A DNA stretch of 64,000 nt from assembly GCA_963702445.1 (NCBI GenBank), contig CAVPCZ010000012.1, positions 193,199 through 257,198 of the forward strand. Reading direction: 5' to 3'. This DNA comes from Ignavibacteriota bacterium (GTDB taxonomy: Bacteria > Bacteroidota > Ignavibacteria > UBA10030 > UBA6906). Of this stretch, positions 1 through 64,000 are shown one piece after another. The notes beneath the pieces are model-generated. The model worked only from the letters and a program-made list of their open reading frames with translations. It made no database searches and was not told where the DNA came from. Every line of letters starts with the position of its first letter. Within the stretch, counting starts at the first letter, position 1. Position numbers and translations under genes: made by a program.

Positions 1-874
1 ATCCCGTCAGTCCGCCCACCTTCCACGAGGCCACCAGGTCATCCACGATGTCCGCATAATCGCTGGCGGTATAGACGCCGATGTGCTGTGCCACCCTGGA
101 GAAACGGGTGAACAGCAGATCGTCCTGACCGTCATACATGAGCACCGCAGGCATCGTGATCTTCTTTTTCATCATCGCCGCAAATGCGCGGACGGCGCCG
201 GCGGGGTCAAGGACGAACACCTGCTCCATGAAGAGCTTGTACGCCTTTTCATGCCGGGCTTCATCACCGGCAATGACACCGCAGATGGTATGCAGGGAGT
301 CCTCCCCCGCCTTCTTCGCCATCGTGGCCACATTCCGGTGTGAGATCTTTGTGGCCCGTTCCTGGAAGGAGGTGTACACAAAACCGAGATACGGATCGTT
401 TTCCGTCTGGGGATCGAATCCCCGGTTGAGGAGATGGTGGATTGTCGTTTCCACCGCGCGCATGTTCACCCTGCCGCTGAAGGTGAGGTAGCGGTTGAGG
501 AGATCTCCATGGCGGTTTTCTTCGGCGGTCCATCCCCTGCTCCACCGGGCCCAGGGATCATCGCTTGTGCCGGTCGGATCCGTGAGTCCCTGCAGCCGGT
601 TCAACCAGGTCTGGTAAGTCGGCAGGGCCTCTTCCGTAACCATGTCGCCGACGAGAACGGCCAGTAAATCCTCCGGCAGCGCACGCGCCCGTTCGCGCAG
701 TGCCGTCAGGCGTTCGATCCATCCATCCCCTTGCAGGTCGGGCAAAAAGTCCGACGGCTGCCAGCTCTCCGCAACCGGCTTCAGCAGCGTGCCGATGTGC
801 CCGCTGACAAACCCCCGCATGCTCTGAACCACTTCGATGTGTTTCTCGATCGACATCGGTGCACCCTCCTCCAT
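1..874 (-). CDS. Soluble diiron acyl-[acyl-carrier-protein] desaturase, N-terminal ~291 aa (C-terminus lies beyond the window edge)
   Basis: Absent from the supplied ORF track because it is open at the window edge. Minus-strand translation from ATG 874 (alternative ATG 856) gives [46 protein letters not shown]...[18 protein letters not shown]...[21 protein letters not shown]. KPVExxWQPxDFLP, EENRHGD and QERATxISH are hallmark motifs of the stearoyl-ACP desaturase (DesA) family. I checked the frame at two places in the DNA. Confidence 0.85.
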
Positions 875-916
875 GTCCGCACAATGTACAATATTCCCGC
901 CAATCCTCCAAGATTC

Positions 917-948
917 AAAAAAAAGCCCCGCTCGTGAGCGGGGCTTTT
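917..948 (-). terminator. Rho-independent terminator just downstream of the helicase gene (flanked by A8 and T4, so possibly bidirectional)
   Basis: aaaaaaaa-GCCCCGC-tcgtga-GCGGGGC-tttt. Read on the minus strand, a 7-bp GC stem is followed by T8 directly after the helicase stop at 952. Confidence 0.75.
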
Positions 949-951
949 CCC

Positions 952-2280
952 TCAGTAGTTGCGCCATCCGGAGGTCTTGTGGCCCGGGGAGGATGGGGAC
1001 CTCTTCCGGTCAGGTCTTTTTGTCTTTCCTGTACCATCGCGCTGCGGTTTCCGGCCCGAAGGGCGCGGCTGAGCATGCGTTCGCGCGGGAGCACTGCTGT
1101 GCGCATGGACGGATGCGTCGGGTCTTCCGCCATGTTCCGGCACAGGGGGAGTGAAGCCGGGATATTTCTGGACGGGAAACTTTTTTCCGACGAACTGTTC
1201 AATGCGCTTGAGGTGCAGCTGGTCCTCGCGGCCGACGAAGGTAATGGCGTCGCCGTTCGCACCGGCTCGTCCCGTCCGGCCGATCCGGTGAATGTAATCC
1301 TCCGCATAGTGGGGGATATCATAGTTGATGACGTGCGAGATACCGGTGACATCGATGCCGCGGGCGGCGATGTCCGTCGCCACGAGCACGCGGTATGTCC
1401 CCTGCTTGAATCCCTCCAGTGCGCGTTCGCGCTGCGCCTGCGTGCGGTTTGAATGGATGGCGACCGAGGTGATCTGCTTCCGTTCGAGACGCTTGCAGAT
1501 CTTGTCGGCCCCGTGCTTGGTGCGCGAGAAGATGAGCACAGACTGCATTTCCTCCCTGTCCAGGGCGTAGAAGAGCAGATCCATCTTCGCATCCTGGGAC
1601 GCGGAATAGAAATGCTGGACAATCGTTTCGACCGGATTGCGGCGTTCGCCCACTTCCACCGTTTGCGGATCCCGCAACACGAGCGCGGCCAGCGCGTTGA
1701 TTTCCCGGGAAAGCGTGGCGGAGAAGAGGAGCGTCTGCCGTTCGGCGGGCATCGCATCGATGATTTTCCGGACATCGCGGATGAACCCCATATCCAGCAT
1801 TCTGTCCGCTTCGTCCAGAACCAGGGTCTGGATGCGCGAGAGATCGATGCTGCGCCGCTGCATATGATCCAGGAGCCGCCCCGGGGTGGCAACGATGATA
1901 TCCGCGCCGCGGCGGAGGAGTGTGAGCTGCTTGTCCATGCTCACGCCCCCGTAGATGGAGACGGAGCGGAGCGTCAGAAAGCGTCCATAGGTGGCGACCG
2001 CGGTTTGCACCTGCTGCGCAAGTTCCCGCGTGGGAGTCAGCACCAGCGCCCGGGGATGACGTTCGCGCTTCCCGGCGACTTCTTGCTGCGAAAGACGCTG
2101 GAGCAATGGAAGCACAAAGGCGGCTGTTTTGCCTGTGCCGGTTTGCGCACAGCCGATAATGTCCTTGCCGGCAAGGGCCGGCTGGATGGCGAGCGTCTGG
2201 ATGGGAGTCGGCACGGTGTATCCCGCAGCGCGTACTCCTTGCATGATACGGTCGGAGAGACCGAGTTTGGTAAAGCCCAT
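952..2280 (-). CDS. rhlE: DEAD-box ATP-dependent RNA helicase (RhlE-like) with a basic C-terminal tail
   Basis: Q-motif region GYTVPTPIQ, motif [12 protein letters not shown], Ia [39 protein letters not shown]. The ATG at 2280 gives the conserved N-terminus MGFTKLGL. The ORF-track start at 2361 adds 27 non-conserved residues. Confidence 0.93.
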
Positions 2281-2555
2281 GAAACAACCCTTGAAATAAT
2301 GGAGAAAACCGTGAACCGCCGCGGCACGCAACATTGCGTGCAGGCGATCCTGCACAACCATACAGGTGATGGGAAGCGAAAGGAGGGCGGTGAAAAAACC
2401 TAGCGTTTCGTCATCGGAAAGCGACTTTCAAACGTCCGCTTCCGATACATGGAGACCGGTTGCGGAATGCCTGTCCGCCTTGCGGCGAACTGCTGGTTTG
2501 CAGTGCTCTACGGTACCGTTTTTTCCGGTCAATTCCTAATCCGGCCCGGGAGGCA

Positions 2556-3560
2556 TCAGCGCCAGGCGTCAAACACCGCTTGCACGTTTTCGCTTGAGTT
2601 GTCCTTCCCCCACTCGCACTGCGCAATCACACCGCCCTTTCCGTTGTCCAGCGCCGCGCGCACCCGCTGCACGGCGTTCTGCACATCACCCGTCGTGCCG
2701 TAGGGAAGAATCTGCTGCCTGTCGATCTCCCCCCAGAAGGTCACCTTGCCCCGGTATCTCCGTCCGAGTTCTTCAATGTTCATGCAGAAGAGCTGTGAGT
2801 TGAGGGCATCAACGCCGACTTCAATCAGATCGCCGTAGATGGCCTCGATATTCCCGTCCGAGTGGAAGAAGACAAATTTCCCGGCTGCGTGGATGATGTC
2901 GCAGTAGGCCTTGTAGAGAGGCTTGAATATGGCCCGCCACATATCCGGACTTATAAGGAGCGCGGTGTTGGAACCCCAGTCATCCATAAGGGCGACCGCG
3001 TCCACATTGCTGCGCGCCCACCGGGCCACATCTTCCAGATAATATTCGTGCACCATCGCGATGAGCGTCCGCACCTCGGCGGTGTCATAGGCAAGATCGA
3101 TGTAGAGATTCTCGGTGCCGCGGAGAAACTGCAGGCGTTCAAACGGCCGCGCACAGACACCCGACGTCATGAACTTCTCACTCGCTTCACACGCCCGGTT
3201 GATGTACTCCCAGTCACGTGAACGGAGAAATTCACGCGGCGGCCGGAAGTGCGGCAGATGTTCCCAGCTTTCCAGGACGGGGTGTTTGACCTCGCCGATA
3301 ACCCCCGGTTCGCCGACCTGCCAGACACTCCCCCATTCATCCGTATAGGTGCCGGGACGGGAAAGCTTCTGCAGATCCTGGTCGTCCGACCCGGGACTCA
3401 ATTCTGGACGTCCGAAGTCAATCGGGTAGCGGTCAAGCAGGGCGTCCAGCTCTGCTTTCCGGAAGAGGGAGACATACGGCAGAACCCACAGATCGCGCGC
3501 CGCACGGTCGGGTTGTGCAAAGGTGAGGGTCGAGCGGACCCGTTCGCGGGAAGTCATCAT
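2556..3560 (-). CDS. Uroporphyrinogen decarboxylase (URO-D/MtaA-like) family protein, specific function unknown
   Basis: The 334-aa ORF has the overall pattern of URO-D-fold proteins ([21 protein letters not shown]). Family-level recognition only. Confidence 0.6.
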
Positions 3561-3745
3561 TGGTCGGTCATCTCGCTTTCGCTACTTTGCGTCCATTGGC
3601 ACATACAAGATATACCGGATTCTCCCGAGTGTCAACAGCCTCCCCGATTTTGCATGCTGTGGAAAAATCCTGTACATTCATTCAGAAACCGGGTGTGCGG
3701 GTGCACCACCCTCCCCGGATCATACATCAACGAAGGAAAGCTTCC

Positions 3746-4492
3746 ATGAAAAAGGTCGTGCTCCTCCGCCACGGCGAAAGCACCTGGAACAAGGAAAACC
3801 GGTTTACAGGATGGACCGATGTGGGGCTCAGCGAAAAAGGTCTGCTTGAGGCACACGAGGCCGGCCGGACCCTGAAGAAGGAAGGATTCGTCTTCGACGT
3901 TGCATTCACATCGGTTCTCACGCGGGCCATTAAGACACTCTGGATATCGCTGGAGGAGCTGGACCAGATGTGGATTCCGGTCCTCCATCACTGGCGCCTT
4001 AACGAGCGTCACTACGGGGCACTCCAGGGCTTGAACAAGGCGGAAACCGCCGAAAAGCACGGAATGGACCAGGTAAAAATCTGGCGGCGGAGTTACGACA
4101 TCCCGCCTCCGGCACTGACCCCGGAGGATCCGCGCTATCCCGGCAAGGACCCACGCTACGCCGGGCTCACCGGCCGTGATCTCCCCCTGACCGAGTCGCT
4201 CAAAGACACCGTCGCCCGGTTTCTTCCGCACTGGCACGACACGATTGCGCCGGCCGTGACGAGCGGCAGGCGGGTGCTGATCGCGGCGCACGGGAACAGC
4301 CTGCGGGCGCTGGTGAAATACCTGGACAACGTCTCCGATCAGGATATCGTCGAGCTGAACATTCCTACGGGCATTCCGCTGGTCTACGAACTGGACGACA
4401 CCCTGAAGCCCCTCCGGCACTACTATCTCGGCGACCAGGCCGCGATTGCAGCCGCGGCAAAAGCCGTTGCGGACCAGACAAAGAAGAAGTGA
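3746..4492 (+). CDS. gpmA: 2,3-bisphosphoglycerate-dependent phosphoglycerate mutase
   Basis: [21 protein letters not shown] (RHGE catalytic His motif), [19 protein letters not shown]. The ATG at 3746 gives the canonical N-terminus [12 protein letters not shown]. The upstream part of the ORF-track frame is non-conserved. Confidence 0.95.
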
Positions 4493-4511
4493 CCCGGGTA
4501 ACCCGGCGTGA

Positions 4512-5750
4512 TCATCCGGCCCGGAGTGTTCTTCCGGGCCGGTCCTGTTCAGAGGCAAAGCCCAGTTTCCGTTCCGCAACAAGAAAGTACGGGATGGCAA
4601 ATCCCGCAAGCGCCGCGGCAGAACCGAAGGCAACCACAAATCCGTATTGTTCTATCAGCAGGCCGGTAACCATCGAGCCGCTCCCGATTCCCGTGTCAAA
4701 GGCCGAGAGGACGCTGCCGAATGCGGCGCCGCGCCGGTCTTCGGGCACGTGCTCGATCACATAGGCGGAGTAGGCCGGATAGGTGTTCCCCACACCCGCA
4801 CCATAGACAATCGCCGCGATGACCAGCATGCTCGCAGAGCTTCCCACGGCGAGCAGGAGCATCCCCAGGAAGATCAGTCCGAGGCAGGGAAGAATTATCC
4901 GCCGGTGTCCTATCCGGTCGGCCAGCACACCGGAAAAGGGGCGTGTCACGAGAATCACCACCGCCATAACGGTGAAGAACAAACCCGCCGGGTGAATACC
5001 CTGTGCCCGGGCATACACCGCCGCGAAACTCGTAATTCCGCCGTGTCCCACCGCGTAAAGAAAGAGCGCACCCGAAAGACCCAGCACGCGCCATTCGATG
5101 AGATCACGGAACCGGGGAAGAGCCGGCGGCGCGGAGGATTGCCGGACGGGTTCAGGAAGCAGGAATGCAACACAGGCCATCAGCACATTCAGCAGGGCGA
5201 TAGACGCGCAGACCCATCCCCACCCGAATTCGTATATCCAGAGACCCAGGGGTGGAGCGGCCGCAATAGCAAGAATGCTGGACATCCCCCAGTAGCCGAT
5301 GCCCTCCGCACGCCGGTGCGGCGGAATGATGTCACTGATATAGGCGGACGATGCGGAGAGCAGGCCGGACCAGAATATCCCGTGGAACACCACCAGCACG
5401 AGAGGGACTTCCACGTTCGTGCTCACTCCATATCCAGCGGCGAAGACAATCTGTGCCACACTGCAGATGAGAAGCATGCGCCGCCTTCCAAGACGATCCG
5501 CCAGACCGCCGGTCACGGGAGCCGACAGCGCCGAAGCATAGGTGAGAAATCCGAGAAAAAGACCGGCCGTGAACTTGGTGCCTCCCAGGTCCATCATCCG
5601 GAACGGCGCTGTCGGGAAGAGCTGGAAGGCCGAAAGGAAAACGGTGAATGTGAAAAGACACATCACGAAGAAGCGGGGAGTGAACAGCCGGTCATCCCGG
5701 GGAGAGGTCCCGGCACCGGGGGTTGCGCGTGAGGGCGATTCACCGCTCAT
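4512..5750 (-). CDS. MFS transporter
   Basis: About 12 hydrophobic segments. MFS loop 2-3 signature GGLADRLGRRRML and a second copy, GVLADRIGHRRI, in the C-terminal half. The start overlaps the upstream stop by ATGA (5747-5750). Confidence 0.85.
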   Translation of the reverse strand: MSGESPSRATPGAGTSPRDDRLFTPRFFVMCLFTFTVFLSAFQLFPTAPFRMMDLGGTKFTAGLFLGFLTYASALSAPVTGGLADRLGRRRMLLICSVAQIVFAAGYGVSTNVEVPLVLVVFHGIFWSGLLSASSAYISDIIPPHRRAEGIGYWGMSSILAIAAAPPLGLWIYEFGWGWVCASIALLNVLMACVAFLLPEPVRQSSAPPALPRFRDLIEWRVLGLSGALFLYAVGHGGITSFAAVYARAQGIHPAGLFFTVMAVVILVTRPFSGVLADRIGHRRIILPCLGLIFLGMLLLAVGSSASMLVIAAIVYGAGVGNTYPAYSAYVIEHVPEDRRGAAFGSVLSAFDTGIGSGSMVTGLLIEQYGFVVAFGSAAALAGFAIPYFLVAERKLGFASEQDRPGRTLRAG

Positions 5751-7249
5751 GGGGTATCGAGCGAAGAGCTCATCGGGGGCAACACGGGCACATTTCCGTG
5801 CCGGTACACCGCCGTCGACGCGAGGATCTTCTTCAGCATTCTGACAGCGGCCAGGACGTGCGGTCCTTTGTTAAGCATCACGCAGTCGGCTCTTCCGGCC
5901 TGGGCCGCATCCAGGACCTCCGCCCGCGAGGGAATCCCCTTCCTGGTCAGTTTTTCCAGAACCTGCGTGGCAATGAATACCGGCATGTGCGCGGCCCCGG
6001 CACACATGAGGATTTCTTCCTGGATGCGCGCCAGCTGTTCCCATCCGCATTCCACCGCGAGATCGCCGCGCGCGATGAGCAGCCCGGTTGCCGGACGCCG
6101 CATTGCCGCCATAACGATGGCAGTCAGACGGCGGTAGGCCTGCTGTGTCTCTATCTTCACTACGACGCCGAGGTGCCCGCCATGTATCCGTCGCAGTGCG
6201 GCGTGCAGGGCGTGAACGTCATCCGGGCCGTGGACAAATGAGAGGCTGACAATGTCGGCATGTTCGGCGACGAAATGCAGGTGACGCAGGTCAGCCCGGG
6301 TGAGCCCGGCGGGAAGGCGGCGGGTCATCGGAAGATTGATCCCTTTGTCCGCCCGCAGGTTTGCAGAAACACCTGCCGTGCGGAGGATTTTTACGTGCAT
6401 CGTTCCGGGAGAGACGCTCTGAACCACGCCCTCAATGATTCCGTCATCAAAGAAGATGGGATCACCGCTCCGCACACAGGAGAAGATCCCGGGAAAAGAG
6501 CACGAAATGTGGCCCGGCCGGAGACAGCGGCCGCGGCGGTCCTCCACCGCGCGTGCACCCGGAAGGGGTACGCGGTGGATCACCAGTTCGTCTCCGGGTT
6601 TGAGGGGGATTCTCTCCTGCCGCCGGCCGCCGGAGGTCTGGGCGATCGGCCCGGTGCGCACTTTGGGGCCGCCCAGATCCATCAGCACCCGGCACGGGCG
6701 TCCCGTCCGGCGGGACGCATTCCTCACCTGTGATATCAGCGGCTTCCATGTCTCCGGGCCACCCATCGCACAATTGATCCGCACCACGTTCATCCCCCCG
6801 GTCATCAGCGCCGCGATACGTCCCGGGTCTTCCAGGATGTCATCCGGGAGGGTCACCATGATGCGCGTTCCCTTCACGCGTCGCCCGCCGAAGAGATCCG
6901 CGGTATGCTGCGCGCGCAATGCGTTGGCCCGGCGGACCGAAAGATGGGCAGGGCCGGTTTCCGGTTTCACGCCGAGAGTGAGCTGCAGGAGGTGCCGGAT
7001 ATTCCGCACTGTGGCTTCCACGTGGGAAACGGCATTCCCGGGGGATGAAATACCCAGTTCTTCAAGGCGTTGCTGCATCTGCCGCATATCCTGCTCGCGC
7101 AGGGCGACGTACGCAAGGAGATTCCGTGCGCTTTCTGCATATGACGGATGCACACCCTTCAAAATCCGGGCGTGCCGGCGCTCGAGTTGTGCCGTCCTCT
7201 CCAGAATGCGTTCCAGGCGGCTGAGTATGGTTGTGGTTCCAGGCATCAT
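5747..7249 (-). CDS. Pyruvate-kinase-family protein with a ~125-aa N-terminal helical extension and no C-terminal regulatory domain
   Basis: PK barrel motifs are present: RIMVTLP, GMNVVRINCAMG, MDLGGPKVRTG, KGINLP, DIVSLSFV, VVKIETQQA, IARGDLAVECG, PVFIATQVLE, PSRAEVLD. The protein ends right after the barrel (MLNKGPH...). Confidence 0.7.
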   Translation of the reverse strand: MMPGTTTILSRLERILERTAQLERRHARILKGVHPSYAESARNLLAYVALREQDMRQMQQRLEELGISSPGNAVSHVEATVRNIRHLLQLTLGVKPETGPAHLSVRRANALRAQHTADLFGGRRVKGTRIMVTLPDDILEDPGRIAALMTGGMNVVRINCAMGGPETWKPLISQVRNASRRTGRPCRVLMDLGGPKVRTGPIAQTSGGRRQERIPLKPGDELVIHRVPLPGARAVEDRRGRCLRPGHISCSFPGIFSCVRSGDPIFFDDGIIEGVVQSVSPGTMHVKILRTAGVSANLRADKGINLPMTRRLPAGLTRADLRHLHFVAEHADIVSLSFVHGPDDVHALHAALRRIHGGHLGVVVKIETQQAYRRLTAIVMAAMRRPATGLLIARGDLAVECGWEQLARIQEEILMCAGAAHMPVFIATQVLEKLTRKGIPSRAEVLDAAQAGRADCVMLNKGPHVLAAVRMLKKILASTAVYRHGNVPVLPPMSSSLDTP

Positions 7250-7303
7250 GGGTGGAGATCCGGGTGAAGGTCGATGCGGAAAAAGAACGGCGGCAGGCGG
7301 GGA

Positions 7304-8707
7304 CTACACCGTCCGCGAGAAGACCGGTTTTGTTCCGGTCATCTTCTCAAGGTAGGCATCGAAGCACATGGCGATGTTGCGCAGCAGCAGCCGTCCCGAT
7401 CCGACGATGGAGATGCGTTCATCCGACAGCTCCACCAGCCCGTCGACCTGCAGGGGGCGGAGGGCGGCAAGGGAAGAGGCAAAGTACTCCTCGAAACGGA
7501 TGCCGAATTTCCGCTCAACGGAAGGGATATGCAGATCGAGATCGCACATCAATCGCATGATCACATGCTTGCGGATGTGGTCATCCTCCGTCATCCGGTA
7601 CCCGATGTGTGTGGCAAGCCGGCCCCCATCGAGTGCCCCGTAGTATTCGGGAAGCTGTTTGGCATTCTGTGCGTACACATCCCGGAAGTGGCTGATCGAC
7701 GACATGCCGAAGCCGTACAGATCCGCGCCGGAGCGGGTGGAATACCCCTGGAAATTCCTGTAGAGCGTCCGTTCCGCGCGTGCGACGGCCAGTTCGTCAT
7801 CCGGTTTCGCAAAGTGATCCATGCCGATGTACTCGTAGCCGCTGGACGTCAGCAGCTCAATGGCCATCTTCAGTATTTCCAGCTTCTGTTCCGGGGACGG
7901 GAGGTCATCCTGATTGACCAGTTTCTGGTGCGGCTTGAGCCAGGGAACATGTGCATAGTTGAACACCGCAATGCGGTCGGGATTGTACGAGATGACCGTC
8001 CGGATGGTCTTTTCAAATGATGCGACCGTCTGGTGCGGGAGGCCGTACATCAGATCGAGGTTGATGCCGTTGAATCCGAGCTCGCGCGCCCAGAGGTACA
8101 CCTGGCGTGACACCCATTCCGGCTGGATCCGGTTCACCGCCGTCTGTACCTGCAGTTCAAAATCCTGCACTCCCATGCTCATGCGGTTGAATCCCGCATC
8201 GCGGAGCGCCTCCATGTGGGTCCGGTCAAGTTCGCGGGGATCCACCTCGACGCTTGCCTCGGCATCCGGCGCAAAACGGAACGCCTCCCGGAAAGCCCCG
8301 GCGATATCGAGGATTTGCGCAGGCGACAGGTGGGTGGGCGTGCCGCCGCCCCAGTGCAACTGCGTGACCCGCCGCCCCGGGGCGATCAGCGGAGCGACAA
8401 GCGCGATTTCCTTTTTGAGGTATTCAAGGTATTCCTCGATCCGCCGGCGGTCGCGCGTGACCAGCATGGTGCAGCCGCAAAAATAGCAGAGCGTGTCACA
8501 AAAGGGAAAATGGACGTACAGGGAAATATCCGAAACCACACCGGGGGAATTTGTTGCAGCAATTTCGCTCTGGAAGTCACCGGCACCGAACGTGGGCTGG
8601 AAGACCGGAGCGGTCGGATAACTGGTATACCGCGGTCCCGGCCGGTCGTATTTTTGAAGAAGGCGGATATCAATGTTCGAGAACGGGCGTCCCATGTATT
8701 CCTCCAT
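7304..8707 (-). CDS. hemN: Oxygen-independent coproporphyrinogen III oxidase (radical SAM)
   Basis: N-terminal YDRPGPRYTSYPTAP and the radical-SAM cluster motif YVHFPFCDTLCYFCGC. The length and C-terminal HemN domain fit. Start taken at ATG 8707 (alternative 8695); the ORF-track start at 8827 adds non-conserved sequence. Confidence 0.9.
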   Translation of the reverse strand: MEEYMGRPFSNIDIRLLQKYDRPGPRYTSYPTAPVFQPTFGAGDFQSEIAATNSPGVVSDISLYVHFPFCDTLCYFCGCTMLVTRDRRRIEEYLEYLKKEIALVAPLIAPGRRVTQLHWGGGTPTHLSPAQILDIAGAFREAFRFAPDAEASVEVDPRELDRTHMEALRDAGFNRMSMGVQDFELQVQTAVNRIQPEWVSRQVYLWARELGFNGINLDLMYGLPHQTVASFEKTIRTVISYNPDRIAVFNYAHVPWLKPHQKLVNQDDLPSPEQKLEILKMAIELLTSSGYEYIGMDHFAKPDDELAVARAERTLYRNFQGYSTRSGADLYGFGMSSISHFRDVYAQNAKQLPEYYGALDGGRLATHIGYRMTEDDHIRKHVIMRLMCDLDLHIPSVERKFGIRFEEYFASSLAALRPLQVDGLVELSDERISIVGSGRLLLRNIAMCFDAYLEKMTGTKPVFSRTV

Positions 8708-8763
8708 CACATTGAATAACGTAGCGAGATTCGCGCGGAATTGCAACCCTCGCCCGTGTCGCG

Positions 8764-9228
8764 CTACTGCACCATGATGGTGGGACTCACCTCGACAATC
8801 GAGGCGATGGAATTCGCCACGAGGCAATGCTTCTCCGCCTCGCGCAGTATATCATGGACCTCCGATTCTGCGACCGAGCTGCAAACGGCGATGGTCGGGA
8901 AGATGACAATACGCGTGAACCGGTAGTCACCCTCGACATACTCCAGAACGCCGTTTGCATGACTGCGGTAACTCAGTATGGAGATGTTCCGCCTCTCTGC
9001 AAACGCCAGGAAGGTGTTCATGTGGCACATCTCCACCGACCCCACGAACATCTCTTCCGGTGTCCAGGCGTTTCGTTCGCCTTTGAACTCGGGCGGACTG
9101 GATATCCGGATGGTGGGTTTTCCTTCGGAGGAAAGTGTCCCGGACCGTCCTTCGATCCACACCGTGCTGGTCTTGTACGTGAAGGACTTGGTCCGGAGAG
9201 CTGTCTGTCGGGTTGTTTCCATGGTCAT
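8764..9228 (-). CDS. OsmC/Ohr-family peroxiredoxin-like protein
   Basis: The 154-aa size and pattern match the OsmC family (PEEMFVGSVEMCHMNTF ... EKHCLVANS, the two conserved Cys regions). ATGA overlap with the leuD-like stop. Confidence 0.7.
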   Translation of the reverse strand: MTMETTRQTALRTKSFTYKTSTVWIEGRSGTLSSEGKPTIRISSPPEFKGERNAWTPEEMFVGSVEMCHMNTFLAFAERRNISILSYRSHANGVLEYVEGDYRFTRIVIFPTIAVCSSVAESEVHDILREAEKHCLVANSIASIVEVSPTIMVQ

Positions 9229-9731
9229 GTCGTTGGGGCGTGCGCGCGCTGCAGAAGGCGTTTCCGGGTATACGCAATGAGGCCGCCGGCGTCGAGAATC
9301 GCCTGCCGGGCGGGGGGCAACGGCTCGATATGCGCCGAGGATCCCGTCGTGGTATTGATGATCCTGTCCTTTTCGACCACCAGATCATCCCCCTCGCCGG
9401 CCGTCAGATCGGGCGCCACAACCAGAGGCAGACCGAGGTTGATGGCGTTCTGGAGAAAGATCCGGGCGATGCTCTTCGCGACAATGGTGAGCCCGTGTCC
9501 CTTGAGCGTGGAGACGGCCTGTTCCCGGGATGAACCGCAGCCGAAGTTGCTGCCGGCGAGGATGATACTGCCCGGCGGGATCTGCTTCGCCTTCAACTTC
9601 CCGTTCAGGACGGCATCGTCTGCAAAGGCAAACTGCGGCGTTTCAGAAGGCAGGACTGTGGCCATATAACGGCCCGGATAGATGACGTCCGTGGAGATGT
9701 CATCGCCTATGCAATAGACAACCTGCGCCAT
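9225..9731 (-). CDS. Aconitase-superfamily dehydratase small subunit (LeuD/HacB type, short ~165-aa form)
   Basis: DISTDVIYPGRY and GSNFGCGSSREQA are the swivel-domain motifs of LeuD-like subunits. Confidence 0.85.
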   Translation of the reverse strand: MAQVVYCIGDDISTDVIYPGRYMATVLPSETPQFAFADDAVLNGKLKAKQIPPGSIILAGSNFGCGSSREQAVSTLKGHGLTIVAKSIARIFLQNAINLGLPLVVAPDLTAGEGDDLVVEKDRIINTTTGSSAHIEPLPPARQAILDAGGLIAYTRKRLLQRAHAPTT

Positions 9732-9733
9732 GA

Positions 9734-11026
9734 TTACGCGTCTCCTTTCCTCGGGTCGGTGATCATGCCCGTGAGTGCAGACGCCGCAGCGACCGCGGGT
9801 GAGCAGAGAAAGACTTCCGATTGGGGGTTTCCCATCCGGCCTTTGAAATTCCGGTTTGTGGTGGACAGCGCCACTTCTCCGTCGCCGAGCGCGCCTTCAT
9901 GGACACCGAGACAGGGGCCGCAGCCGGGATTCATCACCACGGCGCCCGCGCGCATGAGATCGGCGATATATCCCTGTTCGAGCGCACGCTGGTAGATCCG
10001 GCCCGAGGCGGGAAAAACCAGCATGCGTGTTTCCCGGGCGACCTTTTTCCCGCGCACAATATCCGCTGCGGTGGCAATATCGTCCAGCCTGCCGTTGGTA
10101 CACGATCCGATCACCACCTGGTTGACGCGTTTGCCGAGCACCTGGCCCACCGGCTTGACATTGTCCACCGTGTGCGGACAGGCCACCTGGGGCTCCAGGG
10201 TCGAGACATCGATCGGGATCACCTTTTCATACACGGCATCCGGATCCGGAAGCACCGGGTCGACCGGATCCTTCACTCCCGCTTCTTCGCGGAGATAGTG
10301 AAGTGTTTCCCGGTCGGCGGGAACGATGCCGGAGGTCGCGCCGGCTTCCACGGACATGTTGCAGATCACGAGACGCCCGGAGGTCGGCATCGCGTCGATT
10401 GTTTCCCCGTGAAACTCAATCACGCGGAAATTCGCGCCCTGTGCCGTAAGCAGACCGATCAGATGAAGAATCAAATCCTTGGGTCCGACCATGGGCCTGA
10501 ACGATCCGCGAACCTCAATCTTGATCGTGGCGGGCACTTCCACATTGACCGCGTGCCCCAGCGTCCAGACGCTGGCCATCTCTGTGGCGCCGATGCCGAA
10601 GGCAAAAGCCCCGAGAGCCCCATGGCTCGTGGTGTGGGAGTCCGTTCCGACAACCACCGCGCCGGGACGGACGTAGCCGCTTTCGGGCAGGATCTGGTGG
10701 CAGATTCCGCCGAGGTCTCCGCGGATGTCGTGAAACTTGCTTATCGTATGGCGCGCAACAAAATCGCGCACTTTCTTCTGGTTCGTGGCGGTTTTCGGCG
10801 ATTCCGCGGGCACCCGGTGGTCGAAAATGATGGCGACCCGCGAGGAATCCCACACCTTCGGCTCGAGCCCGGTGTCCCTGTAGATTTCGAGAAACTGATT
10901 GATCACCAGCGCGGCATTCTCATGCGACATCGCCAGATCCACCTTCGGCTCCAGCACGTCGCCGGCCCGGACAGAGTGCAGACCGCTTGCGCGGGCCAGG
11001 ATTTTTTCAACAACGGTCATGCCCAT
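9734..11026 (-). CDS. Aconitase-superfamily dehydratase large subunit (LeuC/HacA type)
   Basis: VGTDSHTTSHGALGAFAFGIG, GSCTNGRLDD and NRNFKGRMG are the Fe-S cluster Cys-containing motifs of isopropylmalate and homoaconitate dehydratases. Confidence 0.88.
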   Translation of the reverse strand: MGMTVVEKILARASGLHSVRAGDVLEPKVDLAMSHENAALVINQFLEIYRDTGLEPKVWDSSRVAIIFDHRVPAESPKTATNQKKVRDFVARHTISKFHDIRGDLGGICHQILPESGYVRPGAVVVGTDSHTTSHGALGAFAFGIGATEMASVWTLGHAVNVEVPATIKIEVRGSFRPMVGPKDLILHLIGLLTAQGANFRVIEFHGETIDAMPTSGRLVICNMSVEAGATSGIVPADRETLHYLREEAGVKDPVDPVLPDPDAVYEKVIPIDVSTLEPQVACPHTVDNVKPVGQVLGKRVNQVVIGSCTNGRLDDIATAADIVRGKKVARETRMLVFPASGRIYQRALEQGYIADLMRAGAVVMNPGCGPCLGVHEGALGDGEVALSTTNRNFKGRMGNPQSEVFLCSPAVAAASALTGMITDPRKGDA

Positions 11027-11044
11027 GGTGGTCCTTTGATGTTC

Positions 11045-12238
11045 CTAGACGATCTTCTGTTGTTTCAGTTCCGCCACCTGTTCAGGAGAATAGCCCAGCT
11101 TCCCGAGCACCTCCGCGGTGTGCTCTCCCAGTGCGGGCGGCGGGGTCGACACCACGCCCGGCGTCTTCTCGAATTTTGCGGTCAGATTGAAGAGCGGAAT
11201 GTCACCGATGCCGTCCGCATGCACCGTGGCGAAGGTCTCGCGGTGCGCCACCTGCGCCTGAACCATCGCCTGGTGGAGTGTGAGGATGGCGCCCGAAGGC
11301 ACATCGCGCCCGTTCAGCGCTGCCACCCAGTAGGCGGTCTCCTGCTCTTTGAGTTTCGCCTCCAGCAGCGGCGTGAGGGCCTTCCTGTTCTTCTTCCGTG
11401 TATCGCGCTCCTGAAACCGCGGGTCGGTCTTCAGTCCGGGAACGCCCAGGACGTCGGCCACCGCTTCCCATTGTTCCTGTTTGTTGGCAGCGATATTGAT
11501 GAACCCGTCTTTCGTGGTGAAGACACCGGAGGGTGCCGCGGTGAAGTTGTCGTTTCCCATCAGCACCGGTTGCTGGCCGCCGATCATCAGGTTGGCCACC
11601 ACCCATCCCATCAGCGGCATGATCGAATCGAGCAGCGCCACATCGATCGCCTGTCCTTCGCCGGACCGTTCACGCCAGTAGAGCGCGGCCATGATCGCAA
11701 AGGCGGCGTTGAGTCCCCCGACGGTGTCGCACACCGGAAATCCGGCGCGCAGGGGACTCAGCCGTTCATCGCCGTTGATCGCCATTTCGCCGCTCAGTCC
11801 CTGGATGATCTGGTCGTATGCGGGCTTGAGCGCATCGGGGCCCGTCTGTCCGAAGCCCGAAATTCCGCAGTACACGAGGCGGGGGTTGATGGCGCGAAGC
11901 ACGTTGTACCCCAACCCGAGCCGCCCCATCACATCGGGGCGGAAGTTCTCGACGACCACATCGGCGCTGCCGGCCAGTTTCTTGAAGATGTCTTTGCCTT
12001 CGGGGGCTTTCAGATTGAGCGTCAGCGACTTCTTGTTGGCGTTCTGCGCAAGAAAGCTGGTGCCCATGAGCATCCTGTTGTATTCCGGCACGCATCCGAG
12101 TTTCCGGGCGAGGTCGCCGTCGGTCGGATTTTCCACTTTGATCACCTCCGCGCCCAGGAGCGCGAGGTGCAGCGTCGCAAACGGGCCCGAAAGCACGTTC
12201 GTCAGGTCCAGCACGGTGATTCCCTGAAGGAGTTTCAT
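11045..12238 (-). CDS. Family III (CaiB/BaiF) CoA-transferase
   Basis: N-terminal LQGITVLDLTNVLSGPFATLHLALLGAEVIKVE, and a catalytic-Asp region typical of family III transferases (LSGEMAINGD...). Confidence 0.85.
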   Translation of the reverse strand: MKLLQGITVLDLTNVLSGPFATLHLALLGAEVIKVENPTDGDLARKLGCVPEYNRMLMGTSFLAQNANKKSLTLNLKAPEGKDIFKKLAGSADVVVENFRPDVMGRLGLGYNVLRAINPRLVYCGISGFGQTGPDALKPAYDQIIQGLSGEMAINGDERLSPLRAGFPVCDTVGGLNAAFAIMAALYWRERSGEGQAIDVALLDSIMPLMGWVVANLMIGGQQPVLMGNDNFTAAPSGVFTTKDGFINIAANKQEQWEAVADVLGVPGLKTDPRFQERDTRKKNRKALTPLLEAKLKEQETAYWVAALNGRDVPSGAILTLHQAMVQAQVAHRETFATVHADGIGDIPLFNLTAKFEKTPGVVSTPPPALGEHTAEVLGKLGYSPEQVAELKQQKIV

Positions 12239-13158
12239 GTATGGCGTCCGTGGGGGATCCCCCCCGTTTTGTATACCGTTCCCGGCATGTCACGCTGGAA
12301 CCATTCCGCGAAGCTGTGCGCCACATCGAGAAGTCCGTGCAGGTGCACGTCGTTCCTGATTCCCATGCGCTGCCACATATGCACGAGGTCCTCCGTGCAG
12401 ACGTTGCCTCCCGCGACTTTGGTGAACGGGCAGCCGCCGAGGCCGGCAATGGACGACTCAAATGTGCTCACCCCGGCCGACATCGCGGCGTGGCAATTCG
12501 CCAGGCCCATGCCGTAGGTGTTGTGGAAGTGGCAGGCCAGCTCGAGGCTGTCGTCGACAGCCAGCACGGATTCGTACATGCGTTTCACCCGGTCGGGTGA
12601 TGCATGGCCTGCGGTATCGGCAAGGCTGATCTGGCGGAGGCCCGCGCCGGCGTACCGCCGGACGATTTCGAGAACCCGGTCCTGCGGCACCGCCCCTTCG
12701 AACCCGCACCCGAAAGCGGACTGGACCGACACCTGCACCTGTTTCTTCTCCGCGATCGCCCGCTGTGCGGTGGCGATGATCCGTTCCGTCGCGTCGGCGA
12801 CGGACATACCGGTGTTTTTCATGCTGTGGGTTTCGCTGGCGGACACGCCGAGGCAGTACATCTGCACGCCGCAGGCAAGACCGCGCTCCAGTCCCTTCTC
12901 ATTCAGCACGAGTGCCGAGAGGATCACCCCCGGCGGGACGGCGTTCGGTGCCGAGAGGATCTGAAAGAGACGGTCGGTGTCCGCCATTTGCGGCACTTTG
13001 ACCGGGTGCACAAAGGAACCGACCTGGATGATATCGACCCCGGTGGCGGCGAGGGCGCGGATCCACTCCGTTTTCTGTTCCGTCGGAACGGTCTGCTTTT
13101 CCATCTGCAGCCCGTCCCGGAGTCCGACTTCATGCAGAATCCGTGTCCCCGTACTCAT
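12235..13158 (-). CDS. HMG-CoA-lyase-family (DRE-TIM) acyl-CoA lyase
   Basis: HEVGLRDGLQ, GSFVHPVKVPQMAD, HFHNTYGMG and GLGGCPFTKVAGGNVCTEDLV closely follow the HMG-CoA lyase pattern. The ATG at 13158 overlaps the upstream stop by ATGA; I reject the 124-aa N-terminal extension in the ORF track. Confidence 0.85.
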   Translation of the reverse strand: MSTGTRILHEVGLRDGLQMEKQTVPTEQKTEWIRALAATGVDIIQVGSFVHPVKVPQMADTDRLFQILSAPNAVPPGVILSALVLNEKGLERGLACGVQMYCLGVSASETHSMKNTGMSVADATERIIATAQRAIAEKKQVQVSVQSAFGCGFEGAVPQDRVLEIVRRYAGAGLRQISLADTAGHASPDRVKRMYESVLAVDDSLELACHFHNTYGMGLANCHAAMSAGVSTFESSIAGLGGCPFTKVAGGNVCTEDLVHMWQRMGIRNDVHLHGLLDVAHSFAEWFQRDMPGTVYKTGGIPHGRHT

Positions 13159-14273
13159 AGCCGGTCCGCGATGGCCTCCGCCATCTCCATGGTGCTGTTG
13201 CCGCCCCCCATGTCGTAGGTCCGGATCCGCCCTTCCTTGATCACCGCTGCCGTTGCCTGTTCGATTCGCGTCCCCTTCTCCGTCTCGCCGAGCCAGTCCA
13301 GCATCATCTTTGCGGCCAGAATTGTGGCGATGGGATTCACCTTGTACTGGCCCGCGTATTTGGGCGCGGAGCCGTGTGAGGGTTCGAAGACCGCAAGGCG
13401 GTGACCGATATTGCCCGAACACCCGAAGCCGAGTCCGCCGACCATCTGGGCCGCAAGATCCGAGATGATATCCCCATAGAGATTCGGCGCGACAAGCACG
13501 TCGTAGCTGAAAGGGTTCTTGAGGAGCCACATGCAGATGGCATCCACGTTGGCTTCGTCGAAATGGATTTCCGGGTATTCACGCGCGACTTTCTTCGCCT
13601 CGTCCAGGAACAGTCCGTCCGTTGCGCGGACGACATTGGCTTTGTGGACGATCGTCACCTTGCGGCGATGGAATTTTCTGGCGAACTCGAACGCCGCGCG
13701 CACGATGCGGTCGGATCCCCGTTTCGTGTTGATCTTGCAGGATACCGCGTACTGGTCACCCGCAAGATCCCGGAACGCCCCGAAGGGTTTCGAAAGCCTG
13801 ACAAGCACCTCGGAGAGTTCCCTGGGGACGGGGTTGAATTCCACCCCGGCGTACAGGTCTTCCGTATTCTCGCGGAACACGACGAGGTTGATGCCGTCTT
13901 TCAGGTTCAGCGGGTTGCCCCCGTACGCCTTGCAGGGCCGCAGGCAGATATACAGATCGAACATCTGCCGCATGCGGACGATCGGCGACCGGTAGATCAG
14001 TCCTTTCCCCTGGAGATCCGGCACCAGTTCGCTTTCCGCCGCCTTCACGGGCTTTGACGTGATTGCGCCGAACATGGCCGCGTTGACCCGGCGCAGGAGC
14101 TCAATGGTGCGCTGGGGAAACGCATCACCTTCCTTGCACCAGAACTCCCATCCGATGTCGCCGTGGATATATTCGGCATCCAGCTGAATCCTGTCGAGGA
14201 CGACACGTGTGGCGTCCATGACATCTTTCCCGATGCCGTCCCCCGGCAGCCAGGCGATCGTGTATTTGCTCAT
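13155..14273 (-). CDS. Isocitrate/isopropylmalate/homoisocitrate dehydrogenase-family beta-decarboxylating dehydrogenase (IDH-like loop)
   Basis: LPGDGIGKDV, YRSPIVRMRQMFDLYICLRPC (closer to the IDH xRSLNVALRQ/DLYxCLRP pattern than to LeuB), VFRENTEDLY, NLYGDIISDL. Confidence 0.85.
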   Translation of the reverse strand: MSKYTIAWLPGDGIGKDVMDATRVVLDRIQLDAEYIHGDIGWEFWCKEGDAFPQRTIELLRRVNAAMFGAITSKPVKAAESELVPDLQGKGLIYRSPIVRMRQMFDLYICLRPCKAYGGNPLNLKDGINLVVFRENTEDLYAGVEFNPVPRELSEVLVRLSKPFGAFRDLAGDQYAVSCKINTKRGSDRIVRAAFEFARKFHRRKVTIVHKANVVRATDGLFLDEAKKVAREYPEIHFDEANVDAICMWLLKNPFSYDVLVAPNLYGDIISDLAAQMVGGLGFGCSGNIGHRLAVFEPSHGSAPKYAGQYKVNPIATILAAKMMLDWLGETEKGTRIEQATAAVIKEGRIRTYDMGGGNSTMEMAEAIADRL

Positions 14274-14303
14274 CGTGGTCCGTTTGCTCCGTATTTGTTC
14301 CGG

Positions 14304-14555
14304 TCAGTCCGCCATTCCCGTCTCCAGGTCCCTCTGGAGCTGCAATTCGTCGAGTTCTTTCCGGAGGGTGTCGGCATGCCCCTGTTCCATGGCGGCCAGC
14401 CCGAGGAGCATGCGTTGTGTATGGGCATTTCCCGCATGGTCGGCGGCAAGCCGATAATACTCGCGCGCCTCCACCTCGTCGGCGATGGCCAGCTCGAGGA
14501 TGTCCTGCAGGGACATATCGTTCCAGTTAAGCTTGTCGTGCGGTGGGTGTGCCAT
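14304..14555 (-). CDS. Small ferritin-like/rubrerythrin-type two-helix protein
   Basis: The 83-aa ORF has ELAIADEVEAREYY and AAMEQGHADTL (E...E and ExxH spacing as in diiron four-helix-bundle halves). Weak, motif-level call. Confidence 0.4.
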   Translation of the reverse strand: MAHPPHDKLNWNDMSLQDILELAIADEVEAREYYRLAADHAGNAHTQRMLLGLAAMEQGHADTLRKELDELQLQRDLETGMAD

Positions 14556-14558
14556 GGG

Positions 14559-14807
14559 TCATGCGAAGCTGTCGTTGATTCGGTTTGTCACATTGAGCTT
14601 CACGAGAAGAATTTCGCGCTTCTCGCGCAGGAGCCGCAACCCTCTCTCCCTCTCGGCGATCAGGGTTTCGAGGAGCTCCTTCACATCGGGGTAGTCGCAC
14701 CGGGAGGCATACCCTCGGTACTCCTGAATCGTCTGTTCCTCCCGATGTTCGGCCACTTCCAGTGCGTTACAGAGCCCGTTGCACGAATGCACGCATTGGG
14801 AATCCAT
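14559..14807 (-). CDS. Small hypothetical protein, Cys-rich N-terminus plus a helical ExxH-like segment
   Basis: The 82-aa ORF sits 3 nt upstream of the previous small ORF. It contains CVHSCNGLCNALEVAEHREEQTIQEY. Its coding status is supported only by position in the operon and by its charged, non-shadow-like composition. Confidence 0.35.
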   Translation of the reverse strand: MDSQCVHSCNGLCNALEVAEHREEQTIQEYRGYASRCDYPDVKELLETLIAERERGLRLLREKREILLVKLNVTNRINDSFA

Positions 14808-14875
14808 ACGTTCTCCTCGCTCTTCTGTCTGTCTCTCTCCCTGCCGGCCACGTGTCCGGCCCGCGGCGCTTCCGC

Positions 14876-15427
14876 TCAGGCCATTGCCGGCGACCCGGCC
14901 AGCTCGATACCTCTCCGCAACGCCTGTTCATTGAGGGGAAGCAGGTGATGGTACCGTTCGGGGAGCACTTTGTGCATCGCCTTCATGATGGAGTCGATAT
15001 CCACCACGTGCGTACGTTCAATGAAGGCGCCCAGCACGATCATATTCAGGACTTTGGTATTCTTCATTTTCACCGCTTCTTCACCCGCGGCGATCGGGAC
15101 AATCCGTATGTCCGTACGGGTGGGCGGCGCGATGATGCTCGTGGAATCGTACAGCAGGACCCCGCCGGGCTTCACCGCTTTTTCGAACTTCTCCAGCGAG
15201 GGCTGGTTCAGCGCGATCACCGTGTCGAAGACCGTCACAATCGGCGAGCTGATGCGGGAGTCCGAAACAATGACGATGCAATTGGCCGTGCCCCCCCGCA
15301 TTTCTGGTCCGTACGACGGCATCCAGGTGACTTCCTTCTTCTCAATCATGCCGGCGTATCCCAGAGCCATCCCCATGGAGAGGACCCCCTGTCCGCCAAA
15401 CCCGGCGATCAAAAGTTCATGCGTCAT
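14876..15427 (-). CDS. 2-oxoacid:ferredoxin oxidoreductase, gamma subunit
   Basis: The N-terminus LLIAGFGGQGVLSMG and the ~180-aa size are typical of Kor/Por/Vor gamma subunits. Confidence 0.88.
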   Translation of the reverse strand: MTHELLIAGFGGQGVLSMGMALGYAGMIEKKEVTWMPSYGPEMRGGTANCIVIVSDSRISSPIVTVFDTVIALNQPSLEKFEKAVKPGGVLLYDSTSIIAPPTRTDIRIVPIAAGEEAVKMKNTKVLNMIVLGAFIERTHVVDIDSIMKAMHKVLPERYHHLLPLNEQALRRGIELAGSPAMA

Positions 15428-15471
15428 GATGTTGTCCTTGCCATTCGTCGTTCAGCGGTGATGATCCGTGC

Positions 15472-16257
15472 TTATTTTGGCGTGCGGAGATCACCGGTCG
15501 GGTAGAGCGGCAACATATTCTCGACGAGCCACTTGTTCGACTGTACCGGCGTCATTTTCCATCCGGAGGGGCAGTTGGACACCACCTCCACGAAACATGT
15601 TCCTTTGTGTTCTTTCTGGTACTGGAACGATTTCGTAATCGCCTTCTTCAGCTGGCGCACCGCGTTGGGCGTGTGGACCGTCTGGCGTGTCACGTAGGCC
15701 ACTCCCGGCAGCAGGGCGATCATGTCGGCGATCTTCAGGGGGAACCCCGCCGTTTCCACAGTGCGCCCTTCGGGTGACGTGGACGTCTTCATCCCCAGCA
15801 GGCTGGTGGGCGCCATCTGTCCGCCGGTCATGCCGTAGATGCCATTGTTGATGAACAGCATGAGGATGTTTTCCCCGCGATTGCAGGTGTGGATGGTTTC
15901 GGCGGTCCCTATCGCGGCGAGATCACCGTCACCCTGATAGGAAAAGACATACCGGTCCGGCAGGAGACGTTTCACGGCGGTGGCCACCGCGCTGGCGCGC
16001 CCGTGGGCGGCTTCCTGCATGTCAATGTTCATATAGTGATAGGCAAACACGGAGCAGCCGACAGGTGCGACACCGATGGTGCGCTCCGCGATCTGCAGTT
16101 CGTCGAGCACTTCCATAAGCACGCGGTGGACGACGCTGTGTCCGCACCCCGGACAGTAGTGAAAGCGCGCATCGGTCAGCGTGTCGGGTCTTTCGTACAC
16201 ACATTCCATCGCTTCCGTCTCACCTGCGGCCGGTTCCTGAACGAGTTCCTGTGCCAT
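15472..16257 (-). CDS. 2-oxoacid:ferredoxin oxidoreductase, beta (TPP-binding) subunit
   Basis: YCPGCGHS and the TPP motif SYQGDGDLAAIG...NNGIYGMTGGQ. The ATG at 16257 lies immediately after the alpha-subunit stop. Confidence 0.9.
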   Translation of the reverse strand: MAQELVQEPAAGETEAMECVYERPDTLTDARFHYCPGCGHSVVHRVLMEVLDELQIAERTIGVAPVGCSVFAYHYMNIDMQEAAHGRASAVATAVKRLLPDRYVFSYQGDGDLAAIGTAETIHTCNRGENILMLFINNGIYGMTGGQMAPTSLLGMKTSTSPEGRTVETAGFPLKIADMIALLPGVAYVTRQTVHTPNAVRQLKKAITKSFQYQKEHKGTCFVEVVSNCPSGWKMTPVQSNKWLVENMLPLYPTGDLRTPK

Positions 16258-16258
16258 G

Positions 16259-17353
16259 TCAGTTCGCCTCCACGGGGTGTTGCACACTGCGTATCGCCAG
16301 CCGGTCGAGGGCCGTCACCACTTCCTCGGGGGATGGGATGACGCCCCCCATACGGCCGGTAAAATGCACCGGAGCGCGTCCTTCAACGGCGAGACGGACA
16401 TCCTCCACCATCTGACCCGCATTCATTTCCACCACGAGCACACCGCGGAGCCGGCCGGCGAGTGCGCGCAGCACATCGGACGGATAGGGCCAGAGCGTGA
16501 TCGGACGAAGGAGGCCGACTTTCTTCCCCCCGGCGCGGGCCAGCTCCACAGCGCGGTGGGCAATGCGCGCGGCAAGCCCGAATGCGACGATCAGGTATTC
16601 CGCATCGTCGGCTTCAACGAGTTCATACCGCACCTCGCGTGCCGCGATCGTGCGGAATTTCTCCTGGAGCCTGAGGTTGACCTGTTCCATCTGTTCGGCC
16701 AGCATATGCAGCGAGGTGATAACATTCGGCGCGCGGTCCTTCGGTTTGCCGGTGGTCGCCCAGGGTTTGGGCGGAATATGGTCCGCCGGTGTGTAGTCGT
16801 GGTATTCGACCTTTTCCATCATCTGTCCCAGAGCGCCGTCGGAGAGTATCAGGACAGGCGTGCGATACCGGTCGGCCAGATCAAATCCATCAAAGACAAA
16901 ATCCGCCATTTCCTGCACACTGGAGGGCGCAAGCACCACGAGATTATAGTCACCGTGGCCGCCTCCCTTGACGGCCTGAAAATAATCGCCCTGCGAAGAC
17001 TGGATGGTGCCGAGTCCGGGTCCGCCGCGGCTCACGTTCACCAGCAGACAGGGCACCTCCGCGGCGGCGATGTAGGAGATCCCTTCCTGCATAAGGCTGA
17101 ACCCGGGACTGGAGGAAGAGGTCATCACGCGTGCACCGGCGCCGCCGGCGCCGTACACCATATTGATGGACGCCACTTCACTTTCCGCCTGCAGGACAAT
17201 CATCCCCCGCTTTCGTCCCTCGTCGGTGAGGTACTCGAGAATTTCGGATTGTGGCGTGATGGGATAGCCAAAATAGGCCTGGCAGCCGGCGCGGATTGCC
17301 GCTTCCGCCAGCGCCTCGTTGCCTTTCATGAGTCTGATGTCACCCACGGTCAT
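16259..17353 (-). CDS. 2-oxoacid:ferredoxin oxidoreductase, alpha subunit
   Basis: [30 protein letters not shown] is the conserved N-terminus of OFOR alpha subunits. Confidence 0.9.
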
Positions 17354-17652
17354 TTCCTTTCATCGGCAATGGTCACCGTAATGTTCTCAGTCACATTGGT
17401 GATACGCGCGACGGGCACCTTTTCCTTCTTCTTTGTTTCGCGGTACACGGTAATGACGGCATCCGGACACACCAGCGCACAGTTGGTGCACCCCGTGCAG
17501 TTATCCTGGATCAGGACCGCATAGTGGTAGCCCTGCGCGTTGATCTTCGGCGATAATTGCAGACTCCCCTGCGGGCACGCTTCGATGCAGAGCTCACAGC
17601 CTTTGCAGGTATCAACATCGAACTTCACTTTTCCTTTGGCCATCGACTCCAC
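17350..17652 (-). CDS. 2-oxoacid:ferredoxin oxidoreductase, delta subunit (2x[4Fe-4S] ferredoxin)
   Basis: Two CxxCxxCxxxCP motifs ([12 protein letters not shown] and [12 protein letters not shown]). ATGA overlap with the alpha subunit. Confidence 0.85.
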
Positions 17653-17697
17653 TCCTCGCTGTCTATGTCATGGGGACGGCACCGGCGGAGCCCGCCC

Positions 17698-19026
17698 TTA
17701 CCGGGTGCTGTCGAGTGAATGTTGAAGATCGGTGATGATGTCCTCCGGCTTCTCCAGTCCGATGGCAAGCCGCACACCGCCGGGATCCATGCCGTTGGCG
17801 ACCTGTTCTTCGGCGGGAATTGCCGAGTGGGTCATTGACCCGGGATGTTCAATCAGGGTGCGGATATTGCCGAGGCTCACCGCGAGGGTCACGCAATACG
17901 CTTCCTGCGCGATGTGATTGATGAAGCGTTCGGCCCGTTTGAGTGCATCCGGCGGGTTGGCGCCCTTCATCACAAAATAGATCATCGAACCGGGCGCAAA
18001 GTTGCCGTCGAAGTCCCGCATCTGCCGCCGGGCAAGTTCGGCCTGGGGGAACGACGGAAGACCCGGGTAGCAGACGGATTCGATTTCCGGACGCTGCTGC
18101 AGAAATTCCGCGACCACCTGTGCGGTCACCTGCATCTGGCGCATGCGGGTAGCAAGCGAGGGAAGACCCACCACGAGGACGGGCCATGCGCTCTTTGCCG
18201 ACAGCACGCCGCCAAAGTCCTTCCGGTACAGCATCAGCTGATCGTAGCTCCACCGCGGGCCGATCACCACCCCGCCGATATCCGTTCCGAAGCCGCCGAT
18301 GGCTTTGGTGAGTGAATGCACCACAAAGTCGATGCCCAGAGAAATCGGCCGCTGGCAGAAGGGCGTCGCGAAGGTGCTGTCGACCACCGTGTAGATGCGG
18401 TCTTCGGGAGCGCGCCCGGCATTCGCCTGTAGGGCGATATCCGCAATCCGCTTCAGATCGGTCAGGCCCATGGTGGGATTGACCGGCGATTCCATATAGA
18501 GAACGCGCGTGTTGCGGGTGATGGCTTTTGCCACCTCATCCGGCTTGAGAAAGTCGACGAACTTCACGCCGATTTTGAGGCGTGGATACCAGTTCATCAG
18601 CAGCGAATAGGTGCAACCGTACAGCGTGCGGTGCGCCACGATTTCACTTCCGGTCCCGGTAAGGGTTCCCAGTACACCGGAGATGGCGGCCATACCGCTG
18701 GCAAACGCCACGGCAATATCGCCCCCCTCGGCGTACGCCAGGTTCTCCTCGAGCATGTCCTTGTTCGGTTCCCCCAGACGGTCATAGATATAGATGGGGG
18801 CCTTCGTCTTGACATTCACCTCGTCGCTGCGATGCGCGAACTCCGTGAAACCCTGTGCCCCCCGCTGGGCGCTGTCAAGCCGGAATGTTGCCGAGGCGGA
18901 AATCGGCGGCAAGAGATGATGACTGTAATCCCAGAGAGGGTCGTCCATCCGGCCGTAGATCAGGTGGGCTTCCACCGAATGCCGGTGTGCTTCCTTCTTG
19001 GGCGGTGTGGTGTGTTCTGGCTTCAT
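17698..19026 (-). CDS. Cys/Met-metabolism PLP-dependent enzyme (methionine gamma-lyase, cystathionine or O-acylhomoserine sulfhydrylase family)
   Basis: Family pattern YxRxxNP-like segments and the PLP-lysine motif HSLTKAIGGFGTDIGG. Substrate not assignable from the sequence. Confidence 0.78.
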   Translation of the reverse strand: MKPEHTTPPKKEAHRHSVEAHLIYGRMDDPLWDYSHHLLPPISASATFRLDSAQRGAQGFTEFAHRSDEVNVKTKAPIYIYDRLGEPNKDMLEENLAYAEGGDIAVAFASGMAAISGVLGTLTGTGSEIVAHRTLYGCTYSLLMNWYPRLKIGVKFVDFLKPDEVAKAITRNTRVLYMESPVNPTMGLTDLKRIADIALQANAGRAPEDRIYTVVDSTFATPFCQRPISLGIDFVVHSLTKAIGGFGTDIGGVVIGPRWSYDQLMLYRKDFGGVLSAKSAWPVLVVGLPSLATRMRQMQVTAQVVAEFLQQRPEIESVCYPGLPSFPQAELARRQMRDFDGNFAPGSMIYFVMKGANPPDALKRAERFINHIAQEAYCVTLAVSLGNIRTLIEHPGSMTHSAIPAEEQVANGMDPGGVRLAIGLEKPEDIITDLQHSLDSTR

Positions 19027-20096
19027 CGGATATACTCTCCATGCTCCTGGCGCGGTAAGAGAAATTCATTGATGGGACGACGCGGAGTCGGCACCGGCTC
19101 CGCCAGTGAATACCCGATTCTCAGCAACAGTTGGGGCCAGACATGCAACCCGAGAAGTCTCTTGAGTTCAAGGCGCAGGGCGGGAACCTGCACAGGCATG
19201 TTGAAGTAGCTGTGCTGGATCCCTTCCGCGGTCAGCAGAAGGAGCATCCGTTCCAGGAATTCCCCCGCCGAAAGCCAGTGGGGAACGGTGTCCTCGCCGG
19301 CAATGGTGATCAGGCCGGGAGCATCAACGCAGAGGTTCTTGTCATGTGCGGCACGCAGTTTTCCCGGATCAATCATGCGGGTCGCCCGGGGCACGAACGG
19401 AGCCACGTTTTCATCAATACCCGCCACTTCTCCCCTCATGCCGTCGGGCTGAGCGCTGTCGCCGGACCGGAGCCACTCCGCCACATCGCGGCGGTACGCC
19501 GGATCCGCCAGAAGCAGGCGATCGGCCTGTGCCACCAGGCCGGCAACGGCATCGTTCAATTTTCCGTCGGTGGACGCAGACACGACGGTCTCCCCGGAGA
19601 CGGCCAGATCCTGCACCTGACGGATGACCGACGAGGGGACCCGGGAAACCAGAAAAGGTTTCCTGTTCGTACGCCTCCGGGTCAACTGGGGAAAGAGGGC
19701 GCTCAGTCCGGCACCGCCGTGGACCGATGCTTCGCCCGGCAGGAGGTTGACGAACGCCAGGGGTTCTTCGCTCGATCCGCTCTGGTTGTACACCACCTCG
19801 CATCCGAAGTCGAAAAAGGCGGCGGCAACCCGGAGATTCATGACCGCGGCGCCGATGCTCATCAGGAGCTCACGCCCGGCAGGATCGGCAACCGGCAGAC
19901 GGCGCGTATAATCCCCGTAGAGTTCCACACCCTCAACACTGACCCGGAAATGCCAGGGTTGTGTGTTGAAGGTGGACGGCGCAAGCACGGCGTAACGGAG
20001 CAGAAACAGAAACTGCTCCTCCACGCCCCCCTCCGCCGGAAACTGTCCCGCTGACGGCAACGTGTACGGTCTGCCCGTGGTAACCACCGGTTTCAC
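19023..20096 (-). CDS. Acg-type tandem nitroreductase-fold protein
   Basis: The 357-aa size, RYAVLAPSTFNTQPWHFRV and a second nitroreductase-like half match the Acg/putative NAD(P)H nitroreductase family. Confidence 0.6.
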   Translation of the reverse strand: MKPVVTTGRPYTLPSAGQFPAEGGVEEQFLFLLRYAVLAPSTFNTQPWHFRVSVEGVELYGDYTRRLPVADPAGRELLMSIGAAVMNLRVAAAFFDFGCEVVYNQSGSSEEPLAFVNLLPGEASVHGGAGLSALFPQLTRRRTNRKPFLVSRVPSSVIRQVQDLAVSGETVVSASTDGKLNDAVAGLVAQADRLLLADPAYRRDVAEWLRSGDSAQPDGMRGEVAGIDENVAPFVPRATRMIDPGKLRAAHDKNLCVDAPGLITIAGEDTVPHWLSAGEFLERMLLLLTAEGIQHSYFNMPVQVPALRLELKRLLGLHVWPQLLLRIGYSLAEPVPTPRRPINEFLLPRQEHGEYIR

Positions 20097-20350
20097 TTCA
20101 GAACCCGGACGAGATCAGGGTTATCCGTGGCTATGGCGTCCACCGGACAGTCTTCGGCCGCTTCACGCATGTACTCCTCTTCTTCCGCTGTTTGCGGCTG
20201 GCGGCTGACAAAGTACCTGTTCGACGATTTCTCAAAATCGAAATTGTCCGGCGCAATGGAGGCGCAGTAGGCGCATCCGTCGCACTCTTCGGTGGTAAAG
20301 AATTTGCCCGAGACGTTTTGCGGCAGCCGTCGTGTCGGTTCGGCGCTCAT
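20093..20350 (-). CDS. Small single-cluster ferredoxin
   Basis: CDGCAYCASIAP ... DCPVDAI pattern. The ATG at 20350 overlaps the haem-lyase stop by ATGA (the ORF-track start at 20365 is also possible). Confidence 0.6.
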   Translation of the reverse strand: MSAEPTRRLPQNVSGKFFTTEECDGCAYCASIAPDNFDFEKSSNRYFVSRQPQTAEEEEYMREAAEDCPVDAIATDNPDLVRVLK

Positions 20351-22581
20351 TGTTTCTCCCTCCATCGTTTCACTATTGCCAGGACAAAGCCCGTCATCAT
20401 CAACACCGTTCCACCCCAGAGGAGGTTGATAAACGGTTTCACACTCGCTTCCACCATCAATATCTCCGGGCTCGGGGTCCCGCCGCCGGCCTGCGTGAGG
20501 CCGAGCACGATGCTCGAGGACGTCGAACCCATGCCCGCGTTCACCCTGAGCAGTCGCACCTCCCCGCCCAGCAGCCGTGAGGGAAGTGCCTCCTGCGCCG
20601 GCGTTCCATCGGCCGCGTAGGTCATCAGCGGGGCCAGCTGTTCCCGTTCATTATCCTTCTGCACGTCGATCACCGCGGCGATGCGCATACCTCCCGCCCC
20701 CATTGCCGCACCCGGGGTCCCGTGGGAACCCATATCGAACCGGTTGAAGGTGATCTGTGCTCCGCCCGCTTCCGACGCGACGCCCTTCACCAGGTTGAGT
20801 TCGACCGTCCGGCCTCCCTCCCTGGGAGGCTCAAGAGACATCGGGGAGATATAGAAATCCCTGAAGGCAAAGGACGAGATGTCCGGATTCCTCATGATCC
20901 CCTGTGAGCCCGCCTCAAACATGACCGGGGACAGCGTGAAGACCTTCCCGTTTCCCTCCGCCCGGACACGGAACACATACTTGTCGTCCGCCGTGACCGA
21001 AAACCCTTCATACGTCAGCGTGTGTCCGAGAGCCGGCACGGGTTGTTCCCGGGGGAGCTGGAACTGCTCCGTCGAACTGTACTTCCCCGTGGAAACAACG
21101 CCGAGCAGAAAGAGTGCGAGACCCATATGGGCCACTTTGCCGCCGTGCAGCAGGATGCCGCCTTTGATGTTGGTGAGCACGATATCCACGTTGACGAACA
21201 GCGCAAACACGGCCGTGAAGACCAGTGCCGCAGTGGAACCCTCGCGCATCCCGGCGACATAGAGAATAAGGGTCACCGCAAACGCCGCGATGAGAGCCCG
21301 GAGGGATTGGCGCGAGGTGAGCCGGACATCCTGTTCTTCCCATTGCGTGTACAGGCTGATGCCGATGAGCAGCGCCATCATGATGACAAGGGGAAGATTG
21401 GTGGCGTCGTAGAATGCGGGTTCGACCCGGGTGGTGGAGAATATCGGCAGGCTGGTCCCGAAAAGGATGACAACCGCGCTGAGCAGGAGGGCAACCGCCC
21501 CGGCGGCAAGCGCAGTTTCGCGCGTGAGCCAGCCGCTTGTTGCACCGTCCGCCGCGAGGGATTTCCATCGGAAGGCCAGCAGGCCGAATCCGGAAAGTGC
21601 AATAAGAGAGAGAAATGCGAGCAGGAGCCAGTACACGGCGGAACCGGGATCGGTGAAGGCATGCACGGAGGCGTCGCCGAGTATGCCGCTGCGGGTCAGA
21701 AACGTGCTATAGATCACCAGGAAGAACGAGACAATGGCGAGTGTCACGTTTGTGCGCGGGTATCTGCCGGTACGGCGTTCCACAAGCATCGTGTGCACCA
21801 GCGCGATGCCTGTGAGCCAGGGAATGAGCGAGGAGTTTTCCACCGGATCCCAGCCCCAGTAACCGCCCCACCCCAGAACACCATACGCCCAGTATGCGCC
21901 GAGCATGATGCCCAGTCCGAGCACAGTCACCGCGAACAGGATCCAGGGCAGACCTTGCTGTGAAAGAAGTGTCCGGCGACCCGTCCAGAGGCCCGCCAGC
22001 GCCTGGCTGAAGGGCGCGGCCATTGCGGCAAATCCCAGAAAGAGGACCGGGGGATGAATCACCATCCAGAAATTCTGCAGGAGAGGATTCAGCCCGCGTC
22101 CGTCGGGGGGGATCTGTCCGGGAGGAATCTGCGGCCACATCTCCCACACCGGGCGGAAGGGGGACTTCGCAACGACAATGAGCAGAAGCATCGACTGGAC
22201 AAACAGAAACACGGTCATCACCCCGGATTCGCTGCCATGCTTCCGCCCGTACGAAGCGAGCAGGAGAGCAATCAGTGCCGAGCAGAGCGCCCAGAAGAGG
22301 AAGCTTCCCTCCTGGCCTGCATAAAAGCTGGACAGGAGGAAGTGCAGCGGCAGCGTGCTGTCGCTGTACCCGTAGACGTAGCCGTTGGTGAAGTCATTTC
22401 GCAAAAGGAGCGCCGTCAACAACGCCGATGCAAGCAGGATGAGAAGTGAACTGAGGTACAGGAGGGCTCGCGGTTGCGAAAGACGACCCCCTTTTGTGGA
22501 GGCAGCGCGAAGGTACCCGAGCGCTGAGAAGAGGGATGCAAAGAGCGCAAGGATGATGAACCAGTGTCCAAGAACAGTCAT
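20347..22581 (-). CDS. CcmF/NrfE-family cytochrome c haem lyase (744 aa, polytopic)
   Basis: WWD domain GAYWAYGVLGWGGYWGWDPVENSSLIPWL matches the CcmF/NrfE signature (WAYxELGWGGxWxWDPVEN). Many TM segments and a CcmF-like C-terminal domain. Confidence 0.85.
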   Translation of the reverse strand: MTVLGHWFIILALFASLFSALGYLRAASTKGGRLSQPRALLYLSSLLILLASALLTALLLRNDFTNGYVYGYSDSTLPLHFLLSSFYAGQEGSFLFWALCSALIALLLASYGRKHGSESGVMTVFLFVQSMLLLIVVAKSPFRPVWEMWPQIPPGQIPPDGRGLNPLLQNFWMVIHPPVLFLGFAAMAAPFSQALAGLWTGRRTLLSQQGLPWILFAVTVLGLGIMLGAYWAYGVLGWGGYWGWDPVENSSLIPWLTGIALVHTMLVERRTGRYPRTNVTLAIVSFFLVIYSTFLTRSGILGDASVHAFTDPGSAVYWLLLAFLSLIALSGFGLLAFRWKSLAADGATSGWLTRETALAAGAVALLLSAVVILFGTSLPIFSTTRVEPAFYDATNLPLVIMMALLIGISLYTQWEEQDVRLTSRQSLRALIAAFAVTLILYVAGMREGSTAALVFTAVFALFVNVDIVLTNIKGGILLHGGKVAHMGLALFLLGVVSTGKYSSTEQFQLPREQPVPALGHTLTYEGFSVTADDKYVFRVRAEGNGKVFTLSPVMFEAGSQGIMRNPDISSFAFRDFYISPMSLEPPREGGRTVELNLVKGVASEAGGAQITFNRFDMGSHGTPGAAMGAGGMRIAAVIDVQKDNEREQLAPLMTYAADGTPAQEALPSRLLGGEVRLLRVNAGMGSTSSSIVLGLTQAGGGTPSPEILMVEASVKPFINLLWGGTVLMMTGFVLAIVKRWREKQ

Positions 22582-22616
22582 TCAGTCTCCGAAAGTGTGT
22601 TGCGGCTAAATGAGGG

Positions 22617-22631
22617 TCAACATGCGTGCCA
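22617..22631 (-). promoter_or_regulatory. Sigma-54-type -24/-12 promoter candidate upstream of the haem-lyase gene
   Basis: The minus strand reads TGGCACGCATGTTGA. The -24 TGGCACG is perfect with correct N4 spacing, and the -12 is TTGA instead of TTGC. A GGAG sits 7 nt before the ATG at 22581. Confidence 0.5.
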
Positions 22632-22710
22632 TGGAAATCCCCTTGAAAACCACGAAAATCACGTTCTGGAAGCCGTTTTAAGGGTTTCCTATCGTGTAAG
22701 AACCAGGGTG

Positions 22711-22728
22711 TTTCCAATACCTGGGAAT
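22711..22728. promoter_or_regulatory. Inverted repeat TTTCC-N8-GGAAT, candidate enhancer (UAS) for the sigma-54 activator
   Basis: tttcc aatacctg ggaat, centred ~90 bp upstream of the -24 GG at 22629-22630. The same half-sites, spacing and distance occur at 35233-35250. Confidence 0.45.
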
Positions 22729-22743
22729 TGGTTTGCAGGAGTG

Positions 22744-22780
22744 CAAAAAAAGCTCCCGGCCCTTTTAGGGGGGGCCGGGA
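22744..22780 (-). terminator. Rho-independent terminator ending the cytochrome operon
   Basis: On the minus strand, CCCGGCCC-cccctaaaa-GGGCCGGG is followed by AGCTTTTTTTG. It lies 63 nt downstream of the lipoprotein cytochrome stop at 22843. Confidence 0.65.
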
Positions 22781-22842
22781 TTGCAGAAGGATGGCTTTTC
22801 TCCGTCTCAGCGGCGGTATGGTGAAGGTCTTCGATGACGGGG

Positions 22843-24246
22843 CTAGAAGCTCCGCTCGGTATTGAAGGCGTTTACTTTGCCGTTGATGTGTTTGGTCTTG
22901 TCGATGATATTGCCGGAGCCGTTGACGACTCCGGGGTGACAGTTGACGCAGCTGGTGAGCGTCGCGGATGTATGGCCGGCCGGAGGCAGGCCGTGACAGC
23001 TTCCGCATGCGCCGTCGGTGCTTCCGCCGTTCCAGGATGGTGCGAAGTTCGTCCCCGCCATCACGCTATCCGTGAAGGCGAACGAGAAGGAAGATGTGGC
23101 GCGCGAAAGACGCCAGGCCCCATGGCAGTATGTATTGCTGCACTTGAATGTTGTGGTGCCGTAGGCCGGAACCGGCAGGTAGTTCCCGCCGGTTCCGGTG
23201 GCAAGACGCGCCAGCGTATCCCGGAACACGACTTCGGCCGGCAATTGTGTGTCAACGTGCCCGGGGGGGAACGTCTGGGCGGGCACCAGATGGCATTCGG
23301 CACATTTCACGGATTTGCCCAGGTTTCCGGAGACAAGATGCTTCTGATGCGCCCCGATGGCGTGAACGACGGGCGGATTGTCCTGTGAATCCCCCAGGAC
23401 AGTCTTGGGCGGTGCGGCGGAGAGAGCATCGCCCGAGGCGGCGCGGAACTGACCGTGACACGTGTTACAGGCTTCAGGGGATTTCGGCGTGCCGCCGGCA
23501 TCGGCATGGCAGGGAACAGTGGAACAGCTCACATTCACCACCGGACCGCCGGTATACGATGCGCCGTGACAGGTTTTGCATTGCGCCAGGGGATACCCCT
23601 TACTCAGCAGATAGCCGGGATGTCCTGACGATGCCTGGAAGACGGTGTGCGGATAGGAAGCATGGCAGGTGAAGCATGATACACCGCTTGTTCCACCGGT
23701 ATAATTCTCACCATGGCACGCGGCGCATTCCGTCAGCTGCCAGTTCTTTCCTTTCAGGTAGCGGCCGTGAGACGCCGTTGATGCGGGATTGCCCCATCCG
23801 GTGCGGTGGGGATACGAAGCATGGCAGGTGTAGCAGGAAACACCGCTTGTGCCGCCCGAGAAATCCGCGCCGTGACAGGCGGCGCAATCGTCCAGCGTCC
23901 CCATGTCCAGGCGCAGGAACTTCCCATGGAACGTCGTCGCGGCTGTATCCACCCAGCCGGGTTTGTGCGGATAGGACGTGTGACAGCCGTAGCACGAAAC
24001 GCCGCTCGTGCCTCCCGAATAGGCCTTCGAATGGCACGACACGCAGTCCGTGTTCTCGTACTGCGGTCCCGACAGTACGGTGCCGTGAAAGGCCGGAGAG
24101 GCGGGATCATTCCAGCCGGTCTCATGAATGCCCTGCGGGGCCATGGGAGCGGGAAGATCTTGTTTCAGCTCGCTGCAGGCCCCGAGCAGCAATGCCGTCG
24201 TGAGCAGAGCGAACGTCGCCGGAAATCGATGAAAGTGTACGCGCAT
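22843..24246 (-). CDS. Multihaem c-type cytochrome lipoprotein, 13 haem motifs (11 CxxCH + 2 CxxxxCH)
   Basis: Lipobox ALLLGAC at residues 18-24. CxxCH x11, plus CSTVPCH (23506-23526) and CSNTYCH (23122-23142), both verified from the DNA. The C-terminal CxxxxCH...CxxCH pairing resembles the Geobacter-type C4xCH/C2xCH domain. Confidence 0.88.
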   Translation of the reverse strand: MRVHFHRFPATFALLTTALLLGACSELKQDLPAPMAPQGIHETGWNDPASPAFHGTVLSGPQYENTDCVSCHSKAYSGGTSGVSCYGCHTSYPHKPGWVDTAATTFHGKFLRLDMGTLDDCAACHGADFSGGTSGVSCYTCHASYPHRTGWGNPASTASHGRYLKGKNWQLTECAACHGENYTGGTSGVSCFTCHASYPHTVFQASSGHPGYLLSKGYPLAQCKTCHGASYTGGPVVNVSCSTVPCHADAGGTPKSPEACNTCHGQFRAASGDALSAAPPKTVLGDSQDNPPVVHAIGAHQKHLVSGNLGKSVKCAECHLVPAQTFPPGHVDTQLPAEVVFRDTLARLATGTGGNYLPVPAYGTTTFKCSNTYCHGAWRLSRATSSFSFAFTDSVMAGTNFAPSWNGGSTDGACGSCHGLPPAGHTSATLTSCVNCHPGVVNGSGNIIDKTKHINGKVNAFNTERSF

Positions 24247-24262
24247 GGGTCCTCCGCCCTCC

Positions 24263-25465
24263 TTAGCCGTGACAGTAACCGCAGAAGTTTCTTCCCTTCA
24301 CGCCATCGGGTCGGGCATTCAGGTCTGTGTGACAGTTGAAGCATGTGGCCCCGGCACTGGTATGCCAGGGTCCGTGCTCATCCTTCAAAAAAGAACCGGG
24401 ATGTGTGCGCGGGTCGGTTCCCCGTATGCCGTCGGCGTCAACATGACAGGTGACGCATACCGGATCGTTGCCCTGCGTGTCGTGGCAGCTCACACAGCTC
24501 TCGATATCGCGCCGCGCGAGGGTTGCATGGGTACCGCCGCCGCTGCCGACACCGATGGTGGCAAACCCCGCCCCCAGGTGCCAGGCCGGCGTGAACGCCT
24601 GCGAGGTGATGTTGTCGCCCGTCGCATGACATTCCGCGCAGAATTCCTGCTGCGAATGGCAGCCGTAGCAGTCGGCGCTCTTCGACTTCGCATCGATGCC
24701 ATGGGTGAACCGGTAGTTCATGTCGTGTGCGAGCTGCAGGCTCATCTGTTGCGAGCCGTTTCCCGGAAACGTCCGCGGGGTGGGATCGGCCATCAGGGCG
24801 CCCTGGCCGAACTGCGCCAGCGCGGCGGGGGCATGACACTCGGCACAGAACGTCTGTGTGTGGCAGGTGGAGCAGCTGGTTTCCAGTGCTCCGACCCGGG
24901 TCAGCTGCTTGTGCTCCTTTTTGAAGTTTCCCACCAGGTGGTCGGGTGGAACGAGCTGCACAAAGCTGGTATGACACGCCTCACACGCGTTGGTCACCTT
25001 CCGGTCGTTGTGGCAGGTGTTGCAGGTCGCCATCGAAGGCATGTGTTTCGGTGCAGCGTAATCGGCCTCTTCGAGTCCGGCATGGCAGGTCGTGCACTGG
25101 ACGTCTTTCTGTGAAACATGCCGTTCATGGGAGAAGAGCAGCTCGCGCACGGCGGGAGCGGCAGGCTGGATATTGTCGGGATCCAGATGGCAGTAGCTGC
25201 ACTGGTTGCCCAGCTGCTCCTCGTGGCAGGACTGACAGTTGTCGTGGCCCGCACGGAGATTGTCGGACGCCAGTTTGCTTGTGGCTGCCGGGTGGCAGTT
25301 TTCGCACGCCACGCCGGCGTCGGCGATATGCGTCTTGTGGGAGAACTTCAGCTGCTTGTTGTCGGCCCGGTCGGGCCACCCGTTCCGGAGGGCGGGTTTG
25401 TGGGCGACCGCGGTGATCAGCCCGGCGGCAACAATGAGCAGGAAAACCAGATAACGGCGGATCAT
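24263..25465 (-). CDS. Periplasmic 14-haem c-type cytochrome
   Basis: N-terminal signal or anchor (MIRRYLVFLLIVAAGLITAVA) and 14 CxxCH motifs in 400 aa. The start overlaps the beta-barrel stop by ATGA (25462-25465). Confidence 0.9.
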   Translation of the reverse strand: MIRRYLVFLLIVAAGLITAVAHKPALRNGWPDRADNKQLKFSHKTHIADAGVACENCHPAATSKLASDNLRAGHDNCQSCHEEQLGNQCSYCHLDPDNIQPAAPAVRELLFSHERHVSQKDVQCTTCHAGLEEADYAAPKHMPSMATCNTCHNDRKVTNACEACHTSFVQLVPPDHLVGNFKKEHKQLTRVGALETSCSTCHTQTFCAECHAPAALAQFGQGALMADPTPRTFPGNGSQQMSLQLAHDMNYRFTHGIDAKSKSADCYGCHSQQEFCAECHATGDNITSQAFTPAWHLGAGFATIGVGSGGGTHATLARRDIESCVSCHDTQGNDPVCVTCHVDADGIRGTDPRTHPGSFLKDEHGPWHTSAGATCFNCHTDLNARPDGVKGRNFCGYCHG

Positions 25466-26772
25466 TGTGCGCCCTCCCCTTTGAAGATGGACAGCCGTTG
25501 CGCGAACCAGTACATCAGCTTCACCTGCAGGCGCAGATCACGCTGGGAGATTTTGTTCGTCAACCATTGCCCCTGCACGTCGAAGGAGAACGCCTGTGTG
25601 GGGCGGACGATCGCGCCGAGCAGCACCGACAGGGCGTTATCGCGTGAGCTTTCTTTGCTCAGGCGGTAGGATGCATACGAAAGCCCGGCGGTCGGGATCA
25701 CGGTCCGGCCGAAGAACGGGTACGATCCCTGGAGGCTGACCGACTGCAATTCTCCTGCATAGCCGTCGCTGCCGGTATACGCGAGGCTGCCGTAGCCGTT
25801 GTTCACGCCCACGCTCCAGCGCGTGCTCTGCTCGTCGGTATAGCTGACGCTCGCCACCCGGGCGAAGGCGCGGAGGAGGGGGGTAAAACCGTACTCCACG
25901 CCTCCCTCGATTTCATTCACCGCATTGGCGACAAACGCCGAGAATATGGAGTTGTACGAGAGTCGCGGCGCGCGGTGAATGTAGTCCGCGGTCAGGGACA
26001 GCGCCTCGGTCACGTACACCCGCGCACCGCCCTGTGCCCGTGCGGTGCGGGATCCGGCGAAGTCATAATCGTACCTTCCGTACGCGGAGAAGCGGCCGGC
26101 ATATTCGTACCGTGCTTCCGCACTGGCCACTTCCTGGGCCGGCGAATCGTTTGCGATATAGTACGACACCGGGGCAAACGAGGTATCGCGCGCGCGGACG
26201 GTCCAGTACGGGTCTCGCTCCTCGTGCCGGTTCATGTAGCTCAGGCCGATGCGTGCGCCCGGCAGGAGTGTTGTCACCACCTGCCCGCCGAAGTGGTAGT
26301 TGTCGTGCAGGTTTTCCCGGACACCCGTGAAGTCCGGGCTGACCGTTGAGCCGGCAAAACCCGTCACCGTCACCTTCTGCTGGAGAAATCGTGCGCGGGC
26401 GAGAAATCCGTCTATCGTCCCGACTCCTGCGCCTGCATACACCGCCTGCCGTCCGACGTTCAGGTCAAGTACCTTGCCGATGTTGGCCCAGGTCAGGTAG
26501 AGGTTATAGAAGCGCACGCGCCCGACGTCGCCGAAGTCCCCGGCCAGATTGGCCGCCCCCTGGATGAAGGTGTTCACGGAAACGTCGCCCTGCGTCATGG
26601 AAAGCTGGATATTCTGGAAGGCGCGAATGCGCTGGTGGGACACGCCCACCGTATCGAACTGTTCCCAGCCGTAGAAGGATGTCGCCAGACGTCCCGTCAC
26701 CAGCTGCGCGGGCGCGCCGGCGACGCAGACCAGAATCAGCAGGGCGAGGGGGAGAGAGCGTGGTGTCTTCAT
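25462..26772 (-). CDS. Predicted outer-membrane beta-barrel (porin-like) protein of a porin-cytochrome module
   Basis: Signal peptide MKTPRSLPLALLILVCVAGAPAQ from ATG 26772. The remaining ~410 aa show alternating hydrophobic/polar strands rich in Y/G/S/T/R with no Cys and no haem motif, and an aromatic-rich C-terminal region (LMYWF). Barrel call by composition and pattern only. Confidence 0.65.
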   Translation of the reverse strand: MKTPRSLPLALLILVCVAGAPAQLVTGRLATSFYGWEQFDTVGVSHQRIRAFQNIQLSMTQGDVSVNTFIQGAANLAGDFGDVGRVRFYNLYLTWANIGKVLDLNVGRQAVYAGAGVGTIDGFLARARFLQQKVTVTGFAGSTVSPDFTGVRENLHDNYHFGGQVVTTLLPGARIGLSYMNRHEERDPYWTVRARDTSFAPVSYYIANDSPAQEVASAEARYEYAGRFSAYGRYDYDFAGSRTARAQGGARVYVTEALSLTADYIHRAPRLSYNSIFSAFVANAVNEIEGGVEYGFTPLLRAFARVASVSYTDEQSTRWSVGVNNGYGSLAYTGSDGYAGELQSVSLQGSYPFFGRTVIPTAGLSYASYRLSKESSRDNALSVLLGAIVRPTQAFSFDVQGQWLTNKISQRDLRLQVKLMYWFAQRLSIFKGEGAQ

Positions 26773-26816
26773 ACACAGTTCCCTTTTGTTGCCGCCTCTT
26801 CGAAAGGTGTACCCGT

Positions 26817-28316
26817 TCAGAGACCGGAATGGCATTCGACGCAGTTGGTCTCCTGCCATGCATCGCCGATATCCTCGGGGTGCTGGAACGGAAGTCCGGC
26901 CACGGTGAGCGTCTGCGGCACGGGATCCGTCCCCTGATACAGAATCGTATGACAGCTGTTACAGTCCTTGCTGATGCGCTTCCCGTCCGCGCTCACATGT
27001 TTCCCGTCATGGCAGCGAAAACAGCCGAGGTCTGTCATATGGCCGATATGGCTCGGGTAGGCGCTCCAGCGTACATTCATGAGGGGAAAGAAGTTCTTCC
27101 GGTATTGCGCAACAAGCTCCTGTCCGGCCGCGAGAATGCGCGCTCCTTCGGTGGCGGCCACCTGCGGATACTCGCGTTCATAGTAGGCGCGCAGCAGGTG
27201 CGGTATGCTGTCCGCCGCTTCCCCGGCTGTGGTATAGGGACGTTTCAGCAGATCCATTGCTGTTTCACGGACACGCGGCAGCGAGGGGCTTATCGTTCCG
27301 CGCGTCAGGCTCCGGTCCACGATGCGGGCGGGGGGAAGATAAATGTGGGATGGGCGGTTGTGGCAATCCATGCAATCCATGCGCGACCACTCCCCACTCC
27401 GCAGGCCGGCGGTGTCCGCCGGCATTTCTTCGGCGGCATACTCGGTGACCGTACCCGTGCGTTGATCTCTGACGCGAACCAGGGGGATCGACTGACGGAG
27501 GGAATCCACGGCAACGTACGTCACTTCATTGGCGGGGTTCACGTGCCAGTGGATGCCGTTGGCGGGTCCCCGTTCTTCATTCCCGCCGCCGATTTTCATC
27601 AGCAGCGCGAGAGTCCACCGGGTGTTCGCTTCATCGGACTTGAAATAGGTGTTGACGTATTTCTTTTCCCCGGCGAAATGGGACGGCCAGTGGCACTGCT
27701 CACAGGTTTCCCGGGCGGGGCGCAGGTTCTTGATGGGGGTAGGGATCGGCCGGGGGTACACGTTGGCAAGCACGGCGTACACCTGGTACGCCCCGGAAAG
27801 TTTGGACTTGACATACCATCCGGCACCCGAGCCGACGTGGCAGTCAACACACTTGACCCGTGCGTGCGGCGAGTTCAGGTAGGCCGTATACTCCGGTTCC
27901 ATAACATCATGACAGGTTGCGCCGCAGAAGGGCACCGATTCCGTCCACTCAAACGTCCGGTAACTCCCGTACGCCGTGAAGAGCAGGACAACGGCCGTCA
28001 CCCCGGCGAAGAGCGCAAGTGCGGACCGGTGATGCGGCACGCCGAGGTCGATCGTGAGGACCTTTTTACTCGCCGGCCGGCCGGCACGCAGACGCCGCCG
28101 CTCCCGTACCGCTCCCACAGGGATCATCAGCAGCCCCAGCAGCAACGGCACCGGCAGGGCGATATACGAGATGATCCCGATGTACGCCGGCGCGTTTTCC
28201 TGCACCATCTCCACCATGGTGAGAAACAGAATCGTCAGAAGGCACGCGCTCGCCAGGGCTGCCCCCACAATACTTATGGGGTTGTAGAAAATCTCCGGGA
28301 GCTTTCTTTTTTTCAT
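26817..28316 (-). CDS. Membrane-anchored heptahaem c-type cytochrome (NapC/NirT-like region; ImcH-like architecture)
   Basis: Three N-terminal hydrophobic segments are followed by FCGATCHDVM (CxxxCH, 27909-27926, checked in the DNA) and six CxxCH motifs. The 499-aa length and layout match the description of the Geobacter inner-membrane quinol oxidase ImcH. Confidence 0.75.
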   Translation of the reverse strand: MKKRKLPEIFYNPISIVGAALASACLLTILFLTMVEMVQENAPAYIGIISYIALPVPLLLGLLMIPVGAVRERRRLRAGRPASKKVLTIDLGVPHHRSALALFAGVTAVVLLFTAYGSYRTFEWTESVPFCGATCHDVMEPEYTAYLNSPHARVKCVDCHVGSGAGWYVKSKLSGAYQVYAVLANVYPRPIPTPIKNLRPARETCEQCHWPSHFAGEKKYVNTYFKSDEANTRWTLALLMKIGGGNEERGPANGIHWHVNPANEVTYVAVDSLRQSIPLVRVRDQRTGTVTEYAAEEMPADTAGLRSGEWSRMDCMDCHNRPSHIYLPPARIVDRSLTRGTISPSLPRVRETAMDLLKRPYTTAGEAADSIPHLLRAYYEREYPQVAATEGARILAAGQELVAQYRKNFFPLMNVRWSAYPSHIGHMTDLGCFRCHDGKHVSADGKRISKDCNSCHTILYQGTDPVPQTLTVAGLPFQHPEDIGDAWQETNCVECHSGL

Positions 28317-28443
28317 CGTATGGAAAGGTGGATGCGGGGCATCGGGCAGGAGACGGGACCGGCCGGTTCGGCGCGGTCCCGCGTACCCGTCGTCTGTTTC
28401 GGTTTACTTCTTGGGAAGCTTGTGCGCGATTTTCGCCCACCAC

Positions 28444-28944
28444 TCATCGTACTTGAAACCCTTTGAACGTCGGGCTTCCGGCGTTGTGGCAGGTTTCGCA
28501 CGTCTTCTTTGCCGCATCACCTGTCACGAGACCGGCCTCGACGGCCTTCGCCTTGTTTTCGGCCTTCGTATGCAGCGTCTTGAAGCCGGATGCCGCACCG
28601 TGGCACGCTTCGCAGGTGACACCTTCCTTCATGTCGAAGGTCTTCTCTACATTGGCGGCGGTTCCACCACCGGCCACATGGCATTTCAGGCACTCGGGGC
28701 TTTCGGCCGGCGGTTTGGCAAGACCCTTTTCCTTGCCGATCTTCTTGGCCGCTTCGCCCTCCAGGGTCTTGTACGCCCCGGCGTGCGCGGTTTTGGCCCA
28801 GATCGTGAACGCCTCTCCCTTGTCCTTCGCCTTGTGACACATGGCGCAGGTTTTGGTGCCCACGAATTTGTTCTCCGCCACCGCTGTGCCACCGCACAAC
28901 ATCAGCGCAACGGCGAACAGAAGGACCACACAGGCTGTTTTCAT
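28444..28944 (-). CDS. Small periplasmic tetrahaem cytochrome c
   Basis: Signal peptide MKTACVVLLFAVALMLCGGTAVA and four CxxCH motifs (CAMCH, CLKCH, CEACH, CETCH) in 166 aa. GGGAGGAAG precedes the ATG. Confidence 0.88.
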   Translation of the reverse strand: MKTACVVLLFAVALMLCGGTAVAENKFVGTKTCAMCHKAKDKGEAFTIWAKTAHAGAYKTLEGEAAKKIGKEKGLAKPPAESPECLKCHVAGGGTAANVEKTFDMKEGVTCEACHGAASGFKTLHTKAENKAKAVEAGLVTGDAAKKTCETCHNAGSPTFKGFQVR

Positions 28945-29008
28945 TTACGGCTTCCTCCCAGAAATGATGGATGATCAGAAATGTACACGAAAACAATACA
29001 AGATGCCA

Positions 29009-29863
29009 CTACTGGTATGCAAACACCATTGCATAGATGATCCATACGACGATGCTGAAGCCGGTACCCAGGGCCGTCCATGCGAACACCCGGATTGCCC
29101 TGATGACGATCGCCGGATAGGGTTCCGCCAGGCGCGACTCCAGTTCGCCGGATGCCGCCACCGATGCGTATTCGGCGGGTTTGTCCATCTTCAACTCCTC
29201 CACCGGCATCCGTCCGGTGAAGATGACCATATCCATCGGAAATTTTTCCGGGCGCAGGTGGGTGTTGAAAAAGTGGATGGTGAAGATGAACCCGGTGGCC
29301 AGCAATGCCTCGTCACTGTGTATGATCGTCGCCACGTTGATCATCCAGCCCGGGAACAGCTGCGTGAAGAATTCAGGGAACCAGAGAGTGAAGCCGGTCG
29401 ACCCGATCACCACCATCCCCCAGAAGACCGCGAAATAGTCGAACTTCTCCCAGTAGGTCCACCGGCCGAATTCCGGGCGGGGCCCCATACCCAGAAACCA
29501 TTTCACGGATGCAACGAACTGGTGCAGATCGGTTTTCGTCGGCAGCATGGTGTCGGGACCGAACAGGAGACCCTTCCAGCCGCCGATTCCCCGCCGCTTC
29601 CGCCGGAACAGGTCCACGATGTGGACCAGGAACACGCCCACCATGATGGTGGCCGCAAACCGGTGGAAATAACCGGCGGTCTCATACCCGCCGAAGAGGT
29701 GGGAGAGAAACGACGCCCAGCCGGTATAGGAAAACTTCAGAGTCATTCCCGTCAGTGCCAGGCTCAAAAAACTGACGATCATCAGGATATGCAGGATCCG
29801 GTTGAGCCGTGTAAACCGGACGTACTGGCGTTCGTTGCTGTTATCCACTGTGCTGTGCTCCAT
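29009..29863 (-). CDS. Cytochrome b subunit (HydC/FdnI-like, polytopic)
   Basis: YVRFTRLNRILHILMIVSFLSLALTGMTL aligns with YLRMTLGERIQHGTLLVSFITLVLTGFAL in the C-terminal domain of the 31858-33993 protein. It has conserved His in TM helices and 4-5 TM segments. Start uncertain: ATG 29863 or GTG 29929, both overlapping the upstream gene. Confidence 0.78.
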   Translation of the reverse strand: MEHSTVDNSNERQYVRFTRLNRILHILMIVSFLSLALTGMTLKFSYTGWASFLSHLFGGYETAGYFHRFAATIMVGVFLVHIVDLFRRKRRGIGGWKGLLFGPDTMLPTKTDLHQFVASVKWFLGMGPRPEFGRWTYWEKFDYFAVFWGMVVIGSTGFTLWFPEFFTQLFPGWMINVATIIHSDEALLATGFIFTIHFFNTHLRPEKFPMDMVIFTGRMPVEELKMDKPAEYASVAASGELESRLAEPYPAIVIRAIRVFAWTALGTGFSIVVWIIYAMVFAYQ

Positions 29864-31853
29864 CTTCCTGGGTTGTTCCTTCCGCCGGGCCCGGAGGCGG
29901 TGGTGTCTGCTCCGCACGTCTGCGTTCACGCTGCCAGCGCAGGGCCCTGGGCAGCCAGAGCAACGTGTGAATGCCGCTCACCACAAATGTGACGACCAGC
30001 AAACCGGTCATTCCCCAGAAGGTCCAGAAGAGCCAGGGATATTTTGCCGGATCATGATGCGTCGCATGGGTAAGGTAGCCCGCAAAGCGCCGGTTTGCCC
30101 CCGGATGGCACTGCTGGCATGTAGCGACAACATTCTCGCGGCTGAGATGTGACCGCGGGTCGGCGATGGGCAGGATGTCATGTGCGCCGTGACAGCTGTA
30201 GCATTGTGCCGTTTTGGTGTAGCCGAGTTGCGACACTTTTCCGTGATACGTGTCGAAGTACGTCTTCGCAATCGCCTCGTGGCATCGGCCGCACTGGTTC
30301 ATAATCGTGAGCTTGAACCCCTCCTCGTCGGCGCGGCGGATCGTATGGGCGCTGTGGCAGTCGTCGCACACCGGCAGCTGCTTCGTGGTCTTCCCGATCT
30401 GGGAAACGTGCACGCTGCGGGCAAATTGTTCCTCCACCCCGTGATGGCACCGTCCGCACGTGGAGGGGACATTGCGCGGATTGATGCTGGAGAGTGTATC
30501 GGCGCGCGGAAGAACCCTGTGCGCCGTGTGGCAACTCGTGCATGTCGCCGTCACCGTTAATCCACCGCGGGACAGCCCCTTGCCGTGGGTGCTTTCACGG
30601 TAATGCTCGACAATCTGATGTTGATCGCCTGTGTACCGCACGGCCGCTTTCTGGCCTTCACGATGGCAACGCGCACAGAGGGCCGGAATATTGGTGGGAA
30701 ACGTGGAGGAAGCGGGCTGGGTCTTGCCGAGAATGCCGTGCGTGCCGTGGCATTCCTTGCATGTCGGCGCATTGGGATCGTTCCGCACGAAGAGCTGTCC
30801 GTGCGTGCTCTGGAGGTATTCCCGGCCGACTTCCGCATGACAGGATGCGCAATCGACACGCTGGGTGATGGTCTGGCAGGGCCGCTCCTTCGCCGCATTC
30901 ACACCGGCATGGCACTGGCTGCAGGAGATCTTTGCGTGCCGTGAGCCCGCCAGATGTCCGGGTGTCACGGCCATGGACCGGCCGTCCCTGGCCGAAACAA
31001 GATCCGCCCTGGCGTGGCACCGCAGGCAATCCCGGTCGGCCATTCCCTGGTCGTAGAATACCTTTCGTACCTTGTGCGGCTGGTGACAATCCACGCATGC
31101 CGGCAGCATATGGGCCTCTTTTTCCCACAGCTCCCCCTTGATCACCTTTCTATGCACACTCTCGATCTGTGCGTGACATTTTGTGCATGTTGCCGCGATG
31201 TTCCTGCGGGCGATGGATGACGCCGGATCCGTGTGCGGAAGAATGGAGTGGGCGGTGTGGCAGGATGCGCAGGTTGCCGACACGATGAGACCTTTTTTCA
31301 GCAGGCCTTCGCCGTGGATGCTCTCGGAGAAATTCTCCAGGATATGATCCTGATGGATCGTCCGCTGCCGGGCGACGGGTGCGCCTTCCTGGTGGCATTT
31401 GCCGCAGAGGAACGGCACCTGCAGGGGCGACACCGGAGAACGCGCATCGGTGACTTTTGCGATGGCGTGGTTTCCGTGGCAATCGGCGCAACGGGGCGCG
31501 AGCGGATCCCCCCGCCCGGCGGCCTTCCCGTGCAGCGAACGGGTGTGCAGTGCGGACTCCGTGCCATGACAATCGGCGCACACCGCAGGTGCAAGGTCTT
31601 CTTCGTGCGGCAATTCCTTCCCCGCAAGATCGGCGTGACAAGCGACGCAGGGAACATCCGCATGGACCGACCCGGCGAATTTCTTCTGGTCCACGAACAT
31701 CGGCACCGTTTTTCCGCGCTTCGTCCCCGTCAGCGCCCTGTCCTCGTGGCAGGCGAGGCAATCGGTGGACTCCTGGGCCCTCGCCCTCCCCGCACAGATC
31801 AGTGCGGCAGCGGCGAGAATCAGGATCCTTGAAAACGCACGGCGGGCGGTCAT
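29841..31853 (-). CDS. 19-haem c-type cytochrome with signal peptide and one C-terminal TM anchor
   Basis: Signal peptide MTARRAFSRILILAAAALICAGRARAQ from ATG 31853, 19 CxxCH motifs, and a C-terminal helix YPWLFWTFWGMTGLLVVTFVVSGIHTLLWL followed by a basic tail. Confidence 0.88.
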   Translation of the reverse strand: MTARRAFSRILILAAAALICAGRARAQESTDCLACHEDRALTGTKRGKTVPMFVDQKKFAGSVHADVPCVACHADLAGKELPHEEDLAPAVCADCHGTESALHTRSLHGKAAGRGDPLAPRCADCHGNHAIAKVTDARSPVSPLQVPFLCGKCHQEGAPVARQRTIHQDHILENFSESIHGEGLLKKGLIVSATCASCHTAHSILPHTDPASSIARRNIAATCTKCHAQIESVHRKVIKGELWEKEAHMLPACVDCHQPHKVRKVFYDQGMADRDCLRCHARADLVSARDGRSMAVTPGHLAGSRHAKISCSQCHAGVNAAKERPCQTITQRVDCASCHAEVGREYLQSTHGQLFVRNDPNAPTCKECHGTHGILGKTQPASSTFPTNIPALCARCHREGQKAAVRYTGDQHQIVEHYRESTHGKGLSRGGLTVTATCTSCHTAHRVLPRADTLSSINPRNVPSTCGRCHHGVEEQFARSVHVSQIGKTTKQLPVCDDCHSAHTIRRADEEGFKLTIMNQCGRCHEAIAKTYFDTYHGKVSQLGYTKTAQCYSCHGAHDILPIADPRSHLSRENVVATCQQCHPGANRRFAGYLTHATHHDPAKYPWLFWTFWGMTGLLVVTFVVSGIHTLLWLPRALRWQRERRRAEQTPPPPGPAEGTTQEDGAQHSG

Positions 31854-31857
31854 GTGC

Positions 31858-33993
31858 TTACACCTTCTCCTCTTTGGGTTCTTCAGAATGCTGCCGGCGT
31901 CTGTACGTCTCCAGCTCAAGAGGATGTTCCTCCTCCATCTCTTCTTCCGTCAGCGTACCCTTCCAGAACGCCAGGTTGATCGGGTAGGTATCGGGGTTGA
32001 AGATCACAAAATAGAAATGCCAGACGATGATGGCGAGTGTGGCGAGCCAGGCTTCATAATAGTGCACCGTACGTGCAACATCCCACCAGAGTTTCGTGAG
32101 AAGGCCCAGGAAGATGTTGTCGAACCAGAGAATGACCCCCGTCAGACCCATAACACCCGTTCCCCAGACCAGCGCCCAGTACTCGCTCTTTTCTATGTAG
32201 CTGAAACGGCCGAATTTGGGTTTGTCCGGTGAGATGCCGAAGTTGTACTTCAGGACATTCAGCGCGTCAAACAGATCCTGCCGCCGGGGCAGAAGGTCCC
32301 GGAGCAGTTCTTTGCCGCGGGGGACAAAGAAGAGATACCAGAGGTGGTAGAGACTCGCGGCAACCATGGCCACGGCGGCGATACGGTGCAGGATGCCCCG
32401 CAGTTCAAACATCCACGGACTGACACTGCGTATCGGCGCCACCCACCAGGCATCCGGATACCGGAGGGCGAACCCCGTCAGGACGAGCGTGATAAAACTG
32501 ACGAGCAGTGTACCGTGCTGGATCCGTTCGCCGAGGGTCATGCGGAGATAGAGCCGGTGTGCGGTGTGTTTGCGGGGCAGTTCCCCCCGGCGGTACTGGA
32601 GCTGCCGCCGGGACTTCTTGACAAAGTCCAGCAGATTATGGACAAACATGCCGCCGATCAGCACCACAATCAATACGATATATCCGTTTGAAACGAAATA
32701 TAGCACGCCGTCATGTCCGGATGTGGCGATGACGTGCACCGAACCACGCGTGAAATTCGTGTTCGCGCCGGGATGGCAGGTCCCGCACGTCCTGGTCAGG
32801 TTGTCGGGGTGAATGCGCGAAGAGGGATCCGTTGACGGTTTGATATCATGCACGCCATGGCAGCTTGCACAGTTGGCGACCTCCACCGATCCTGCACGCT
32901 GGGCAAGACCGTGGAAGCTGTCCTCAAAACTCTGGAAGCGGTCACCCGCCAACCCGTACTTTTGCGTCAGCTTAACGGAGCCATGACAGGGAGAGCACAC
33001 CTGCGAGGAGACGTTTGCCGCCGCGACCGGTGAACGGGCGTCTTGCGGCGAAAGAATATTGTGTTCACCGTGACAGTCCGTGCAGGTGGGCGATGCCGTT
33101 ACGCCTCCGGCGAGCGCCTGGCCATGAATGCTTCCGGCGTATTGTGCGCGCGTTTCGCCGTGGCATTTCCCACAGGTACCGGCGATGTTCCTCTTGGCGA
33201 CGGAGGAGGTCGGGTTCGACCCCTTCTTCATGGTGTGGCTGCCGTGACAATCCGTGCAGGCGGCCGCGGAATCGTTGCCCGCCTTGACGGCCTGCCCGTG
33301 CACGCTCTTTTCGTAGCTGGAGACGAAGCCCGCGGAAGGACCGACCCGTTCGCGCACTTCGGGTTTGTCCAGGTGGCAGCTCAGGCACATTCTGGCCTGG
33401 TGTCCGTGGGCCGTGGTGGAACTGCTGTCCCGGGCGGACTGTACTGCATGCTCGCCGTGACAGTCGATGCAGCTGGGCGCACCTTTGACCCCCCGGACGA
33501 GCGCAAGACCGTGGTCAGACTGAAGGAACCGGACGTTGATATCTCCGTGGCATTTTGCACAAATGCCCTCGGCAAACGCAGCCCGGTGCACCGGCTCCTG
33601 GTCCGTCACCCTTTTGACGGAATGCGCCGTGTGACAATCCGCGCACGAGGCGGCGGGACGGTTTCCTTTGACGCTCCGCCCGTGCACGCTCTTTGCAAAA
33701 TCGCTGAACTGATCACCCTCGTGACAGTTCAGGCATTTCACCGGAGTGATCTTCGCCTTATGAGGAAGTTCGGAAGGTTTGAACCCTTCATGACATCCCA
33801 CGCAGCCCAGCGCACTGTGGGCTGAGGAGGCGAACCCTTTGCCTTCGACAAACAGGGAGATCGTCCTCCCCTTCTTCGTCATCGACAAGGAGGCGTCGCT
33901 GTGGCACATGAGGCAATCTTCATCAGATTGCGCCGGCACAAAGGGGGGAAACAGCAATCCCCCCAGTATCAGGGTCATGACGTGTTTCAGCAC
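31858..33993 (-). CDS. Fusion of a 13-haem periplasmic c-type cytochrome with a HydC/FdnI-like cytochrome b membrane domain (CbcL-like)
   Basis: 13 CxxCH motifs are followed by about five TM helices with conserved His. Start taken at GTG 33993 (GGAGAGAAGC upstream, signal peptide LKHVMTLILGGLLFPPFVPAQS); ATG 33978 is possible. ATG 34146 lies upstream of the predicted promoter, so I reject it. Confidence 0.85.
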   Translation of the reverse strand: MLKHVMTLILGGLLFPPFVPAQSDEDCLMCHSDASLSMTKKGRTISLFVEGKGFASSAHSALGCVGCHEGFKPSELPHKAKITPVKCLNCHEGDQFSDFAKSVHGRSVKGNRPAASCADCHTAHSVKRVTDQEPVHRAAFAEGICAKCHGDINVRFLQSDHGLALVRGVKGAPSCIDCHGEHAVQSARDSSSTTAHGHQARMCLSCHLDKPEVRERVGPSAGFVSSYEKSVHGQAVKAGNDSAAACTDCHGSHTMKKGSNPTSSVAKRNIAGTCGKCHGETRAQYAGSIHGQALAGGVTASPTCTDCHGEHNILSPQDARSPVAAANVSSQVCSPCHGSVKLTQKYGLAGDRFQSFEDSFHGLAQRAGSVEVANCASCHGVHDIKPSTDPSSRIHPDNLTRTCGTCHPGANTNFTRGSVHVIATSGHDGVLYFVSNGYIVLIVVLIGGMFVHNLLDFVKKSRRQLQYRRGELPRKHTAHRLYLRMTLGERIQHGTLLVSFITLVLTGFALRYPDAWWVAPIRSVSPWMFELRGILHRIAAVAMVAASLYHLWYLFFVPRGKELLRDLLPRRQDLFDALNVLKYNFGISPDKPKFGRFSYIEKSEYWALVWGTGVMGLTGVILWFDNIFLGLLTKLWWDVARTVHYYEAWLATLAIIVWHFYFVIFNPDTYPINLAFWKGTLTEEEMEEEHPLELETYRRRQHSEEPKEEKV

Positions 33994-34119
33994 GCTTCTC
34001 TCCGGAATCAGACTACCAATGGATATAAGGGGGTCAATCAACATGCCAAGGTTCGATCGTTGAAATTGTTGAAATTTGCCACATCTTCGATCGACACTCA
34101 CTGTCTTTTTTCCCAAAAA

Positions 34120-34136
34120 TGCGATATTGGTGCCGG
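34120..34136 (-). promoter_or_regulatory. Sigma-54-type -24/-12 promoter candidate upstream of the CbcL-like gene
   Basis: The minus strand reads CCGGCACCAATATCGCA, with GG-N10-GC spacing exact (GGCAC ... TCGCA against the consensus TGGCACG-N4-TTGCW). It lies 38 nt after the receiver-gene stop. Confidence 0.45.
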
Positions 34137-34173
34137 AGATTTGCACACCTGGGAAAAGGGTGTCGGGGTGGGA

Positions 34174-34656
34174 TTAGGAAAGGCCTGCGAGGAGATCTTC
34201 CACCCTTTTCGAGATTTGTGCGATCTCAAAGGGCTTATAAAAGACGGAATCTACATGCTCACGGATGGCCCGGTCGAGATTCACCTCCCTGGAATTATAG
34301 ACATACAGGAGGATAATCGGCAGTGTGTGGTTGGCCCCCCGCAACCCATCCAGCCGCTCGATGAGCTTCTCCGAGGGAACCGCATCCACCATGACAAGGT
34401 TTGCGGAATAGTCCGCCGCAAGGCGGTCGAGCATTCCCAGATTCGTTGTCGTGATGACATTATACCTGTCCTGAAACAGCATGGAGAGACTGAAGCAGAA
34501 GTTCAGGTCAGGGCTGTACAGCAGGATCGTCTTCTTGTTTTCACCGACATCCGTATCGGGTGCCCGTGCGTCCTTCCGGTGTTCGGCTTCGCCGTGGTGT
34601 GTTTTCACCGTATATCCTCGGTTCGTGTCACCGCAGATGGAGTTCCTTTTCGACAT
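34174..34656 (-). CDS. Single-domain receiver (CheY-like) protein with a degenerate acidic pocket
   Basis: KKTILLYSPD ... ANLVMVDA ... PIILLYVY ... YKPF follows the REC beta1/beta3/beta4/beta5 pattern, but SPD replaces DD and Tyr replaces the beta4 Ser/Thr. Alternative GTG start at 34608 (GAGGA 6 nt upstream) would remove the 29-nt overlap with uspA. Confidence 0.6.
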   Translation of the reverse strand: MSKRNSICGDTNRGYTVKTHHGEAEHRKDARAPDTDVGENKKTILLYSPDLNFCFSLSMLFQDRYNVITTTNLGMLDRLAADYSANLVMVDAVPSEKLIERLDGLRGANHTLPIILLYVYNSREVNLDRAIREHVDSVFYKPFEIAQISKRVEDLLAGLS

Positions 34657-35104
34657 CCTCTTTTTGAAGGATGTTTTCGCGGAACGGGTGCGGCTTGACG
34701 GTCAACACGGGGATTCCGGAAGATCGGACGATCCGTTCGGCGACGCTGCCCAGAAGCATGTGGCGCAACCCCGTCCGGCCATGCGTGGCAATCACAATCA
34801 GATCGATTCCCTCCTGCTCGGCGAACCGGCGGATCTCCTCCGCGGCTTCCCCTTTTTTCACGACCAGTGCAATACGTGTTTCCGCCGGCACATGGGCATG
34901 CGCGAATTCTTCGAGACTTCTTCTTGCCTCTTCCTCATTCCTCGGATGACCCTCTCTTCCGAGGAACCCTTCCCGGCCATCGACCACATGAAGCAGGAAC
35001 AGGCGGGATGTATACAGGGTGCCGAAGGACGTGGCGTACTCCACGGCTGCCAGCGAGAAGTCAGAAAGGTCGGTGGTGACGAGTATTTTCTTCAGGAAGA
35101 CCAT
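34628..35104 (-). CDS. Universal stress protein (UspA family)
   Basis: KKILVTTDLSDFS ... LFLLHVV ... IDLIVIATHGRTGLRHMLLGSVAERIVRSSGIPVLTV (ATP-binding G-2x-G-9x-G(S/T) type motif). Confidence 0.88.
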   Translation of the reverse strand: MVFLKKILVTTDLSDFSLAAVEYATSFGTLYTSRLFLLHVVDGREGFLGREGHPRNEEEARRSLEEFAHAHVPAETRIALVVKKGEAAEEIRRFAEQEGIDLIVIATHGRTGLRHMLLGSVAERIVRSSGIPVLTVKPHPFRENILQKEDVEKELHLR

Positions 35105-35137
35105 CGTTATGACTCCCGTTGTCCTTACGGGAGTTTT

Positions 35138-35152
35138 TCAAGAGTTGTGCCA
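35138..35152 (-). promoter_or_regulatory. Sigma-54-type -24/-12 promoter candidate upstream of uspA
   Basis: The minus strand reads TGGCACAACTCTTGA: TGGCAC, correct spacing, and a -12 of TTGA as at 22617-22631. It lies ~35 nt upstream of the uspA ATG, with GGGAG as a possible SD. Confidence 0.5.
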
Positions 35153-35232
35153 ACAACGTGGGGGGGGTGCCGGGGCGGAGAGGCCGAAAAATCCCCGTTT
35201 TTGGCTGAAGAAGGGTACTCCCGGCACCCGGG

Positions 35233-35250
35233 TTTCCGAATTGTGGGAAA
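35233..35250. promoter_or_regulatory. Inverted repeat TTTCC-N8-GGAAA, candidate enhancer (UAS) for the adjacent sigma-54 activator
   Basis: tttcc gaattgtg ggaaa, centred ~91 bp upstream of the -24 GG at 35150-35151 and 17 nt downstream of the activator gene stop. Matches the repeat at 22711-22728. Confidence 0.45.
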
Positions 35251-35266
35251 GCAGGCTATGAAATTC

Positions 35267-36631
35267 CTAACCCTGCGAAGGGATATTCAGCTCTTCGATC
35301 TTCCGGTAGAGGGATGAGAGGCTGATACGCAGGGCCTTGGCGGTCAACTCCTTGTTGTACTGGTTGGACCGGAGGACGTGACTGATATACTGCCGCTCGA
35401 ATTCATCCACCGCGTCTTTCATCGACCGGCGCGCATCGAATGCATAAACCGCATCGGTGCGCTGATCGAACAGCGTCGGCAGCTCTCTCTTGGTCAGGAT
35501 AGTCCCCTCCGAAAAGATCACCGCCCGTTCGATGACGTTTTCCAACTCCCGGATCTCACCCTTCCAGGTGTGCGCCATCAGGCATTTCATGACCTCGTTG
35601 TCCACGCCGCGGACATCCTTGTTCATTTCCTTGGCATGCTTTGCCACGAAATGATTCACGAGCATCGGAATATCATCGACACGTTCGGAGAGAGAGGGGA
35701 GCGTCAGCTCGACGATATTCAACCGGTAGAACAGATCCTCCCGGTAGCGGCCCTCTTCCACTTCCTTTGCGAGGTTCTTGTTTGTGGATGCGATAATCCG
35801 CACATCCACGGACATGGGCATTGAGGTGCCGACGGGGGTAATCTCTTTCAGTTCAATCGCCCTCAACAACTTCACCTGCAAGTGAAGGGGGATTTCGCTC
35901 ACCTCATCGAGGAAGAGACTCCCGCCGTCCGCGGCCTTGAAGAACCCCTCCTTGTCCATGGAGGCACCGGTGAAGGCACCGCGTTTATGCCCGAACAGTT
36001 CGCTCTCGAACAGATTTTCCACGATCGCGCCGCAGTTGATCGGGACAAACGCCCGGCCGGCACGATGGCTGCTGAAGTGGATCGCCCGGGCGACCAGTTC
36101 CTTCCCCGTCCCGCTTTTCCCGTTGATAAGCACTGTTCCGTCGGTGACCGCCACCTTTTTGATGGTATCGAACACCCGCTGCATGGCCGGACTCTGTCCG
36201 ACGATCTCGTCGAAGTTGTACTGCCGGTGCAGCTCACCCCGCAACAGCCGGTTTTCCAGACTCACGCGCCGGGTCGCCAGGAGGCGGTTCACCTTCACGA
36301 GCAGTTCATCGAACTCGACCGGTTTGAGGATGTAGTCGACGGCACCCTTGCGCAGTGCGGCGATTGCGGTGTCGATGGACCCGTATGCCGTGATGATCAT
36401 CACCAGCGTTTCGGGGCTAACGGCGGCGACCTGTTCCAGCAGCTCGATCCCTTTCATCTCGGGCATCTCGAGATCCGTGATCACCAGATCGAAGGACTGC
36501 TCCCGGATCAGGTCGAGGGCGAGCTTTCCGTTTGCCGCTTCGCGGACCGTGAAACCCTCTTTGGTCAGGACGAAGGAGAGGGATTCGCGAATGATCTCTT
36601 CATCATCCACGATCAGAATCGTATCAGCCAT
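35267..36631 (-). CDS. Sigma-54-dependent response regulator (NtrC family: REC + AAA+ + Fis-type HTH)
   Basis: REC: ILIVDDEE ... DLVITDLEMPEMKG. AAA+: INGKSGTGKE, ESELFGHKRGAFTGA (GAFTGA loop), and an RxDLYYRL-like EDLFYRLN. C-terminal HTH: NKELTAKALRISLSSLYRKI. The ATG at 36631 follows the kinase stop. Confidence 0.92.
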   Translation of the reverse strand: MADTILIVDDEEIIRESLSFVLTKEGFTVREAANGKLALDLIREQSFDLVITDLEMPEMKGIELLEQVAAVSPETLVMIITAYGSIDTAIAALRKGAVDYILKPVEFDELLVKVNRLLATRRVSLENRLLRGELHRQYNFDEIVGQSPAMQRVFDTIKKVAVTDGTVLINGKSGTGKELVARAIHFSSHRAGRAFVPINCGAIVENLFESELFGHKRGAFTGASMDKEGFFKAADGGSLFLDEVSEIPLHLQVKLLRAIELKEITPVGTSMPMSVDVRIIASTNKNLAKEVEEGRYREDLFYRLNIVELTLPSLSERVDDIPMLVNHFVAKHAKEMNKDVRGVDNEVMKCLMAHTWKGEIRELENVIERAVIFSEGTILTKRELPTLFDQRTDAVYAFDARRSMKDAVDEFERQYISHVLRSNQYNKELTAKALRISLSSLYRKIEELNIPSQG

Positions 36632-38048
36632 GCCGGTATTCCTTGGGATTGAGGGGGAGGGTGACGCAGAAGGAGGTTCCTTTCCCCCGCTCGCTGCGCA
36701 CGGTGATGTCACCGCGGAAACTCCGGACAATGCCGTAACTCACCCAGAGCCCCAGCCCGGTTCCCTCCCCGACGCGTTTTGTCGTGAAAAACGGCTCAAA
36801 CACTTTCGCCAGATGTTCGCTGGTGATGCCGCTGCCGTCATCGGTAATGCGGACCCGGATCCACTCATCATCACGTTCGAAGTCGGTCGTGATCGTTCCG
36901 CGCTTCCCCTGCAGCGCATCGACCGCATTCAGAAGAATGTTGATAAACACCTGGGCGATCTGATCGGGGACGAGGGAAAGGAGAGGAATCTGGTGCCGCA
37001 CGTGGGTATAGAAGGTCACCTCTTTCGCTTTCTTGCCCATCTTCACGATCTCGACGGAATCCGTCAGCAGTTTGACGATGTCCGTGGGCTGGATCTGGTA
37101 GTTGGAGGGCCGGGAAAAATCCACCAGATCACGGATGATCTTGGTGATCCTGTGCACCTGGGACTGGACCAGTCCGAGTTTGTCGCGCGCGAACTCGTCG
37201 TTGATCGTGCGTTGCAGCACCTGCACGATGGAAGAGATGGACGTAAGCGGGTTTCCCACTTCGTGGGCGATGCCCGCGGCGAGGGTCCCGATGCTCTCCA
37301 TCTTCTGGGAATGCATCAGCTGCTGTTCCAGGGCCTTTTGCTCGGTCACGTCGCGGTGTGAACCCAGATACCCCACCACCCGGCCGTCGCCTTCGATGAT
37401 CGGGGAGATGAGCAGCTGCGTATACAGGGGCTGGCCGTCCTTCCGGCGGTTTTCGATTTCGCCGTTCCAGACCTTCCCCGCGCTGATGGTGGACCAGACA
37501 CGCTCCCAGAACTCCTTCGCGTATTTCTTGCTGGATATGACGCTCGGATTGTTCCCGATCAGCTCTTCTTTCGCGTATCCGGTTGCGCGCTCGAACGCGG
37601 GATTGACATAAATCATCCGTCCCATCGCGTCGGTGATTTGAATCGGATTCACCGTGAAGTGCACCACGTTGGAAAACCGGAGGAGGTCCAGCTCTTTCTG
37701 TTTGGATTCAGAAATATCCCTTGCGGTGATGAACACCACCGTCCGGCCGTTTTCCTCGATCCGGCGGATGAACAGGAGTGCGTCCACCGGGTTTCCGGCG
37801 GACTGACGGAAACGCACTTCGCCTCCGGTGAAGCCGTTGCCGGAGGTGACGGATGAGAAGGCGGGGCGTGGGGAATCGGAGGTCAGCAGGGATGAAAACG
37901 GAATGGTCCCGTTAAGGACGACCGGAAGGCCGGTTACTTCCCGCGCCCTGCTGTTGCAGTCGATGAGCTTGAGGTCCTCGGACACTACGAAACACATGTC
38001 GGGGACCACATCCAACACCCGCTGGAGTATATTGAGAGGAACAGGCAT
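36624..38048 (-). CDS. Cytoplasmic PAS-domain sensor histidine kinase
   Basis: No TM segment and two PAS-like regions (one with the typical MIYVNPAFERATGYAKEELIG). H-box AAGIAHEVGNPL, N-box NILLNAVDA, G-boxes DDGSGI and GTGLGL. Confidence 0.9.
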   Translation of the reverse strand: MPVPLNILQRVLDVVPDMCFVVSEDLKLIDCNSRAREVTGLPVVLNGTIPFSSLLTSDSPRPAFSSVTSGNGFTGGEVRFRQSAGNPVDALLFIRRIEENGRTVVFITARDISESKQKELDLLRFSNVVHFTVNPIQITDAMGRMIYVNPAFERATGYAKEELIGNNPSVISSKKYAKEFWERVWSTISAGKVWNGEIENRRKDGQPLYTQLLISPIIEGDGRVVGYLGSHRDVTEQKALEQQLMHSQKMESIGTLAAGIAHEVGNPLTSISSIVQVLQRTINDEFARDKLGLVQSQVHRITKIIRDLVDFSRPSNYQIQPTDIVKLLTDSVEIVKMGKKAKEVTFYTHVRHQIPLLSLVPDQIAQVFINILLNAVDALQGKRGTITTDFERDDEWIRVRITDDGSGITSEHLAKVFEPFFTTKRVGEGTGLGLWVSYGIVRSFRGDITVRSERGKGTSFCVTLPLNPKEYRHG

Positions 38049-38156
38049 ACGGCAGAGTGATTCAATATACCAAATTGCCGGAGGATATTCAAAGACAGAG
38101 CCGCGGGAGAGAGCACGCTCCCCCCCGCGGCCCGGCGGGCGGCGGCAACTTCCGGA

Positions 38157-39437
38157 TCAGGTTCCGGCGCTGTAGTCCTCGTTGTATTTGACCTGCTCCG
38201 GCGTCAGGCGGTCGATCTTGATGCCGCTTGTCGCGAGTTTCACGCGTGCGATTTCCTGGTCCTGTTCGACCGAGATGTCGTGCACGGTGTTGTCGAGGCG
38301 GATCCCCTTTTTGTGAAGCTCCACCAGGCGGAGTTGTGACATAAACTGGTTGGCGAAGGACATATCCATCACTTCCGAAGGGTGTCCTTCGGCGGCCGCA
38401 AGGTTCACCAGGCGTCCCTGGGCCAGCAGATAGATCCGGCGTCCGTCTTTGGTGACGTATTCTTCATTGTTCTGCCGGATCTCCCGTTTGCCTTTTGTCA
38501 CGGCGGTCAGATCGGGAATATTGATCTCACAGTCGTAGTGTCCGGTGTTCGACACGATGGCGCCGTCCTTCATGACCTGGAAATGCCGCTTCACGATGAC
38601 GTCTTTCACCCCGGTAGCGGTGACGAAGATGTCGCCGACCTTCGCGGCATCGTCCATCTTCATGACGCGGAAGCCTTCCAGCGTGGCCTTCAGAGCGGCG
38701 GTGGGTTTCACTTCGGTGACGATCACATTGGCACCGAGTCCTTTTGCCCGCAAGGCCACGCCGCGGCCGCAGTGGCCGAACCCGGCCACGACGACGTTCT
38801 TCCCGGCGAAGAGCACGCTCGTCGCGCGCAGGATGCCGTCAAGCGTGGACTGACCGGTCCCGTACACATTGTCAAAATCCCACTTTGTTTCGGCGTCGTT
38901 GACCGCGATCACCGGGTAGCGCAGCGCGCCGTCCGCAGCCATGGAACGAAGACGGTGGACGCCGGTGGTGGTTTCTTCCGTGCCTCCCAGAACGTACTTC
39001 TGCGCGAACTCGGGATGGTTCTTGTGGATGGTGAAGATCAGATCCGCCCCGTCATCCAGCGTGAGGTTGGGATGGAAGCGGAGGGTTTGCTCGATGCACC
39101 AGTAGAATTCCTTCACGTTCATGCCGTGCCACGCGAAGATGGAAACCTTCTGCGCTGCAAGCGCGGCGGCGACCGCATCGTTGGTGGAGAGGGGGTTACA
39201 GCCGCTCCAGCTGACTTCGGCGCCCGCGGCGACGAAGGTCTTCACAAGCACGGCGGTTTCTTTGGTCACGTGCAGGCACCCCGCGATCCGGTACCCCTTG
39301 AACGGTTTGGTTTTGCGGTATTTTTCCTGCAGGGCCATCAACACGGGCATGCGGGATTCGGCCCACTCGACGAGTCGCGAGCCCTCCGCCGCCATCGACA
39401 GATCCCGCACTTTGAAAAAACCTGGTTTCTGATTCAT
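38157..39437 (-). CDS. ahcY: Adenosylhomocysteinase
   Basis: CLHVTKETAVL, SCNPLSTND, the NAD-binding VAGFGHCGRGVA, and GHYDCEI are all AhcY hallmarks. Confidence 0.95.
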   Translation of the reverse strand: MNQKPGFFKVRDLSMAAEGSRLVEWAESRMPVLMALQEKYRKTKPFKGYRIAGCLHVTKETAVLVKTFVAAGAEVSWSGCNPLSTNDAVAAALAAQKVSIFAWHGMNVKEFYWCIEQTLRFHPNLTLDDGADLIFTIHKNHPEFAQKYVLGGTEETTTGVHRLRSMAADGALRYPVIAVNDAETKWDFDNVYGTGQSTLDGILRATSVLFAGKNVVVAGFGHCGRGVALRAKGLGANVIVTEVKPTAALKATLEGFRVMKMDDAAKVGDIFVTATGVKDVIVKRHFQVMKDGAIVSNTGHYDCEINIPDLTAVTKGKREIRQNNEEYVTKDGRRIYLLAQGRLVNLAAAEGHPSEVMDMSFANQFMSQLRLVELHKKGIRLDNTVHDISVEQDQEIARVKLATSGIKIDRLTPEQVKYNEDYSAGT

Positions 39438-39479
39438 AGTATCCTTCGGGTGAATGTGTGAGGTACGTGCAATGTCCGG

Positions 39480-40622
39480 TTATTTGATCGCCTTCAGAAG
39501 GGTGTCCACGATGTCCAGCTTCTCCCAGGTGAAGTCCTTGTCGTTCCGTCCGAAGTGGCCGTAGGCCGCGGTTTTTCTGTAGATCGGGCGGAGCAGATTG
39601 AGGCGTTTGATGATCCCCCGCGGGGTCATGTCGATTTCCTTCATGACCACCTTCGCCAGTTCCATGTCCGGGATGCGGCCGGTGCCGTAGGTGTTCACGT
39701 GGATCGAGACCGGATCGGCCACCCCGATGGCATAGGCGACCTGGATCAGGCATTCGTCGGCCAGCCCGGAGGCCACCAGGTTTTTGGCCAGATGCCGTGT
39801 GGCGTATGCGGCGCTGCGGTCCACCTTGGAGGGATCCTTCCCGGAGAACGCCCCGCCGCCGTGGGGTGCGCGGCCGCCATAGGTGTCCACGATAATCTTC
39901 CGCCCGGTGAGGCCGGTGTCGCCGTGCGGCCCGCCGATTTCAAACCGGCCGGTCGGATTGACATGAATGACGGTGTTCTTGTCCAGCATCCCGGCGGGGA
40001 TGATCTTCCGGATCACGTGCTGGATCACATCCTCGCGGATTTTCTTCTGGGTGGCATCCGGATCATGCTGTGTGGAGATCACCACCGTGTGCACCCGGAC
40101 CGGCTGCCGGCCATGGTACTCGATCGTCACCTGCGACTTTGCGTCGGGACGCAGGTACGGCATCAGTTTTGGTTCCTTCTTGCGGATGTCCGCCAGGCGT
40201 TTCACCAGCTTGTGCGCAAACATGATGGGCATGGGCATATATTCGGGCGTCTCGTTTGACGCATACCCGAACATCATCCCCTGATCCCCGGCACCACCCG
40301 TATCCACGCCCCGCGCAATGTCCGGGGACTGGGAGTGGATGGCGGAGATCACGGAACAGGATTCGGAGTCGAACCGGTAATCGGCCTTGGTGTACCCGAT
40401 CTCCCGGATGACGCGCCGCACCACATCCTGGACTTCGATGTATGCTTTGGTGGTGATTTCGCCTCCCACAAATGCCAGACCGGTGGTCACGAAGCTTTCG
40501 CAGGCAACGCGGGAAAGTTTGTCCTGCTCCAGAATGGCATCCAGAACAGCGTCCGAAATCTGATCGCACACCTTGTCGGGGTGCCCCTCAGAGACGGATT
40601 CGGAGGTAAACAGATAGGACAT
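39480..40622 (-). CDS. metK: S-adenosylmethionine synthase
   Basis: [56 protein letters not shown]. Confidence 0.97.
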
Positions 40623-40660
40623 GATGAACCTCGGTTGTGATCGGAATTGGTGAACGATGG

Positions 40661-41638
40661 TCAGAACATTTCAATTTCGGATGAATCCCCGACGTTAAAG
40701 CGTTTGTAGCTGCCCCTGACGACGGCAGCATTGCCGATGATCGAGTTTTCGAGCAGGACGCGGCTGACGCGCGCATGGGAGCCGATAATGGTGTTTCGCA
40801 GCACCGACTCACTGATTTCCGCCGCGTCGCCCACCGTGGTGTTCGGCCCGATAACGCAGTTGGAGAGCACGGCATTCGGCGCAATGTAGACCGGTTCGGT
40901 AATGACCACCCCGTCGATCGGCCGGAACGTGGAGTGTTTCTGAAGCAGCGCGCGATTTGTTGAGAGCAACGTCTCCGGTTTGCCGCAGTCGTACCAGCCC
41001 TCCACGTGAAAGGTCTCCATGGTTTCGCCGCGGTCGATCATCATCTGGAGCACATCGGTGAGCTGATACTCGCCTTTCGTGCGGATGTCGTTCGACACCA
41101 CCTCGTCAAGGCAGACCCGCAACAACGGGGTGTTGTGAATGTGGTACAGCCCGACCACGGCCAGGTTGCTCGTCGGCTTTTCGGGTTTCTCCACAAGGCG
41201 TGTGATGAACCCGCTGGACGTTTCCGCGACACCGAACCGGCGGGGATCCTCCACCGTCTTCACCCCCAGGGCCGTCACGGGCCGCTTCAGCACGGGGCGG
41301 AGATCCACGTCAAAAATCGTGTCACCGAGGATAATGAGAACCGGATCCTTGCCGAGTGCGTGACGCGCGGTATAGATGGCGTGGCCCAGACCGAGCGGCA
41401 TTTCCTGCTCGGCAAAAGTGACAGGGAAATGCGGGTACGCCGCGCGGACATACTCCATGATCTTGTCGCCCATGTGCCCCACGACGATGGTCGCGTCGGT
41501 CACTCCTTCGGCGATAATCTTGTCCAGGATATGACCGAGAATCGGTTTCCCCGCAACGTTCAGAAGAACCTTCGGGTGGGTAAACGTGTGCGGGCGGAGC
41601 CTGGTTCCTATTCCCGCAACTGGTATGATGGCATGCAT
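40661..41638 (-). CDS. Sugar-phosphate nucleotidyltransferase with a C-terminal left-handed beta-helix
   Basis: [18 protein letters not shown] (GxGTRLxP) from ATG 41638. The C-terminal hexapeptide-like repeats include [11 protein letters not shown] and IIGSHARV. Sugar specificity not assignable. Confidence 0.75.
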
Positions 41639-41830
41639 AGGTTCGCTTTCGGGTTCAGAAAAACATTGAAACGTACGGAACTCCCGTACGAGAAGCAACA
41701 CGGGCGGGTCTTTGTGTGATGCCCGTCACAGCACCCCGGAGCCGCCGCACGCATCCTCGCCGTTTGATATTCTGCGGGCAAATCGTTATCATTTCGGCAA
41801 GCGAACCCGTCTCATTCTCCACCAACCTTC

Positions 41831-42889
41831 ATGCCCAGAGAAGTCCCTCCGCGCGCAACGAGCGCCAGGAAAGCGCAGCACGTCGATCTGGTGATCCGGA
41901 AAGACGTCGCTTTCCGCACGAAGCGAACCGGCCTCGCGCGGTGGGAATTCGTGCACAATGCTCTTCCTGAACTGGACTTCGCGGAGATCGATCCTTCGAC
42001 CCGCTTTCTGGGCCGCCCGCTTGCGCTCCCCCTGATGATCTCCTGCATGACCGGCGGCTATCCGGGCGCCCTGCAGATCAACCGGGATCTTGCGGCCGTG
42101 TGCCAGGAGTTCGGCATCGCCATGGGCGTCGGCAGCCAGAGGCAGGCCCTGGAGGATTCGACGTATCATAGAACATTCTCCATCGTGCGGAAGACCGCCC
42201 CCACGATTCCCGTCGTAGGGAACATCGGCGCTCCGGAGGTGGCCGCACTGAAGGATGCCGGCCCTGTGCTCAGGCTCGCCGAGTTGATTGAAGCCGACGC
42301 CTTCGCTGTCCATCTTAACCCCCTTCAGGAACTCCTGCAGGTGGAGGGCAGCCCGCGTTTTCGGGGGGTACTGGCCGGCATCGCTCTGCTGGTCCGTCAA
42401 CTGCCCGTACCGGTGATCGTGAAAGAAATCGGCGCCGGTCTCTCGGCGGACGTCATCCGCCGCCTGCTCGACGCCGGGGTGCGGTACGTCGATGTTGCCG
42501 GGGCCGGCGGAACCAGCTGGGCGGGAGTGGAAATACTCCGTCGGACAAAGCACCCGTCCGCGGGATTATTCTGGGACTGGGGCTTCCCGACTGCGGAGGC
42601 GGTGCGTGACGCGGCGGCAGTACGCCGGCACGGCACTCCGTTCACGTTGATTGCTTCCGGCGGGATGACCTCCGGCCTCGACGCGGCGAAGTGCCTGGCG
42701 CTCGGCGCGGATCTCGTTGCTTCCGCGCGGCCGATGCTCAAGGCTCTCATGACCGGCAGGAAGCCGGCCCTCCGCCGCCTGATGGAGGCATGGTCTTGGG
42801 AACTGCGCAGCACCATGTTTCTTACGGGATGCCGCACGATCGCGGATCTCGGAAACGCATCCATGCACGAGCGCCCGGAGGGCGTATGA
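41831..42889 (+). CDS. fni: Type 2 (FMN-dependent) isopentenyl-diphosphate delta-isomerase
   Basis: PLMISCMTGG, MGVGSQR, VIVKEIGAGLS and VDVAGAGGTSWA are IDI-2 motifs. Confidence 0.85.
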   Translation: MPREVPPRATSARKAQHVDLVIRKDVAFRTKRTGLARWEFVHNALPELDFAEIDPSTRFLGRPLALPLMISCMTGGYPGALQINRDLAAVCQEFGIAMGVGSQRQALEDSTYHRTFSIVRKTAPTIPVVGNIGAPEVAALKDAGPVLRLAELIEADAFAVHLNPLQELLQVEGSPRFRGVLAGIALLVRQLPVPVIVKEIGAGLSADVIRRLLDAGVRYVDVAGAGGTSWAGVEILRRTKHPSAGLFWDWGFPTAEAVRDAAAVRRHGTPFTLIASGGMTSGLDAAKCLALGADLVASARPMLKALMTGRKPALRRLMEAWSWELRSTMFLTGCRTIADLGNASMHERPEGV

Positions 42890-43899
42890 ACCGGCACTTC
42901 GACAGACGGTACGACCGGTTGCGGCAGAGGGTGGACCGGCGACTCGCGACGATGGCCCTGCACGGGGCACCGGACGAGCTGCATCGGGCCTGCCGGTACG
43001 TTCTCACGGGCGGAGGCAAGCGCCTGCGTGCGATCCTTGTGCTTCTCTCCGCCGAGGCGGTCGGCGGGAGAGCGCATCGGGCACTGGATGCGGCGGCGGC
43101 GGTCGAGATCATGCACAATTTTACGCTGGTCCATGATGACGTGATGGATCACGCCCGGACGCGGCGGGGCCGTCCCACGGTCCACGTGCGATGGAATCTC
43201 AACACGGCCCTGCTGACGGGCGATACGCTTCTTGCGGTCGCCTACAAGAGCCTGTTGCACACGCCGCATGTTGCCGGCTGCGGAATTGTCCGCCTCTTCA
43301 CGCAGGGCGTGATCGATGTCTGCGAAGGACAGGCGCTGGACATGGAGTATGAGAAACGGGACAACGTTTCCGTTCGCGAGTACTTCACGATGATCGAAAA
43401 GAAGACGGGCCGCCTCATTTCAACGGCCACGGAACTCGGCGCCCTCATCGGCGGCGGCACAGCGGGACAGGCACGGGCACTGCACAGGTTCGGCCATTAC
43501 CTGGGCAGAGCCTTCCAGCTCCAGGATGACCTGCTGGATGTGTTCGGCAGCGAGGAGGAGCTGGGCAAGACCATTGGCGGGGACATTATCGAAGGGAAAC
43601 GGACATTCCTTCTGCTCACCGCCCTGGAGCGGGCCCGGGGAAGTGACCGGCGGTTGCTGCAGAGGGTGGCGCGGCGGAGCACGGGGCGGGCAGGAACACC
43701 CTCCACCGCCAGGGCGCGCCGGGCCTTCGTCGCCCGTGTGCGCGATCTCTACGCCGCGTACGGTGTGATCGACGAAACCCGGCGCCTGGTGGGCCGGAAC
43801 ACGCACCGTGCGCTCGCCCTTCTTTCCACGCTGCCGGCCTCTCCCGCACGGGACATGCTGGCCTGGCTCTCCGACAAGCTGATCCACCGTGCTTCCTGA
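42886..43899 (+). CDS. Polyprenyl diphosphate synthase (trans-IPPS; chain length not assignable)
   Basis: GGKRLRA, first DDxxD in MHNFTLVHDDVMDHARTRRG, second in FQLQDDLLD. The ATG at 42886 overlaps the fni stop by ATGA. Confidence 0.85.
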   Translation: MNRHFDRRYDRLRQRVDRRLATMALHGAPDELHRACRYVLTGGGKRLRAILVLLSAEAVGGRAHRALDAAAAVEIMHNFTLVHDDVMDHARTRRGRPTVHVRWNLNTALLTGDTLLAVAYKSLLHTPHVAGCGIVRLFTQGVIDVCEGQALDMEYEKRDNVSVREYFTMIEKKTGRLISTATELGALIGGGTAGQARALHRFGHYLGRAFQLQDDLLDVFGSEEELGKTIGGDIIEGKRTFLLLTALERARGSDRRLLQRVARRSTGRAGTPSTARARRAFVARVRDLYAAYGVIDETRRLVGRNTHRALALLSTLPASPARDMLAWLSDKLIHRAS

Positions 43900-43907
43900 G
43901 CACCCTC

Positions 43908-44174
43908 ATGATTGAGTGCACGGTCACCATCGTGAACACCCGCGGCCTCCACACACGGCCGGCCGCCGCCCTGGTGAAAACAGCGGCGAAGTTCCGTGCC
44001 GAATTCTTTATCCTGAAGAACAGCTTCGAAATCAACGGCAAGAGCATTATCGGCGTCATGACCCTCGCCGCCGAGCAGGGGTCGACCCTCACGCTCAAGT
44101 TCAACGGCCCCGACGAAGAACAGGCCGCCGCCGCGGTGGTGGATCTCTTCGAACGGGGATTTGATGAGAACTGA
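43908..44174 (+). CDS. ptsH: Phosphocarrier protein HPr
   Basis: The 88-aa protein has the active-site region NTRGLHTRPAA (His15 context) and the GKSIIGVMTL Ser46 region. Confidence 0.9.
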   Translation: MIECTVTIVNTRGLHTRPAAALVKTAAKFRAEFFILKNSFEINGKSIIGVMTLAAEQGSTLTLKFNGPDEEQAAAAVVDLFERGFDEN

Positions 44175-44175
44175 C

Positions 44176-45939
44176 ATGACAGAAACCCAGCGACCGACGG
44201 AAGAACAGATCCTGAAGGGCATCGCCGCCGCCCCGGGCATTGCCATCGGTGCGGCGTACCTGTACACCAAACACATCCCCCGCGTGCAGGCAAGGACCAT
44301 TGCACCGGAAGAAGTCCCGGCGGAAATCGAGCGCCTGCACACGGCAAACGCACGCTCCGAGAAGGAACTCCGGAAAATTCTCGCGTTCGCCGAACAGAAG
44401 CTCGGATCGGAGAGCGCGACCATCTTTGAAGCCCAGATCATGATCCTCTCGGATGCGATTCTGATGGGCACCATCGAAGCGCGCATCAGGGGCGAACTGA
44501 CCAATGCCGAAGCCGTGGTCTCCGACGAGATCAGCAAATACAAGCATCTGATGCTCGCCGCGCAGGACGATTACATGCACGAACGGGCGCACGACGTGGA
44601 CGACGTGATGAACCGGATCATCCGGAACATCCAGGATCAGAGACTGTACTCGCGTCTCGACGGGGCCTCCATTATCATCTCCGAAACCCTGGCCCCGGCA
44701 GACACGGTCGTCTTCAGCCGGAACCAGGTTCTCGGTTATGCCACGGACCTCGGCGGGGTGACATCGCACGCCGCGCTGCTCTCCCGCTCTCTCAAGATTC
44801 CCGCCGTCGTCGGCCTGCGGAGTGCGACGAAACAGATCCAGACGGGCGACCTGATTGCGATCGACGGCTATGCGGGCACGGTGATCTTCAACCCGTCGCC
44901 CGAAACCCTGCGAGTCCTGGAGGAAAAGGCGGAGAGGTTCCGTCAGTTTGAGCTGCGTCTGACGGGGATCGCGGGCCTGCCCGCCGAGACGCTCGACCAT
45001 AAACGGATCGAACTCTCTTCGAACATCGAATTCGAGGAGGAGATTGAATTTGCGAAGGAAAGGGGGTCGGAGGGCATCGGCCTCTTTCGCACGGAGGGCC
45101 AGCTGATCGGCCGGCCGGACTATCCGAGCGAGGAAGAACAGGCCGCGCTCTACACGCACATCGCCGACACCGTGTTCCCGCATCCGGTGATCTTCCGGAC
45201 GTTCGACGTCGGCGGTGACAAGCTCACTCCGGACGCCCACCATGAGGAAAATCCGTTCCTGGGATGGCGGGGGATCCGCGTCCTGCTCGATCGCCCGGAG
45301 ATTTTCCTCAATCAGCTCCGTGCCGTCCTCCGGGCGAGCACGCGGCGTAATGTGCGCATCATGTTCCCCATGGTCGCCACGCTGAGCGAGGTACAGAAGG
45401 CCCGGACGTTTTTCCGCCAGGCCCAGGAGGAGTTGCGCCGGCTCGGCATACCGTTTGACCAGAAAATGAAGATCGGGGTCATGATCGAAGTCCCCGCCGC
45501 CGCACTGGTCGCCGAACAGATCGCGGCAGAAGTGGATTTCCTGAGCATCGGGACCAATGATCTCATCCAGTACCTGATGGCGGTCGACCGCGGCAACGAT
45601 TCGGTCGCACCGCTCTTTCAGCCGTTCAACCCGGCCGTACTCCGCACCATCAAACACATCATTGATGCGGCGCACAAACGGGGCATCCAGGCGGGGATGT
45701 GCGGCGAGATGGCCGGCGATCCGCTCGCCACGGTGCTGCTTGTGGGCATGGGGCTGGATGAATTCAGCGTCGTGCCGCCCGTCCTGCCCGAAATCAAAAA
45801 GATCATCCGCTCCATCAAGGCCAAGGATGCCCGGCGGGTCGCCGACAAAGTGCTGGGGATGCACTATGAGGCCGAGATCCGGGAGTACCTCTCCACGATC
45901 ACAAAAGACAAAGTGCCCGAGATACCCTTCGAAGACTGA
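44176..45939 (+). CDS. ptsI: Phosphoenolpyruvate-protein phosphotransferase (PTS enzyme I)
   Basis: GIAAAPGIAIG, phospho-His region GGVTSHAALLSRSLKIPAVVG, and C-terminal FLSIGTNDLIQY. ATG 44176 follows the HPr stop; ATG 44161 is an overlapping alternative. Confidence 0.9.
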   Translation: MTETQRPTEEQILKGIAAAPGIAIGAAYLYTKHIPRVQARTIAPEEVPAEIERLHTANARSEKELRKILAFAEQKLGSESATIFEAQIMILSDAILMGTIEARIRGELTNAEAVVSDEISKYKHLMLAAQDDYMHERAHDVDDVMNRIIRNIQDQRLYSRLDGASIIISETLAPADTVVFSRNQVLGYATDLGGVTSHAALLSRSLKIPAVVGLRSATKQIQTGDLIAIDGYAGTVIFNPSPETLRVLEEKAERFRQFELRLTGIAGLPAETLDHKRIELSSNIEFEEEIEFAKERGSEGIGLFRTEGQLIGRPDYPSEEEQAALYTHIADTVFPHPVIFRTFDVGGDKLTPDAHHEENPFLGWRGIRVLLDRPEIFLNQLRAVLRASTRRNVRIMFPMVATLSEVQKARTFFRQAQEELRRLGIPFDQKMKIGVMIEVPAAALVAEQIAAEVDFLSIGTNDLIQYLMAVDRGNDSVAPLFQPFNPAVLRTIKHIIDAAHKRGIQAGMCGEMAGDPLATVLLVGMGLDEFSVVPPVLPEIKKIIRSIKAKDARRVADKVLGMHYEAEIREYLSTITKDKVPEIPFED

Positions 45940-45962
45940 CCGCCACATCACCAGGACAAGGA

Positions 45963-47018
45963 ATGCCCATGACGCCCGAAGACATCAGCCGCATCGACCG
46001 TTCCAACATGTTCTCCCTCCTCCGGGATTTTCCCGCACAGGCGCGTGAGGCGCTGATCATCGGCACCAACGCCGACATCCGGCTGCGCACAGCGGGAATC
46101 CGTCATATCGTGGTGTGCGGCCTTGGCGGCTCGGCGATCGGCGGCGATCTGCTGCGCAGCTATCTCGCAACGGACCTGCGCATCCCCTTTTCCGTCAACC
46201 GCATGTATACGCTGCCGAAGTATGTGGGCCCGGACACGCTTGTGATCATCTCCAGCTACTCCGGAAACACGGAAGAAACCAATGCGGCCCACCGGGAAGC
46301 GCTGAAGCGCAAGGCGAAGATCCTGTGCATCTCTTCCAACGGCGCAACGGAAAAACTCGCCTCACGCGCACATTCACCGTTCATCAAGATCCCGGGGGGC
46401 CTCCCGCCGCGCGCCGCCCTTGCGTACTCCTTCTTCCCGCTTCTGCTCACCCTGACGCGGCTCGGGTTCATCAAGAACAAGCAGAAAGAGATCAAAGAGA
46501 CCCTTGCCCTTCTCGACGCAAAGGCAGGCCTGTACACTTCGTCCGATCAAACAGCCAACCCCGCATACCTTCTGGCCGAACGCCTGAAGCACCGGATCAT
46601 TATCTGCTATTCCTCCACCGAACGTTTTGACACCGTCAACACCCGCTGGCGCGGGCAGATCGCGGAAAACGGCAAGAGCCTCGCCTTCGGGCATGTACTC
46701 CCCGAGATGAATCATAACGAACTCGTGGGATGGAAGGTCCTGGAACGGGAAATGCGCGAGATGCAGGTGATCTTCCTGCGCGACAGGGAGGATCATCCGC
46801 GCGTGCAGATGCGCATGGGGATCACCGGCGAAGTGCTCGCCCGATATACCGACCGCGTGACGGAGGTGTGGAGCGAAGGGGACGGACTTCTTGCACGCCT
46901 GTTCTCGCTGATCTACCTCGGCGACTGGGTGAGTTACTACCTCGCCATTCTTCACGGCGAAGACCCGACGCCCGTGGCGGTCATTGACTATCTGAAAACC
47001 TCCCTGGCACGGCAATGA
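45963..47018 (+). CDS. Bifunctional phosphoglucose/phosphomannose isomerase (SIS-domain PGI/PMI)
   Basis: IVVCGLGGSAIGGDLL, ISSYSGNTEET and the C-terminal EMNHNELVGW pattern are typical of the archaeal/bacterial PGI/PMI family. Confidence 0.78.
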   Translation: MPMTPEDISRIDRSNMFSLLRDFPAQAREALIIGTNADIRLRTAGIRHIVVCGLGGSAIGGDLLRSYLATDLRIPFSVNRMYTLPKYVGPDTLVIISSYSGNTEETNAAHREALKRKAKILCISSNGATEKLASRAHSPFIKIPGGLPPRAALAYSFFPLLLTLTRLGFIKNKQKEIKETLALLDAKAGLYTSSDQTANPAYLLAERLKHRIIICYSSTERFDTVNTRWRGQIAENGKSLAFGHVLPEMNHNELVGWKVLEREMREMQVIFLRDREDHPRVQMRMGITGEVLARYTDRVTEVWSEGDGLLARLFSLIYLGDWVSYYLAILHGEDPTPVAVIDYLKTSLARQ

Positions 47019-47139
47019 TGCGCGAAAAGAAAATCGCCGTTGCGGTCGCCCTCGTCACCCTCGCCCTCATTCTTGCCGTCACGGTGTTCAGGAACGGGAC
47101 TTCCTGGTAAGTAGTCTCCAATAGCCTCCGCTTGATGGG

Positions 47140-49978
47140 ATGGTGATGACGGGTCGCGCGGTCCGAATCCTCGTAGTCCTCGGTGCACTCCTGGCGTGTT
47201 CCGCCACGGTCCATGCCCAGTTTTTCTCCTTTGGCCGCAACAAGGTCCAGTACACGGCATTCGAGTGGCATGTCCTCAAAACCGAGCACTTCGATATCTA
47301 TTATTACACGGAGATGAAGGACCTGGCCGAACGCGGCGCGTTCTTCGCCGAAGAGGCCTACCGTCATCTCGAAACACGATTCAACCATTCGCTCAACACC
47401 CGCGTTCCGCTGATTCTCTACAGCTCCCCGCTGCACTTTCAACAGACCAATACGATCGGCGGGTTCATCCCCGAGGGCGTGGGGGGGTTCTTCGAATTCC
47501 TCAAAGGACGCGTCGTCATCCCTTCCGACGGTTCCACCGCGCAATTCCGCCACGTGATCCGGCACGAGCTGGTCCATGTGTTCATGCACAGCAAGGTCAG
47601 CCGTGTGCTCGGGGACCACAGGAAAACGCAGGACCGGTACCCCCCGCTCTGGTTTGTGGAAGGACTCGCCGAATTCTGGTCCACGGAGTGGGATGCCCAG
47701 GCCGAGATGGTCATGCGCGATGCCGTGATGAATGATATCGTCGTCGGTCTCGAAGACATGGGGCGTATCTACGGCTCGTTCCTCATGTACAAGGAAGGTC
47801 AGAACGTCCTCCAGCATATCGCCCGCCGGTACGGTGAAGAAAAAATCCTCCTGTTGCTCGAAAACTTCTGGAAGGAAGCCTCCTTCAGCGACGTTCTCAA
47901 GATCACCATCGGGAAGAACTTCAAGGAATTCGACGAGGAATGGCTTTACGCGCTGAAAAAGGAATACTATCCCCTCCTTTCCCGCGCAGACGCGCCAAGC
48001 CAGGCCGCCCGCATGATCACCATGGAAGGATTCAACATGAAACCGGTGGTGTTTGAGCACGACACCACTTCCGACGTGTATTTCATAGGCAACCGCACGG
48101 GGTACACCGGTGTATACCGGAAATCGCTCAGGGAAAGAGACCCGGAGGCGCCCGCCACGAACATCATCCAGGGCGAACGGACTGACGAATTCGAAGCGTT
48201 CCACCCGTTCCGGACCCGGATAGATATCTCCCGACTCGGGATCCTCGCCCTCTCCACCAAGAGCGGTGAGCACGATGCGTTGCACCTCTACGATATTGTG
48301 GAGAACGAGGTGGTGGAAACCTTCCGCTTTTCCCAGCTGGTGAGCATCGGCTCCACGAGCTGGGCTCCGGACGGCAAACGACTCGCCTTTTCTGCAATCG
48401 ACAAGGCGGGGAACAACGATCTGTACCTGCTCGACACCGAAACCCGGGAACTGAACCGGCTCACCAACGACTCCTATGACGACCGCGATCCTGCATGGTC
48501 GCCCGCAGGTGACCGGATCGCCTTCAGCTCCGATCGGACCCCGTACGGAAAAGACGGGATCTACAATCTGTTTCTGTACGATATCCCCTCGGGGAGGATT
48601 GAGTATCTGACCTTCGGCAAAGAGAACGCCGGATCACCCGCCTGGTCGCGCGACGGCAGGTTTCTCGCCTTTACTTCGGACGCCGGAGGCACGAATGATA
48701 TCTGGATCATGGAGACAGGAACGAAACACCCCGGAGGGATGCGGACGATGACGCGCGTGACCAGTTTTGTCACCTCGGCGTTCGATCCGGCGTGGACATC
48801 CTCCGGTGATCTCGTGTTCACGGCCTTTGAGAAGTTCAGCTTCCGGCTCCAGGTCATCCCCAACGTGCTGGCCGTACGGGACACATCAACGGACATCCGG
48901 GTTGTGGATCTGTACGCAAAAGAGAAACCATGGGAACCGAAGAGCCTCGGAGGGATATCCGAACTCCAGAGGCTCCGCTACCGGGGAGAGTACAGCCTGG
49001 ATGTCGCACAGAGCGCAATCTCGACCGACCCGGTATTCGGGACATCCGGAGGAGCCTTCGTGGCGCTCAGTGACCTGCTGGGGGATGAGCAGTACTACTT
49101 CCTTCTCTATAATACCGCCCAGTCACAGGACGAGCTTCTGTCCAGCTTCAACATCGCCATTTCCCGGATTTCACTCGCCCGGCGGACAAGCTACGCATAC
49201 GGCATTTACCGGTTTACGGGACGGCAGTATGACCTGACATCGCGGGAAGAGTATTACTACGAAAGGGTGTTCGGGGGCTATTTTGCCCTCAGTTATCCCC
49301 TCACCAAGTTCCAGCGGATTGAAACCGGCATGAGCCTGAGCAATTCCAACCGGGAAGTTGACGGGACAATCGAAGAACGCAGGGCCCTCCTCCTGTCGAA
49401 CTCGGTCGCCTTCACACACGACAATTCGCTCTGGGGGCCGAGCGGCCCCCTGGACGGCCGCCGGTTCAGTCTCACGCTTGCCTACACATCTGACATCCAG
49501 TATTCCAACGTCAATTATTTTTCCATCATCGGCGACTACCGGAACTACCTCCGGCTCGGCCGGCGCAGCACATTCGCCTCCCGTTTCTGGGTTTTCTACA
49601 ATGACGGCAAGGAATCCCGGCGGTTTGTCATGGGCGGAAGCTGGGACCTCCGCGGGATTCGACCGGTGGAGCATCCGTGGCGAAAAACTCTGGCTGATGA
49701 GTCACGAACTGCGGTTTCCGTTCATCGACGAGCTGACCGTTCGCTTCCCGTTTATAGGATTGAGCTTTTTCGCGTTTCGCGGCGCGCTGTTCTTTGACGC
49801 CGGATCTGCATGGGATGATGCCTACCGGGAAACTCTGGGCAGCGTCGGCGGCGGGCTGCGGCTGAACCTGGGAGGCTATCTGGTCCTCCGGTACGATGTC
49901 GGCAAGCGGATTGAAAACAATTTCAACCGCTTCCAGAGCGGCATTTTCCACCAGTTCTTCTTCGGATGGGACTTTTGA
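47140..49978 (+). pseudogene. HExxH peptidase-like + PD40/TolB-like propeller + Omp85-type beta-barrel outer-membrane protein, interrupted by an apparent 1-nt frameshift near 49654-49657
   Basis: Signal peptide MVMTGRAVRILVVLGALLACSATVHAQ, the HELVH motif, and PD40-like repeats (WAPDGKRLAFSA, AWSPAGDRIAFSS, AWSRDGRFLAFTS). Frame 1 reads sensibly up to GGSWDLRG, then degenerates and stops at 49797. Frame 2 picks up FDRWSIRGEKLWLMSHELRFPF... and ends in the canonical Omp85 terminus FFFGWDF at 49978. Confidence 0.75.
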
Positions 49979-51129
49979 GAACCCGGACGTGCATAACCGC
50001 AATTCTTCTCGTCGCAACGGCGATCACCGGATGCGGCGGCCTCCGCCTTTCTACGCCGCTGCGCGTCCGCGAGGGAGACTTCTTCATGTACGGCCGATCC
50101 CGGGAGCGTATGAATCGTCTCCCTGGCCTGATCGCCCCGCCCCTCACGCTGGAATGGACGCAGGACCTGACCGCCGGCATCGGGGACGGATCCCCGGTCC
50201 TCGTGGACAGCGTTCTTTTCGTCGGAAATCTGCGTGGTGAGCTCTACGCCCTCAACGCCCGCACGGGCACACGGATGGGGTGGATCTCACTCGGGAACGC
50301 CATCCAGGGAACCCCGCTCATCGACGGCAACCTGGCTATCGTGGCCCTTTCCGGACCGCGTGAAGCGCTGGTGGCCTATGATCTCCTCGAGGGAAGAGTG
50401 CGTTGGAAGCAAATACTGGGAGACATGCAGGTGTCGCCGCTGTTGATTGACACACGGGTGTACACGGCAAACACCTCCGGAACCTTCTTCTGCGTCGAAC
50501 GCGCGACCGGTGAGGTACGATGGACGTTTGACCTCCCCGGCAACACGACGCTGAAAGGCATCCGGTCCACACCGGCAGGAACCGACAGCGGCGTCGTGTT
50601 CGGCGCGGATGATGGAGCCGTGTATCATCTGGATGCGGTGACAGGAAAGCTCCGATGGCGGATCGCGGGCAATGCGGCGATCCAGGCACCGGTCGTGATT
50701 TCCCGGAACACCGCCTTCGTGACCACACTCCGCGGCACCATCATGGCCATGGATATCACCTCCGGCACAGTCCGCTGGACAGGCGAAACCGGCCATCCGG
50801 TTTTCGGACCGCTTGTCGTCGATTCCATCCGTGCAGTGGTGGGCACCACGGGGGGACGGGTACTTGCGTTCAACAGCAGCTCGGGCGCGCTGCTCTGGTC
50901 GTGCGACCTCCAATCGCCGGTCAACTCCGGGCTGCTGGGAAGCGATTCCGTGTTGTACGTCGGCACGCTCAAGAAGGAACTGGTGGCCCTGCGTGCCGTT
51001 GACGGGATGGTGCTCTGGCGGGATGCAGTCCCGGGCAGGATCAAGACCACACCTGTCAGCGGAATCCGCCGGATCTTCGTGGCTACGGATGAGCGTTTGA
51101 TACTCTCCTACCGGGAGAGCGGACAATGA
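49966..51129 (+). CDS. PQQ-like beta-propeller repeat lipoprotein (BamB-like)
   Basis: Lipobox AITGCGG, with repeated motifs of the type G.LYALNARTG ... W seen in PQQ/BamB propellers (VYHLDAVTGKLRW, IMAMDITSGTVRW, VLAFNSSSGALLW, LVALRAVDGMVLW). Confidence 0.65.
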   Translation: MGLLRTRTCITAILLVATAITGCGGLRLSTPLRVREGDFFMYGRSRERMNRLPGLIAPPLTLEWTQDLTAGIGDGSPVLVDSVLFVGNLRGELYALNARTGTRMGWISLGNAIQGTPLIDGNLAIVALSGPREALVAYDLLEGRVRWKQILGDMQVSPLLIDTRVYTANTSGTFFCVERATGEVRWTFDLPGNTTLKGIRSTPAGTDSGVVFGADDGAVYHLDAVTGKLRWRIAGNAAIQAPVVISRNTAFVTTLRGTIMAMDITSGTVRWTGETGHPVFGPLVVDSIRAVVGTTGGRVLAFNSSSGALLWSCDLQSPVNSGLLGSDSVLYVGTLKKELVALRAVDGMVLWRDAVPGRIKTTPVSGIRRIFVATDERLILSYRESGQ

Positions 51130-51902
51130 CCGTGAGGGCGATCATCGTGGCGCTGCTGTTTGCGGCGGGCGCGGGTCATGCCCGGCAGGACGTTGCAGCC
51201 GGCAGGCTGGAAATCCGCTCCGACGTGGACAGTGCGCTCGTCGTGATTGACGGCACGTTCGTCGGCCGGACGCCTTATGTGACGGATTCACTCCCGCCGG
51301 GCGTGTACCGGATACGCGTGCTTCATCCGGACATCACCGGCTGGCTGGCCGCGGTCGTCACAGACACTGTCCGGATCTCCGCCGGGGAATCACGAACGCT
51401 CCTGTTCCCTCTCCGGCCCCACCTGCAGGTCTACTCCTCACCCGGGGAAGCGGGTGTGTACACCAACGGTGCTCTGGCCGGTCTCACGCCGTTGCTCATG
51501 AGCCCGGAACGTCTGTCGGATGACTCCCTGCTGATATTGAAAAAAGCAGGATATGCGGATGCGCAGGTGGACCCGCGGGACGCGGTTGAGGGCATACTCA
51601 GGGTCCCGCTCATCCCCGACAGGAACGCACTCCCTGCAGGAATCTCGCCGTTTTTGCCGGAAACGGGCGGTCTTGACTCGCGGGCGACCCGGCTCTACAT
51701 GAGCGCGGCCGCAACGATCGTCTCGGGCGTTTTTGCCGCCTATTTCAAAACCCTCGCAGACGACCGGCAGCTGCAATACCTGAAGACGGGTGATGCGTCG
51801 ATGCTGGTCCAGCGCCACCGGTATGACATCTCCGCGGCGATCGCGCTCCTGACAGCCCAGGCCACCTTCGTTCTTTTCTCTTACCTGCTCCTCGGGGACT
51901 GA
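51126..51902 (+). CDS. PEGA-domain protein with a C-terminal TM helix
   Basis: Signal peptide; two PEGA-like modules (ALVVIDGTFVGRTPYV..LPPGVYRIRV and AGVYTNGALAGLTPLL); ATGA overlap with the upstream gene. Confidence 0.6.
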   Translation: MTVRAIIVALLFAAGAGHARQDVAAGRLEIRSDVDSALVVIDGTFVGRTPYVTDSLPPGVYRIRVLHPDITGWLAAVVTDTVRISAGESRTLLFPLRPHLQVYSSPGEAGVYTNGALAGLTPLLMSPERLSDDSLLILKKAGYADAQVDPRDAVEGILRVPLIPDRNALPAGISPFLPETGGLDSRATRLYMSAAATIVSGVFAAYFKTLADDRQLQYLKTGDASMLVQRHRYDISAAIALLTAQATFVLFSYLLLGD

Positions 51903-52031
51903 TCCGGTTCGTGCGGCGCCCGGATGTGCCGTACATTCCCGCACCTTGACTTTCATGCCGGGGGAGTCTATATTTCTGTATTACGAGCTATTGTCTCGCC
52001 ATAACGGTAAACACACAATGCGGCCTTGTCG

Positions 52032-52715
52032 ATGAAGGACGACCTGGAATTCCTGAAGAACGTCCCGATCCTCAGCGATCTTGAGCCGATGGATCTTGAA
52101 ACCATCGCGAAAGTCGGGGTTCGCAAGAAATACAAAAAGGGGAGCATTATTCTGCTGGAGGAAGAGGCGGGAGCGGCCCTTTTTGTGATCGTCACGGGCA
52201 AGGTGAAAATTGTGCGGATGGATGACGACGGACGGGAAGTGATTCTCTCCATCCTCGGGGAAAGCGATTTCTTCGGAGAGATGGCGATACTGGATGGGCT
52301 CGCGCGTTCGGCCAGTGTTGTCGCCACCACCAAATCCGAACTCTTCATGATTCACCGGCGGGACTTTCTGAAGCTTCTGCACGATTTCCCCTCGGTGGCC
52401 ATCGCCCTCCTCAAAGAACTCACCCTGCGCCTGCGTAAGGCGGACGCCATGATCAAGAGCCTCTCGCTGAAAGATGCGGCGGGGCGTGTCTCGAACGTTG
52501 TCCTGCAGCTTGCAGACGATATCGGCAAGATCCGCAAGGGGCGTGTGGAAATCGATGAGCTCCCCCTGCAGCAGGACCTTGCCAATATGGCGGGGACATC
52601 GCGCGAGACGATTTCACGGATGATTCACTCGTTTATTCGCGAAGGACATATCGAAATTGAGAGGGGGAAGTTGATCATTAACGATTATGAGAAGTTCAAA
52701 AGCAGGTACCTGTAA
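52032..52715 (+). CDS. Crp/Fnr-family transcriptional regulator
   Basis: cNMP-binding fold (ALFVIVTGKVKI ... GESDFFGEMAILDG..RSASV) and a C-terminal HTH (QDLANMAGTSRETISRMI). ATG 52032; the ORF-track TTG at 52026 is 2 codons upstream. Confidence 0.88.
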   Translation: MKDDLEFLKNVPILSDLEPMDLETIAKVGVRKKYKKGSIILLEEEAGAALFVIVTGKVKIVRMDDDGREVILSILGESDFFGEMAILDGLARSASVVATTKSELFMIHRRDFLKLLHDFPSVAIALLKELTLRLRKADAMIKSLSLKDAAGRVSNVVLQLADDIGKIRKGRVEIDELPLQQDLANMAGTSRETISRMIHSFIREGHIEIERGKLIINDYEKFKSRYL

Positions 52716-52750
52716 GCCTTTCTCCGTTCTTTTACCTCCCGACGCGGTGT

Positions 52751-53578
52751 ATGGATGAGCGGGCTGATCTGCACATCCACACCACCTACTCCGACGGCGC
52801 GTTTTCTGCCGGGGCGGTTGTCGCTCGCGCGCGACAGGCAGGTTTAACCTGCATCGCCATTACCGACCACGATCATGTCGGTGCGATCGGCGAAGCCAGG
52901 GCAGCAGGCACGCAGCTGGGCATTGAAGTGATTGCGGGGGTCGAACTCAGCACAACCCTTGCACAGCACGATGTGCACCTCCTCGGGTATTTCCTCGACC
53001 CGGCCTACCCGCCCCTGCAGGAGTATCTTGCATCCATGCGCGCTGAACGAATGCGACGTGCGAAGCGGATGGTGGAGAAGCTGAACGGGATGTCTGTGCC
53101 GCTGACCATGCACGCTGTTCTGCACCAGGCGGGTGGTGCCGCGGTGGGGCGTCCCCATATCGCCACCGCGCTCGCCGCAGCCGGACTGACGGAATCGTAC
53201 CACGAGGCGTTTTCCCGGTACATCGGCTTTGGCCGGCCGGCCTACGAAGAGAAACTGACGATGGCGCCACGGGAGGCAATCCGGCTGATCGCCGAGTCGG
53301 GCGGGGTTTCCTGCATCGCCCATCCCGGCGCCACGGTGCCGGATACACTGTTGCGCGAGTTGATTCATGCCGGCGTGGACGGCATCGAGATCGTCCATCC
53401 ATCACACACGCCCGGGCAGACCGCATATTACCGGGCCATCGCCGAAGCGTACTTCCTCCTGACATGCGGCGGATCGGACTTTCACGGCGGCGGCAGGAGC
53501 GATGAGGAAGCCCTGGGGAGGTACGCGATTCCCCTGGATGATGTGAGAACCATAGAACGGCGGGCAAAGCAACGCTGA
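52751..53578 (+). CDS. PHP-domain metal-dependent phosphoesterase (TrpH/YciV-like)
   Basis: ADLHIHTTYSDG, ITDHD, and C-terminal GGSDFHG. Confidence 0.82.
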   Translation: MDERADLHIHTTYSDGAFSAGAVVARARQAGLTCIAITDHDHVGAIGEARAAGTQLGIEVIAGVELSTTLAQHDVHLLGYFLDPAYPPLQEYLASMRAERMRRAKRMVEKLNGMSVPLTMHAVLHQAGGAAVGRPHIATALAAAGLTESYHEAFSRYIGFGRPAYEEKLTMAPREAIRLIAESGGVSCIAHPGATVPDTLLRELIHAGVDGIEIVHPSHTPGQTAYYRAIAEAYFLLTCGGSDFHGGGRSDEEALGRYAIPLDDVRTIERRAKQR

Positions 53579-53680
53579 ACCGCCACAAATCGCCGCAGGC
53601 AACCGGCCCGGCACGCCGCCGGAGCACACCGGTGCTCGGAAACGGTAGTGCCGGGACGGCTCACAGAAGGAGCTCCACGC

Positions 53681-54151
53681 ATGAAGACTGTTCAGGGAAC
53701 CCTGAGCGCGGCCGGGCGCACGTTCGGCATTGTTGTCAGCCGGTTTAACAGCCTCGCCACCACTCAGCTGCTCGATGGCGCCGTGGACTGTCTGTTGCGT
53801 CACGGCGGAACGGATGACGCTCTCACCGTTGTCTATGTGCCGGGTGCATTTGAACTCCCCCAGGCCGCACTGCAGCTGGCACATGCCGGCCGTGTCGATG
53901 CAATCATCTGCCTGGGCTGCGTGATCCGCGGTGCCACACCGCACTTCGACTACATCGCCGGCGAAGTAACGCGCGGTGTCGGTGCGGTTGCCCTTCAGAC
54001 AGGTGTTCCCATGACCTTCGGTGTCCTTACCACCGACAGCCTGGAGCAGGCCCTCGAACGGGCCGGCGCAAAGGGGGGCAACAAAGGATGGGATGCCGCC
54101 ATGAGCGCCATGGAACTTCTCCACGTCTGCACACAACTTAAAACCAGGTAG
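53681..54151 (+). CDS. ribH: 6,7-dimethyl-8-ribityllumazine synthase
   Basis: FGIVVSRFN, VPGAFELP and GCVIRGATPHFDYI. The ATG at 53681 is preceded by GAAGGAG. Confidence 0.92.
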   Translation: MKTVQGTLSAAGRTFGIVVSRFNSLATTQLLDGAVDCLLRHGGTDDALTVVYVPGAFELPQAALQLAHAGRVDAIICLGCVIRGATPHFDYIAGEVTRGVGAVALQTGVPMTFGVLTTDSLEQALERAGAKGGNKGWDAAMSAMELLHVCTQLKTR

Positions 54152-54178
54152 GAAGAAGAAGCGAGGGCGGAGAAGAGG

Positions 54179-56449
54179 ATGATGAAGCGCGGTTGGCAGG
54201 CCTGTGCTGTGCTGCTCCTGGCGCCGTGGTGTGCGCTTGCGGCCACCGGGACGTGGAAGAATTTCACCTCCATGAAGGACGTTCGCGGGGTGGTCCGCGA
54301 CGGGTCCTCCTTCTGGGCGGCAAGTTCCGGAGGCCTTTTCCGCTGGAACACACAGGCGGACGATTTCCTCCTGCTCACCAACGCCGAGGGGCTCCGCAAC
54401 ATCGACCTGACCGCGGTCTACATCGACGGTGCGGGCGACGTCTGGAGCGGCAGCACCAACGGCGTCCTCCATGTCTACACCCCCTCCACCGGCGCGATCC
54501 GCCCCATCCTCGACATCGCCACCGCAAACCAGACGAACAAGAGAATCAATGCCATTATCGTCCAGGGAGATACCGCCCTGATATGCACGGAGTTCGGCTT
54601 GAGCGTGTTCAGGATTGCCCGCTTTGAATTTGGCGACACCTACTCCCGCTTCGGGTCCGTACCCGCCGCCACGCGTACATCGGTGCTCTCGGCGGTGATG
54701 CACAATGGCAGGCTCTACGCGTGTATCTCCGACGGGCAGACGGTCAACAACGTGGCCGTCGCCAATCTTAGCAACCCGAACCTCCTTCCACCGGAGTCGT
54801 GGACGCTCCAGACCGTCGGGCAACCGGGATTTGTCCCCCGCACATTGACGGTCTTCAATGGCAGACTGTATGCAGGTACCACGGGGGGCCTCTACTACGA
54901 AGACGGGGGCACCTGGATTCCCGTGGCCGGACTCTCCGGCAAGTCCATTCTCGCCTCCACGGGGACGGCAACAGCCCTGTATCTGACCACCGTCGCGCGT
55001 GAGGTCTATGCGGTCTCCGCACAGAATACTGCAACACCCTTCGGCACAACGCTCCCCTATGCACCCAATTCAATCACGACGGATGCGCAGGGACTCCCCG
55101 TCGTGGGTTCGACAAACGGCGGGCTCCTGACCGGCGGCAGCCCCTGGATTTCCCACGTGCCCAATGGACCCGATGCCAACCAGTTCCTGAGCCTGGTCGT
55201 GGATCCCGACGGCGTACTCTGGTGCGGTTCCGGCGATGTCTCCGGCCGCGGCCTGTACCGGTACGACGGGTCGACCTGGACAACGTTTACCACCGTTAAC
55301 AGCACCCTTCCGACGAACGATGTCCACCGGATGTCGGTGGCGTGTGATGGAGCGGTGTGGGCCAGCACATACGGCCGGGGCACCGTGGAGCTGCTTCCGG
55401 GCAGCACGCGGATCGATTCGTCGCGCATCTTCGGCCGCAACGTCGGCATGATGGGCATTTCCAATGACACGAACTACGTGGTGGTGAGCAACGTGGTGTG
55501 CGACGGCCGGGGCAATGCCTGGATGAGCGTCGTGCTTGCGGCGGACAAAAACCTGCTCGTCACGCGCCGCGCTGACGGAACATGGAAAACCATCCCCGTG
55601 TCGATCAGCGGCATCAAGTTGACCAACCTGATGGACCGCCCCGTGGACCGGTGCCTCGCGGTCGACGCCTTTGACAACCTCTGGGCGACCGTGCGCGATG
55701 GGGCATTCCGGGGTCTCATAAGCCTGGGGAATGCCGGCGCGCTTGACAGCACCGCGGCGTTTCATATCACGACCGCGAACGGGCTGCCCAGCAACGAGGT
55801 GAAGACGATCGTGGTGGATCGGGACAACGATATCTGGGTCGGAACAGACCGCGGCATCTCGATCATTCTCGATCCTTCGAATCCGACCCGCAAGGACGCC
55901 ATCGCCCTTTATAAACCCCTGAATGGATTGGTGATCAACACCATTGCGGTGGATCCGCTGAATCAGAAATGGGTCGGCACCACGGAGGGGGTTTTCCTGC
56001 TGTCCCCGGACGGTACGCAAACACTCGCATCGTACACCGTGGAAAACACGCAGGGGAAGGTCATCGACAACGATGTGAAGACCATCGGGGTCGATAAGAA
56101 AACAGGGACCGTATACTTCGGGACAACGTACGGCATGGCAAGCCTGACAACGGCCGCAGCGGCGCCAAAGGCCTCGTTCGACGTCCTCACCCTGTATCCC
56201 AACCCGTTTTTGGTCCCCACCGGCACGCCGCTGACCGTCAGCGGACTCGTGGAGAACGCGAGTTTGAAGATTGTCGCCATTGACGGCCGGGTGGTGCGGG
56301 ACATCAAGTCACCGGGAGGCCTCGTCGGATTCTGGGACGGCAAGGATAGCGGGGGAACATTCGTCCCGTCCGGCGTGTATCTCGTCATTGCTTCGGCCGA
56401 AGACGGAAGCACCGTGGCCATTGGAAAGATTGCAGTCATCAAGCAGTAG
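54179..56449 (+). CDS. Secreted beta-propeller repeat protein (two-component-regulator-propeller type) with a T9SS C-terminal sorting domain
   Basis: Signal peptide MMKRGWQACAVLLLAPWCALA and many repeats of the type G.W.GT..GL. The C-terminal ~80 aa (LTLYPNPF ... SGVYLV ... KIAVIK) match type A Por/T9SS sorting domains. Confidence 0.72.
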   Translation: MMKRGWQACAVLLLAPWCALAATGTWKNFTSMKDVRGVVRDGSSFWAASSGGLFRWNTQADDFLLLTNAEGLRNIDLTAVYIDGAGDVWSGSTNGVLHVYTPSTGAIRPILDIATANQTNKRINAIIVQGDTALICTEFGLSVFRIARFEFGDTYSRFGSVPAATRTSVLSAVMHNGRLYACISDGQTVNNVAVANLSNPNLLPPESWTLQTVGQPGFVPRTLTVFNGRLYAGTTGGLYYEDGGTWIPVAGLSGKSILASTGTATALYLTTVAREVYAVSAQNTATPFGTTLPYAPNSITTDAQGLPVVGSTNGGLLTGGSPWISHVPNGPDANQFLSLVVDPDGVLWCGSGDVSGRGLYRYDGSTWTTFTTVNSTLPTNDVHRMSVACDGAVWASTYGRGTVELLPGSTRIDSSRIFGRNVGMMGISNDTNYVVVSNVVCDGRGNAWMSVVLAADKNLLVTRRADGTWKTIPVSISGIKLTNLMDRPVDRCLAVDAFDNLWATVRDGAFRGLISLGNAGALDSTAAFHITTANGLPSNEVKTIVVDRDNDIWVGTDRGISIILDPSNPTRKDAIALYKPLNGLVINTIAVDPLNQKWVGTTEGVFLLSPDGTQTLASYTVENTQGKVIDNDVKTIGVDKKTGTVYFGTTYGMASLTTAAAAPKASFDVLTLYPNPFLVPTGTPLTVSGLVENASLKIVAIDGRVVRDIKSPGGLVGFWDGKDSGGTFVPSGVYLVIASAEDGSTVAIGKIAVIKQ

Positions 56450-56518
56450 CAGCGCACGCGCCGCCCCAGGGGGGCGGGCGGAACGGTATACTCACCATTC
56501 CCCTACAAGGAGGAGACT

Positions 56519-56785
56519 TTGGAGAACGACGGCTACAAGGATGAAATCTTTACAAAACGCGTGAGGGCGGGAAAACGGACCTATTTCTTTGATGTCAAGT
56601 CGACGAAGTCGGAGAAGGACTTCTACATTACCATCACCGAGAGCAAGCGCGTGGGTGATGACGAATACGAGAAGCACAAGATTTTCCTCTACAAAGAGGA
56701 TTTCGAGAAATTCCGGGAAGCGCTCGCCGAGACGGTTGAACACGTTCAGACACAGCTGCTGGAACACGCCGAAGTGGTCCACTAG
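56519..56785 (+). CDS. DUF3276 (Pur-alpha-like nucleic-acid-binding) protein
   Basis: IFTKRVRAGKRTYFFDVKSTKSEKDFYITITESKR is the PUR-repeat-like pattern of this FCB-typical family. TTG start with AAGGAGG 5 nt upstream. Confidence 0.6.
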   Translation: MENDGYKDEIFTKRVRAGKRTYFFDVKSTKSEKDFYITITESKRVGDDEYEKHKIFLYKEDFEKFREALAETVEHVQTQLLEHAEVVH

Positions 56786-56883
56786 GCCCCGTTTCAGGAC
56801 CGACCCGGAGATTTCCTACGGGCACCCCCCCGGTGCCGTTGCGCAGTGGTTTCCACCCCCGGAACCGGAGCAGGCTGCAGGCC

Positions 56884-56912
56884 TTGACTCTGAGGGAATT
56901 TCTGGGTATACT
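56884..56912 (+). promoter_or_regulatory. Sigma-70-type promoter candidate for the yceD-rpmF-plsX-fab operon
   Basis: TTGACT (56884-56889), a 17-nt spacer, then TATACT (56907-56912), ~70 nt upstream of the yceD ATG. Caveat: FCB-group housekeeping promoters can differ from the E. coli consensus. Confidence 0.45.
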
Positions 56913-56980
56913 GTCATACTTTTTGAGTTCGGTTTGACAATGGGGCCCTGAAGCCCCATTTGAGCGTCTGGTGGAGGAAG

Positions 56981-57487
56981 ATGAAGATACAGATCGGGGG
57001 GCTCTCCGAGGGGCTTCACCGGTATCAGTTTCAAGAGCAGGCCGCGACCCTGGCTCTCGGTGACCAGTTTTCGGACATGGTCGATATTGACGCGGCTTTG
57101 CAGAGAAACGGACGGCAGCTCTACCTGAACGCGTCCGTCCGCGCGACGGGATCATTTCTCTGTGACCGCTGTGCGGCGCCCTTCACGCTTCCCCTGCGCA
57201 CGACGTACCAGATGTACTACGTGCAGGACGAAACTGACGCCGGGGACATCGACCCTGCTGAAGTGCAGGTCATTCCTCCGGGTCTGTCGAGTATCGATCT
57301 TGCCGAAGATGTCCGGCAAATGGTCCTGCTTGCCGTACCGCTCAAGCTGCTCTGCCGCGACGACTGCAGGGGTCTGTGCACGTCATGCGGGGCGGACCTG
57401 AACACGGGGCAATGCACATGCCTGCAGGAGCCCGCGGACACCCGCTGGGAAGCGTTGCGCGGCTTCACCGACGAAACAAGCAACTGA
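56981..57487 (+). CDS. yceD: YceD/DUF177-family protein (large ribosomal subunit accumulation protein)
   Basis: It sits directly upstream of rpmF. It has the C-terminal CRDDCRGLCTSCGADLN Cys cluster and an internal CDRC, both typical of DUF177. ATG 56981 preferred over the GTG at 56960. Confidence 0.78.
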   Translation: MKIQIGGLSEGLHRYQFQEQAATLALGDQFSDMVDIDAALQRNGRQLYLNASVRATGSFLCDRCAAPFTLPLRTTYQMYYVQDETDAGDIDPAEVQVIPPGLSSIDLAEDVRQMVLLAVPLKLLCRDDCRGLCTSCGADLNTGQCTCLQEPADTRWEALRGFTDETSN

Positions 57488-57520
57488 GCGAGACTATCAG
57501 AAGGTAAGGAGTACACGACC

Positions 57521-57703
57521 ATGCCGAATCCGAAACGCCGCCATTCGAAGACCCGCGGGCGCAAGCGCCGGACCCATTACAAAGCGACCGCGCCGGCTTC
57601 CGCCGAATGCCCGAATTGCCACACACACAAACTGCCCCACCGGGCATGTCCGAATTGCGGGTACTACAACGGCCGATCCATCGTTGTGCCCAAAGCTTCC
57701 TAA
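57521..57703 (+). CDS. rpmF: 50S ribosomal protein L32
   Basis: [21 protein letters not shown] and the zinc-ribbon CPNC...CPNCG. Confidence 0.96.
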
Positions 57704-57742
57704 CGTAACCGCCGTCACGCTACACGCACGTCCGGCTGTCTC

Positions 57743-58786
57743 TTGAACTCCCGGCATACGTATATCACCGTTGCGGTGGACGCAATGGGCGGGGATTTTG
57801 CTCCCGCGCATGTCATTGCAGGCGCCCGCGGGGCTCTCCAGGAGTCCGGAGAACGGTTACGCCTCGTCTTCGTCGGCCCGGAGGACATTCTTCGCGCCGC
57901 GATCCGTGACCAGGGCCGCGCAAAGGGAGGAAACGCACTCCCCGAACATCTGTACTCCATCGTGCACGCTCCCGAGGTCATCGACATGCACGACCTCCCG
58001 ACCGCCGCGCTGAAGACCAAACGTCTTTCTTCTATCGCCGTCGCCCTCCAGTTGCACCGGGACGGGAAAGCGGACGCATTTATCAGCGCGGGCAACACCG
58101 GCGCCGTGCTCTCCGCCGGCACACTGATTCTCGGACGCATCAAGGGCGTCGGCCGTCCCACGATCGGGGCACTCGTGCCCACCGCCAGCGCCCCGTGCCT
58201 GCTGGTTGACGCCGGCGCCAACGTCGATTGCCGTCCGCAGCACCTGCTGGAATTCGGTGTAATGGGTTCGATCTACGTCTCCGCCATGCGCGGAATACCC
58301 TCCCCGCGTGTGGGTCTGCTCAGCATCGGCGAAGAAGACTCCAAAGGCAATGAAGTGAGCCTTGCGGCGCTGAAACTCCTCCGCGCAAGCCCTCTGCATT
58401 TTGTCGGGAACGTCGAGGGACGTGACGTGCTGAGCGGAGATCTCGACGTTGTCGTCTGCGACGGCTTCGTGGGGAACATCCTCCTCAAGTTCGGAGAGAG
58501 CGTTCCCGGCTTTCTCAAAGCGAAATTCAAGGCCCTCGCGGCGGGCTCCCCGTGGAATTCGATGATCGGCCTGCTCGCCCGCAGCGCGCTCAGGCGCGTC
58601 ATGAAACCGCTCGACTACCAGGAAACCGGGGGGGTGCCGCTCCTCGGCGTCAACGGCGTTGTCATTATCGGCCACGGCAAGTCGTCCCCCCTGGCTTTCA
58701 CCAATATGATCCATAAGGCTGAAGAAACGGTGCGGAAGGGCGTCAACATGCATATTCAGAAATCACTCGCGAAGATCGATGCCTAA
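57743..58786 (+). CDS. plsX: Phosphate acyltransferase PlsX
   Basis: ITVAVDAMGGDFAP and the family-wide pattern (DAGANVD, GDLDVVVCDGFVGN). TTG start; no in-frame ATG precedes the conserved N-terminus. Confidence 0.9.
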   Translation: MNSRHTYITVAVDAMGGDFAPAHVIAGARGALQESGERLRLVFVGPEDILRAAIRDQGRAKGGNALPEHLYSIVHAPEVIDMHDLPTAALKTKRLSSIAVALQLHRDGKADAFISAGNTGAVLSAGTLILGRIKGVGRPTIGALVPTASAPCLLVDAGANVDCRPQHLLEFGVMGSIYVSAMRGIPSPRVGLLSIGEEDSKGNEVSLAALKLLRASPLHFVGNVEGRDVLSGDLDVVVCDGFVGNILLKFGESVPGFLKAKFKALAAGSPWNSMIGLLARSALRRVMKPLDYQETGGVPLLGVNGVVIIGHGKSSPLAFTNMIHKAEETVRKGVNMHIQKSLAKIDA

Positions 58787-59783
58787 GCGGACAGCAACTA
58801 TCACAGCGGTCGGTCACTACGTCCCGGAAAAAATCCTCTCCAACCGCGACCTCGAGACCATGGTCGACACCACGGATGAATGGATTCGCACGCGCACGGG
58901 TATCAGCGAACGGCGGATTCTCGAAAAGGGGGCCACGTCGGACATGGGTGCCCGGGCGGTACAGGATCTGCTGAACAAGCGCGGTATTGCCGCCGATGCG
59001 ATCGATCTGATCATCACGGCAACCGTGACACCCGACATGTTTTTCCCGGCGACATCCTGCCTGATTCAGGAAAAAGTCCAGGCAAAGCGGGCCTGGGGCT
59101 TCGATCTCTCGGCGGCCTGCTCGGGCTTCCTGTTCGCGCTCGTCACCGGGGCCCAGTTCATCGAAAGCGGCGCGCATAAGCGCGTCGTGGTCGTCGGGGC
59201 GGACAAGATGAGTTCGATCACCGACTACACGGACCGGAACAACTGCATCCTCTTTGGCGACGCCGCAGCTGCAGTTTTGCTCGAGCCATGCGAAGACGGT
59301 TCGGCGGGCATCCTCGACCAGATCCTCCGGTGCGACGGCTCCGGCGAACCTGCGCTCCACATGCGCGGGAGCGGCAGTCTGAATCCCCCAACCCACGAGA
59401 CGGTCGACAAGAAACTCCACTTCCTGTATCAGGATGGCAAGGCGGTCTTTAAAGTGGCCGTGGTCGGAATGGCGGATGTCTCGGTGGAAATCCTTGAGCG
59501 CAACAACCTGACCGGCAAGGACATCGACTGGCTGGTTCCTCACCAGGCGAATCTCCGGATTATCGATGCCACCGCCGCACGCATGGGGCTCGACAAATCC
59601 AGGGTCATGATCAACATCGACCGGTACGGCAACACCACCGCCGCAACGATCCCTCTGTGCCTTTCGGAGTGGTGGCAGAAGGGAAAGCTCCGCAAAGGCC
59701 AGCAGATCGTCCTTGCGGCGTTCGGAGCCGGATACACGTGGGGCTCCGTGCTGATCCGCTGGTCCGCGGAAAACATCTCCTGA
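58779..59783 (+). CDS. fabH: 3-oxoacyl-ACP synthase III
   Basis: Active-site AACSGF, VPHQANLRII and GNTTAATIPL. Confidence 0.93.
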   Translation: MPKRTATITAVGHYVPEKILSNRDLETMVDTTDEWIRTRTGISERRILEKGATSDMGARAVQDLLNKRGIAADAIDLIITATVTPDMFFPATSCLIQEKVQAKRAWGFDLSAACSGFLFALVTGAQFIESGAHKRVVVVGADKMSSITDYTDRNNCILFGDAAAAVLLEPCEDGSAGILDQILRCDGSGEPALHMRGSGSLNPPTHETVDKKLHFLYQDGKAVFKVAVVGMADVSVEILERNNLTGKDIDWLVPHQANLRIIDATAARMGLDKSRVMINIDRYGNTTAATIPLCLSEWWQKGKLRKGQQIVLAAFGAGYTWGSVLIRWSAENIS

Positions 59784-59791
59784 CATCCACC

Positions 59792-60715
59792 ATGCCGACA
59801 ATCGCTTTCATCTTTCCGGGTCAGGGTGCCCAGTACGTGGGCATGGCCCGCGACTTTTTCGAGCAGGATGCCCGTGCCCGCACAATGATGGAGAGTGCTG
59901 ACCGGATTATCGGCGCACCGCTCAGCAGGATATGTTTTGAAGGCCCCGAGGAAGAATTGCGCCAGACGCGGAATACCCAGCCCGCGATCTTCCTGCACAG
60001 CATGGTCGCCGCCAGCCTGCTCACCCACGCGACCCCGGCGATGGTGGCCGGACACTCCCTGGGGGAATACTCCGCACTGGTGGTTTCAGGCGCGCTTGCC
60101 TTCGAAGACGGTCTCCGTCTTGTCCGGCTGCGCGGTGAACTGATGCAGCAGGCAGGCGAACAGCAACCCGGGACAATGGCCGCCCTTGTCGGGCTCAGCC
60201 CGGAGGTCACCGAAGAGCTCTGCCGCGAGGCATCCGCTGCGGGTATCGTGCAACCGGCGAATTTCAACTCGCCGGGACAGATCGTCATTTCCGGTTCGGT
60301 CGAAGGAGTCCGGAAGGCCATGGAACTGGCCCGAACCAGAGGTGCAAAAATGGCAAAGGAACTCGTGGTGAGTGGCGCGTTCCATTCCCCGCTTATGGAA
60401 AGTGCCCGCCGGGGGCTCAAGGAGGTGCTGGACCGGACGACAATCCGGGACGCCCGGATCCCGGTCTACGCGAACGTCACCGCCGAACCCGTCACGGAGG
60501 CTGCCGTCATAAGAGACCTCCTCTACCGGCAGCTCACGAGCCCCGTGCGCTGGGAGCAGACGGTCCACAATATGCTTCGCGATGGTGCCACGGATTTCGT
60601 CGAAATCGGACCGGGAAAGGTCCTCCAGGGATTGGTGAAGCGAACGGATGCATCGGTTCGGACAGCCGGCTTTGACAAGTTTGCCGACATTCTCAAGGCG
60701 AGGGACGCACAGTGA
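59792..60715 (+). CDS. fabD: Malonyl-CoA:ACP transacylase
   Basis: IAFIFPGQGAQYVGM, NTQPAIF and GHSLGEYSAL. ATG 59792; the ORF-track extension overlaps fabH and is non-conserved. Confidence 0.93.
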   Translation: MPTIAFIFPGQGAQYVGMARDFFEQDARARTMMESADRIIGAPLSRICFEGPEEELRQTRNTQPAIFLHSMVAASLLTHATPAMVAGHSLGEYSALVVSGALAFEDGLRLVRLRGELMQQAGEQQPGTMAALVGLSPEVTEELCREASAAGIVQPANFNSPGQIVISGSVEGVRKAMELARTRGAKMAKELVVSGAFHSPLMESARRGLKEVLDRTTIRDARIPVYANVTAEPVTEAAVIRDLLYRQLTSPVRWEQTVHNMLRDGATDFVEIGPGKVLQGLVKRTDASVRTAGFDKFADILKARDAQ

Positions 60716-61320
60716 GCGGGAATTCTGCATTGCGGGTGAATCAGTACACCTTTTCGGATGAACTGTTCTCAGAGGGATTCCCGGAAGGCGGCGGACCCTG
60801 TAAATGCACATCCGTCTGCTGCGAAGGGGGCGTGTACGCCGATATTGCCGAACGGGACCGGATTCTGAAGTTCCAGGACTTCATCAGGGAGCAGATGGAT
60901 GCCACGCAACCCCGGGATCCTGCTCACTGGTTCGAGCCTTCGGACCATGAGGACGCGGATTTTGCGTCGGGACGATGCATCGGAACCGAAGAATACAACG
61001 GCAAGTGCGCATTCCTGGACAGCAAAGGGAGATGCTCCATTCAGGTCGCCGCCACGGCACAGGGGCTGGACCGCTGGGCCTGGAAACCCCTCTTTTGCAT
61101 CCTCTTTCCCATCGAGGTTTCCGGGAATATCGTGAATTATGATCCCATGCTCCGGGGCGAGCAACCCTGCTGCACGATCCAGCCCGACTTTGCGATCCCG
61201 CTCTTCCGTGCATGCCGGGATGAACTTGTTCACCTCCTCGGCAAGGAAGGGTATGACAGGCTTGAGGAGCATTATCGAAGCCGCGGACTTGCAAAAGAGG
61301 GAAGTTCTCGCAATATTTAG
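60712..61320 (+). CDS. DUF3109-like Cys-rich protein (YkgJ/CxxCxxCC-type putative Fe-S/Zn protein)
   Basis: CKCTSVCCEGG, GKCAFLDSKGRCSIQ and WKPLFCILFP. GTG start overlapping the fabD stop (GTGA). Confidence 0.5.
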   Translation: MSGNSALRVNQYTFSDELFSEGFPEGGGPCKCTSVCCEGGVYADIAERDRILKFQDFIREQMDATQPRDPAHWFEPSDHEDADFASGRCIGTEEYNGKCAFLDSKGRCSIQVAATAQGLDRWAWKPLFCILFPIEVSGNIVNYDPMLRGEQPCCTIQPDFAIPLFRACRDELVHLLGKEGYDRLEEHYRSRGLAKEGSSRNI

Positions 61321-61360
61321 GGTCGATACTCGCCCAACCAGACTCAGGAAATCCGAACGC

Positions 61361-62107
61361 ATGAATCTCCTTCAGGACCAGGTTGCACTTATTACCGGTG
61401 GCGCGCGCGGGATCGGCAGGGCCATTGCAAGGGAGTTTGTCGAAGAAGGCGCCCATGTGGCGATATTCGACAGGGCCTTCCCGGACGATTTTCCGGAGTT
61501 TGTGGCGTCGCTGCGGAAGAGCGGGCGGACGGTGATGGAGATATCGGTGGATATCACCAACGGCGCCGCGACAGAAAAGGCCTGTGACGAAGTGACCGCC
61601 GAGCTCGGCCGAATCGACATACTGGTGAACAATGCAGGCATCACGCGCGACAAGCTTCTGGTCAGGATGACCGACGATGAATGGGATGCCGTTCTGAACG
61701 TCAACCTCAAGGGCTCCTTCATCACCACCAGGGCCGTCGGCCGCATCATGATGCGCCAGAAGAAGGGAAAGATCATCAACGTCAGCTCCGTTGTCGGACT
61801 GATGGGCAATGTGGGGCAGGGCAACTATGCCTCTTCCAAAGCCGGCCTGATCGGACTCACGAAATCGGCGGCCAAGGAGTTCGCCCCCCGGAACATCACG
61901 GTCAATGCGATCGCCCCCGGGTTTGTGGAAACGGATATGACGGCGGTGCTGAGCGCGGAACACCGCGCGGCGTTCCTGAACGTGATCCCGCTGAAACGCG
62001 GCTGCAAGCCGGAAGAAGTGGCAGGCGTGGTGGTGTTCCTGGCGTCGCCCCGGGCCGACTACATCACCGGCCAGGTCCTCGCCATCGACGGGGGAATGAC
62101 GATGTAA
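61361..62107 (+). CDS. fabG: 3-oxoacyl-ACP reductase
   Basis: [23 protein letters not shown], the catalytic YASSKAG and the C-terminal [15 protein letters not shown] 61361. Confidence 0.93.
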
Positions 62108-62165
62108 GCAGGGTTGTGTCTTCATTGTTTTTCATGTTTTCCATCATCATACAGGAGGCTACGTC

Positions 62166-62402
62166 ATGGCAGACGTTGCGGCAAAGGTGAAAGAGATCAT
62201 CATGAACAAGCTCGGTGTTGACGACGGGCAGGTTACACCCGAAGCATCGTTTACGAACGATCTCGGTGCGGATTCCCTGGACACCGTTGAGCTGGTCATG
62301 GAATTCGAGAAGGCCTTCAACCTCCAGATTCCGGATGAAGACGCCGAAAAGATCGCATCGGTCGGCGATGCCATCAAGTATATCCAGTCGAAATCTGCCT
62401 GA
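62166..62402 (+). CDS. acpP: Acyl carrier protein
   Basis: The 78-aa protein has the phosphopantetheine site [16 protein letters not shown]. Confidence 0.97.
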
Positions 62403-62467
62403 CTCCACCCCTGCAATCCACCCCATTGCGGCCGGGAATTGACGAATCAACAGGATCAGAGGGGACG

Positions 62468-63718
62468 ATGATGAACGGGAAGCGCAGGGTTGTTGTCACC
62501 GGACTGGGCGCGCTCACGCCGATCGGTTTGAATGTCGACGACTTCTGGAAGAGTCTGATGAACGGCACCTCCGGTGCCGCCCCCATCACGTACTTCGACA
62601 CGGCGTTGTATGACACGCGTTTCGGGTGCGAGCTGAAGGGGTTCAAAGCGTCCGACTTCCTCGACCGGAAGACGGCGCAGCGTATGGATCCCTTTTCCCA
62701 GTACGCGGCGATTGCTTCCCACATGGCCGTCAGCGACGCCGCTCTGTCCGCGAAGGATGTCGATCCTGACCGCATTGGTGTGGTCTACGGCTCGGGGATT
62801 GGCGGAATGACGACGTACGACACCCAGTTTACGAACTACATGCAGGGTGGCCCGCGGCGCATCAGCCCGTTCTTTATCCCGATGCTTATCCCTGACATTG
62901 CCGCGGGAAACATTTCGATCAGATACGGGTTCAAGGGTCCGAATTACGCCACCGTCTCGGCATGTGCCACCGCATCACACGCGATCGGGGACGCATTCCG
63001 CATCATCCAGTATGGCGATGCCGACGCCATGGTGTGCGGCGGATCGGAAGCGCCCATCACCCCGATGGGACTGGGCGGGTTCAACAACCTCAAGGCGCTC
63101 TCCGGACGGAACGACGCGCCGGAACACGCCAGCCGGCCGTTTGACGCACAGCGTGACGGATTCGTTATGGGTGAAGGCGCGGGGGCGTTGGTTCTCGAAG
63201 AACTCGAGTTTGCCCTGAAACGCGGCGTGAAGATCTATGCGGAGATCGTCGGTCTCGGCTTCACCGGAGACGCACACCATATCACCGCCCCCCCCGAAGG
63301 CGGGGAGGGTGCCGTACGCTCCATGCGCAGGGCGGTGAAGGATTCCGGCATTTCACCCGGAGAGGTGGACTACATCAATGCCCACGGCACCTCCACACAA
63401 CTCAACGACACCAGCGAAACCCAGGCAATAAAGACCGTCTTCGGCGACCACGCCTACAGGATGCACATCAGCTCCACCAAGTCCATGACCGGCCACCTCC
63501 TCGGCGCCGCGGGGGCTGTCGAAGCCATTGCGGCAATCCTTGCCTGCAAGACGGACACCATACCTCCGACCATCAACTACGAATTCCCCGACCCCACCTG
63601 CGATCTGAACTACACACCGAACACCCCGGTGAAAGGGACCGTTCGCTACGCGTTGAGCAACACCTTCGGGTTCGGCGGGCACAACGCAACACTGATGTTC
63701 AAGAAATACCCCATGTGA
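62468..63718 (+). CDS. fabF: 3-oxoacyl-ACP synthase II
   Basis: [15 protein letters not shown], active-site [18 protein letters not shown] and [16 protein letters not shown] 62468. Confidence 0.95.
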
Positions 63719-63725
63719 GCCGGTT

Positions 63726-64000
63726 ATGCTGCGGGTAGGCAGCTTTTTTCAGACGATGTTCATCCGTTCCCGCGGCGTCACGCGGGATGAGAGTGACGCC
63801 CTCCCCGCGAATCTTGACCGCACCACCATCCGGAAGCTCGAACAGGTAATCGGATATCACATCCGCTGCCGTGACCTCTTTGCGCAGGCTCTCCTGCACC
63901 GTTCCTTTCCCCAGAAAAACGGTGGGGGCGGCATTTCCAACGAACGCCTCGAATTCCTCGGCGATTCCATTCTGAACCTGATCGTTGCGGAATATCTCTA
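63726..64000 (+). CDS. rnc: Ribonuclease III, N-terminal fragment (continues beyond the window)
   Basis: Not in the ORF track. Translation from ATG 63726 gives ...FAQALLHRSF....SNERLEFLGDSILNLIVAEYL, the RNase III signature, in the usual position after fabF. Confidence 0.85.
   Translation, partial: MLRVGSFFQTMFIRSRGVTRDESDALPANLDRTTIRKLEQVIGYHIRCRDLFAQALLHRSFPQKNGGGGISNERLEFLGDSILNLIVAEYL

Follow-up and report, generated by a model that had tools for sequence, protein, structure and literature searches.

A 64-kb stretch of a contig from an uncultured Ignavibacteria-type soil bacterium (the window) carries a run of multihaem cytochrome genes beside a two-component system, raising the question of whether they form one route from the membrane quinone pool to the cell surface, and whether that route has its own switch, as the initial annotation had proposed. 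The cluster is real and strongly conserved, and, judged from its predicted proteins, it very probably moves respiratory electrons along this path, since each of its tiers occurs with the topology it should have, which supports the proposal to the limit of sequence. The fuller reading, a Pcc-type extracellular electron transfer pathway that is complete and switched as a unit through a sigma-54 two-component system, is moderately probable.

The set comprises twelve co-directional genes, all confirmed on the minus strand, as are all features given below. A recount of haem-attachment motifs agrees with the earlier figure of 70 in six proteins: 13 CXXCH in the ORF at 31858-34146 (13-haem/cytochrome-b fusion), 19 CXXCH at 29841-31919 (19-haem protein), 4 CXXCH at 28444-28944 (tetrahaem protein), 6 CXXCH and 1 CX3CH at 26817-28316 (heptahaem protein), 14 CXXCH at 24263-25465 (14-haem protein) and 11 CXXCH and 2 CX4CH at 22843-24246 (lipoprotein). 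This density is far beyond chance: a single CXXCH occurs among all remaining window ORFs that are 100 aa or longer (40,854 residues over all frames), and no further ORF has two or more. Earlier domain calls for the kinase, activator, Usp, cytochrome b and NapC/NirT region agree with the Pfam and profile results, and the longest-ORF starts are too long for several genes (barrel, activator and 13-haem gene). Gaps between genes were first given as 0-127 nt, which holds for all except the 162 nt ahead of usp and the roughly 180 nt ahead of the 13-haem gene; each of these two contains a sigma-54 promoter. Upstream, a terminator-like hairpin (38098..38133; 16-bp GC-rich stem, T-rich tail) ends the preceding AdoHcy-hydrolase gene (Pfam AdoHcyase) and marks the boundary of the unit. 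Downstream, the clean terminator described after the last cytochrome gene was found as an intrinsic terminator at 22745..22779, with the stem CCCGGCCC/GGGCCGGG followed by U7 (dG -22.4 kcal/mol for a 51-nt stretch).

The inner-membrane tier had been described as three candidate quinol oxidisers, but these represent two families, because the 19-haem protein and the separate cytochrome b together form a split version paralogous to the 13-haem fusion. The fusion (31858..33993; start 33993 or 33978) carries five transmembrane helices (484-502, 542-560, 589-607, 657-675 and 698-716) and matches Ni_hydr_CYTB at residues 535-717 (E 4e-13), as well as Formate-DH gamma and FdnI, identifying its b domain by profile as a FdnI/HydC-type dihaem cytochrome b. 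Its architecture lies inside the published CbcL/MtoC/MtrH range, and the assignment as a putative CbcL-type quinol dehydrogenase follows from architecture and published motif tables. The 19-haem periplasmic cytochrome (29841..31853) is paralogous to the fusion with the anchor helix included (E 3e-52), and ends in a membrane anchor (630-648) containing a His; its motif map is colinear with that of OGU58019.1, an Ignavibacteria CbcL homologue of 952 aa in which the parts are fused (Zhong & Shi 2018). The cytochrome b (29009..29929; start 29929 or 29863; Ni_hydr_CYTB E 2e-10) shares 34% identity with the fusion's b domain (E 2e-34) and has four transmembrane helices above the hydropathy threshold (45-63, 87-105, 166-184 and 286-304), with a probable fifth at about 200-230 placed by eye from the translation. 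Its gene overlaps the 19-haem gene in another frame, an overlap that recurs in relatives, and by homology the two proteins together make up a split CbcL-type module.

The second family is represented by a 499-aa heptahaem protein (26817..28316) with three N-terminal transmembrane helices and a NapC/NirT region (E 2.6e-13; NrfH E 2.7e-13; NrfH structure 2j7a also matched). Its CX3CH lies at 131 and its CXXCH at 156, 205, 315, 432, 452 and 492, compared with motifs at 132, 156, 205, 311, 428, 448 and 486 in Geobacter ImcH GSU3259 (Zhong & Shi 2018), so that in the published motif tables the two correspond motif for motif, colinear within 6 residues over 500 aa. It thus has the features by which the literature defines ImcH, namely three transmembrane helices, homology to NapC/NirT, and CX3CH as the first motif with six CXXCH after it.

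The tetrahaem cytochrome (28444..28944; Sec signal peptide; Pfam Cytochrome_C554 E 8e-17), the gene for which always adjoins barrel or ImcH in relatives, is likely the periplasmic carrier. The predicted outer-membrane barrel (25462..26772; true start 26772; Sec signal peptide) has no Pfam family and no sequence relative in the PDB, and its AF2 model, built with 120 homologues, confidently predicts a large barrel of 22 long strands and a short hairpin (pLDDT 85.9, pTM 0.75), which would serve as the sheath of the conduit. In structural comparison it scores highest against the 24-stranded usher pores FimD and PapC (TM-scores 0.50-0.55), and the model is closer to large usher-size barrels than to 16-18-strand porins. 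The 219 homologues include few with a source name, those being from Ignavibacteriae/Bacteroidota MAGs, and public copies of the family are all annotated 'hypothetical'. The barrel stop and the start of the 400-aa 14-haem cytochrome (24263..25465; signal peptide), the putative barrel insert, overlap by 4 nt, in line with the translational coupling noted earlier. All 14 motifs of the latter are conserved in 22 loci, and it is weakly related to c7-type nanowire domains and to ACIII ActA. The 13-haem lipoprotein (22843..24246), a putative surface terminal reductase, has the lipobox LLGAC, a GSu_C4xC__C2xCH domain (E 2e-11) and a conserved post-cysteine motif C-x-[EK]-L-K-x-[DE], reading K-D-D or K-D-E in some orthologues, which is similar to K-(D/E)2, the signal for lipoprotein export in Bacteroidetes, and would be consistent with surface exposure.

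Regulation would begin with a cytoplasmic histidine kinase (36624..38048; Pfam PAS_8, PAS_9, HisKA and HATPase_c) in the order PAS, flavin-type PAS, HisKA, HATPase, in which a hydropathy scan found no hydrophobic segment or transmembrane helix. Its second PAS domain (residues 125-247; best stretch 136-247) matches the PAS chains of MmoS (3ewk, E 5.5e-34) and NifL (2gj3, E 3.5e-19) as well as LOV-PAS fusion proteins; the matched MmoS and NifL domains bind FAD, and the LOV adduct cysteine is absent from the translation of this domain, which reads NNPSVIS there. The kinase-activator pair has a candidate promoter of sigma-70-like type (38064..38092; TTGAAT-17-TATATT, extended TG), a consensus match alone, located 16 nt ahead of the ATG of the kinase gene. 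The NtrC-type response regulator (35267..36631; Response_reg, Sigma54_activat E 8e-68 and HTH_8, in REC/AAA+/HTH_8 order) shows the GAFTGA loop and the receiver residues DD...D...K, with a probable start at 36631 (MADTILIVDDE) overlapping the kinase stop by 8 nt. It is followed by a UspA-family gene (34628..35104; Pfam Usp E 3e-30), kept at the same position in relatives at 55-85% identity, and by a conserved gene for a divergent single-domain receiver-like protein (34174..34656; start codon uncertain). The earlier description of this last product as an atypical receiver stands in part: it has no Pfam match, its OmpR-receiver similarity is weak (E 1e-4), and its best PDB matches are all receiver domains (E 0.05-0.8), in which VMVD and YKPF align to the phospho-Asp and Lys positions.

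The pattern TGGCAY-N5-TTGM has only three matches on both strands of the 64 kb, all on the correct strand in the three intergenic gaps: before usp (35138..35152, TGGCACAACTCTTGA), before the cytochrome operon (34034..34048, TGGCATGTTGATTGA) and before a haem-lyase operon (22617..22631, TGGCACGCATGTTGA). The -12 element of all three reads TTGA vs canonical TTGC. The true start of the 13-haem gene must be downstream of the second promoter, because that promoter lies within the longest ORF. Strict motifs recur at orthologous sites in 9, 11 and 22 related loci for the three promoters respectively, the third hardly varying, even in its spacer, across 24 loci, of which 22 keep the strict motif, and in distant relatives a sigma-54-type element stands before the barrel gene. 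Upstream of each is a candidate activator binding site, at 35234..35249 (TTCCCACAATTCGGAA, 97 nt upstream of the -24 element), 34140..34155 (TTCCCAGGTGTGCAAA, 107 nt upstream of the second promoter) and 22712..22727 (TTCCCAGGTATTGGAA, 96 nt upstream of the third), within footprints conserved in 9, 11 and 22 loci. TTCCCA-N6-SRAA matches only these three sites in the window, the pattern having been derived from them, which makes any chance estimate circular. The conserved -24/-12 elements and common upstream element back the sigma-54 link proposed at the outset; rpoN was not seen within the window.

Past 22843, the limit first given, the functional unit continues into a further co-regulated operon, of CcmF/NrfE type (19023-22581), which the initial annotation had missed. 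Its first gene, with GGAG 8 nt ahead of the ATG, encodes a 744-aa CcmF/NrfE-family cytochrome c haem lyase (20347..22581; Pfam Cytochrom_C_asm and CcmF_C) with 13 transmembrane helices, for which NCBIfam NrfE (E 1e-78) and the CcmF/NrfE subfamily (E 4e-77) both score under their cut-offs. In about 24 loci this gene follows that of the lipoprotein. A small 4Fe-4S ferredoxin (20093-20365; Fer4_13 E 7e-16) and an Acg-family FMN oxidoreductase (19023-20096; E 4e-79, above cut-off) follow with successive overlaps of 19 nt and 4 nt, and are probably on the same sigma-54 transcript; the ferredoxin gene is conserved in nearly all loci and the Acg gene is absent from some.

In the proposed mechanism, the soluble kinase would use its flavin-type PAS domain to sense redox conditions in the cytoplasm, and would phosphorylate the activator, which would bind, about 100 nt ahead of each of the three promoters, the element resembling TTCCCA-N6-GGAA and turn on three units: the pair of usp and receiver-like genes, the cytochrome operon (eight genes, 11 kb), and the CcmF/NrfE, ferredoxin and Acg operon, which would provide attachment capacity for 70 haems. 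ImcH and both the fused and the split CbcL-type bc module would oxidise menaquinol at the inner membrane as parallel entry points probably tuned to differing acceptor potentials, as in Geobacter. Electrons could then pass to the c554-like shuttle or straight to the long 14-haem protein, which inside the 22-strand barrel would deliver them to the surface lipoprotein for reduction of acceptors that are insoluble or lie outside the cell, for example Fe(III)/Mn(IV) minerals, humic substances or partner cells.

We infer this outward direction rather than read it from the genes, because CbcL homologues (MtoC) occur in Fe(II) oxidisers too and sister genomes carry an inserted Rieske/cytochrome b complex; ImcH has so far been implicated in quinol oxidation only. 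Core gene order is conserved in 32 species-level Ignavibacteriota/Bacteroidota genomes, down to 38% barrel identity, and additions beside the clusters are further quinol-oxidising modules (Rieske, cytochrome b and 11-haem). A purely periplasmic chain, which consistent soluble-substrate reductase neighbours would indicate, is unlikely, such neighbours being absent from all but one of the relatives' loci. Of the outcomes that the initial annotation named as refuting it, none was observed.

The cluster was first put forward as a combination not known as a described system, a claim that is not supported, because the Ignavibacterium album pcc genes, tabulated ImcH and CbcL homologues, Pcc clusters of MAGs and the BccR-cbcBA precedent are all published. 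Each component falls into a family on record for the phylum, making the cluster a well-organised fresh example and not a novel system type. The barrel, 400-aa 14-haem protein, atypical-motif lipoprotein and small periplasmic cytochrome correspond to I. album IALB_1837-1840 (Shi 2014), as matched by published description, not alignment: the 14-haem protein equals IALB_1838 in size and haem count, the lipoprotein corresponds to the atypical-motif outer-membrane cytochrome IALB_1837, and the tetrahaem cytochrome corresponds in position to IALB_1840. The I. album porin and periplasmic cytochrome are only distant relatives of other Pcc proteins (Shi 2014), and this organism, the sole cultured bearer of the core module found discussed in the literature consulted, failed to grow with oxides of Fe(III) or Mn(IV). 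Pcc clusters are repeatedly reported from Ignavibacteria MAGs, their association with inner-membrane and periplasmic cytochromes is a stated general pattern, and Ignavibacteria ImcH and CbcL homologues with the same motif maps are tabulated (Zhong & Shi 2018). The likeness to Geobacter OmbB/OmaB/OmcB, ImcH and CbcL is likewise drawn from architecture and published motif tables, not sequence alignment. The present results add three sigma-54-type promoters with a common upstream element, all kept in relatives, a haem-lyase operon behind one of them, outside the coordinates first given, and a flavin-type PAS domain in the cluster's histidine kinase. For such control of a bc-cytochrome operon the precedent is Geobacter cbcBA, in which a sigma-54 promoter and the enhancer-binding protein BccR drive expression as redox potential falls.

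The twelve co-directional minus-strand genes at 22843-38048 probably encode a complete porin-cytochrome (Pcc)-type path from the quinone pool to the cell surface, placed under a cytoplasmic redox two-component sigma-54 switch. The initial annotation had read the cluster as a multihaem wire with its own sigma-54 switch, and bioinformatic evidence from gene content, topology, fold, paralogy, synteny and promoter conservation supports this reading. Direct counting in the translations reproduced the 70 reported haem-attachment motifs: 13 CXXCH in the open reading frame (ORF) at 31858-34146, 19 at 29841-31919, four at 28444-28944, six plus one CX3CH at 26817-28316, 14 at 24263-25465 and 11 plus two CX4CH at 22843-24246, all on the minus strand. 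No further ORF of the 64-kb window holds two or more CXXCH; taken over all frames, the remaining ORFs with 100 aa or more (40,854 residues) have a single one between them, so the haem cluster is real and far beyond chance.

Pfam and NCBIfam confirmed the domain assignments made earlier, including a PAS-PAS-HisKA-HATPase kinase (36624-38048, minus) without a hydrophobic segment, an activator (35267-36631, minus) composed of REC, sigma-54-AAA+ and HTH_8 domains with the GAFTGA loop present, a Usp protein, two cytochrome b domains of the FdnI/HydC type and a small c554-like tetrahaem protein. For the gene described as an atypical receiver there is no Pfam match, and such weak relatives as it has are receiver domains, the phospho-Asp and Lys being aligned. 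The gaps between genes, given as 0-127 nt, include two larger ones of 162 and about 180 nt, and several starts taken from the longest ORF were too long: the start lies at 26772 for the barrel gene, probably at 36631 for the activator gene, and at either 33993 or 33978 for the 13-haem gene. Sequence searches of PDB with the cytochromes returned generic relatives only (c7 domains, ACIII ActA, NrfH and FdnI), and Rfam and tRNA scans of the window gave no match.

Elsewhere in the window are a HemN-like radical-SAM enzyme of anaerobic haem synthesis or a haem chaperone (7304-8827, minus), a polyprenyl synthetase possibly involved in the menaquinone side chain (42691-43899, plus), a BamB-like protein (49966-51129, plus) and a PorZ-like T9SS protein (54179-56449, plus), which fits a haem-rich anaerobe of the FCB group. 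Three long ORFs lack a Pfam match (9821-12517, plus, 898 aa; 44101-45951, minus, 616 aa; 60884-62125, minus, 413 aa), some of which may be spurious given the 60% GC content.

Assignment to the Pcc, ImcH and CbcL families rests here on architecture and published motif tables. The 499-aa heptahaem protein (26817-28316, minus) satisfies every published architectural criterion of ImcH, with three N-terminal transmembrane helices (hydropathy peaks at 9-27, 52-70 and 99-117) followed by a NapC/NirT-like region at residues 100-185 (PF03264, E 2.6e-13), and it also matches NrfH (TIGR03153, E 2.7e-13; PDB 2j7a, E 4e-4). Its motifs lie at 131 (CX3CH) and at 156, 205, 315, 432, 452 and 492 (CXXCH). Table S3 of Zhong & Shi 2018 places the helices of Geobacter ImcH (GSU3259) at 13-35, 45-67 and 100-122 and its motifs at 132, 156, 205, 311, 428, 448 and 486, so that by comparison with a published table, as distinct from a sequence alignment, the two motif maps are colinear and the helices likewise placed. 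The same motif map is found in PIU45462.1 (498 aa), from a 59%-GC Ignavibacteriales MAG, which that study lists as an ImcH homologue.

The 13-haem fusion (31858-33993, minus) fits the CbcL/MtoC/MtrH family, whose members, as defined in Zhong & Shi 2018, unite 3-23 haems with a dihaem b domain and 5-6 helices in one polypeptide. It combines 13 CXXCH with a HydC/FdnI-type b domain (PF01292, E 4e-13) and has five transmembrane helices after the c domain; by eye, histidines fall in helices 0, 1 and 2 and twice in helix 4 (14 residues apart), matching the description of CbcL. The 19-haem protein (29841-31853, minus) and the separate cytochrome b (29009-29929, minus) had been counted with the fusion and the ImcH-type protein as one of three kinds of candidate quinol-oxidising membrane cytochrome, but they form a split paralogue of the fusion. 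The 19-haem protein aligns with the fusion's c domain (BLASTP E 3e-52, covering the anchor helix and its histidine) and the cytochrome b with its b domain (BLASTP E 2e-34), and this paralogy rules out three independent quinol-oxidase families. The pair fails the one-polypeptide criterion of the CbcL family and represents a split version of it; the 19 motif positions are colinear with those of a fused 952-aa Ignavibacteria homologue, OGU58019.1, classed as CbcL-type in Zhong & Shi 2018. The last 23-89 nt of the 19-haem gene also belong, in another frame, to the cytochrome b gene (29841-29929, minus), and the same overlap and frame offset recur in the independent assemblies of five related loci (L001, L005, L006, L009 and L018). 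The overlap may be simple translational coupling, or conceivably a programmed frameshift yielding some fusion protein.

A scan of one genome per species recovered 32 related loci (numbered with the prefix L) from soil, fen, groundwater and other MAGs, against which all window proteins were compared by tblastn. The conserved order is regulators, 13-haem fusion, an optional 19-haem protein with cytochrome b, tetrahaem protein, ImcH, barrel, 14-haem protein, lipoprotein, CcmF-like protein, ferredoxin, in some loci an Acg oxidoreductase, and a Cys/Met PLP enzyme. This order persists to a protein identity of about 55% as far as the contigs extend, and more distant genomes (38-45% barrel identity) retain the four-gene form of Ignavibacterium album, which is exactly the form of L028 and L031. 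Across species the SAM-cycle and Cys/Met genes of the flanks are conserved too, and the GC content of the cluster is the same as that of its flanks. A recently acquired island is ruled out by this uniform GC content and flank synteny; judged from the compared sequences, the cluster is a vertically inherited core locus. Its setting (17698-20365 and 38157-40622) is one of sulfur-amino-acid and SAM-cycle genes, with SAM synthetase and AdoHcy hydrolase upstream and the Cys/Met PLP enzyme downstream.

Many relatives carry an additional module between ImcH and the barrel, in which a Rieske protein of about 150 aa with a TAT signal, a 359-aa cytochrome b and an 11-haem cytochrome make up another quinol-oxidising complex. 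It occurs in L006, L011, L012, L014, L018 and L026 at roughly 6.2-9.9 kb and in L016 at 1-3.1 kb, and is absent from the window; because relatives carry it, the cluster looks modular in its quinol-oxidising inputs. In L016, a pentahaem cytochrome, an 817-aa molybdopterin oxidoreductase with a TAT signal, a 4Fe-4S protein and a membrane protein of the NrfD type lie directly upstream of the barrel gene (4763-9793), and may be either an ACIII/Qrc-like quinone module or a true Psr/Ttr-type reductase. With this one possible exception, no adjacent soluble-substrate reductase was found in the window or in the 31 other loci; the consistent neighbour of this kind that, according to the initial annotation, would have indicated a purely periplasmic respiratory chain was not observed.

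The sigma-54-type pattern TGGCAY-N5-TTGM has three matches on both strands of the whole window, all on the minus strand and in three larger intergenic gaps: before usp (35138-35152), before the cytochrome operon (34034-34048) and 36 nt before the CcmF/NrfE-family haem lyase gene (22617-22631; gene at 20347-22581, minus), which falls beyond the coordinates first given for the cluster. Spacing is canonical for sigma-54 -24/-12 elements, and the -12 element reads TTGA, with A replacing the C of TTGC; a perfect canonical TGGCAC-N5-TTGC is absent from the window. The sites recur at orthologous positions in 9, 11 and 22 loci, the window included, and the site of the CcmF gene is nearly invariant in relatives, its spacer included. 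The TTGA is common to the window and closer relatives and may be a lineage-specific promoter variant, distant relatives having TTGC; in the latter TGGCAC-N5-TTGC/A stands directly before the barrel gene. Phylogenetic footprinting revealed that each promoter is preceded, at a distance of 96-107 nt, by a further conserved element (TTCCCACAATTCGGAA, TTCCCAGGTGTGCAAA and TTCCCAGGTATTGGAA). Its TTCCCA-N6-GGAA-like pattern matches nowhere else in the window, a count that is circular because the pattern was drawn from these same three sites; the real evidence for the element, at the level of sequence, is its conservation across species.

The activator and kinase genes overlap by 8 nt, and a strong terminator and a sigma-70-like promoter lie 5' of the kinase gene. 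A hairpin of -22.4 kcal/mol with U7 follows the lipoprotein gene; this terminator was found by reading and folding, the automatic scan having missed it. The predicted transcription units are the kinase-activator pair, usp with the receiver-like gene, an eight-gene cytochrome operon of roughly 11 kb, and a CcmF/NrfE - ferredoxin - Acg-family FMN oxidoreductase unit, which, given gene overlaps of 4-19 nt, possibly extends as far as the Cys/Met enzyme. No rpoN gene is present within the 64-kb window.

The second PAS domain of the kinase matches the PAS chains of MmoS (E 5.5e-34) and NifL (E 3.5e-19) as well as LOV-type domains, and is without the LOV cysteine. The PAS domains of MmoS and NifL bind FAD, and by homology the input of the kinase is most likely cytoplasmic flavin-based redox sensing. 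A precedent exists in Geobacter, where the cbcBA operon has a sigma-54 promoter and a REC-AAA+-HTH activator, the enhancer-binding protein BccR, and is driven as the potential falls. The cbcBA operon also starts with genes for small proteins and a response regulator, and similar clusters have been noted in Bacteroidetes and Calditrichaeota.

It is also conceivable, though unlikely, that the regulatory link is looser, with the three promoters answering to a different enhancer-binding protein or to a global signal (nitrogen or energy status, for example), and with the kinase-activator pair, Usp and the receiver-like protein encoded next to the cytochromes by descent. The upstream motif was found post hoc, the best NCBIfam matches of the kinase-activator pair are AtoS/AtoC-like and below cut-offs, L028 and L031 keep the core module with neither motif nor regulators within reach, and adjacency alone is weak evidence because the whole neighbourhood, SAM-cycle flanks included, is syntenic across the lineage. 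Against this, the 64 kb contain no sigma-54-type site besides the three promoters, one of which begins right after the activator gene; all three have the upstream element at the same distance, kept across genomes whose proteins are 55-70% identical; the kinase-activator pair stands beside the cluster wherever the flank is long enough to see; and BccR-cbcBA offers a direct parallel.

Under the preferred reading of a dedicated switch and a complete path, a shift in cytoplasmic redox state would lead the kinase to activate the NtrC-type protein, which would bind the candidate upstream elements and open the three sigma-54-type promoters. Menaquinol would then be oxidised in parallel by ImcH and the two CbcL-type modules, inputs that in Geobacter serve different acceptor potentials. 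Electrons would reach the 14-haem protein inside the barrel sheath either directly or by way of the tetrahaem carrier, and would then be handed to the 13-haem surface lipoprotein and finally to extracellular acceptors. The capacity to attach haem at the 70 sites would come from the co-induced CcmF/NrfE-type lyase. NrfE is specialised for CXXCK, and a specialisation of this lyase for the CX3CH and CX4CH motifs is a speculation.

Outward flow of electrons is favoured because ImcH is so far known only from reducers and linked only to quinol oxidation, because anodes and Fe(III)-reducing sediments show an enrichment of Pcc-bearing Ignavibacteria, and because M. roseus reduces Fe(III). These same points weigh against inward or bidirectional flow, in which Fe(II), reduced humics, a partner cell or a cathode would feed electrons into the quinone pool via the CbcL-type modules and the organism would be an electrotroph or an iron oxidiser. 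In principle a porin-cytochrome wire can run either way, and many sister genomes insert the Rieske, cytochrome b and 11-haem complex, a kind of complex that can run in reverse in acidophilic iron oxidisers. Homologues of CbcL/MtoC/MtrH are also found in Fe(II) oxidisers, and, according to Zhong & Shi 2018, no sequence feature separates quinol oxidation from quinone reduction. Cyc2, carbon-fixation and other iron-oxidation markers are nevertheless absent from the window, and the presence of Usp, an Acg-type oxidoreductase and ferredoxin among the predicted co-regulated genes resembles a hypoxia or low-redox response rather than lithotrophy. This last point is a weak one; it lies in the likeness of Usp, ferredoxin and the Acg-family FMN oxidoreductase under the sigma-54-type promoters to members of the DosR (hypoxia) regulon of mycobacteria. 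We regard inward or bidirectional flow as distinctly improbable.

The barrel protein (25462-26772, minus), which carries a signal peptide, was modelled with AlphaFold (AF2) as a large barrel of 22 long strands and one short hairpin when 120 homologues were supplied (pLDDT 85.9, pTM 0.75), and with 20 homologues only the pLDDT was 64.7. A failure to model as a large barrel, which the initial annotation had held to be damaging to the proposal, was therefore not observed. Foldseek matched the model to outer-membrane barrels exclusively; the 24-stranded ushers FimD and PapC gave the best query-normalised TM-scores (0.50-0.55), with classical porins at about 0.3-0.45 and the substrate channels AlgE and OprD also among the matches. 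No Pfam or NCBIfam model covers the protein, and its 120-sequence profile found no sequence relative in PDB, MtrB included. In all, 219 homologues were detected, the few with a source name coming from Ignavibacteriae/Bacteroidota MAGs; public copies of the family are all annotated as hypothetical, the cluster look-up returning hypothetical protein names only, and an exact-protein look-up gave no match. An Mtr-type conduit is ruled out: none of 20 barrel homologues matched MtrB_PioB, the barrel has no sequence relative in PDB, and DmsE-family scores (TIGR03508, DmsE/MtrA; 60-90 bits against a cut-off of 192) were sub-threshold and fell on the CbcL-type proteins only, not on the 14-haem protein.

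The features of a Pcc cluster are present in the barrel gene and its neighbours, namely a porin-like barrel gene, an adjacent gene for a secreted multihaem cytochrome and an adjacent gene for a multihaem lipoprotein cytochrome. The 14-haem protein (24263-25465, minus; 400 aa, 14 CXXCH) has a signal peptide, its gene overlaps the barrel gene by 4 nt, and it is kept in all loci. The lipoprotein (22843-24246, minus; 11 CXXCH and two CX4CH) has the lipobox LLGAC, which is conserved in orthologues, and shares the Geobacter CxxxxCH/CxxCH domain (TIGR01904, E 2e-11). After the lipobox cysteine the motif C-x-[EK]-L-K-x-[DE] is conserved, more fully C-[SGAT]-[EK]-L-[KR]-x-[DE]-[LI]-P-x-P across the L001-L029 orthologues, with K-D-D or K-D-E in some of them. 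These latter versions match the lipoprotein export signal of Bacteroidetes, K-(D/E)2, and the resemblance is an indirect sign that the lipoprotein may be exposed at the cell surface.

That the cytochromes instead form a periplasmic network, respiring or storing electrons for a soluble acceptor (polysulfide, nitrite, selenite or chelated metals) that enters through the barrel as an ordinary porin, with no electrons crossing the outer membrane, would accord with the matches to AlgE and OprD, with the L016 set if it is a true CISM reductase, and with I. album, which has the core module and did not grow on Fe(III) or Mn(IV) oxides, other substrates having been suggested for it (Shi 2014, PMC4245776). 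We give this reading little chance, since the window's cluster and 31 of the 32 loci are without a catalytic reductase, the L016 set (the only one of its kind in the 32 loci) is equally well an ACIII/Qrc-type quinone module, the barrel gene is always followed, usually with overlap, by the 14-haem and then the multihaem lipoprotein gene in the signature Pcc arrangement, 22 strands without a plug domain are far more than diffusion porins need, and the lipoprotein has a conserved motif like the export signal.

The claim that the cluster is an undescribed system is not supported, the families of its tiers and, in Geobacter, sigma-54 control of a bc-cytochrome operon being known from the literature. 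That inner-membrane and periplasmic cytochromes accompany Pcc clusters has been stated as a general pattern (Shi 2014, PMC4245776), Pcc has been reported repeatedly in I. album, M. roseus and Ignavibacteria MAGs, and homologues of ImcH and CbcL in Ignavibacteriae are tabulated in Zhong & Shi 2018. In their relevant parts, neither that study nor a 2023 ImcH preprint describes the integrated operon or its promoters, and the M. roseus multi-omics paper has nothing on this cluster. What appears to be new is the organisation, with all tiers in one sigma-54 operon, a three-promoter regulon with a common upstream element, a flavin-PAS kinase serving this regulon and a co-regulated CcmF/NrfE haem lyase. 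The cluster is not a new category; it carries the known biology of Pcc, ImcH and CbcL, together with sigma-54 control of the Geobacter kind, into the FCB group.

The barrel family has more than 200 homologues and the 32 genomes are from soil, fen and groundwater Ignavibacteriota/Bacteroidota, none of them annotated. The cluster is probably ecologically widespread. If the complete regulated path is real, this lineage should be counted among the iron, manganese and humic-substance respirers of soils and peat, which bears on carbon and metal cycling. The three conserved sigma-54-type promoters and their upstream element provide concrete reporters of the signal that switches the pathway on. All tiers being in one 11-kb operon with an adjacent haem lyase, the cluster is an attractive compact candidate for heterologous reconstruction, which would give extracellular electron transfer outside Proteobacteria and Desulfobacterota. 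A bolder possibility, which we hold only tentatively, is that the locus is a portable, self-sufficient extracellular-respiration regulon, in which the three matched sigma-54 promoters would let the flavin-PAS kinase and NtrC-type activator switch on together the whole quinol-to-surface wire, its own CcmF/NrfE-type lyase, perhaps specialised for CX3CH/CX4CH, and the stress and redox helpers Usp, ferredoxin and Acg. Abundant uncultured soil and peat Ignavibacteriota would then be regulated metal or humic respirers, and the unit of roughly 19 kb (17 kb without the Acg gene) a candidate for pathway transplant.

GSU3259 ImcH is 507 aa long, compared with 499 aa here, and shares the three helices, the NapC/NirT-like region and a first CX3CH motif followed by six CXXCH; it is constitutive and monocistronic in Geobacter, whereas the present gene lies inside the conduit operon under predicted sigma-54 control. 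CbcL (GSU0274) is likewise made up of a multihaem c domain at the N-terminus and a dihaem b domain of the FdnI/HydC type with histidines in its helices, but has six transmembrane helices against five in the fusion, and CbcL and CbcBA have 9 or 7 haems against 13 and 19 here. In layout the split pair mimics CbcBA (GSU0593-0594), where CbcA is a c subunit with a C-terminal helix bearing a histidine and CbcB (GSU0593) a separate 4-TM cytochrome b, although CbcB is reported to be without homology to CbcL and the homology of the split cytochrome b is with the CbcL-type domain. The cbcBA operon and BccR also resemble the cluster in having a sigma-54 promoter, a REC-AAA+-HTH activator and a small response-regulator gene upstream; the activator here is kinase-paired and co-directional, not divergent.

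At the outer membrane, OmaB-OmbB-OmcB and ExtABCD of G. sulfurreducens share with the cluster the combination of a barrel, a periplasmic multihaem cytochrome and an outer-membrane multihaem lipoprotein. Their periplasmic cytochrome has 8 haems compared with 14 here, the barrels have no detectable sequence family in common, and in G. sulfurreducens the quinol dehydrogenases are encoded elsewhere, with imcH monocistronic. The Mtr systems of Shewanella and Rhodoferax (CymA, MtrCAB and MtrH) are alike in comprising a quinol dehydrogenase, periplasmic carriers, a barrel-sheathed cytochrome and a surface cytochrome, at times with all tiers encoded in a single cluster, as in R. ferrireducens. The present barrel differs in having no MtrB_PioB family match, no sequence match to the MtrCAB structure and 22 strands, the MtrB barrel having 26.

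Parts and gene order are the same as in the putative pcc cluster IALB_1837-1840 of I. album, as judged from its published description (Shi, Fredrickson & Zachara 2014, PMC4245776), by which the barrel, 14-haem protein, lipoprotein and small periplasmic cytochrome correspond to IALB_1839, IALB_1838, IALB_1837 and IALB_1840, respectively. IALB_1838, with 400 residues and 14 haems, is the largest Pcc periplasmic cytochrome found, the I. album outer-membrane cytochrome has an atypical haem motif, and the I. album proteins are distant from other Pcc groups (Shi et al. 2014, PMC4245776). Unlike in I. album, the module here is preceded by ImcH and two CbcL-type modules within a single predicted operon, to which the kinase-activator pair, three sigma-54-type promoters and a co-regulated haem lyase are added.

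What the first reader, a model, noticed from the sequence alone, without database searches (positions are those of the whole stretch)
22843..26772. Porin-cytochrome trio: a beta-barrel ATGA-coupled to a 14-haem cytochrome, followed by a 13-haem lipoprotein
The 25462-26772 product has a signal peptide, no Cys and no haem motif, and a Y/G/S/T-rich alternating pattern typical of outer-membrane barrels. Its stop overlaps the start of the 14-haem cytochrome by ATGA (seen in the DNA at 25462-25465). The lipoprotein cytochrome (lipobox LLGAC) starts 16 nt after that gene.

A barrel, a periplasmic decahaem-class cytochrome and a surface lipoprotein cytochrome form the logic of MtrCAB and Geobacter Pcc conduits. 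The haem numbers here (14 and 13) and the gene order (barrel first) differ from both. This suggests an independent or highly diverged conduit family.
Basis: partly seen in the sequence, partly recalled or inferred. Interest (0 to 1): 0.75.

Follow-up and report, generated by a model that had tools for sequence, protein, structure and literature searches.

The report
Ignavibacteria-type porin-cytochrome electron conduit
Three adjacent genes encode an outer-membrane barrel, a 14-haem cytochrome and a surface-type lipoprotein cytochrome; this is a predicted electron conduit across the outer membrane of a kind already described in Ignavibacterium album, and it sits at the end of a larger respiratory gene cluster.

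Summary
On the minus strand lie a 436-aa signal-peptide protein (25462-26772), a 400-aa cytochrome with 14 CXXCH (24263-25465) and a 467-aa lipoprotein cytochrome with 11 CXXCH + 2 CX4CH (22843-24246). The first two overlap by ATGA; the third starts 16 nt later. AlphaFold2 models the first protein as a 22-24-strand barrel with short loops and no plug (pLDDT 83.6).

The porin-cytochrome logic is well supported. The barrel is followed by a 12-14-haem c7-type cytochrome in about 55 loci across Ignavibacteriota/Bacteroidota, Calditrichota, KSB1, Marinimicrobia and Zixibacteria.

It is not a new conduit family. Shi et al. 2014 described this arrangement in Ignavibacterium album, with porin IALB_1839, a periplasmic cytochrome IALB_1838 of "400 residues and 14 haem motifs", and IALB_1837 with atypical motifs. 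The Geobacter cluster is named ombB-omaB-omcB, porin first.

The trio is also the distal end of a larger locus. Upstream are a CbcL-like 13-haem/cytochrome b fusion, a 19-haem cytochrome with a separate cytochrome b, a c554-like tetrahaem and an ImcH-like cytochrome. A CcmF-like haem lyase lies downstream.

Verdict: a new member of a known, experimentally uncharacterised branch of Pcc conduits. Interest is modest.

The parts
25462..26772 (-). Porin-like outer-membrane beta-barrel (436 aa; Sec signal peptide; conserved C-terminal ...KLMYWF)
   Evidence: ORF and translation. AlphaFold2 model: pLDDT 83.6, pTM 0.74, 24 strand elements, loops of at most 17 residues, no plug domain. Foldseek finds only generic 16-24-strand barrels at TM ~0.4. 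No Pfam or NCBIfam family passes threshold. 219 close homologues, all annotated 'hypothetical'. 478 representative clusters in 1.84 billion proteins.
24263..25465 (-). 14-haem c7-module cytochrome (400 aa; signal peptide with TAVA|H site), predicted periplasmic/intra-barrel haem wire
   Evidence: 14 CXXCH, all invariant in 39 homologues together with 12 conserved extra His. Pfam Cytochrome_C7 and Cytochrom_CIII. The best solved relative is 3OV0, the Geobacter GSU1996 dodecahaem of c7 repeats, E 2e-26. ATGA overlap with the barrel.
22843..24246 (-). Lipoprotein multihaem cytochrome (467 aa; lipobox LLGA-C24; 11 CXXCH + 2 CX4CH), predicted outer-surface terminal cytochrome
   Evidence: Residues 41-255 form 3.5 tandem 53-aa dihaem repeats. 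The C-terminal CxxxxCH/CxxCH domain matches TIGR01904 at 43.4 bits, above the cut-off of 27. A conserved post-Cys motif C-S-E-L-K-x-D-L-P-x-P is shared with counterparts in related loci.
22745..22779 (-). Intrinsic-terminator-like hairpin plus U7 that closes the operon after cytB
   Evidence: Sequence, coordinates. RNA fold -22.8 kcal/mol, z -2.35. The simple terminator scan did not call it.
26817..28316 (-). ImcH-like inner-membrane cytochrome (499 aa; 3 N-terminal TM helices; NapC/NirT region; first motif CGATCH = CX3CH, plus 6 CXXCH); stop is 44 nt upstream of the barrel start
   Evidence: (PF03264, 50.5 bits). The architecture equals that published for ImcH, with 3 TM helices, NapC/NirT homology and 7 motifs of which the first is CXXXCH. 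Conserved at 497-499 aa in most related loci.
28444..28944 (-). Periplasmic tetrahaem cytochrome, c554-like (166 aa, signal peptide)
   Evidence: 4 CXXCH. PF13435 Cytochrome_C554, 62 bits. Conserved next to the barrel in many loci. It corresponds in position to the periplasmic IALB_1840 of Shi 2014.
29009..29929 (-). Membrane cytochrome b of the FdnI/HydC type (the start is probably downstream of the listed GTG)
   Evidence: PF01292 Ni_hydr_CYTB, 41 bits. TIGR01583 formate-DH gamma-like, sub-threshold.
29841..31919 (-). 19-haem cytochrome with a C-terminal TM helix; partner of the cytochrome b (split CbcL-like unit)
   Evidence: 19 CXXCH. Pfam c7, c3 and Paired_CXXCH. Conserved at 650-715 aa in related loci.
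31858..34146 (-). CbcL-like fusion: 13-haem c-type domain plus a C-terminal FdnI/HydC-type cytochrome b domain (the true start is probably the internal Met before LILGGLLF)
   Evidence: 13 CXXCH. PF01292 at residues 535-717 plus c7/c3 domains. Conserved at ~720 aa in related loci.
20347..22581 (-). CcmF/NrfE-family haem lyase-like membrane protein (744 aa, WGGYWGWDPVEN motif); own transcription unit downstream of the terminator
   Evidence: PF01578 (106 bits) and PF16327 (78 bits). TIGR00353 scores 260 bits, below its cut-off of 569. It is conserved immediately downstream of the outer cytochromes in ~30 related loci, including the I. album-labelled MAG.
35267..36730 (-). Sigma-54-dependent response regulator (NtrC type), candidate regulator of the locus
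   Evidence: Pfam Response_reg, Sigma54_activat and HTH_8. Conserved upstream in many loci.
36624..38048 (-). PAS-domain histidine kinase, candidate sensor
   Evidence: Pfam PAS, HisKA and HATPase_c.

Best explanation
The three genes encode a Pcc-type (porin-cytochrome) trans-outer-membrane electron conduit of the Ignavibacteria/FCB-group branch.

Proposed mechanism:
1. The 436-aa protein is exported by Sec and folds into a wide 22-24-strand outer-membrane barrel. It has very short loops and no plug.
2. The 14-haem cytochrome is made from the same mRNA by translational coupling. It is built from c7-type trihaem modules and is threaded into or docked under the barrel as an insulated haem wire.
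3. The lipoprotein cytochrome (13 haem motifs) is anchored by its lipidated Cys24 at the outer face. It accepts electrons from the wire and passes them to an extracellular acceptor such as Fe(III)/Mn(IV) minerals, humics, or another insoluble or large oxidant.
4. Electrons come from the menaquinol pool through the inner-membrane cytochromes encoded just upstream: the ImcH-like protein, the CbcL-like fusion, and the 19-haem cytochrome with its cytochrome b. They cross the periplasm via the c554-like tetrahaem protein.
5. The barrel plus the 12-14-haem cytochrome is the conserved core. The outer cytochrome is an exchangeable module.

Shown here: gene structure, motifs, the barrel fold prediction, family relationships and conserved synteny.

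Inferred: complex formation, topology, surface exposure of the lipoprotein, direction of electron flow and the acceptor.
For: - Gene structure and motifs.
- Barrel model: 24 strand elements, loops of at most 17 residues, pLDDT 83.6. From barrel geometry the C-alpha diameter is about 39-48 A. That is too open for a diffusion porin and similar in logic to MtrB sheathing MtrA (own knowledge).
- ATGA coupling in the window, with a 4-nt or 1-nt overlap in 18 of 44 related loci and gaps under 50 nt in most others.
- The barrel is followed by a 12-14-haem cytochrome of ~330-435 aa in essentially every locus with sequence downstream. This holds for 53 species-level loci and for distant Marinimicrobia, Zixibacteria and Cloacimonadota loci.
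- The third cytochrome varies (11+2, 7+2, 8+1, 6+1/5+1, 21+10 motifs) while the pair stays constant. This matches the published Pcc pattern, where porin and periplasmic cytochrome co-evolve and the outer cytochrome does not.
- cytA is related to the GSU1996 c7-repeat 'nanowire' cytochrome, E 2e-26.
- cytB has a lipobox and a TIGR01904 domain above cut-off.
- The upstream genes have ImcH-like and CbcL-like architectures.
- Literature: the I. album Pcc cluster IALB_1840-1837 has a 400-aa, 14-haem periplasmic cytochrome. [quoted passage not shown] ImcH and CbcL homologues are counted in Ignavibacteriae.
- A MAG labelled Ignavibacterium album (L036) has the same order: 4-haem, then barrel (430 aa), then 14-haem (411 aa), then a 6+1 lipoprotein. 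Identity to the window proteins is 39-40%, 48% and 34%.
Against: - No experiment exists for any member of this branch. I. album, which carries the cluster, was reported unable to grow on Fe(III) or Mn(IV) oxides, so the acceptor is unknown.
- Direct sequence homology of this barrel to Geobacter OmbB could not be tested here, because no Geobacter sequence was obtainable. The published identity is only 19-20%, so 'Pcc' may be an architectural class rather than one homologous family.
- No curated Pfam or NCBIfam model recognises the barrel.
- The cytA structure prediction failed (pLDDT 54), so the wire length and its fit into the barrel are not modelled.
- The post-Cys motif only partly matches the Bacteroidota surface-export signal, so surface exposure of cytB is not established.
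- The link to IALB_1839/1838 rests on the published description and on a MAG labelled I. album, not on the type-strain sequence.
Confidence: 0.8

Rival explanations
1. The hardware is the same but runs in reverse. The conduit takes electrons up from extracellular donors (Fe(II) minerals, reduced humics, a syntrophic partner or a cathode) and feeds them inward to the quinone pool, as the MtoAB/PioAB relatives of MtrAB do.
For: - Porin-cytochrome modules are known to work in both directions, and sequence does not reveal direction (own knowledge; the Mto pathway is summarised).
- I. album carries the cluster but does not grow on Fe(III)/Mn(IV) oxides.
- CbcL/MtoC/MtrH-type proteins are treated as one group that includes oxidisers.
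Against: - The locus contains an ImcH-like protein. ImcH is genetically tied to reduction of high-potential extracellular acceptors in Geobacter.
- The locus has an extracellular lipoprotein cytochrome. The 'mto-like' systems of the Fortney 2018 classification lack one.
- Related Ignavibacteria were enriched on anodes and at Fe(III)-reducing sites.
Confidence: 0.15
2. There is no trans-membrane wire. The barrel is an ordinary substrate porin, and the cytochromes are a periplasmic or outer-membrane-associated reductase for a soluble compound such as selenite/tellurite, sulfur species or nitrogen oxides.
For: - Pcc-like clusters occur in organisms that respire soluble or non-metal acceptors.
- Some Geobacter Ext clusters are annotated for selenite/tellurite reduction, as shown by weak NCBIfam ExtN/ExtO/ExtKL matches of the upstream cytochromes.
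- There is a sub-threshold Porin_O_P match of 16.9 bits.
Against: - The barrel and the 12-14-haem cytochrome are coupled by overlapping stop/start codons, and the pairing is conserved across several phyla. Such strict pairing is not expected for a general porin.
- A 22-24-strand barrel with minimal loops and no constriction would be a leaky hole if left empty.
- No catalytic subunit (molybdopterin, sirohaem, copper and so on) is encoded in the locus.
Confidence: 0.07
3. One reading: this is an evolutionarily independent, previously unrecognised conduit family that merely converges on the Mtr/Pcc logic.
For: - No Pfam or NCBIfam model hits the barrel, and no solved structure is related by sequence.
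- Foldseek TM-scores are only ~0.4 to any solved barrel.
- IALB_1839 and IALB_1838 are outliers in the published Pcc trees.
- The family appears confined to FCB-group phyla among the members I could name.
Against: - The same cluster type was already catalogued as Pcc in I. album in 2014, with the same 400-aa/14-haem cytochrome.
- It has been detected repeatedly with OmbB-derived HMMs or BLAST in Ignavibacteria, and by homology of the porin in Caldithrix.
- In Table S1 of Shi 2014, IALB_1839 is most similar to the OmbB-group porins (19-20%), against 11-12% for the other listed non-Geobacter porins.
- 'Previously unrecognised' is therefore false, whatever the deep evolutionary origin.
Confidence: 0.1

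Closest known systems
Ignavibacterium album JCM 16511 Pcc cluster IALB_1840-IALB_1837 (Shi, Fredrickson & Zachara 2014, PMC4245776)
   Same: [quoted passage not shown]
- A MAG labelled I. album (L036) shows this order, with 39-40%, 48% and 34% identity to the window's barrel, cytA and cytB.
   Different: - The window's outer cytochrome is larger: 467 aa with 11+2 motifs and 3.5 dihaem repeats. L036 instead has two smaller lipoproteins, 6+1 and 5+1.
- In the window the ImcH-like gene sits between the tetrahaem gene and the barrel.
- The host is a ~60% GC uncultured Bacteroidota/Ignavibacteriota lineage. Its closest genome is MFD04716.bin.1.116, 97% identical at the barrel.
- Identity to the type-strain proteins themselves was not measured.
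Geobacter sulfurreducens OmbB-OmaB-OmcB / OmbC-OmaC-OmcC porin-cytochrome complex
   Same: - The three-part logic matches, and the cluster is named porin first: porin, then periplasmic multihaem, then lipoprotein multihaem.
- The barrel is much smaller than MtrB.
- The outer cytochrome carries atypical CX4CH motifs and the Geobacter CxxxxCH/CxxCH domain.
- Associated ImcH- and CbcL-type quinol oxidases are present.
   Different: - OmaB has 8 haems, against 14 here. OmcB has 12, against 13 motifs here.
- Published porin identity for the I. album orthologue is only 19-20%.
- AlphaFold suggests 22-24 strands, against the 18-22 predicted for Pcc porins.
- In Geobacter the quinol oxidases are encoded elsewhere (imcH is monocistronic). 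Here they are in the same locus.
Shewanella oneidensis MtrCAB
   Same: The functional logic matches: a periplasmic haem wire sheathed by a barrel, with a surface lipoprotein cytochrome.
   Different: - No family membership. The barrel is 436 aa with no MtrB_PioB/TIGR03509 hit.
- cytA is built from c7 modules and has no DmsE/MtrA (TIGR03508) hit.
- cytB scores below threshold for the MtrC/MtrF domain, 28.4 bits against 30.
- Gene order also differs: mtrC-mtrA-mtrB (own knowledge).
GSU1996 dodecahaem cytochrome of G. sulfurreducens (PDB 3OV0)
   Same: It is the best solved sequence relative of cytA (E 2e-26, three matched stretches). Both are concatenated c7-type modules.
   Different: - GSU1996 is a soluble periplasmic protein with 12 haems and is not encoded next to a barrel (own knowledge).
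- cytA has 14 haems and is always barrel-coupled.

Membership tests
Pcc porin-cytochrome gene cluster (as defined by Shi et al. 2014) | [quoted passage not shown] | tested here: met
   436 aa with a signal peptide. The AlphaFold2 barrel has 24 strand elements; two short low-confidence ones make it 22-24. This is slightly above the published predicted range.
Pcc porin-cytochrome gene cluster (as defined by Shi et al. 2014) | Adjacent gene for a periplasmic multihaem c-type cytochrome (5-14 haems) that co-varies with the porin | tested here: met
   14 CXXCH with an ATGA overlap. The pairing is conserved in about 55 loci, and identities of the two proteins fall together.
Pcc porin-cytochrome gene cluster (as defined by Shi et al. 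2014) | Adjacent outer-membrane multihaem cytochrome, often with atypical CXnCH motifs and not co-evolving with the other two (optional component) | tested here: met
   Lipobox, 11 CXXCH + 2 CX4CH, and TIGR01904 above cut-off. Its architecture is highly variable among related loci.
Pcc porin-cytochrome gene cluster (as defined by Shi et al. 2014) | Detectable sequence homology of the porin and periplasmic cytochrome to Geobacter OmbB/OmaB | not testable with these tools
   No Geobacter sequence could be fetched. Published figures: IALB_1839 is 19-20% identical to OmbB-group porins, and OmbB-based HMM/BLAST screens detect Ignavibacteria porins.
Pcc porin-cytochrome gene cluster (as defined by Shi et al. 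2014) | The three proteins form a complex that transfers electrons across a membrane (shown for Geobacter by Liu et al. 2014) | not testable with these tools
   This needs biochemistry. A monomer model of cytA was unusable (pLDDT 54), and no multimer prediction was available.
Ignavibacteria-type Pcc branch (IALB_1839/IALB_1838 type) | A ~400-aa periplasmic cytochrome with 14 CXXCH, encoded directly after a ~430-aa porin-like protein | tested here: met
   The window has 400 aa with 14 motifs after a 436-aa barrel. [quoted passage not shown] The I. album-labelled MAG L036 shows 39-40%/48% identity and the same order. Type-strain sequences were not compared directly.
MtrCAB / MtoAB / PioAB | Barrel of the MtrB/PioB family (~650-700 aa, 26-28 strands) | tested here: not met
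   No MtrB_PioB or TIGR03509 hit in Pfam or NCBIfam. The barrel is 436 aa. MtrB is not among the top 50 Foldseek matches.
MtrCAB / MtoAB / PioAB | Periplasmic decahaem of the MtrA/DmsE family (TIGR03508) and a surface decahaem of the OmcA/MtrC family (TIGR03507) | tested here: not met
   cytA hits only c7/cIII-type models. For cytB, PF22113 scores 28.4 bits, below the cut-off of 30, and there is no TIGR03507 hit.
ImcH (upstream gene 26817-28316) | Three N-terminal TM helices, a NapC/NirT-homology region, and seven c-haem motifs of which the first is CXXXCH | tested here: met
   Three hydrophobic N-terminal segments. PF03264, 50.5 bits. CGATCH followed by 6 CXXCH. Direct alignment to GSU3259 was not possible.
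CbcL (upstream gene 31858-34146) | A multihaem c-type periplasmic domain fused to a HydC/FdnI-type dihaem cytochrome b membrane domain | tested here: met
   13 CXXCH plus PF01292 at residues 535-717. Geobacter CbcL has 9 haems (own knowledge), so the haem number differs. Direct alignment was not possible.
Bacteroidota surface lipoproteins (LES-dependent export) | [quoted passage not shown] | tested here: inconclusive
   The window has C-S-E-L-K-Q-D: polar at +2, acidic at +3 and +7, but no acidic pair. The motif C[ST][EK]L[KR]x[DE]LPxP is strongly conserved among the outer cytochromes, but its role is unknown.

The most novel reading that the evidence does not exclude
The FCB-group barrel plus its c7-module 12-14-haem cytochrome may be a structurally distinct, independently evolved class of trans-outer-membrane wire. 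In that reading it is neither MtrAB-like nor truly homologous to Geobacter OmbB/OmaB. Its surface cytochromes would be delivered by a dedicated conserved N-terminal signal (C-S-E-L-K-x-D-L-P-x-P). Their atypical CX4CH haem sites would be matured by the CcmF-like lyase that is always encoded next door.
Probability: 0.2. Interest if true: 0.55.

Novelty: new member of a known kind. Interest (0 to 1): 0.3.

Why it matters
This adds one more well-resolved example of the Ignavibacteria-type Pcc conduit, from an uncultured Bacteroidota/Ignavibacteriota lineage whose related MAGs carry soil, fen and peat sample labels.

The more useful results come from the comparative work:
- The barrel/12-14-haem pair is a conserved core across the FCB superphylum. 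There are 478 sequence clusters, and no Pfam or NCBIfam model covers them.
- In this lineage the whole quinol-to-surface route is encoded in a single locus: the ImcH-like and CbcL-like proteins, the tetrahaem carrier, the conduit, and a haem-lyase-like gene.

That makes the locus a compact candidate for heterologous reconstruction of extracellular electron transfer from a non-proteobacterial source. It could also serve as a marker set for predicting extracellular respiration in soil and peat metagenomes. Nothing here overturns current understanding.

Tried and rejected
1. An AlphaFold2 model of the 14-haem cytochrome from a 39-sequence alignment gave pLDDT 54 and pTM 0.33. It was unusable, so no fold search was run and no wire length was estimated from it.
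2. PDB sequence searches with the barrel profile and with cytB returned nothing meaningful. Foldseek of the barrel gave only generic porins and ushers at TM ~0.4.
3. A direct test of homology to Geobacter OmbB was not possible.
4. I tried to reach the I. album type-strain proteins by a homology search seeded with the L036 cytochrome. The 3.64-Mb contig hit turned out to be another MAG, so the link to IALB_1838/1839 stays literature-based.
5. An exact look-up of the window's barrel in the contig index found nothing. The cytA look-up found only a 2.4-kb metagenome contig, so no provenance was gained.
6. A sigma-54 promoter search found two well-placed TGGCAC-N5-TTGA sites. However, the window-wide count (23) is below the shuffle expectation (29.5), so these are not evidence on their own.
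7. The simple terminator scan missed the hairpin after cytB. It was found by eye and supported by folding.
8. The Melioribacter roseus genome and multi-omics papers contain no description of this cluster. A 2026 peat preprint on porin-cytochrome clusters concerns Acidobacteriota and Verrucomicrobiota only.
9. The longer barrel ORF (start at 26859) was rejected because homologues are 430-440 aa.

Full report
**1. What is in the sequence**

All three ORFs are on the minus strand.

The first gene (25462-26772) encodes 436 aa. It has a Sec signal peptide (MKTPRSLPLALLILVCVAGAPA|Q), no haem motif and no Cys outside the signal peptide. The longer reading from 26859 is unlikely, because 219 homologues cluster at 430-440 aa.

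Its TGA stop overlaps the ATG of the second gene as ATGA at 25462-25465. The second gene (24263-25465) encodes 400 aa with a signal peptide and exactly 14 CXXCH motifs.

Sixteen nucleotides after its TAA stop, the third gene begins (22843-24246, 467 aa). It has the lipobox LLGA-C24 and 11 CXXCH plus two CX4CH motifs.

A GC-rich hairpin followed by U7 at 22745-22779 ends the unit.

**2. The barrel**

An AlphaFold2 model built on 42 homologues has mean pLDDT 83.6 and pTM 0.74. It shows 24 beta-strand elements averaging 11.6 residues, joined by loops of 2-17 residues, with no helical or plug domain. Two short elements (189-194, 201-206) are of low confidence, so I call it a 22-24-strand barrel.

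Simple barrel geometry gives a C-alpha diameter of roughly 39-48 A.

Foldseek against the PDB finds only generic 16-24-strand barrels (OccAB, AlgE, PapC/FimD ushers) at TM ~0.4. Profile searches find no solved sequence relative and no Pfam or NCBIfam family above threshold; Porin_O_P scores 16.9 bits against a cut-off of 20.9.

**3. The cytochromes**

*cytA.* All 14 CXXCH motifs and a dozen further His residues are invariant across 39 homologues. Pfam assigns c7 and class III modules. The closest solved protein is GSU1996 (3OV0), the Geobacter dodecahaem made of c7-type repeats, at E 2e-26. cytA has no MtrA/DmsE signature. A monomer AlphaFold model without haems was of low confidence and was discarded.

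*cytB.* Residues 41-255 form 3.5 tandem 53-residue dihaem repeats. The C-terminal part matches the Geobacter 'CxxxxCH/CxxCH' domain (TIGR01904, 43 bits, cut-off 27).

**4. Relatives and synteny**

A scan of one genome per GTDB species found 53 loci encoding the barrel:
- uncultured Ignavibacteriota/Bacteroidota MAGs, the closest being MFD04716.bin.1.116 at 97% identity
- a MAG labelled Ignavibacterium album (40%)
- Calditrichota and KSB1 (27-32%)

In essentially every locus with sequence downstream, the barrel is followed by a 12-14-haem cytochrome of ~340-435 aa. One or two further multihaem cytochromes then follow, with very variable motif numbers: 11+2, 7+2, 8+1, 6+1 with 5+1, and a 21+10 protein of ~1090 aa placed upstream of the barrel in KSB1.

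The barrel stop and cytochrome start overlap by 4 nt in 15 loci and by 1 nt in 3. Most other gaps are below 50 nt.

An exhaustive profile search of 1.84 billion representative proteins gives 478 clusters at E<=1e-3. Distant members carry Marinimicrobia, Zixibacteria and Cloacimonadota names. Their loci again show the barrel immediately followed by a 12-14-haem c7-type cytochrome.

The conserved core is therefore the barrel plus the 12-14-haem cytochrome, and the outer cytochrome is exchangeable.

**5. The trio is the end of a larger locus**

Upstream on the same strand lie, in transcription order:
- a 13-haem cytochrome fused to an FdnI/HydC-type cytochrome b (CbcL-like; 31858-34146)
- a 19-haem cytochrome with a C-terminal anchor (29841-31919)
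- a separate cytochrome b (29009-29929)
- a c554-like tetrahaem (28444-28944)
- a 499-aa protein with three N-terminal TM helices, a NapC/NirT region, and one CX3CH followed by six CXXCH (26817-28316)

The last is exactly the architecture published for Geobacter ImcH.

Further upstream are a universal stress protein, a sigma-54-dependent response regulator and a PAS histidine kinase. Downstream of the terminator is a CcmF/NrfE-family protein.

Most of these neighbours are conserved in the related loci. Some relatives add a Rieske/cytochrome b pair.

**6. Comparison with what is known**

Shi, Fredrickson and Zachara (2014) defined Pcc clusters as three parts:
- a porin-like protein with 18-22 predicted strands
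- a periplasmic cytochrome with 5-14 haems
- usually an outer-membrane cytochrome, often with atypical motifs

The first two co-evolve and the third does not.

They list the I. album cluster. IALB_1840 is periplasmic. IALB_1839 is the porin. [quoted passage not shown] IALB_1837 has atypical motifs.

Their Table S1 puts IALB_1839 at 19-20% identity to OmbB-group porins and 11-12% to the other listed non-Geobacter porins.

Later surveys add to this:
- Geobacter/OmbB-like Pcc systems were found in Ignavibacteria MAGs from bioanodes and an iron-rich hot spring.
- ImcH and CbcL homologues were counted in Ignavibacteriae.

The Geobacter cluster is named ombB-omaB-omcB, porin first.

The window's trio therefore matches a described kind in gene order, protein sizes and haem count. 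It is not an Mtr-family system, because the three Mtr family signatures were searched for and not found.

**7. Mechanism, with status of each step**

Shown here: gene structure, motifs, the predicted barrel fold, translational coupling, family relations and conserved synteny.

Inferred:
- The 14-haem c7-module protein occupies the barrel lumen as an insulated wire, by analogy with MtrAB.
- cytB is lipid-anchored on the outer face and is the terminal reductase.
- Electrons arrive from menaquinol via the ImcH-like and CbcL-like proteins and the tetrahaem carrier.
- The acceptor is extracellular.

The wide barrel with minimal loops is hard to reconcile with an empty diffusion pore, and this favours the sheath model.

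Direction of flow and the acceptor are open. I. album carries the cluster yet does not grow on Fe(III)/Mn(IV) oxides.

**8. Novelty and score**

This is a new member of a known but experimentally uncharacterised branch. The residual novelty lies in three points:
- the breadth of the barrel family across the FCB group, without any curated model
- the single-locus organisation of the whole predicted pathway
- the conserved post-lipobox motif and the adjacent CcmF-like gene, neither of which I found described in the papers I read

Interest is 0.3.

Noticed in passing
window 26817-34146 (-): Five further respiratory genes lie directly upstream of the trio on the same strand. They are a CbcL-like 13-haem/cytochrome b fusion, a 19-haem cytochrome, a separate FdnI-type cytochrome b, a c554-like tetrahaem, and an ImcH-like 7-motif cytochrome whose first motif is CX3CH. 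Together with the trio they form a complete predicted quinol-to-surface pathway in one locus.
   Followed up: yes
window 24142-24177 (-), i.e. cytB residues 24-35; also L001-L054 counterparts: Right after the lipobox Cys, the outer cytochromes in ~45 loci share the motif C-[ST]-[EK]-L-[KR]-x-[DE]-L-P-x-P (window: CSELKQDLPAP). This holds even where the rest of the protein is only 26-35% identical and ranges from 289 to ~1090 aa. It only partly resembles the Bacteroidota lipoprotein export signal. It could be a sorting signal or a docking peptide.
   Followed up: partly
window 20347-22581 (-): A divergent CcmF/NrfE-family haem-lyase-like gene carries the WWD motif WGGYWGWDPVEN and scores well below the NCBIfam cut-offs. 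It sits just after the terminator and is conserved at this position in ~30 related loci, with no other ccm genes beside it. It may be a dedicated lyase for the CX4CH/CX3CH sites of the neighbouring cytochromes.
   Followed up: partly
window 23482-24126 (-), cytB residues 41-255: There are 3.5 tandem 53-residue dihaem repeats of the form HxxGW...FHG...CxACHG..(F/Y)(S/T)GGTSGVSC(Y/F)xCHxSYPH. Relatives with 7+2 instead of 11+2 motifs appear to differ by repeat number, which suggests length tuning of the outer cytochrome by repeat gain and loss.
   Followed up: partly
window 35137-35152 (-) and 22616-22631 (-); regulator 35267-36730 (-); kinase 36624-38048 (-): Two TGGCAC-N5-TTGA sigma-54-like sites lie 33-35 nt upstream of the USP gene and of the CcmF-like gene. 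They are next to an NtrC-type sigma-54 activator and a PAS histidine kinase that are conserved in related loci. The window-wide count of such sites is not above chance.
   Followed up: partly
L048, L051, L053 (KSB1 / Cytophagia-labelled MAGs), ~6600-9900: In these distant loci a ~1090-aa lipoprotein cytochrome with 21 CXXCH plus 10 CX3-4CH motifs is encoded immediately upstream of the barrel instead of downstream.
   Followed up: no
L054 2810-4335; L057 8832-10360: Some relatives, including a closed 3.64-Mb MAG and a Marinimicrobia contig, have a Rieske protein and a cytochrome b (bc-type complex) inserted among the cluster's cytochromes. In the Marinimicrobia locus an EB_dh-domain lipoprotein precedes the barrel.
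   Followed up: no
window 34174-34656 (-): A 160-aa protein with no Pfam hit lies between the USP gene and the CbcL-like gene. It is conserved in related loci at 47-90% identity. Its function is unknown.
   Followed up: no
window 17698-20365 (-) and 38157-40622 (-): The flanking genes are ordinary metabolism. On one side are a methionine gamma-lyase-like PLP enzyme, an Acg-family nitroreductase and a small 4Fe-4S ferredoxin. On the other are S-adenosylhomocysteine hydrolase and SAM synthetase. The first three stay syntenic with the cluster in many related MAGs.
   Followed up: partly

Follow-up and report, generated by a model that had tools for sequence, protein, structure and literature searches.

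An ImcH orthologue with the family's CX3CH first haem site in a candidate extracellular-electron-transfer cluster of an uncultured Ignavibacteriota bacterium

Introduction

Cytochromes of the ImcH family sit in the inner membrane, where they take electrons from the quinone pool and send them on towards extracellular minerals. The member described first is ImcH of Geobacter sulfurreducens (GSU3259), a protein of about 500 residues with three N-terminal transmembrane (TM) helices and a NapC/NirT-like region. Its gene is monocistronic, and its genetic phenotype shows that the cell needs it to reduce extracellular acceptors of high potential (Levar et al. 2014, PMC4251993). The legend of Fig. 1 in that study gives the first ImcH haem motif as CXXXCH (CX3CH below), and homologues are listed there in the Ignavibacteria lineage. 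A later survey found ImcH homologues across 12 phyla, in which an atypical CX3CH adjoins the membrane domain and is followed by 5-9 CX2CH motifs; these homologues have three TM motifs, with two exceptions, and Geobacter-type ImcH shares 31.5-49% identity with the homologues of other phyla (Zhong & Shi 2018, PMC6295460).

Geobacter ImcH co-fractionates with succinate dehydrogenase (PMC4251993; bioRxiv 10.1101/2023.05.03.539133). When purified from Shewanella oneidensis, it contains 6.6 Fe per protein, is reduced by menadiol and passes the electrons to PpcA (Pimenta et al. 2023, bioRxiv 10.1101/2023.05.03.539133). In the structural model of the same authors, haem 1 is ligated by His137 and Gln179 beside the conserved residues E127, K173 and Y188, and TM helix 3 is superposed on the helix of NrfH; a partial high-spin EPR signal was attributed to haem 1 (Pimenta et al. 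2023).

Two smaller quinol dehydrogenases serve as further comparators. NrfH of Desulfovibrio vulgaris (2j7a/2vr0) has one TM helix followed by haem 1 directly at the quinol site, four haems and a stable complex with NrfA, and the proximal ligand of its haem 1 is the Met of the CXXCHXM motif (as cited in Pimenta et al. 2023). CymA of Shewanella oneidensis is a tetrahaem inner-membrane menaquinol oxidase of the NapC/NirT type, about 190 residues long and anchored by one TM helix; it is confined to Proteobacteria and supplies electrons to periplasmic cytochromes and to a conduit in the outer membrane. The two CymA homologues of Rhodoferax have a CX3CH first site (Zhong & Shi 2018, PMC6295460).

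Here we report the architecture and gene neighbourhood of an imcH gene, its orthology and the conservation of its features. The gene lies within a 64,000-nucleotide stretch of DNA (the window) from an uncultured Ignavibacteria/Bacteroidota-type bacterium represented by a MAG. A preliminary description of the gene had read its product as an ImcH-like membrane cytochrome and had drawn attention to the three-residue spacer of its first haem site.

Materials and methods

The homologue survey comprised 405 distinct proteins: 120 close relatives, 150 representatives of 50%-identity clusters, and proteins translated from the loci of named genomes. The homologue tree was built without the motif columns. 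The reference ImcH was a 504-aa protein of a Geobacter sp. MAG (L160:2367-3881(-)), which stands in for GSU3259 of G. sulfurreducens PCA. It was retrieved by a DNA pattern that combined the published N-terminus MTLRKT with the F-C-x3-C-H spacing; two protein-seeded scans of genome contigs gave no Geobacter among the best 80 loci, and the MTLRKT start was absent from the top 150 representatives. The reference begins with MTLRKT and has E127, C132, C136, H137, K173, Q179 and Y188 at the positions published for G. sulfurreducens ImcH. Open reading frames, hydropathy (Kyte-Doolittle) and haem motifs were taken from listings and scans of the window, profile alignments were made with HMMER, and an AlphaFold2 model of the window protein was compared with the PDB by Foldseek.

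Results

The imcH gene starts with ATG and encodes a 499-aa product (Table 1). The motif scan found one CX3CH and six CX2CH sites in this protein, and the hydropathy profile gave three hydrophobic segments near the N-terminus and none after residue 125, so that the preliminary count of three hydrophobic segments and seven haem sites in 499 residues is borne out. The helices of the AlphaFold2 model (13-38, 44-78 and 94-125) agree with the three segments. Four Lys or Arg residues lie within the N-terminal 12 residues and nine in the loop 69-97, a pattern that fits a predicted N-in topology with a periplasmic haem domain. Residues 100-185 match the Pfam family PF03264 (NapC/NirT, Cytochrom_NNT; E = 2.6e-13, 50.5 bits against a cut-off of 24.1), and the C-terminus falls in Pfam models of the c7/c3 type. 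A 595-aa open frame on the plus strand (26679-28466) runs antisense over the whole of imcH; in DNA of 60% G+C it is most probably a shadow frame, since it is the minus frame that carries the strong homology.

Table 1. Positions of imcH, its protein features and the neighbouring genes, counted from the first nucleotide of the window
Feature	Position	Strand	Residues	Remarks
PAS histidine kinase	36624-38048	-		head of cluster
Sigma-54 response regulator	35267-36730	-		head of cluster
CbcL-type 13-haem protein fused to cytochrome b	31858-34146	-
19-haem protein	29841-31919	-		part of second CbcL-type module
Separate cytochrome b	29009-29929	-		follows the 19-haem protein in second CbcL-type module
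c554-like tetrahaem periplasmic cytochrome	28444..28944	-		4 CxxCH; Pfam Cytochrome_C554, E = 8e-17; upstream neighbour of imcH
imcH	26817..28316	-	499 aa	stop codon 26817-26819
TM helix 1	28221..28277	-	~14-32	Kyte-Doolittle peak 2.45; model helix 13-38
TM helix 2	28107..28184	-	~45-70	Kyte-Doolittle peak 2.33; model helices 44-53 and 55-78
TM helix 3	27966..28022	-	~99-117	Kyte-Doolittle peak 2.05; counterpart of the single NrfH anchor helix
Family signature F-C-G-x-x-C-H-x-V-M-x-P-E	27891..27929	-	F130 to E142	holds haem site 1 (CGATCH, 27909-27926, from residue 131) and Met139 (27900-27902)
Haem site 2, CVDCH	27837..27851	-	156-160
KLSGAYQ	27783..27803	-	K172 to Q178	proposed quinol-site Lys and distal Gln of haem 1
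Haem site 3, CEQCH	27690..27704	-	205-209
Haem site 4, CMDCH	27360..27374	-	315-319	inside the invariant stretch MDCxDCHNRPxH
Haem site 5, CFRCH	27009..27023	-	432-436
Haem site 6, CNSCH	26949..26963	-	452-456
Haem site 7, CVECH	26829..26843	-	492-496	absent from ~60/405 homologues
Barrel-like (porin-like) protein	~26772-25462	-		probable start 26772; downstream of imcH
14-haem cytochrome	24263-25465	-
Lipoprotein cytochrome	22843-24246	-		11 CxxCH and 2 Cx4CH
CcmF/NrfE-type protein	20347..22581	-	744 aa	Pfam Cytochrom_C_asm and CcmF_C; possible haem lyase

Comparison with the reference ImcH indicated that the two proteins align end to end without large gaps, with 216 of 493 columns identical (44%), which lies inside the published range of 31.5-49%. 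The haem motifs keep the same register at every site (7/7), with CX3CH first and six CX2CH motifs after it, and the window residues E126, C131, C135, H136, K172, Q178 and Y187 correspond to E127, C132, C136, H137, K173, Q179 and Y188 of Geobacter ImcH; the Glu of TM helix 3 and the Lys, distal Gln and Tyr that surround haem 1 are thus shared. Together with the length, the three TM helices and the NapC/NirT region, these results uphold the earlier ImcH-like reading. The host genome (5.18 Mb, 28 contigs) holds one copy of imcH, and the gene was found in 29 of 31 related genomes.

Among solved structures, only that of the NrfH quinol dehydrogenase (2j7a_C) matched at E <= 0.01 (E = 4e-4), in an alignment that begins at TM helix 3. 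The first three haem motifs of the two proteins align, as do Met139 with the Met of CXXCHXM, K172 with the NrfH Lys, and Q178 with the Asp distal to haem 1 (HMMER). The window protein differs from NrfH in its motif spacing (CXXXCHXXM), its three TM helices and some 290 additional residues, which carry more haems. The NrfH model TIGR03153 scored 50.2 bits over region 100-210 (E = 2.7e-13) against a cut-off of 134.2, and the window protein, with its three TM helices and seven haem sites, falls outside that family. It also falls outside the NapC/NirT subfamily TIGR02161, whose members are tetrahaem proteins of about 190 residues (19.4 bits against 310.6); the TorC model gave 20.5 bits against 455, and no significant family-level match to CymA was found for the window protein. 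The AlphaFold2 model has a mean pLDDT of 73.8 and drops below 50 near haem sites 1 and 2, an expected weakness of a model that lacks the cofactors. Foldseek gave no match of the model to the PDB at E <= 0.001, the top matches (Brr2 helicase and others) being noise; the NrfH-like fold is thus argued from sequence and literature only.

Reading the reverse complement from 27926 to 27909 gives tgc ggc gca acc tgt cat, which encodes C131-G-A-T-C135-H136 in the context F-C-G-A-T-C-H-D-V-M; the segment FCGATCHDVMEPEYTAYLNSPHAR of the window protein lies in this haem-site-1 peptide. The three-residue spacer is therefore genuine and not a slip of translation, in agreement with the preliminary description. 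A CX3CH motif arises by chance in 1.8% of shuffles of the window protein; the case for a real site rests on conservation, as every one of the 400 homologues that cover the region has C131, C135 and H136. CX3CH occupies site 1 in 393 of the 405 homologues (97%), CX2CH in 7, and the remaining 5 are truncated at the N-terminus; among homologues derived from loci, which span 16 named phyla and unclassified MAGs, it is found in 134/134. The surrounding signature is similarly well kept among the 405 (F 399, C 400, G 383, C 400, H 400, V 355, M 400, P 402 and E 374). On the homologue tree, the seven CX2CH forms represent at least six independent changes, so that reversion is rare, scattered and repeated. 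These repeated changes mark the site-1 position as a true haem site, interchangeable with a canonical one. The survey thus indicates that CX3CH is the ancestral, maintained state of the ImcH family and not a peculiarity of the window gene.

The proposed quinol-site lysine K172 is kept in 403 of the 405 homologues, and the proposed distal glutamine Q178 in 383. Met139, three positions after the motif His, is present in 400.

Analysis of the surrounding genes indicated that imcH is embedded in a complete candidate extracellular-electron-transfer cluster on the minus strand (22843-38048). A histidine kinase and a response regulator stand at its head, two CbcL-type modules and the c554-like gene lie upstream of imcH, and a porin-cytochrome trio (22843..26772) lies downstream. 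The order of the cluster is kept in the closest MAGs (L001, L002 and L004), in which the trio is syntenic, and parts of it recur widely. CbcL-type or cytochrome b homologues occur in ~40-45 of 80 related loci, upstream of imcH among the loci listed, and the c554-like gene adjoins imcH in loci L001-L004 and L016. The cluster shares with G. sulfurreducens the presence of imcH and a CbcL-type protein in one genome; imcH is monocistronic there (PMC4251993), whereas here it lies inside an operon-like series of genes on the same strand, and the host is an Ignavibacteria/Bacteroidota-type bacterium instead of a member of the Desulfuromonadia. No promoter-like or terminator-like sites were found on the minus strand flanking imcH. 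The 12 cluster ORFs searched (17698-34146 and 35267-38048, leaving out the 160-aa ORF 34174-34656) gave no match to Cytochrom_C552 above the cut-off, ImcH itself scoring 20.8 against 24.1.

In three more distant loci of the Ignavibacteria type (L008, L017 and L026; ~7500-10600), imcH is directly followed by a gene of ~150 aa, a gene of 359 aa and an 11-haem cytochrome, a set that may be a module other than the porin-cytochrome trio of the window.

Discussion

The window gene is a normal ImcH orthologue, and the electron-transfer cluster that surrounds it is interesting. Its product is very probably an inner-membrane menaquinol:periplasmic-cytochrome oxidoreductase with a three-helix anchor and a periplasmic haem domain. 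The CX3CH first site, which the preliminary description had implicitly treated as new, is an already known hallmark of the family that was published in 2014 and again in 2018 (PMC4251993, Fig. 1 legend; PMC6295460). Since this site is a documented family trait, the contribution of the window gene is a further orthologue, in an uncultured Ignavibacteria/Bacteroidota-type host. The value of the locus for annotation is that it marks the host as a likely mineral or electrode respirer, in which three candidate quinol oxidases (ImcH and the two CbcL-type modules) would be wired to a porin-cytochrome conduit.

The biochemistry behind this reading comes from published work on Geobacter ImcH, a protein that is occupied by seven haems, reacts with a menaquinol analogue, works electroneutrally and transfers electrons to PpcA. 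In the mechanism that we propose, haem 1 would be bound at CX3CH right after TM helix 3, at the membrane surface and next to a quinol pocket of E126, K172, Q178 and Y187. Menaquinol would be oxidised at haem 1 with release of protons to the periplasmic side, and the electrons would travel along seven closely spaced haems to haem 7, which would in turn reduce periplasmic multihaem cytochromes. We infer both a role in the reduction of extracellular acceptors in this organism and, from gene context, the electron partners of the protein. The likely recipient would be the adjacent c554-like tetrahaem protein, which is a candidate acceptor, or else the 14-haem cytochrome of the porin-cytochrome conduit encoded downstream.

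The NrfH-like features of the protein bear on two other interpretations, both of which we rejected as very improbable. Because region 100-210 matches NrfH (TIGR03153 and 2j7a_C) and the Pfam NapC/NirT family, the protein might be taken for an anchor of the NrfH/NapC/TorC type, which would serve a soluble periplasmic reductase, for instance of nitrite or nitrate, and not extracellular electron transfer. Its scores, however, are far under the curated cut-offs for NrfH, NapC/NirT and TorC, its three TM helices and seven haems contrast with the one helix and four or five haems of such anchors, and the 12 cluster ORFs searched include no gene of the NrfA, NapA or TorA type but multihaem cytochromes, a barrel and CbcL-type proteins. 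The same register with NrfH, whose haem 1 aligns with site 1, argues against a hexahaem cytochrome in which the CX3CH site is vacant and its residues serve a structural purpose or form a disulfide. Such a protein is suggested by the non-canonical spacing, and the occupancy of the window protein is a prediction from its sequence; yet its two cysteines and histidine are kept in every homologue covering the region, seven homologues have a canonical CX2CH at exactly this position, and the iron content of purified Geobacter ImcH and the EPR signal attributed to haem 1 speak for an occupied site (bioRxiv 10.1101/2023.05.03.539133). The preliminary description had named a homologous position without a haem site, or a protein with only six haems, as findings that would count against it; what we found is a haem motif in all 400 homologues and a Geobacter protein with close to seven Fe.

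We regard as improbable, too, that electrons run in the reverse direction, with the protein acting as a quinone reductase that charges the menaquinone pool with electrons from outside the cell, supplied by Fe(II) or a cathode. With haem potentials of -150 to -358 mV, Geobacter ImcH is suited to oxidising menaquinol (bioRxiv 10.1101/2023.05.03.539133), and the cluster around the window gene resembles reductive porin-cytochrome pathways. It is true that multihaem chains are intrinsically reversible and that relatives of CymA and of CbcL/MtoC are found both in organisms that reduce metals and in organisms that oxidise them, but the survey that reported this found ImcH homologues only in Fe(III) reducers (PMC6295460). 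Menaquinol oxidation by a heptahaem ImcH is the reading that we retain as the most probable, and the sequence offers nothing that speaks against it.

For the quinol-oxidising ImcH, the survey figures (97% CX3CH, rare and repeated reversion, and an invariant Met) sharpen the question of how the haem at the quinol site is axially ligated. The published model imposes the motif His as proximal ligand by construction and leaves the equivalent of Met139 unmentioned (bioRxiv 10.1101/2023.05.03.539133). Met139 aligns with the ligating Met of NrfH and is kept in more homologues than the proposed distal Gln. From these alignments it is possible, though in our judgement unlikely, that haem 1 is ligated throughout the ImcH family by this invariant Met in place of the motif His, as in NrfH. 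The extra spacer residue of CX3CH and the extra residue in CH-x-x-M could then position the Met. The seven natural CX2CH homologues (P0110, P0132, P0144, P0169, P0242, P0244 and P0266) are ready comparators for the role of the extra spacer residue.

The CcmF/NrfE-type gene beyond the porin-cytochrome trio is an extra copy, given that a separate ccmA/B/C/F set lies on another contig of the same genome (C16, ~317400-322000, L166). It may encode a dedicated haem lyase. Variant sites with CX3CH or CX4CH spacing can be matured by the Ccm system of E. coli. The accessible part of the literature yielded nothing specific on the maturation of CX3CH sites, and dedicated lyases are described there for CXXCK and CX15CH sites (PMC3601427). 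The preliminary description had hinted that site 1 needs special maturation. That need is weakened by the finding that Geobacter ImcH received about seven haems in Shewanella oneidensis (bioRxiv 10.1101/2023.05.03.539133), which leaves a dedicated CX3CH lyase possible but not required by the evidence. A similar CcmF (744-752 aa) lies ~3 kb after imcH in loci L008, L017 and L026 (~10500-12800). In these loci, the CX3CH of ImcH is the sole atypical motif among the scanned plus-strand ORFs of at least 150 aa.

The homologues also vary at the C-terminal end. The seventh haem site is lost in ~15% of the sequences. In some lineages the ImcH core is extended C-terminally to 20-22 haem motifs, as in P0126 (876 aa), P0129 (939 aa) and P0176 (940 aa), and some of the extended homologues carry a second CX3CH.
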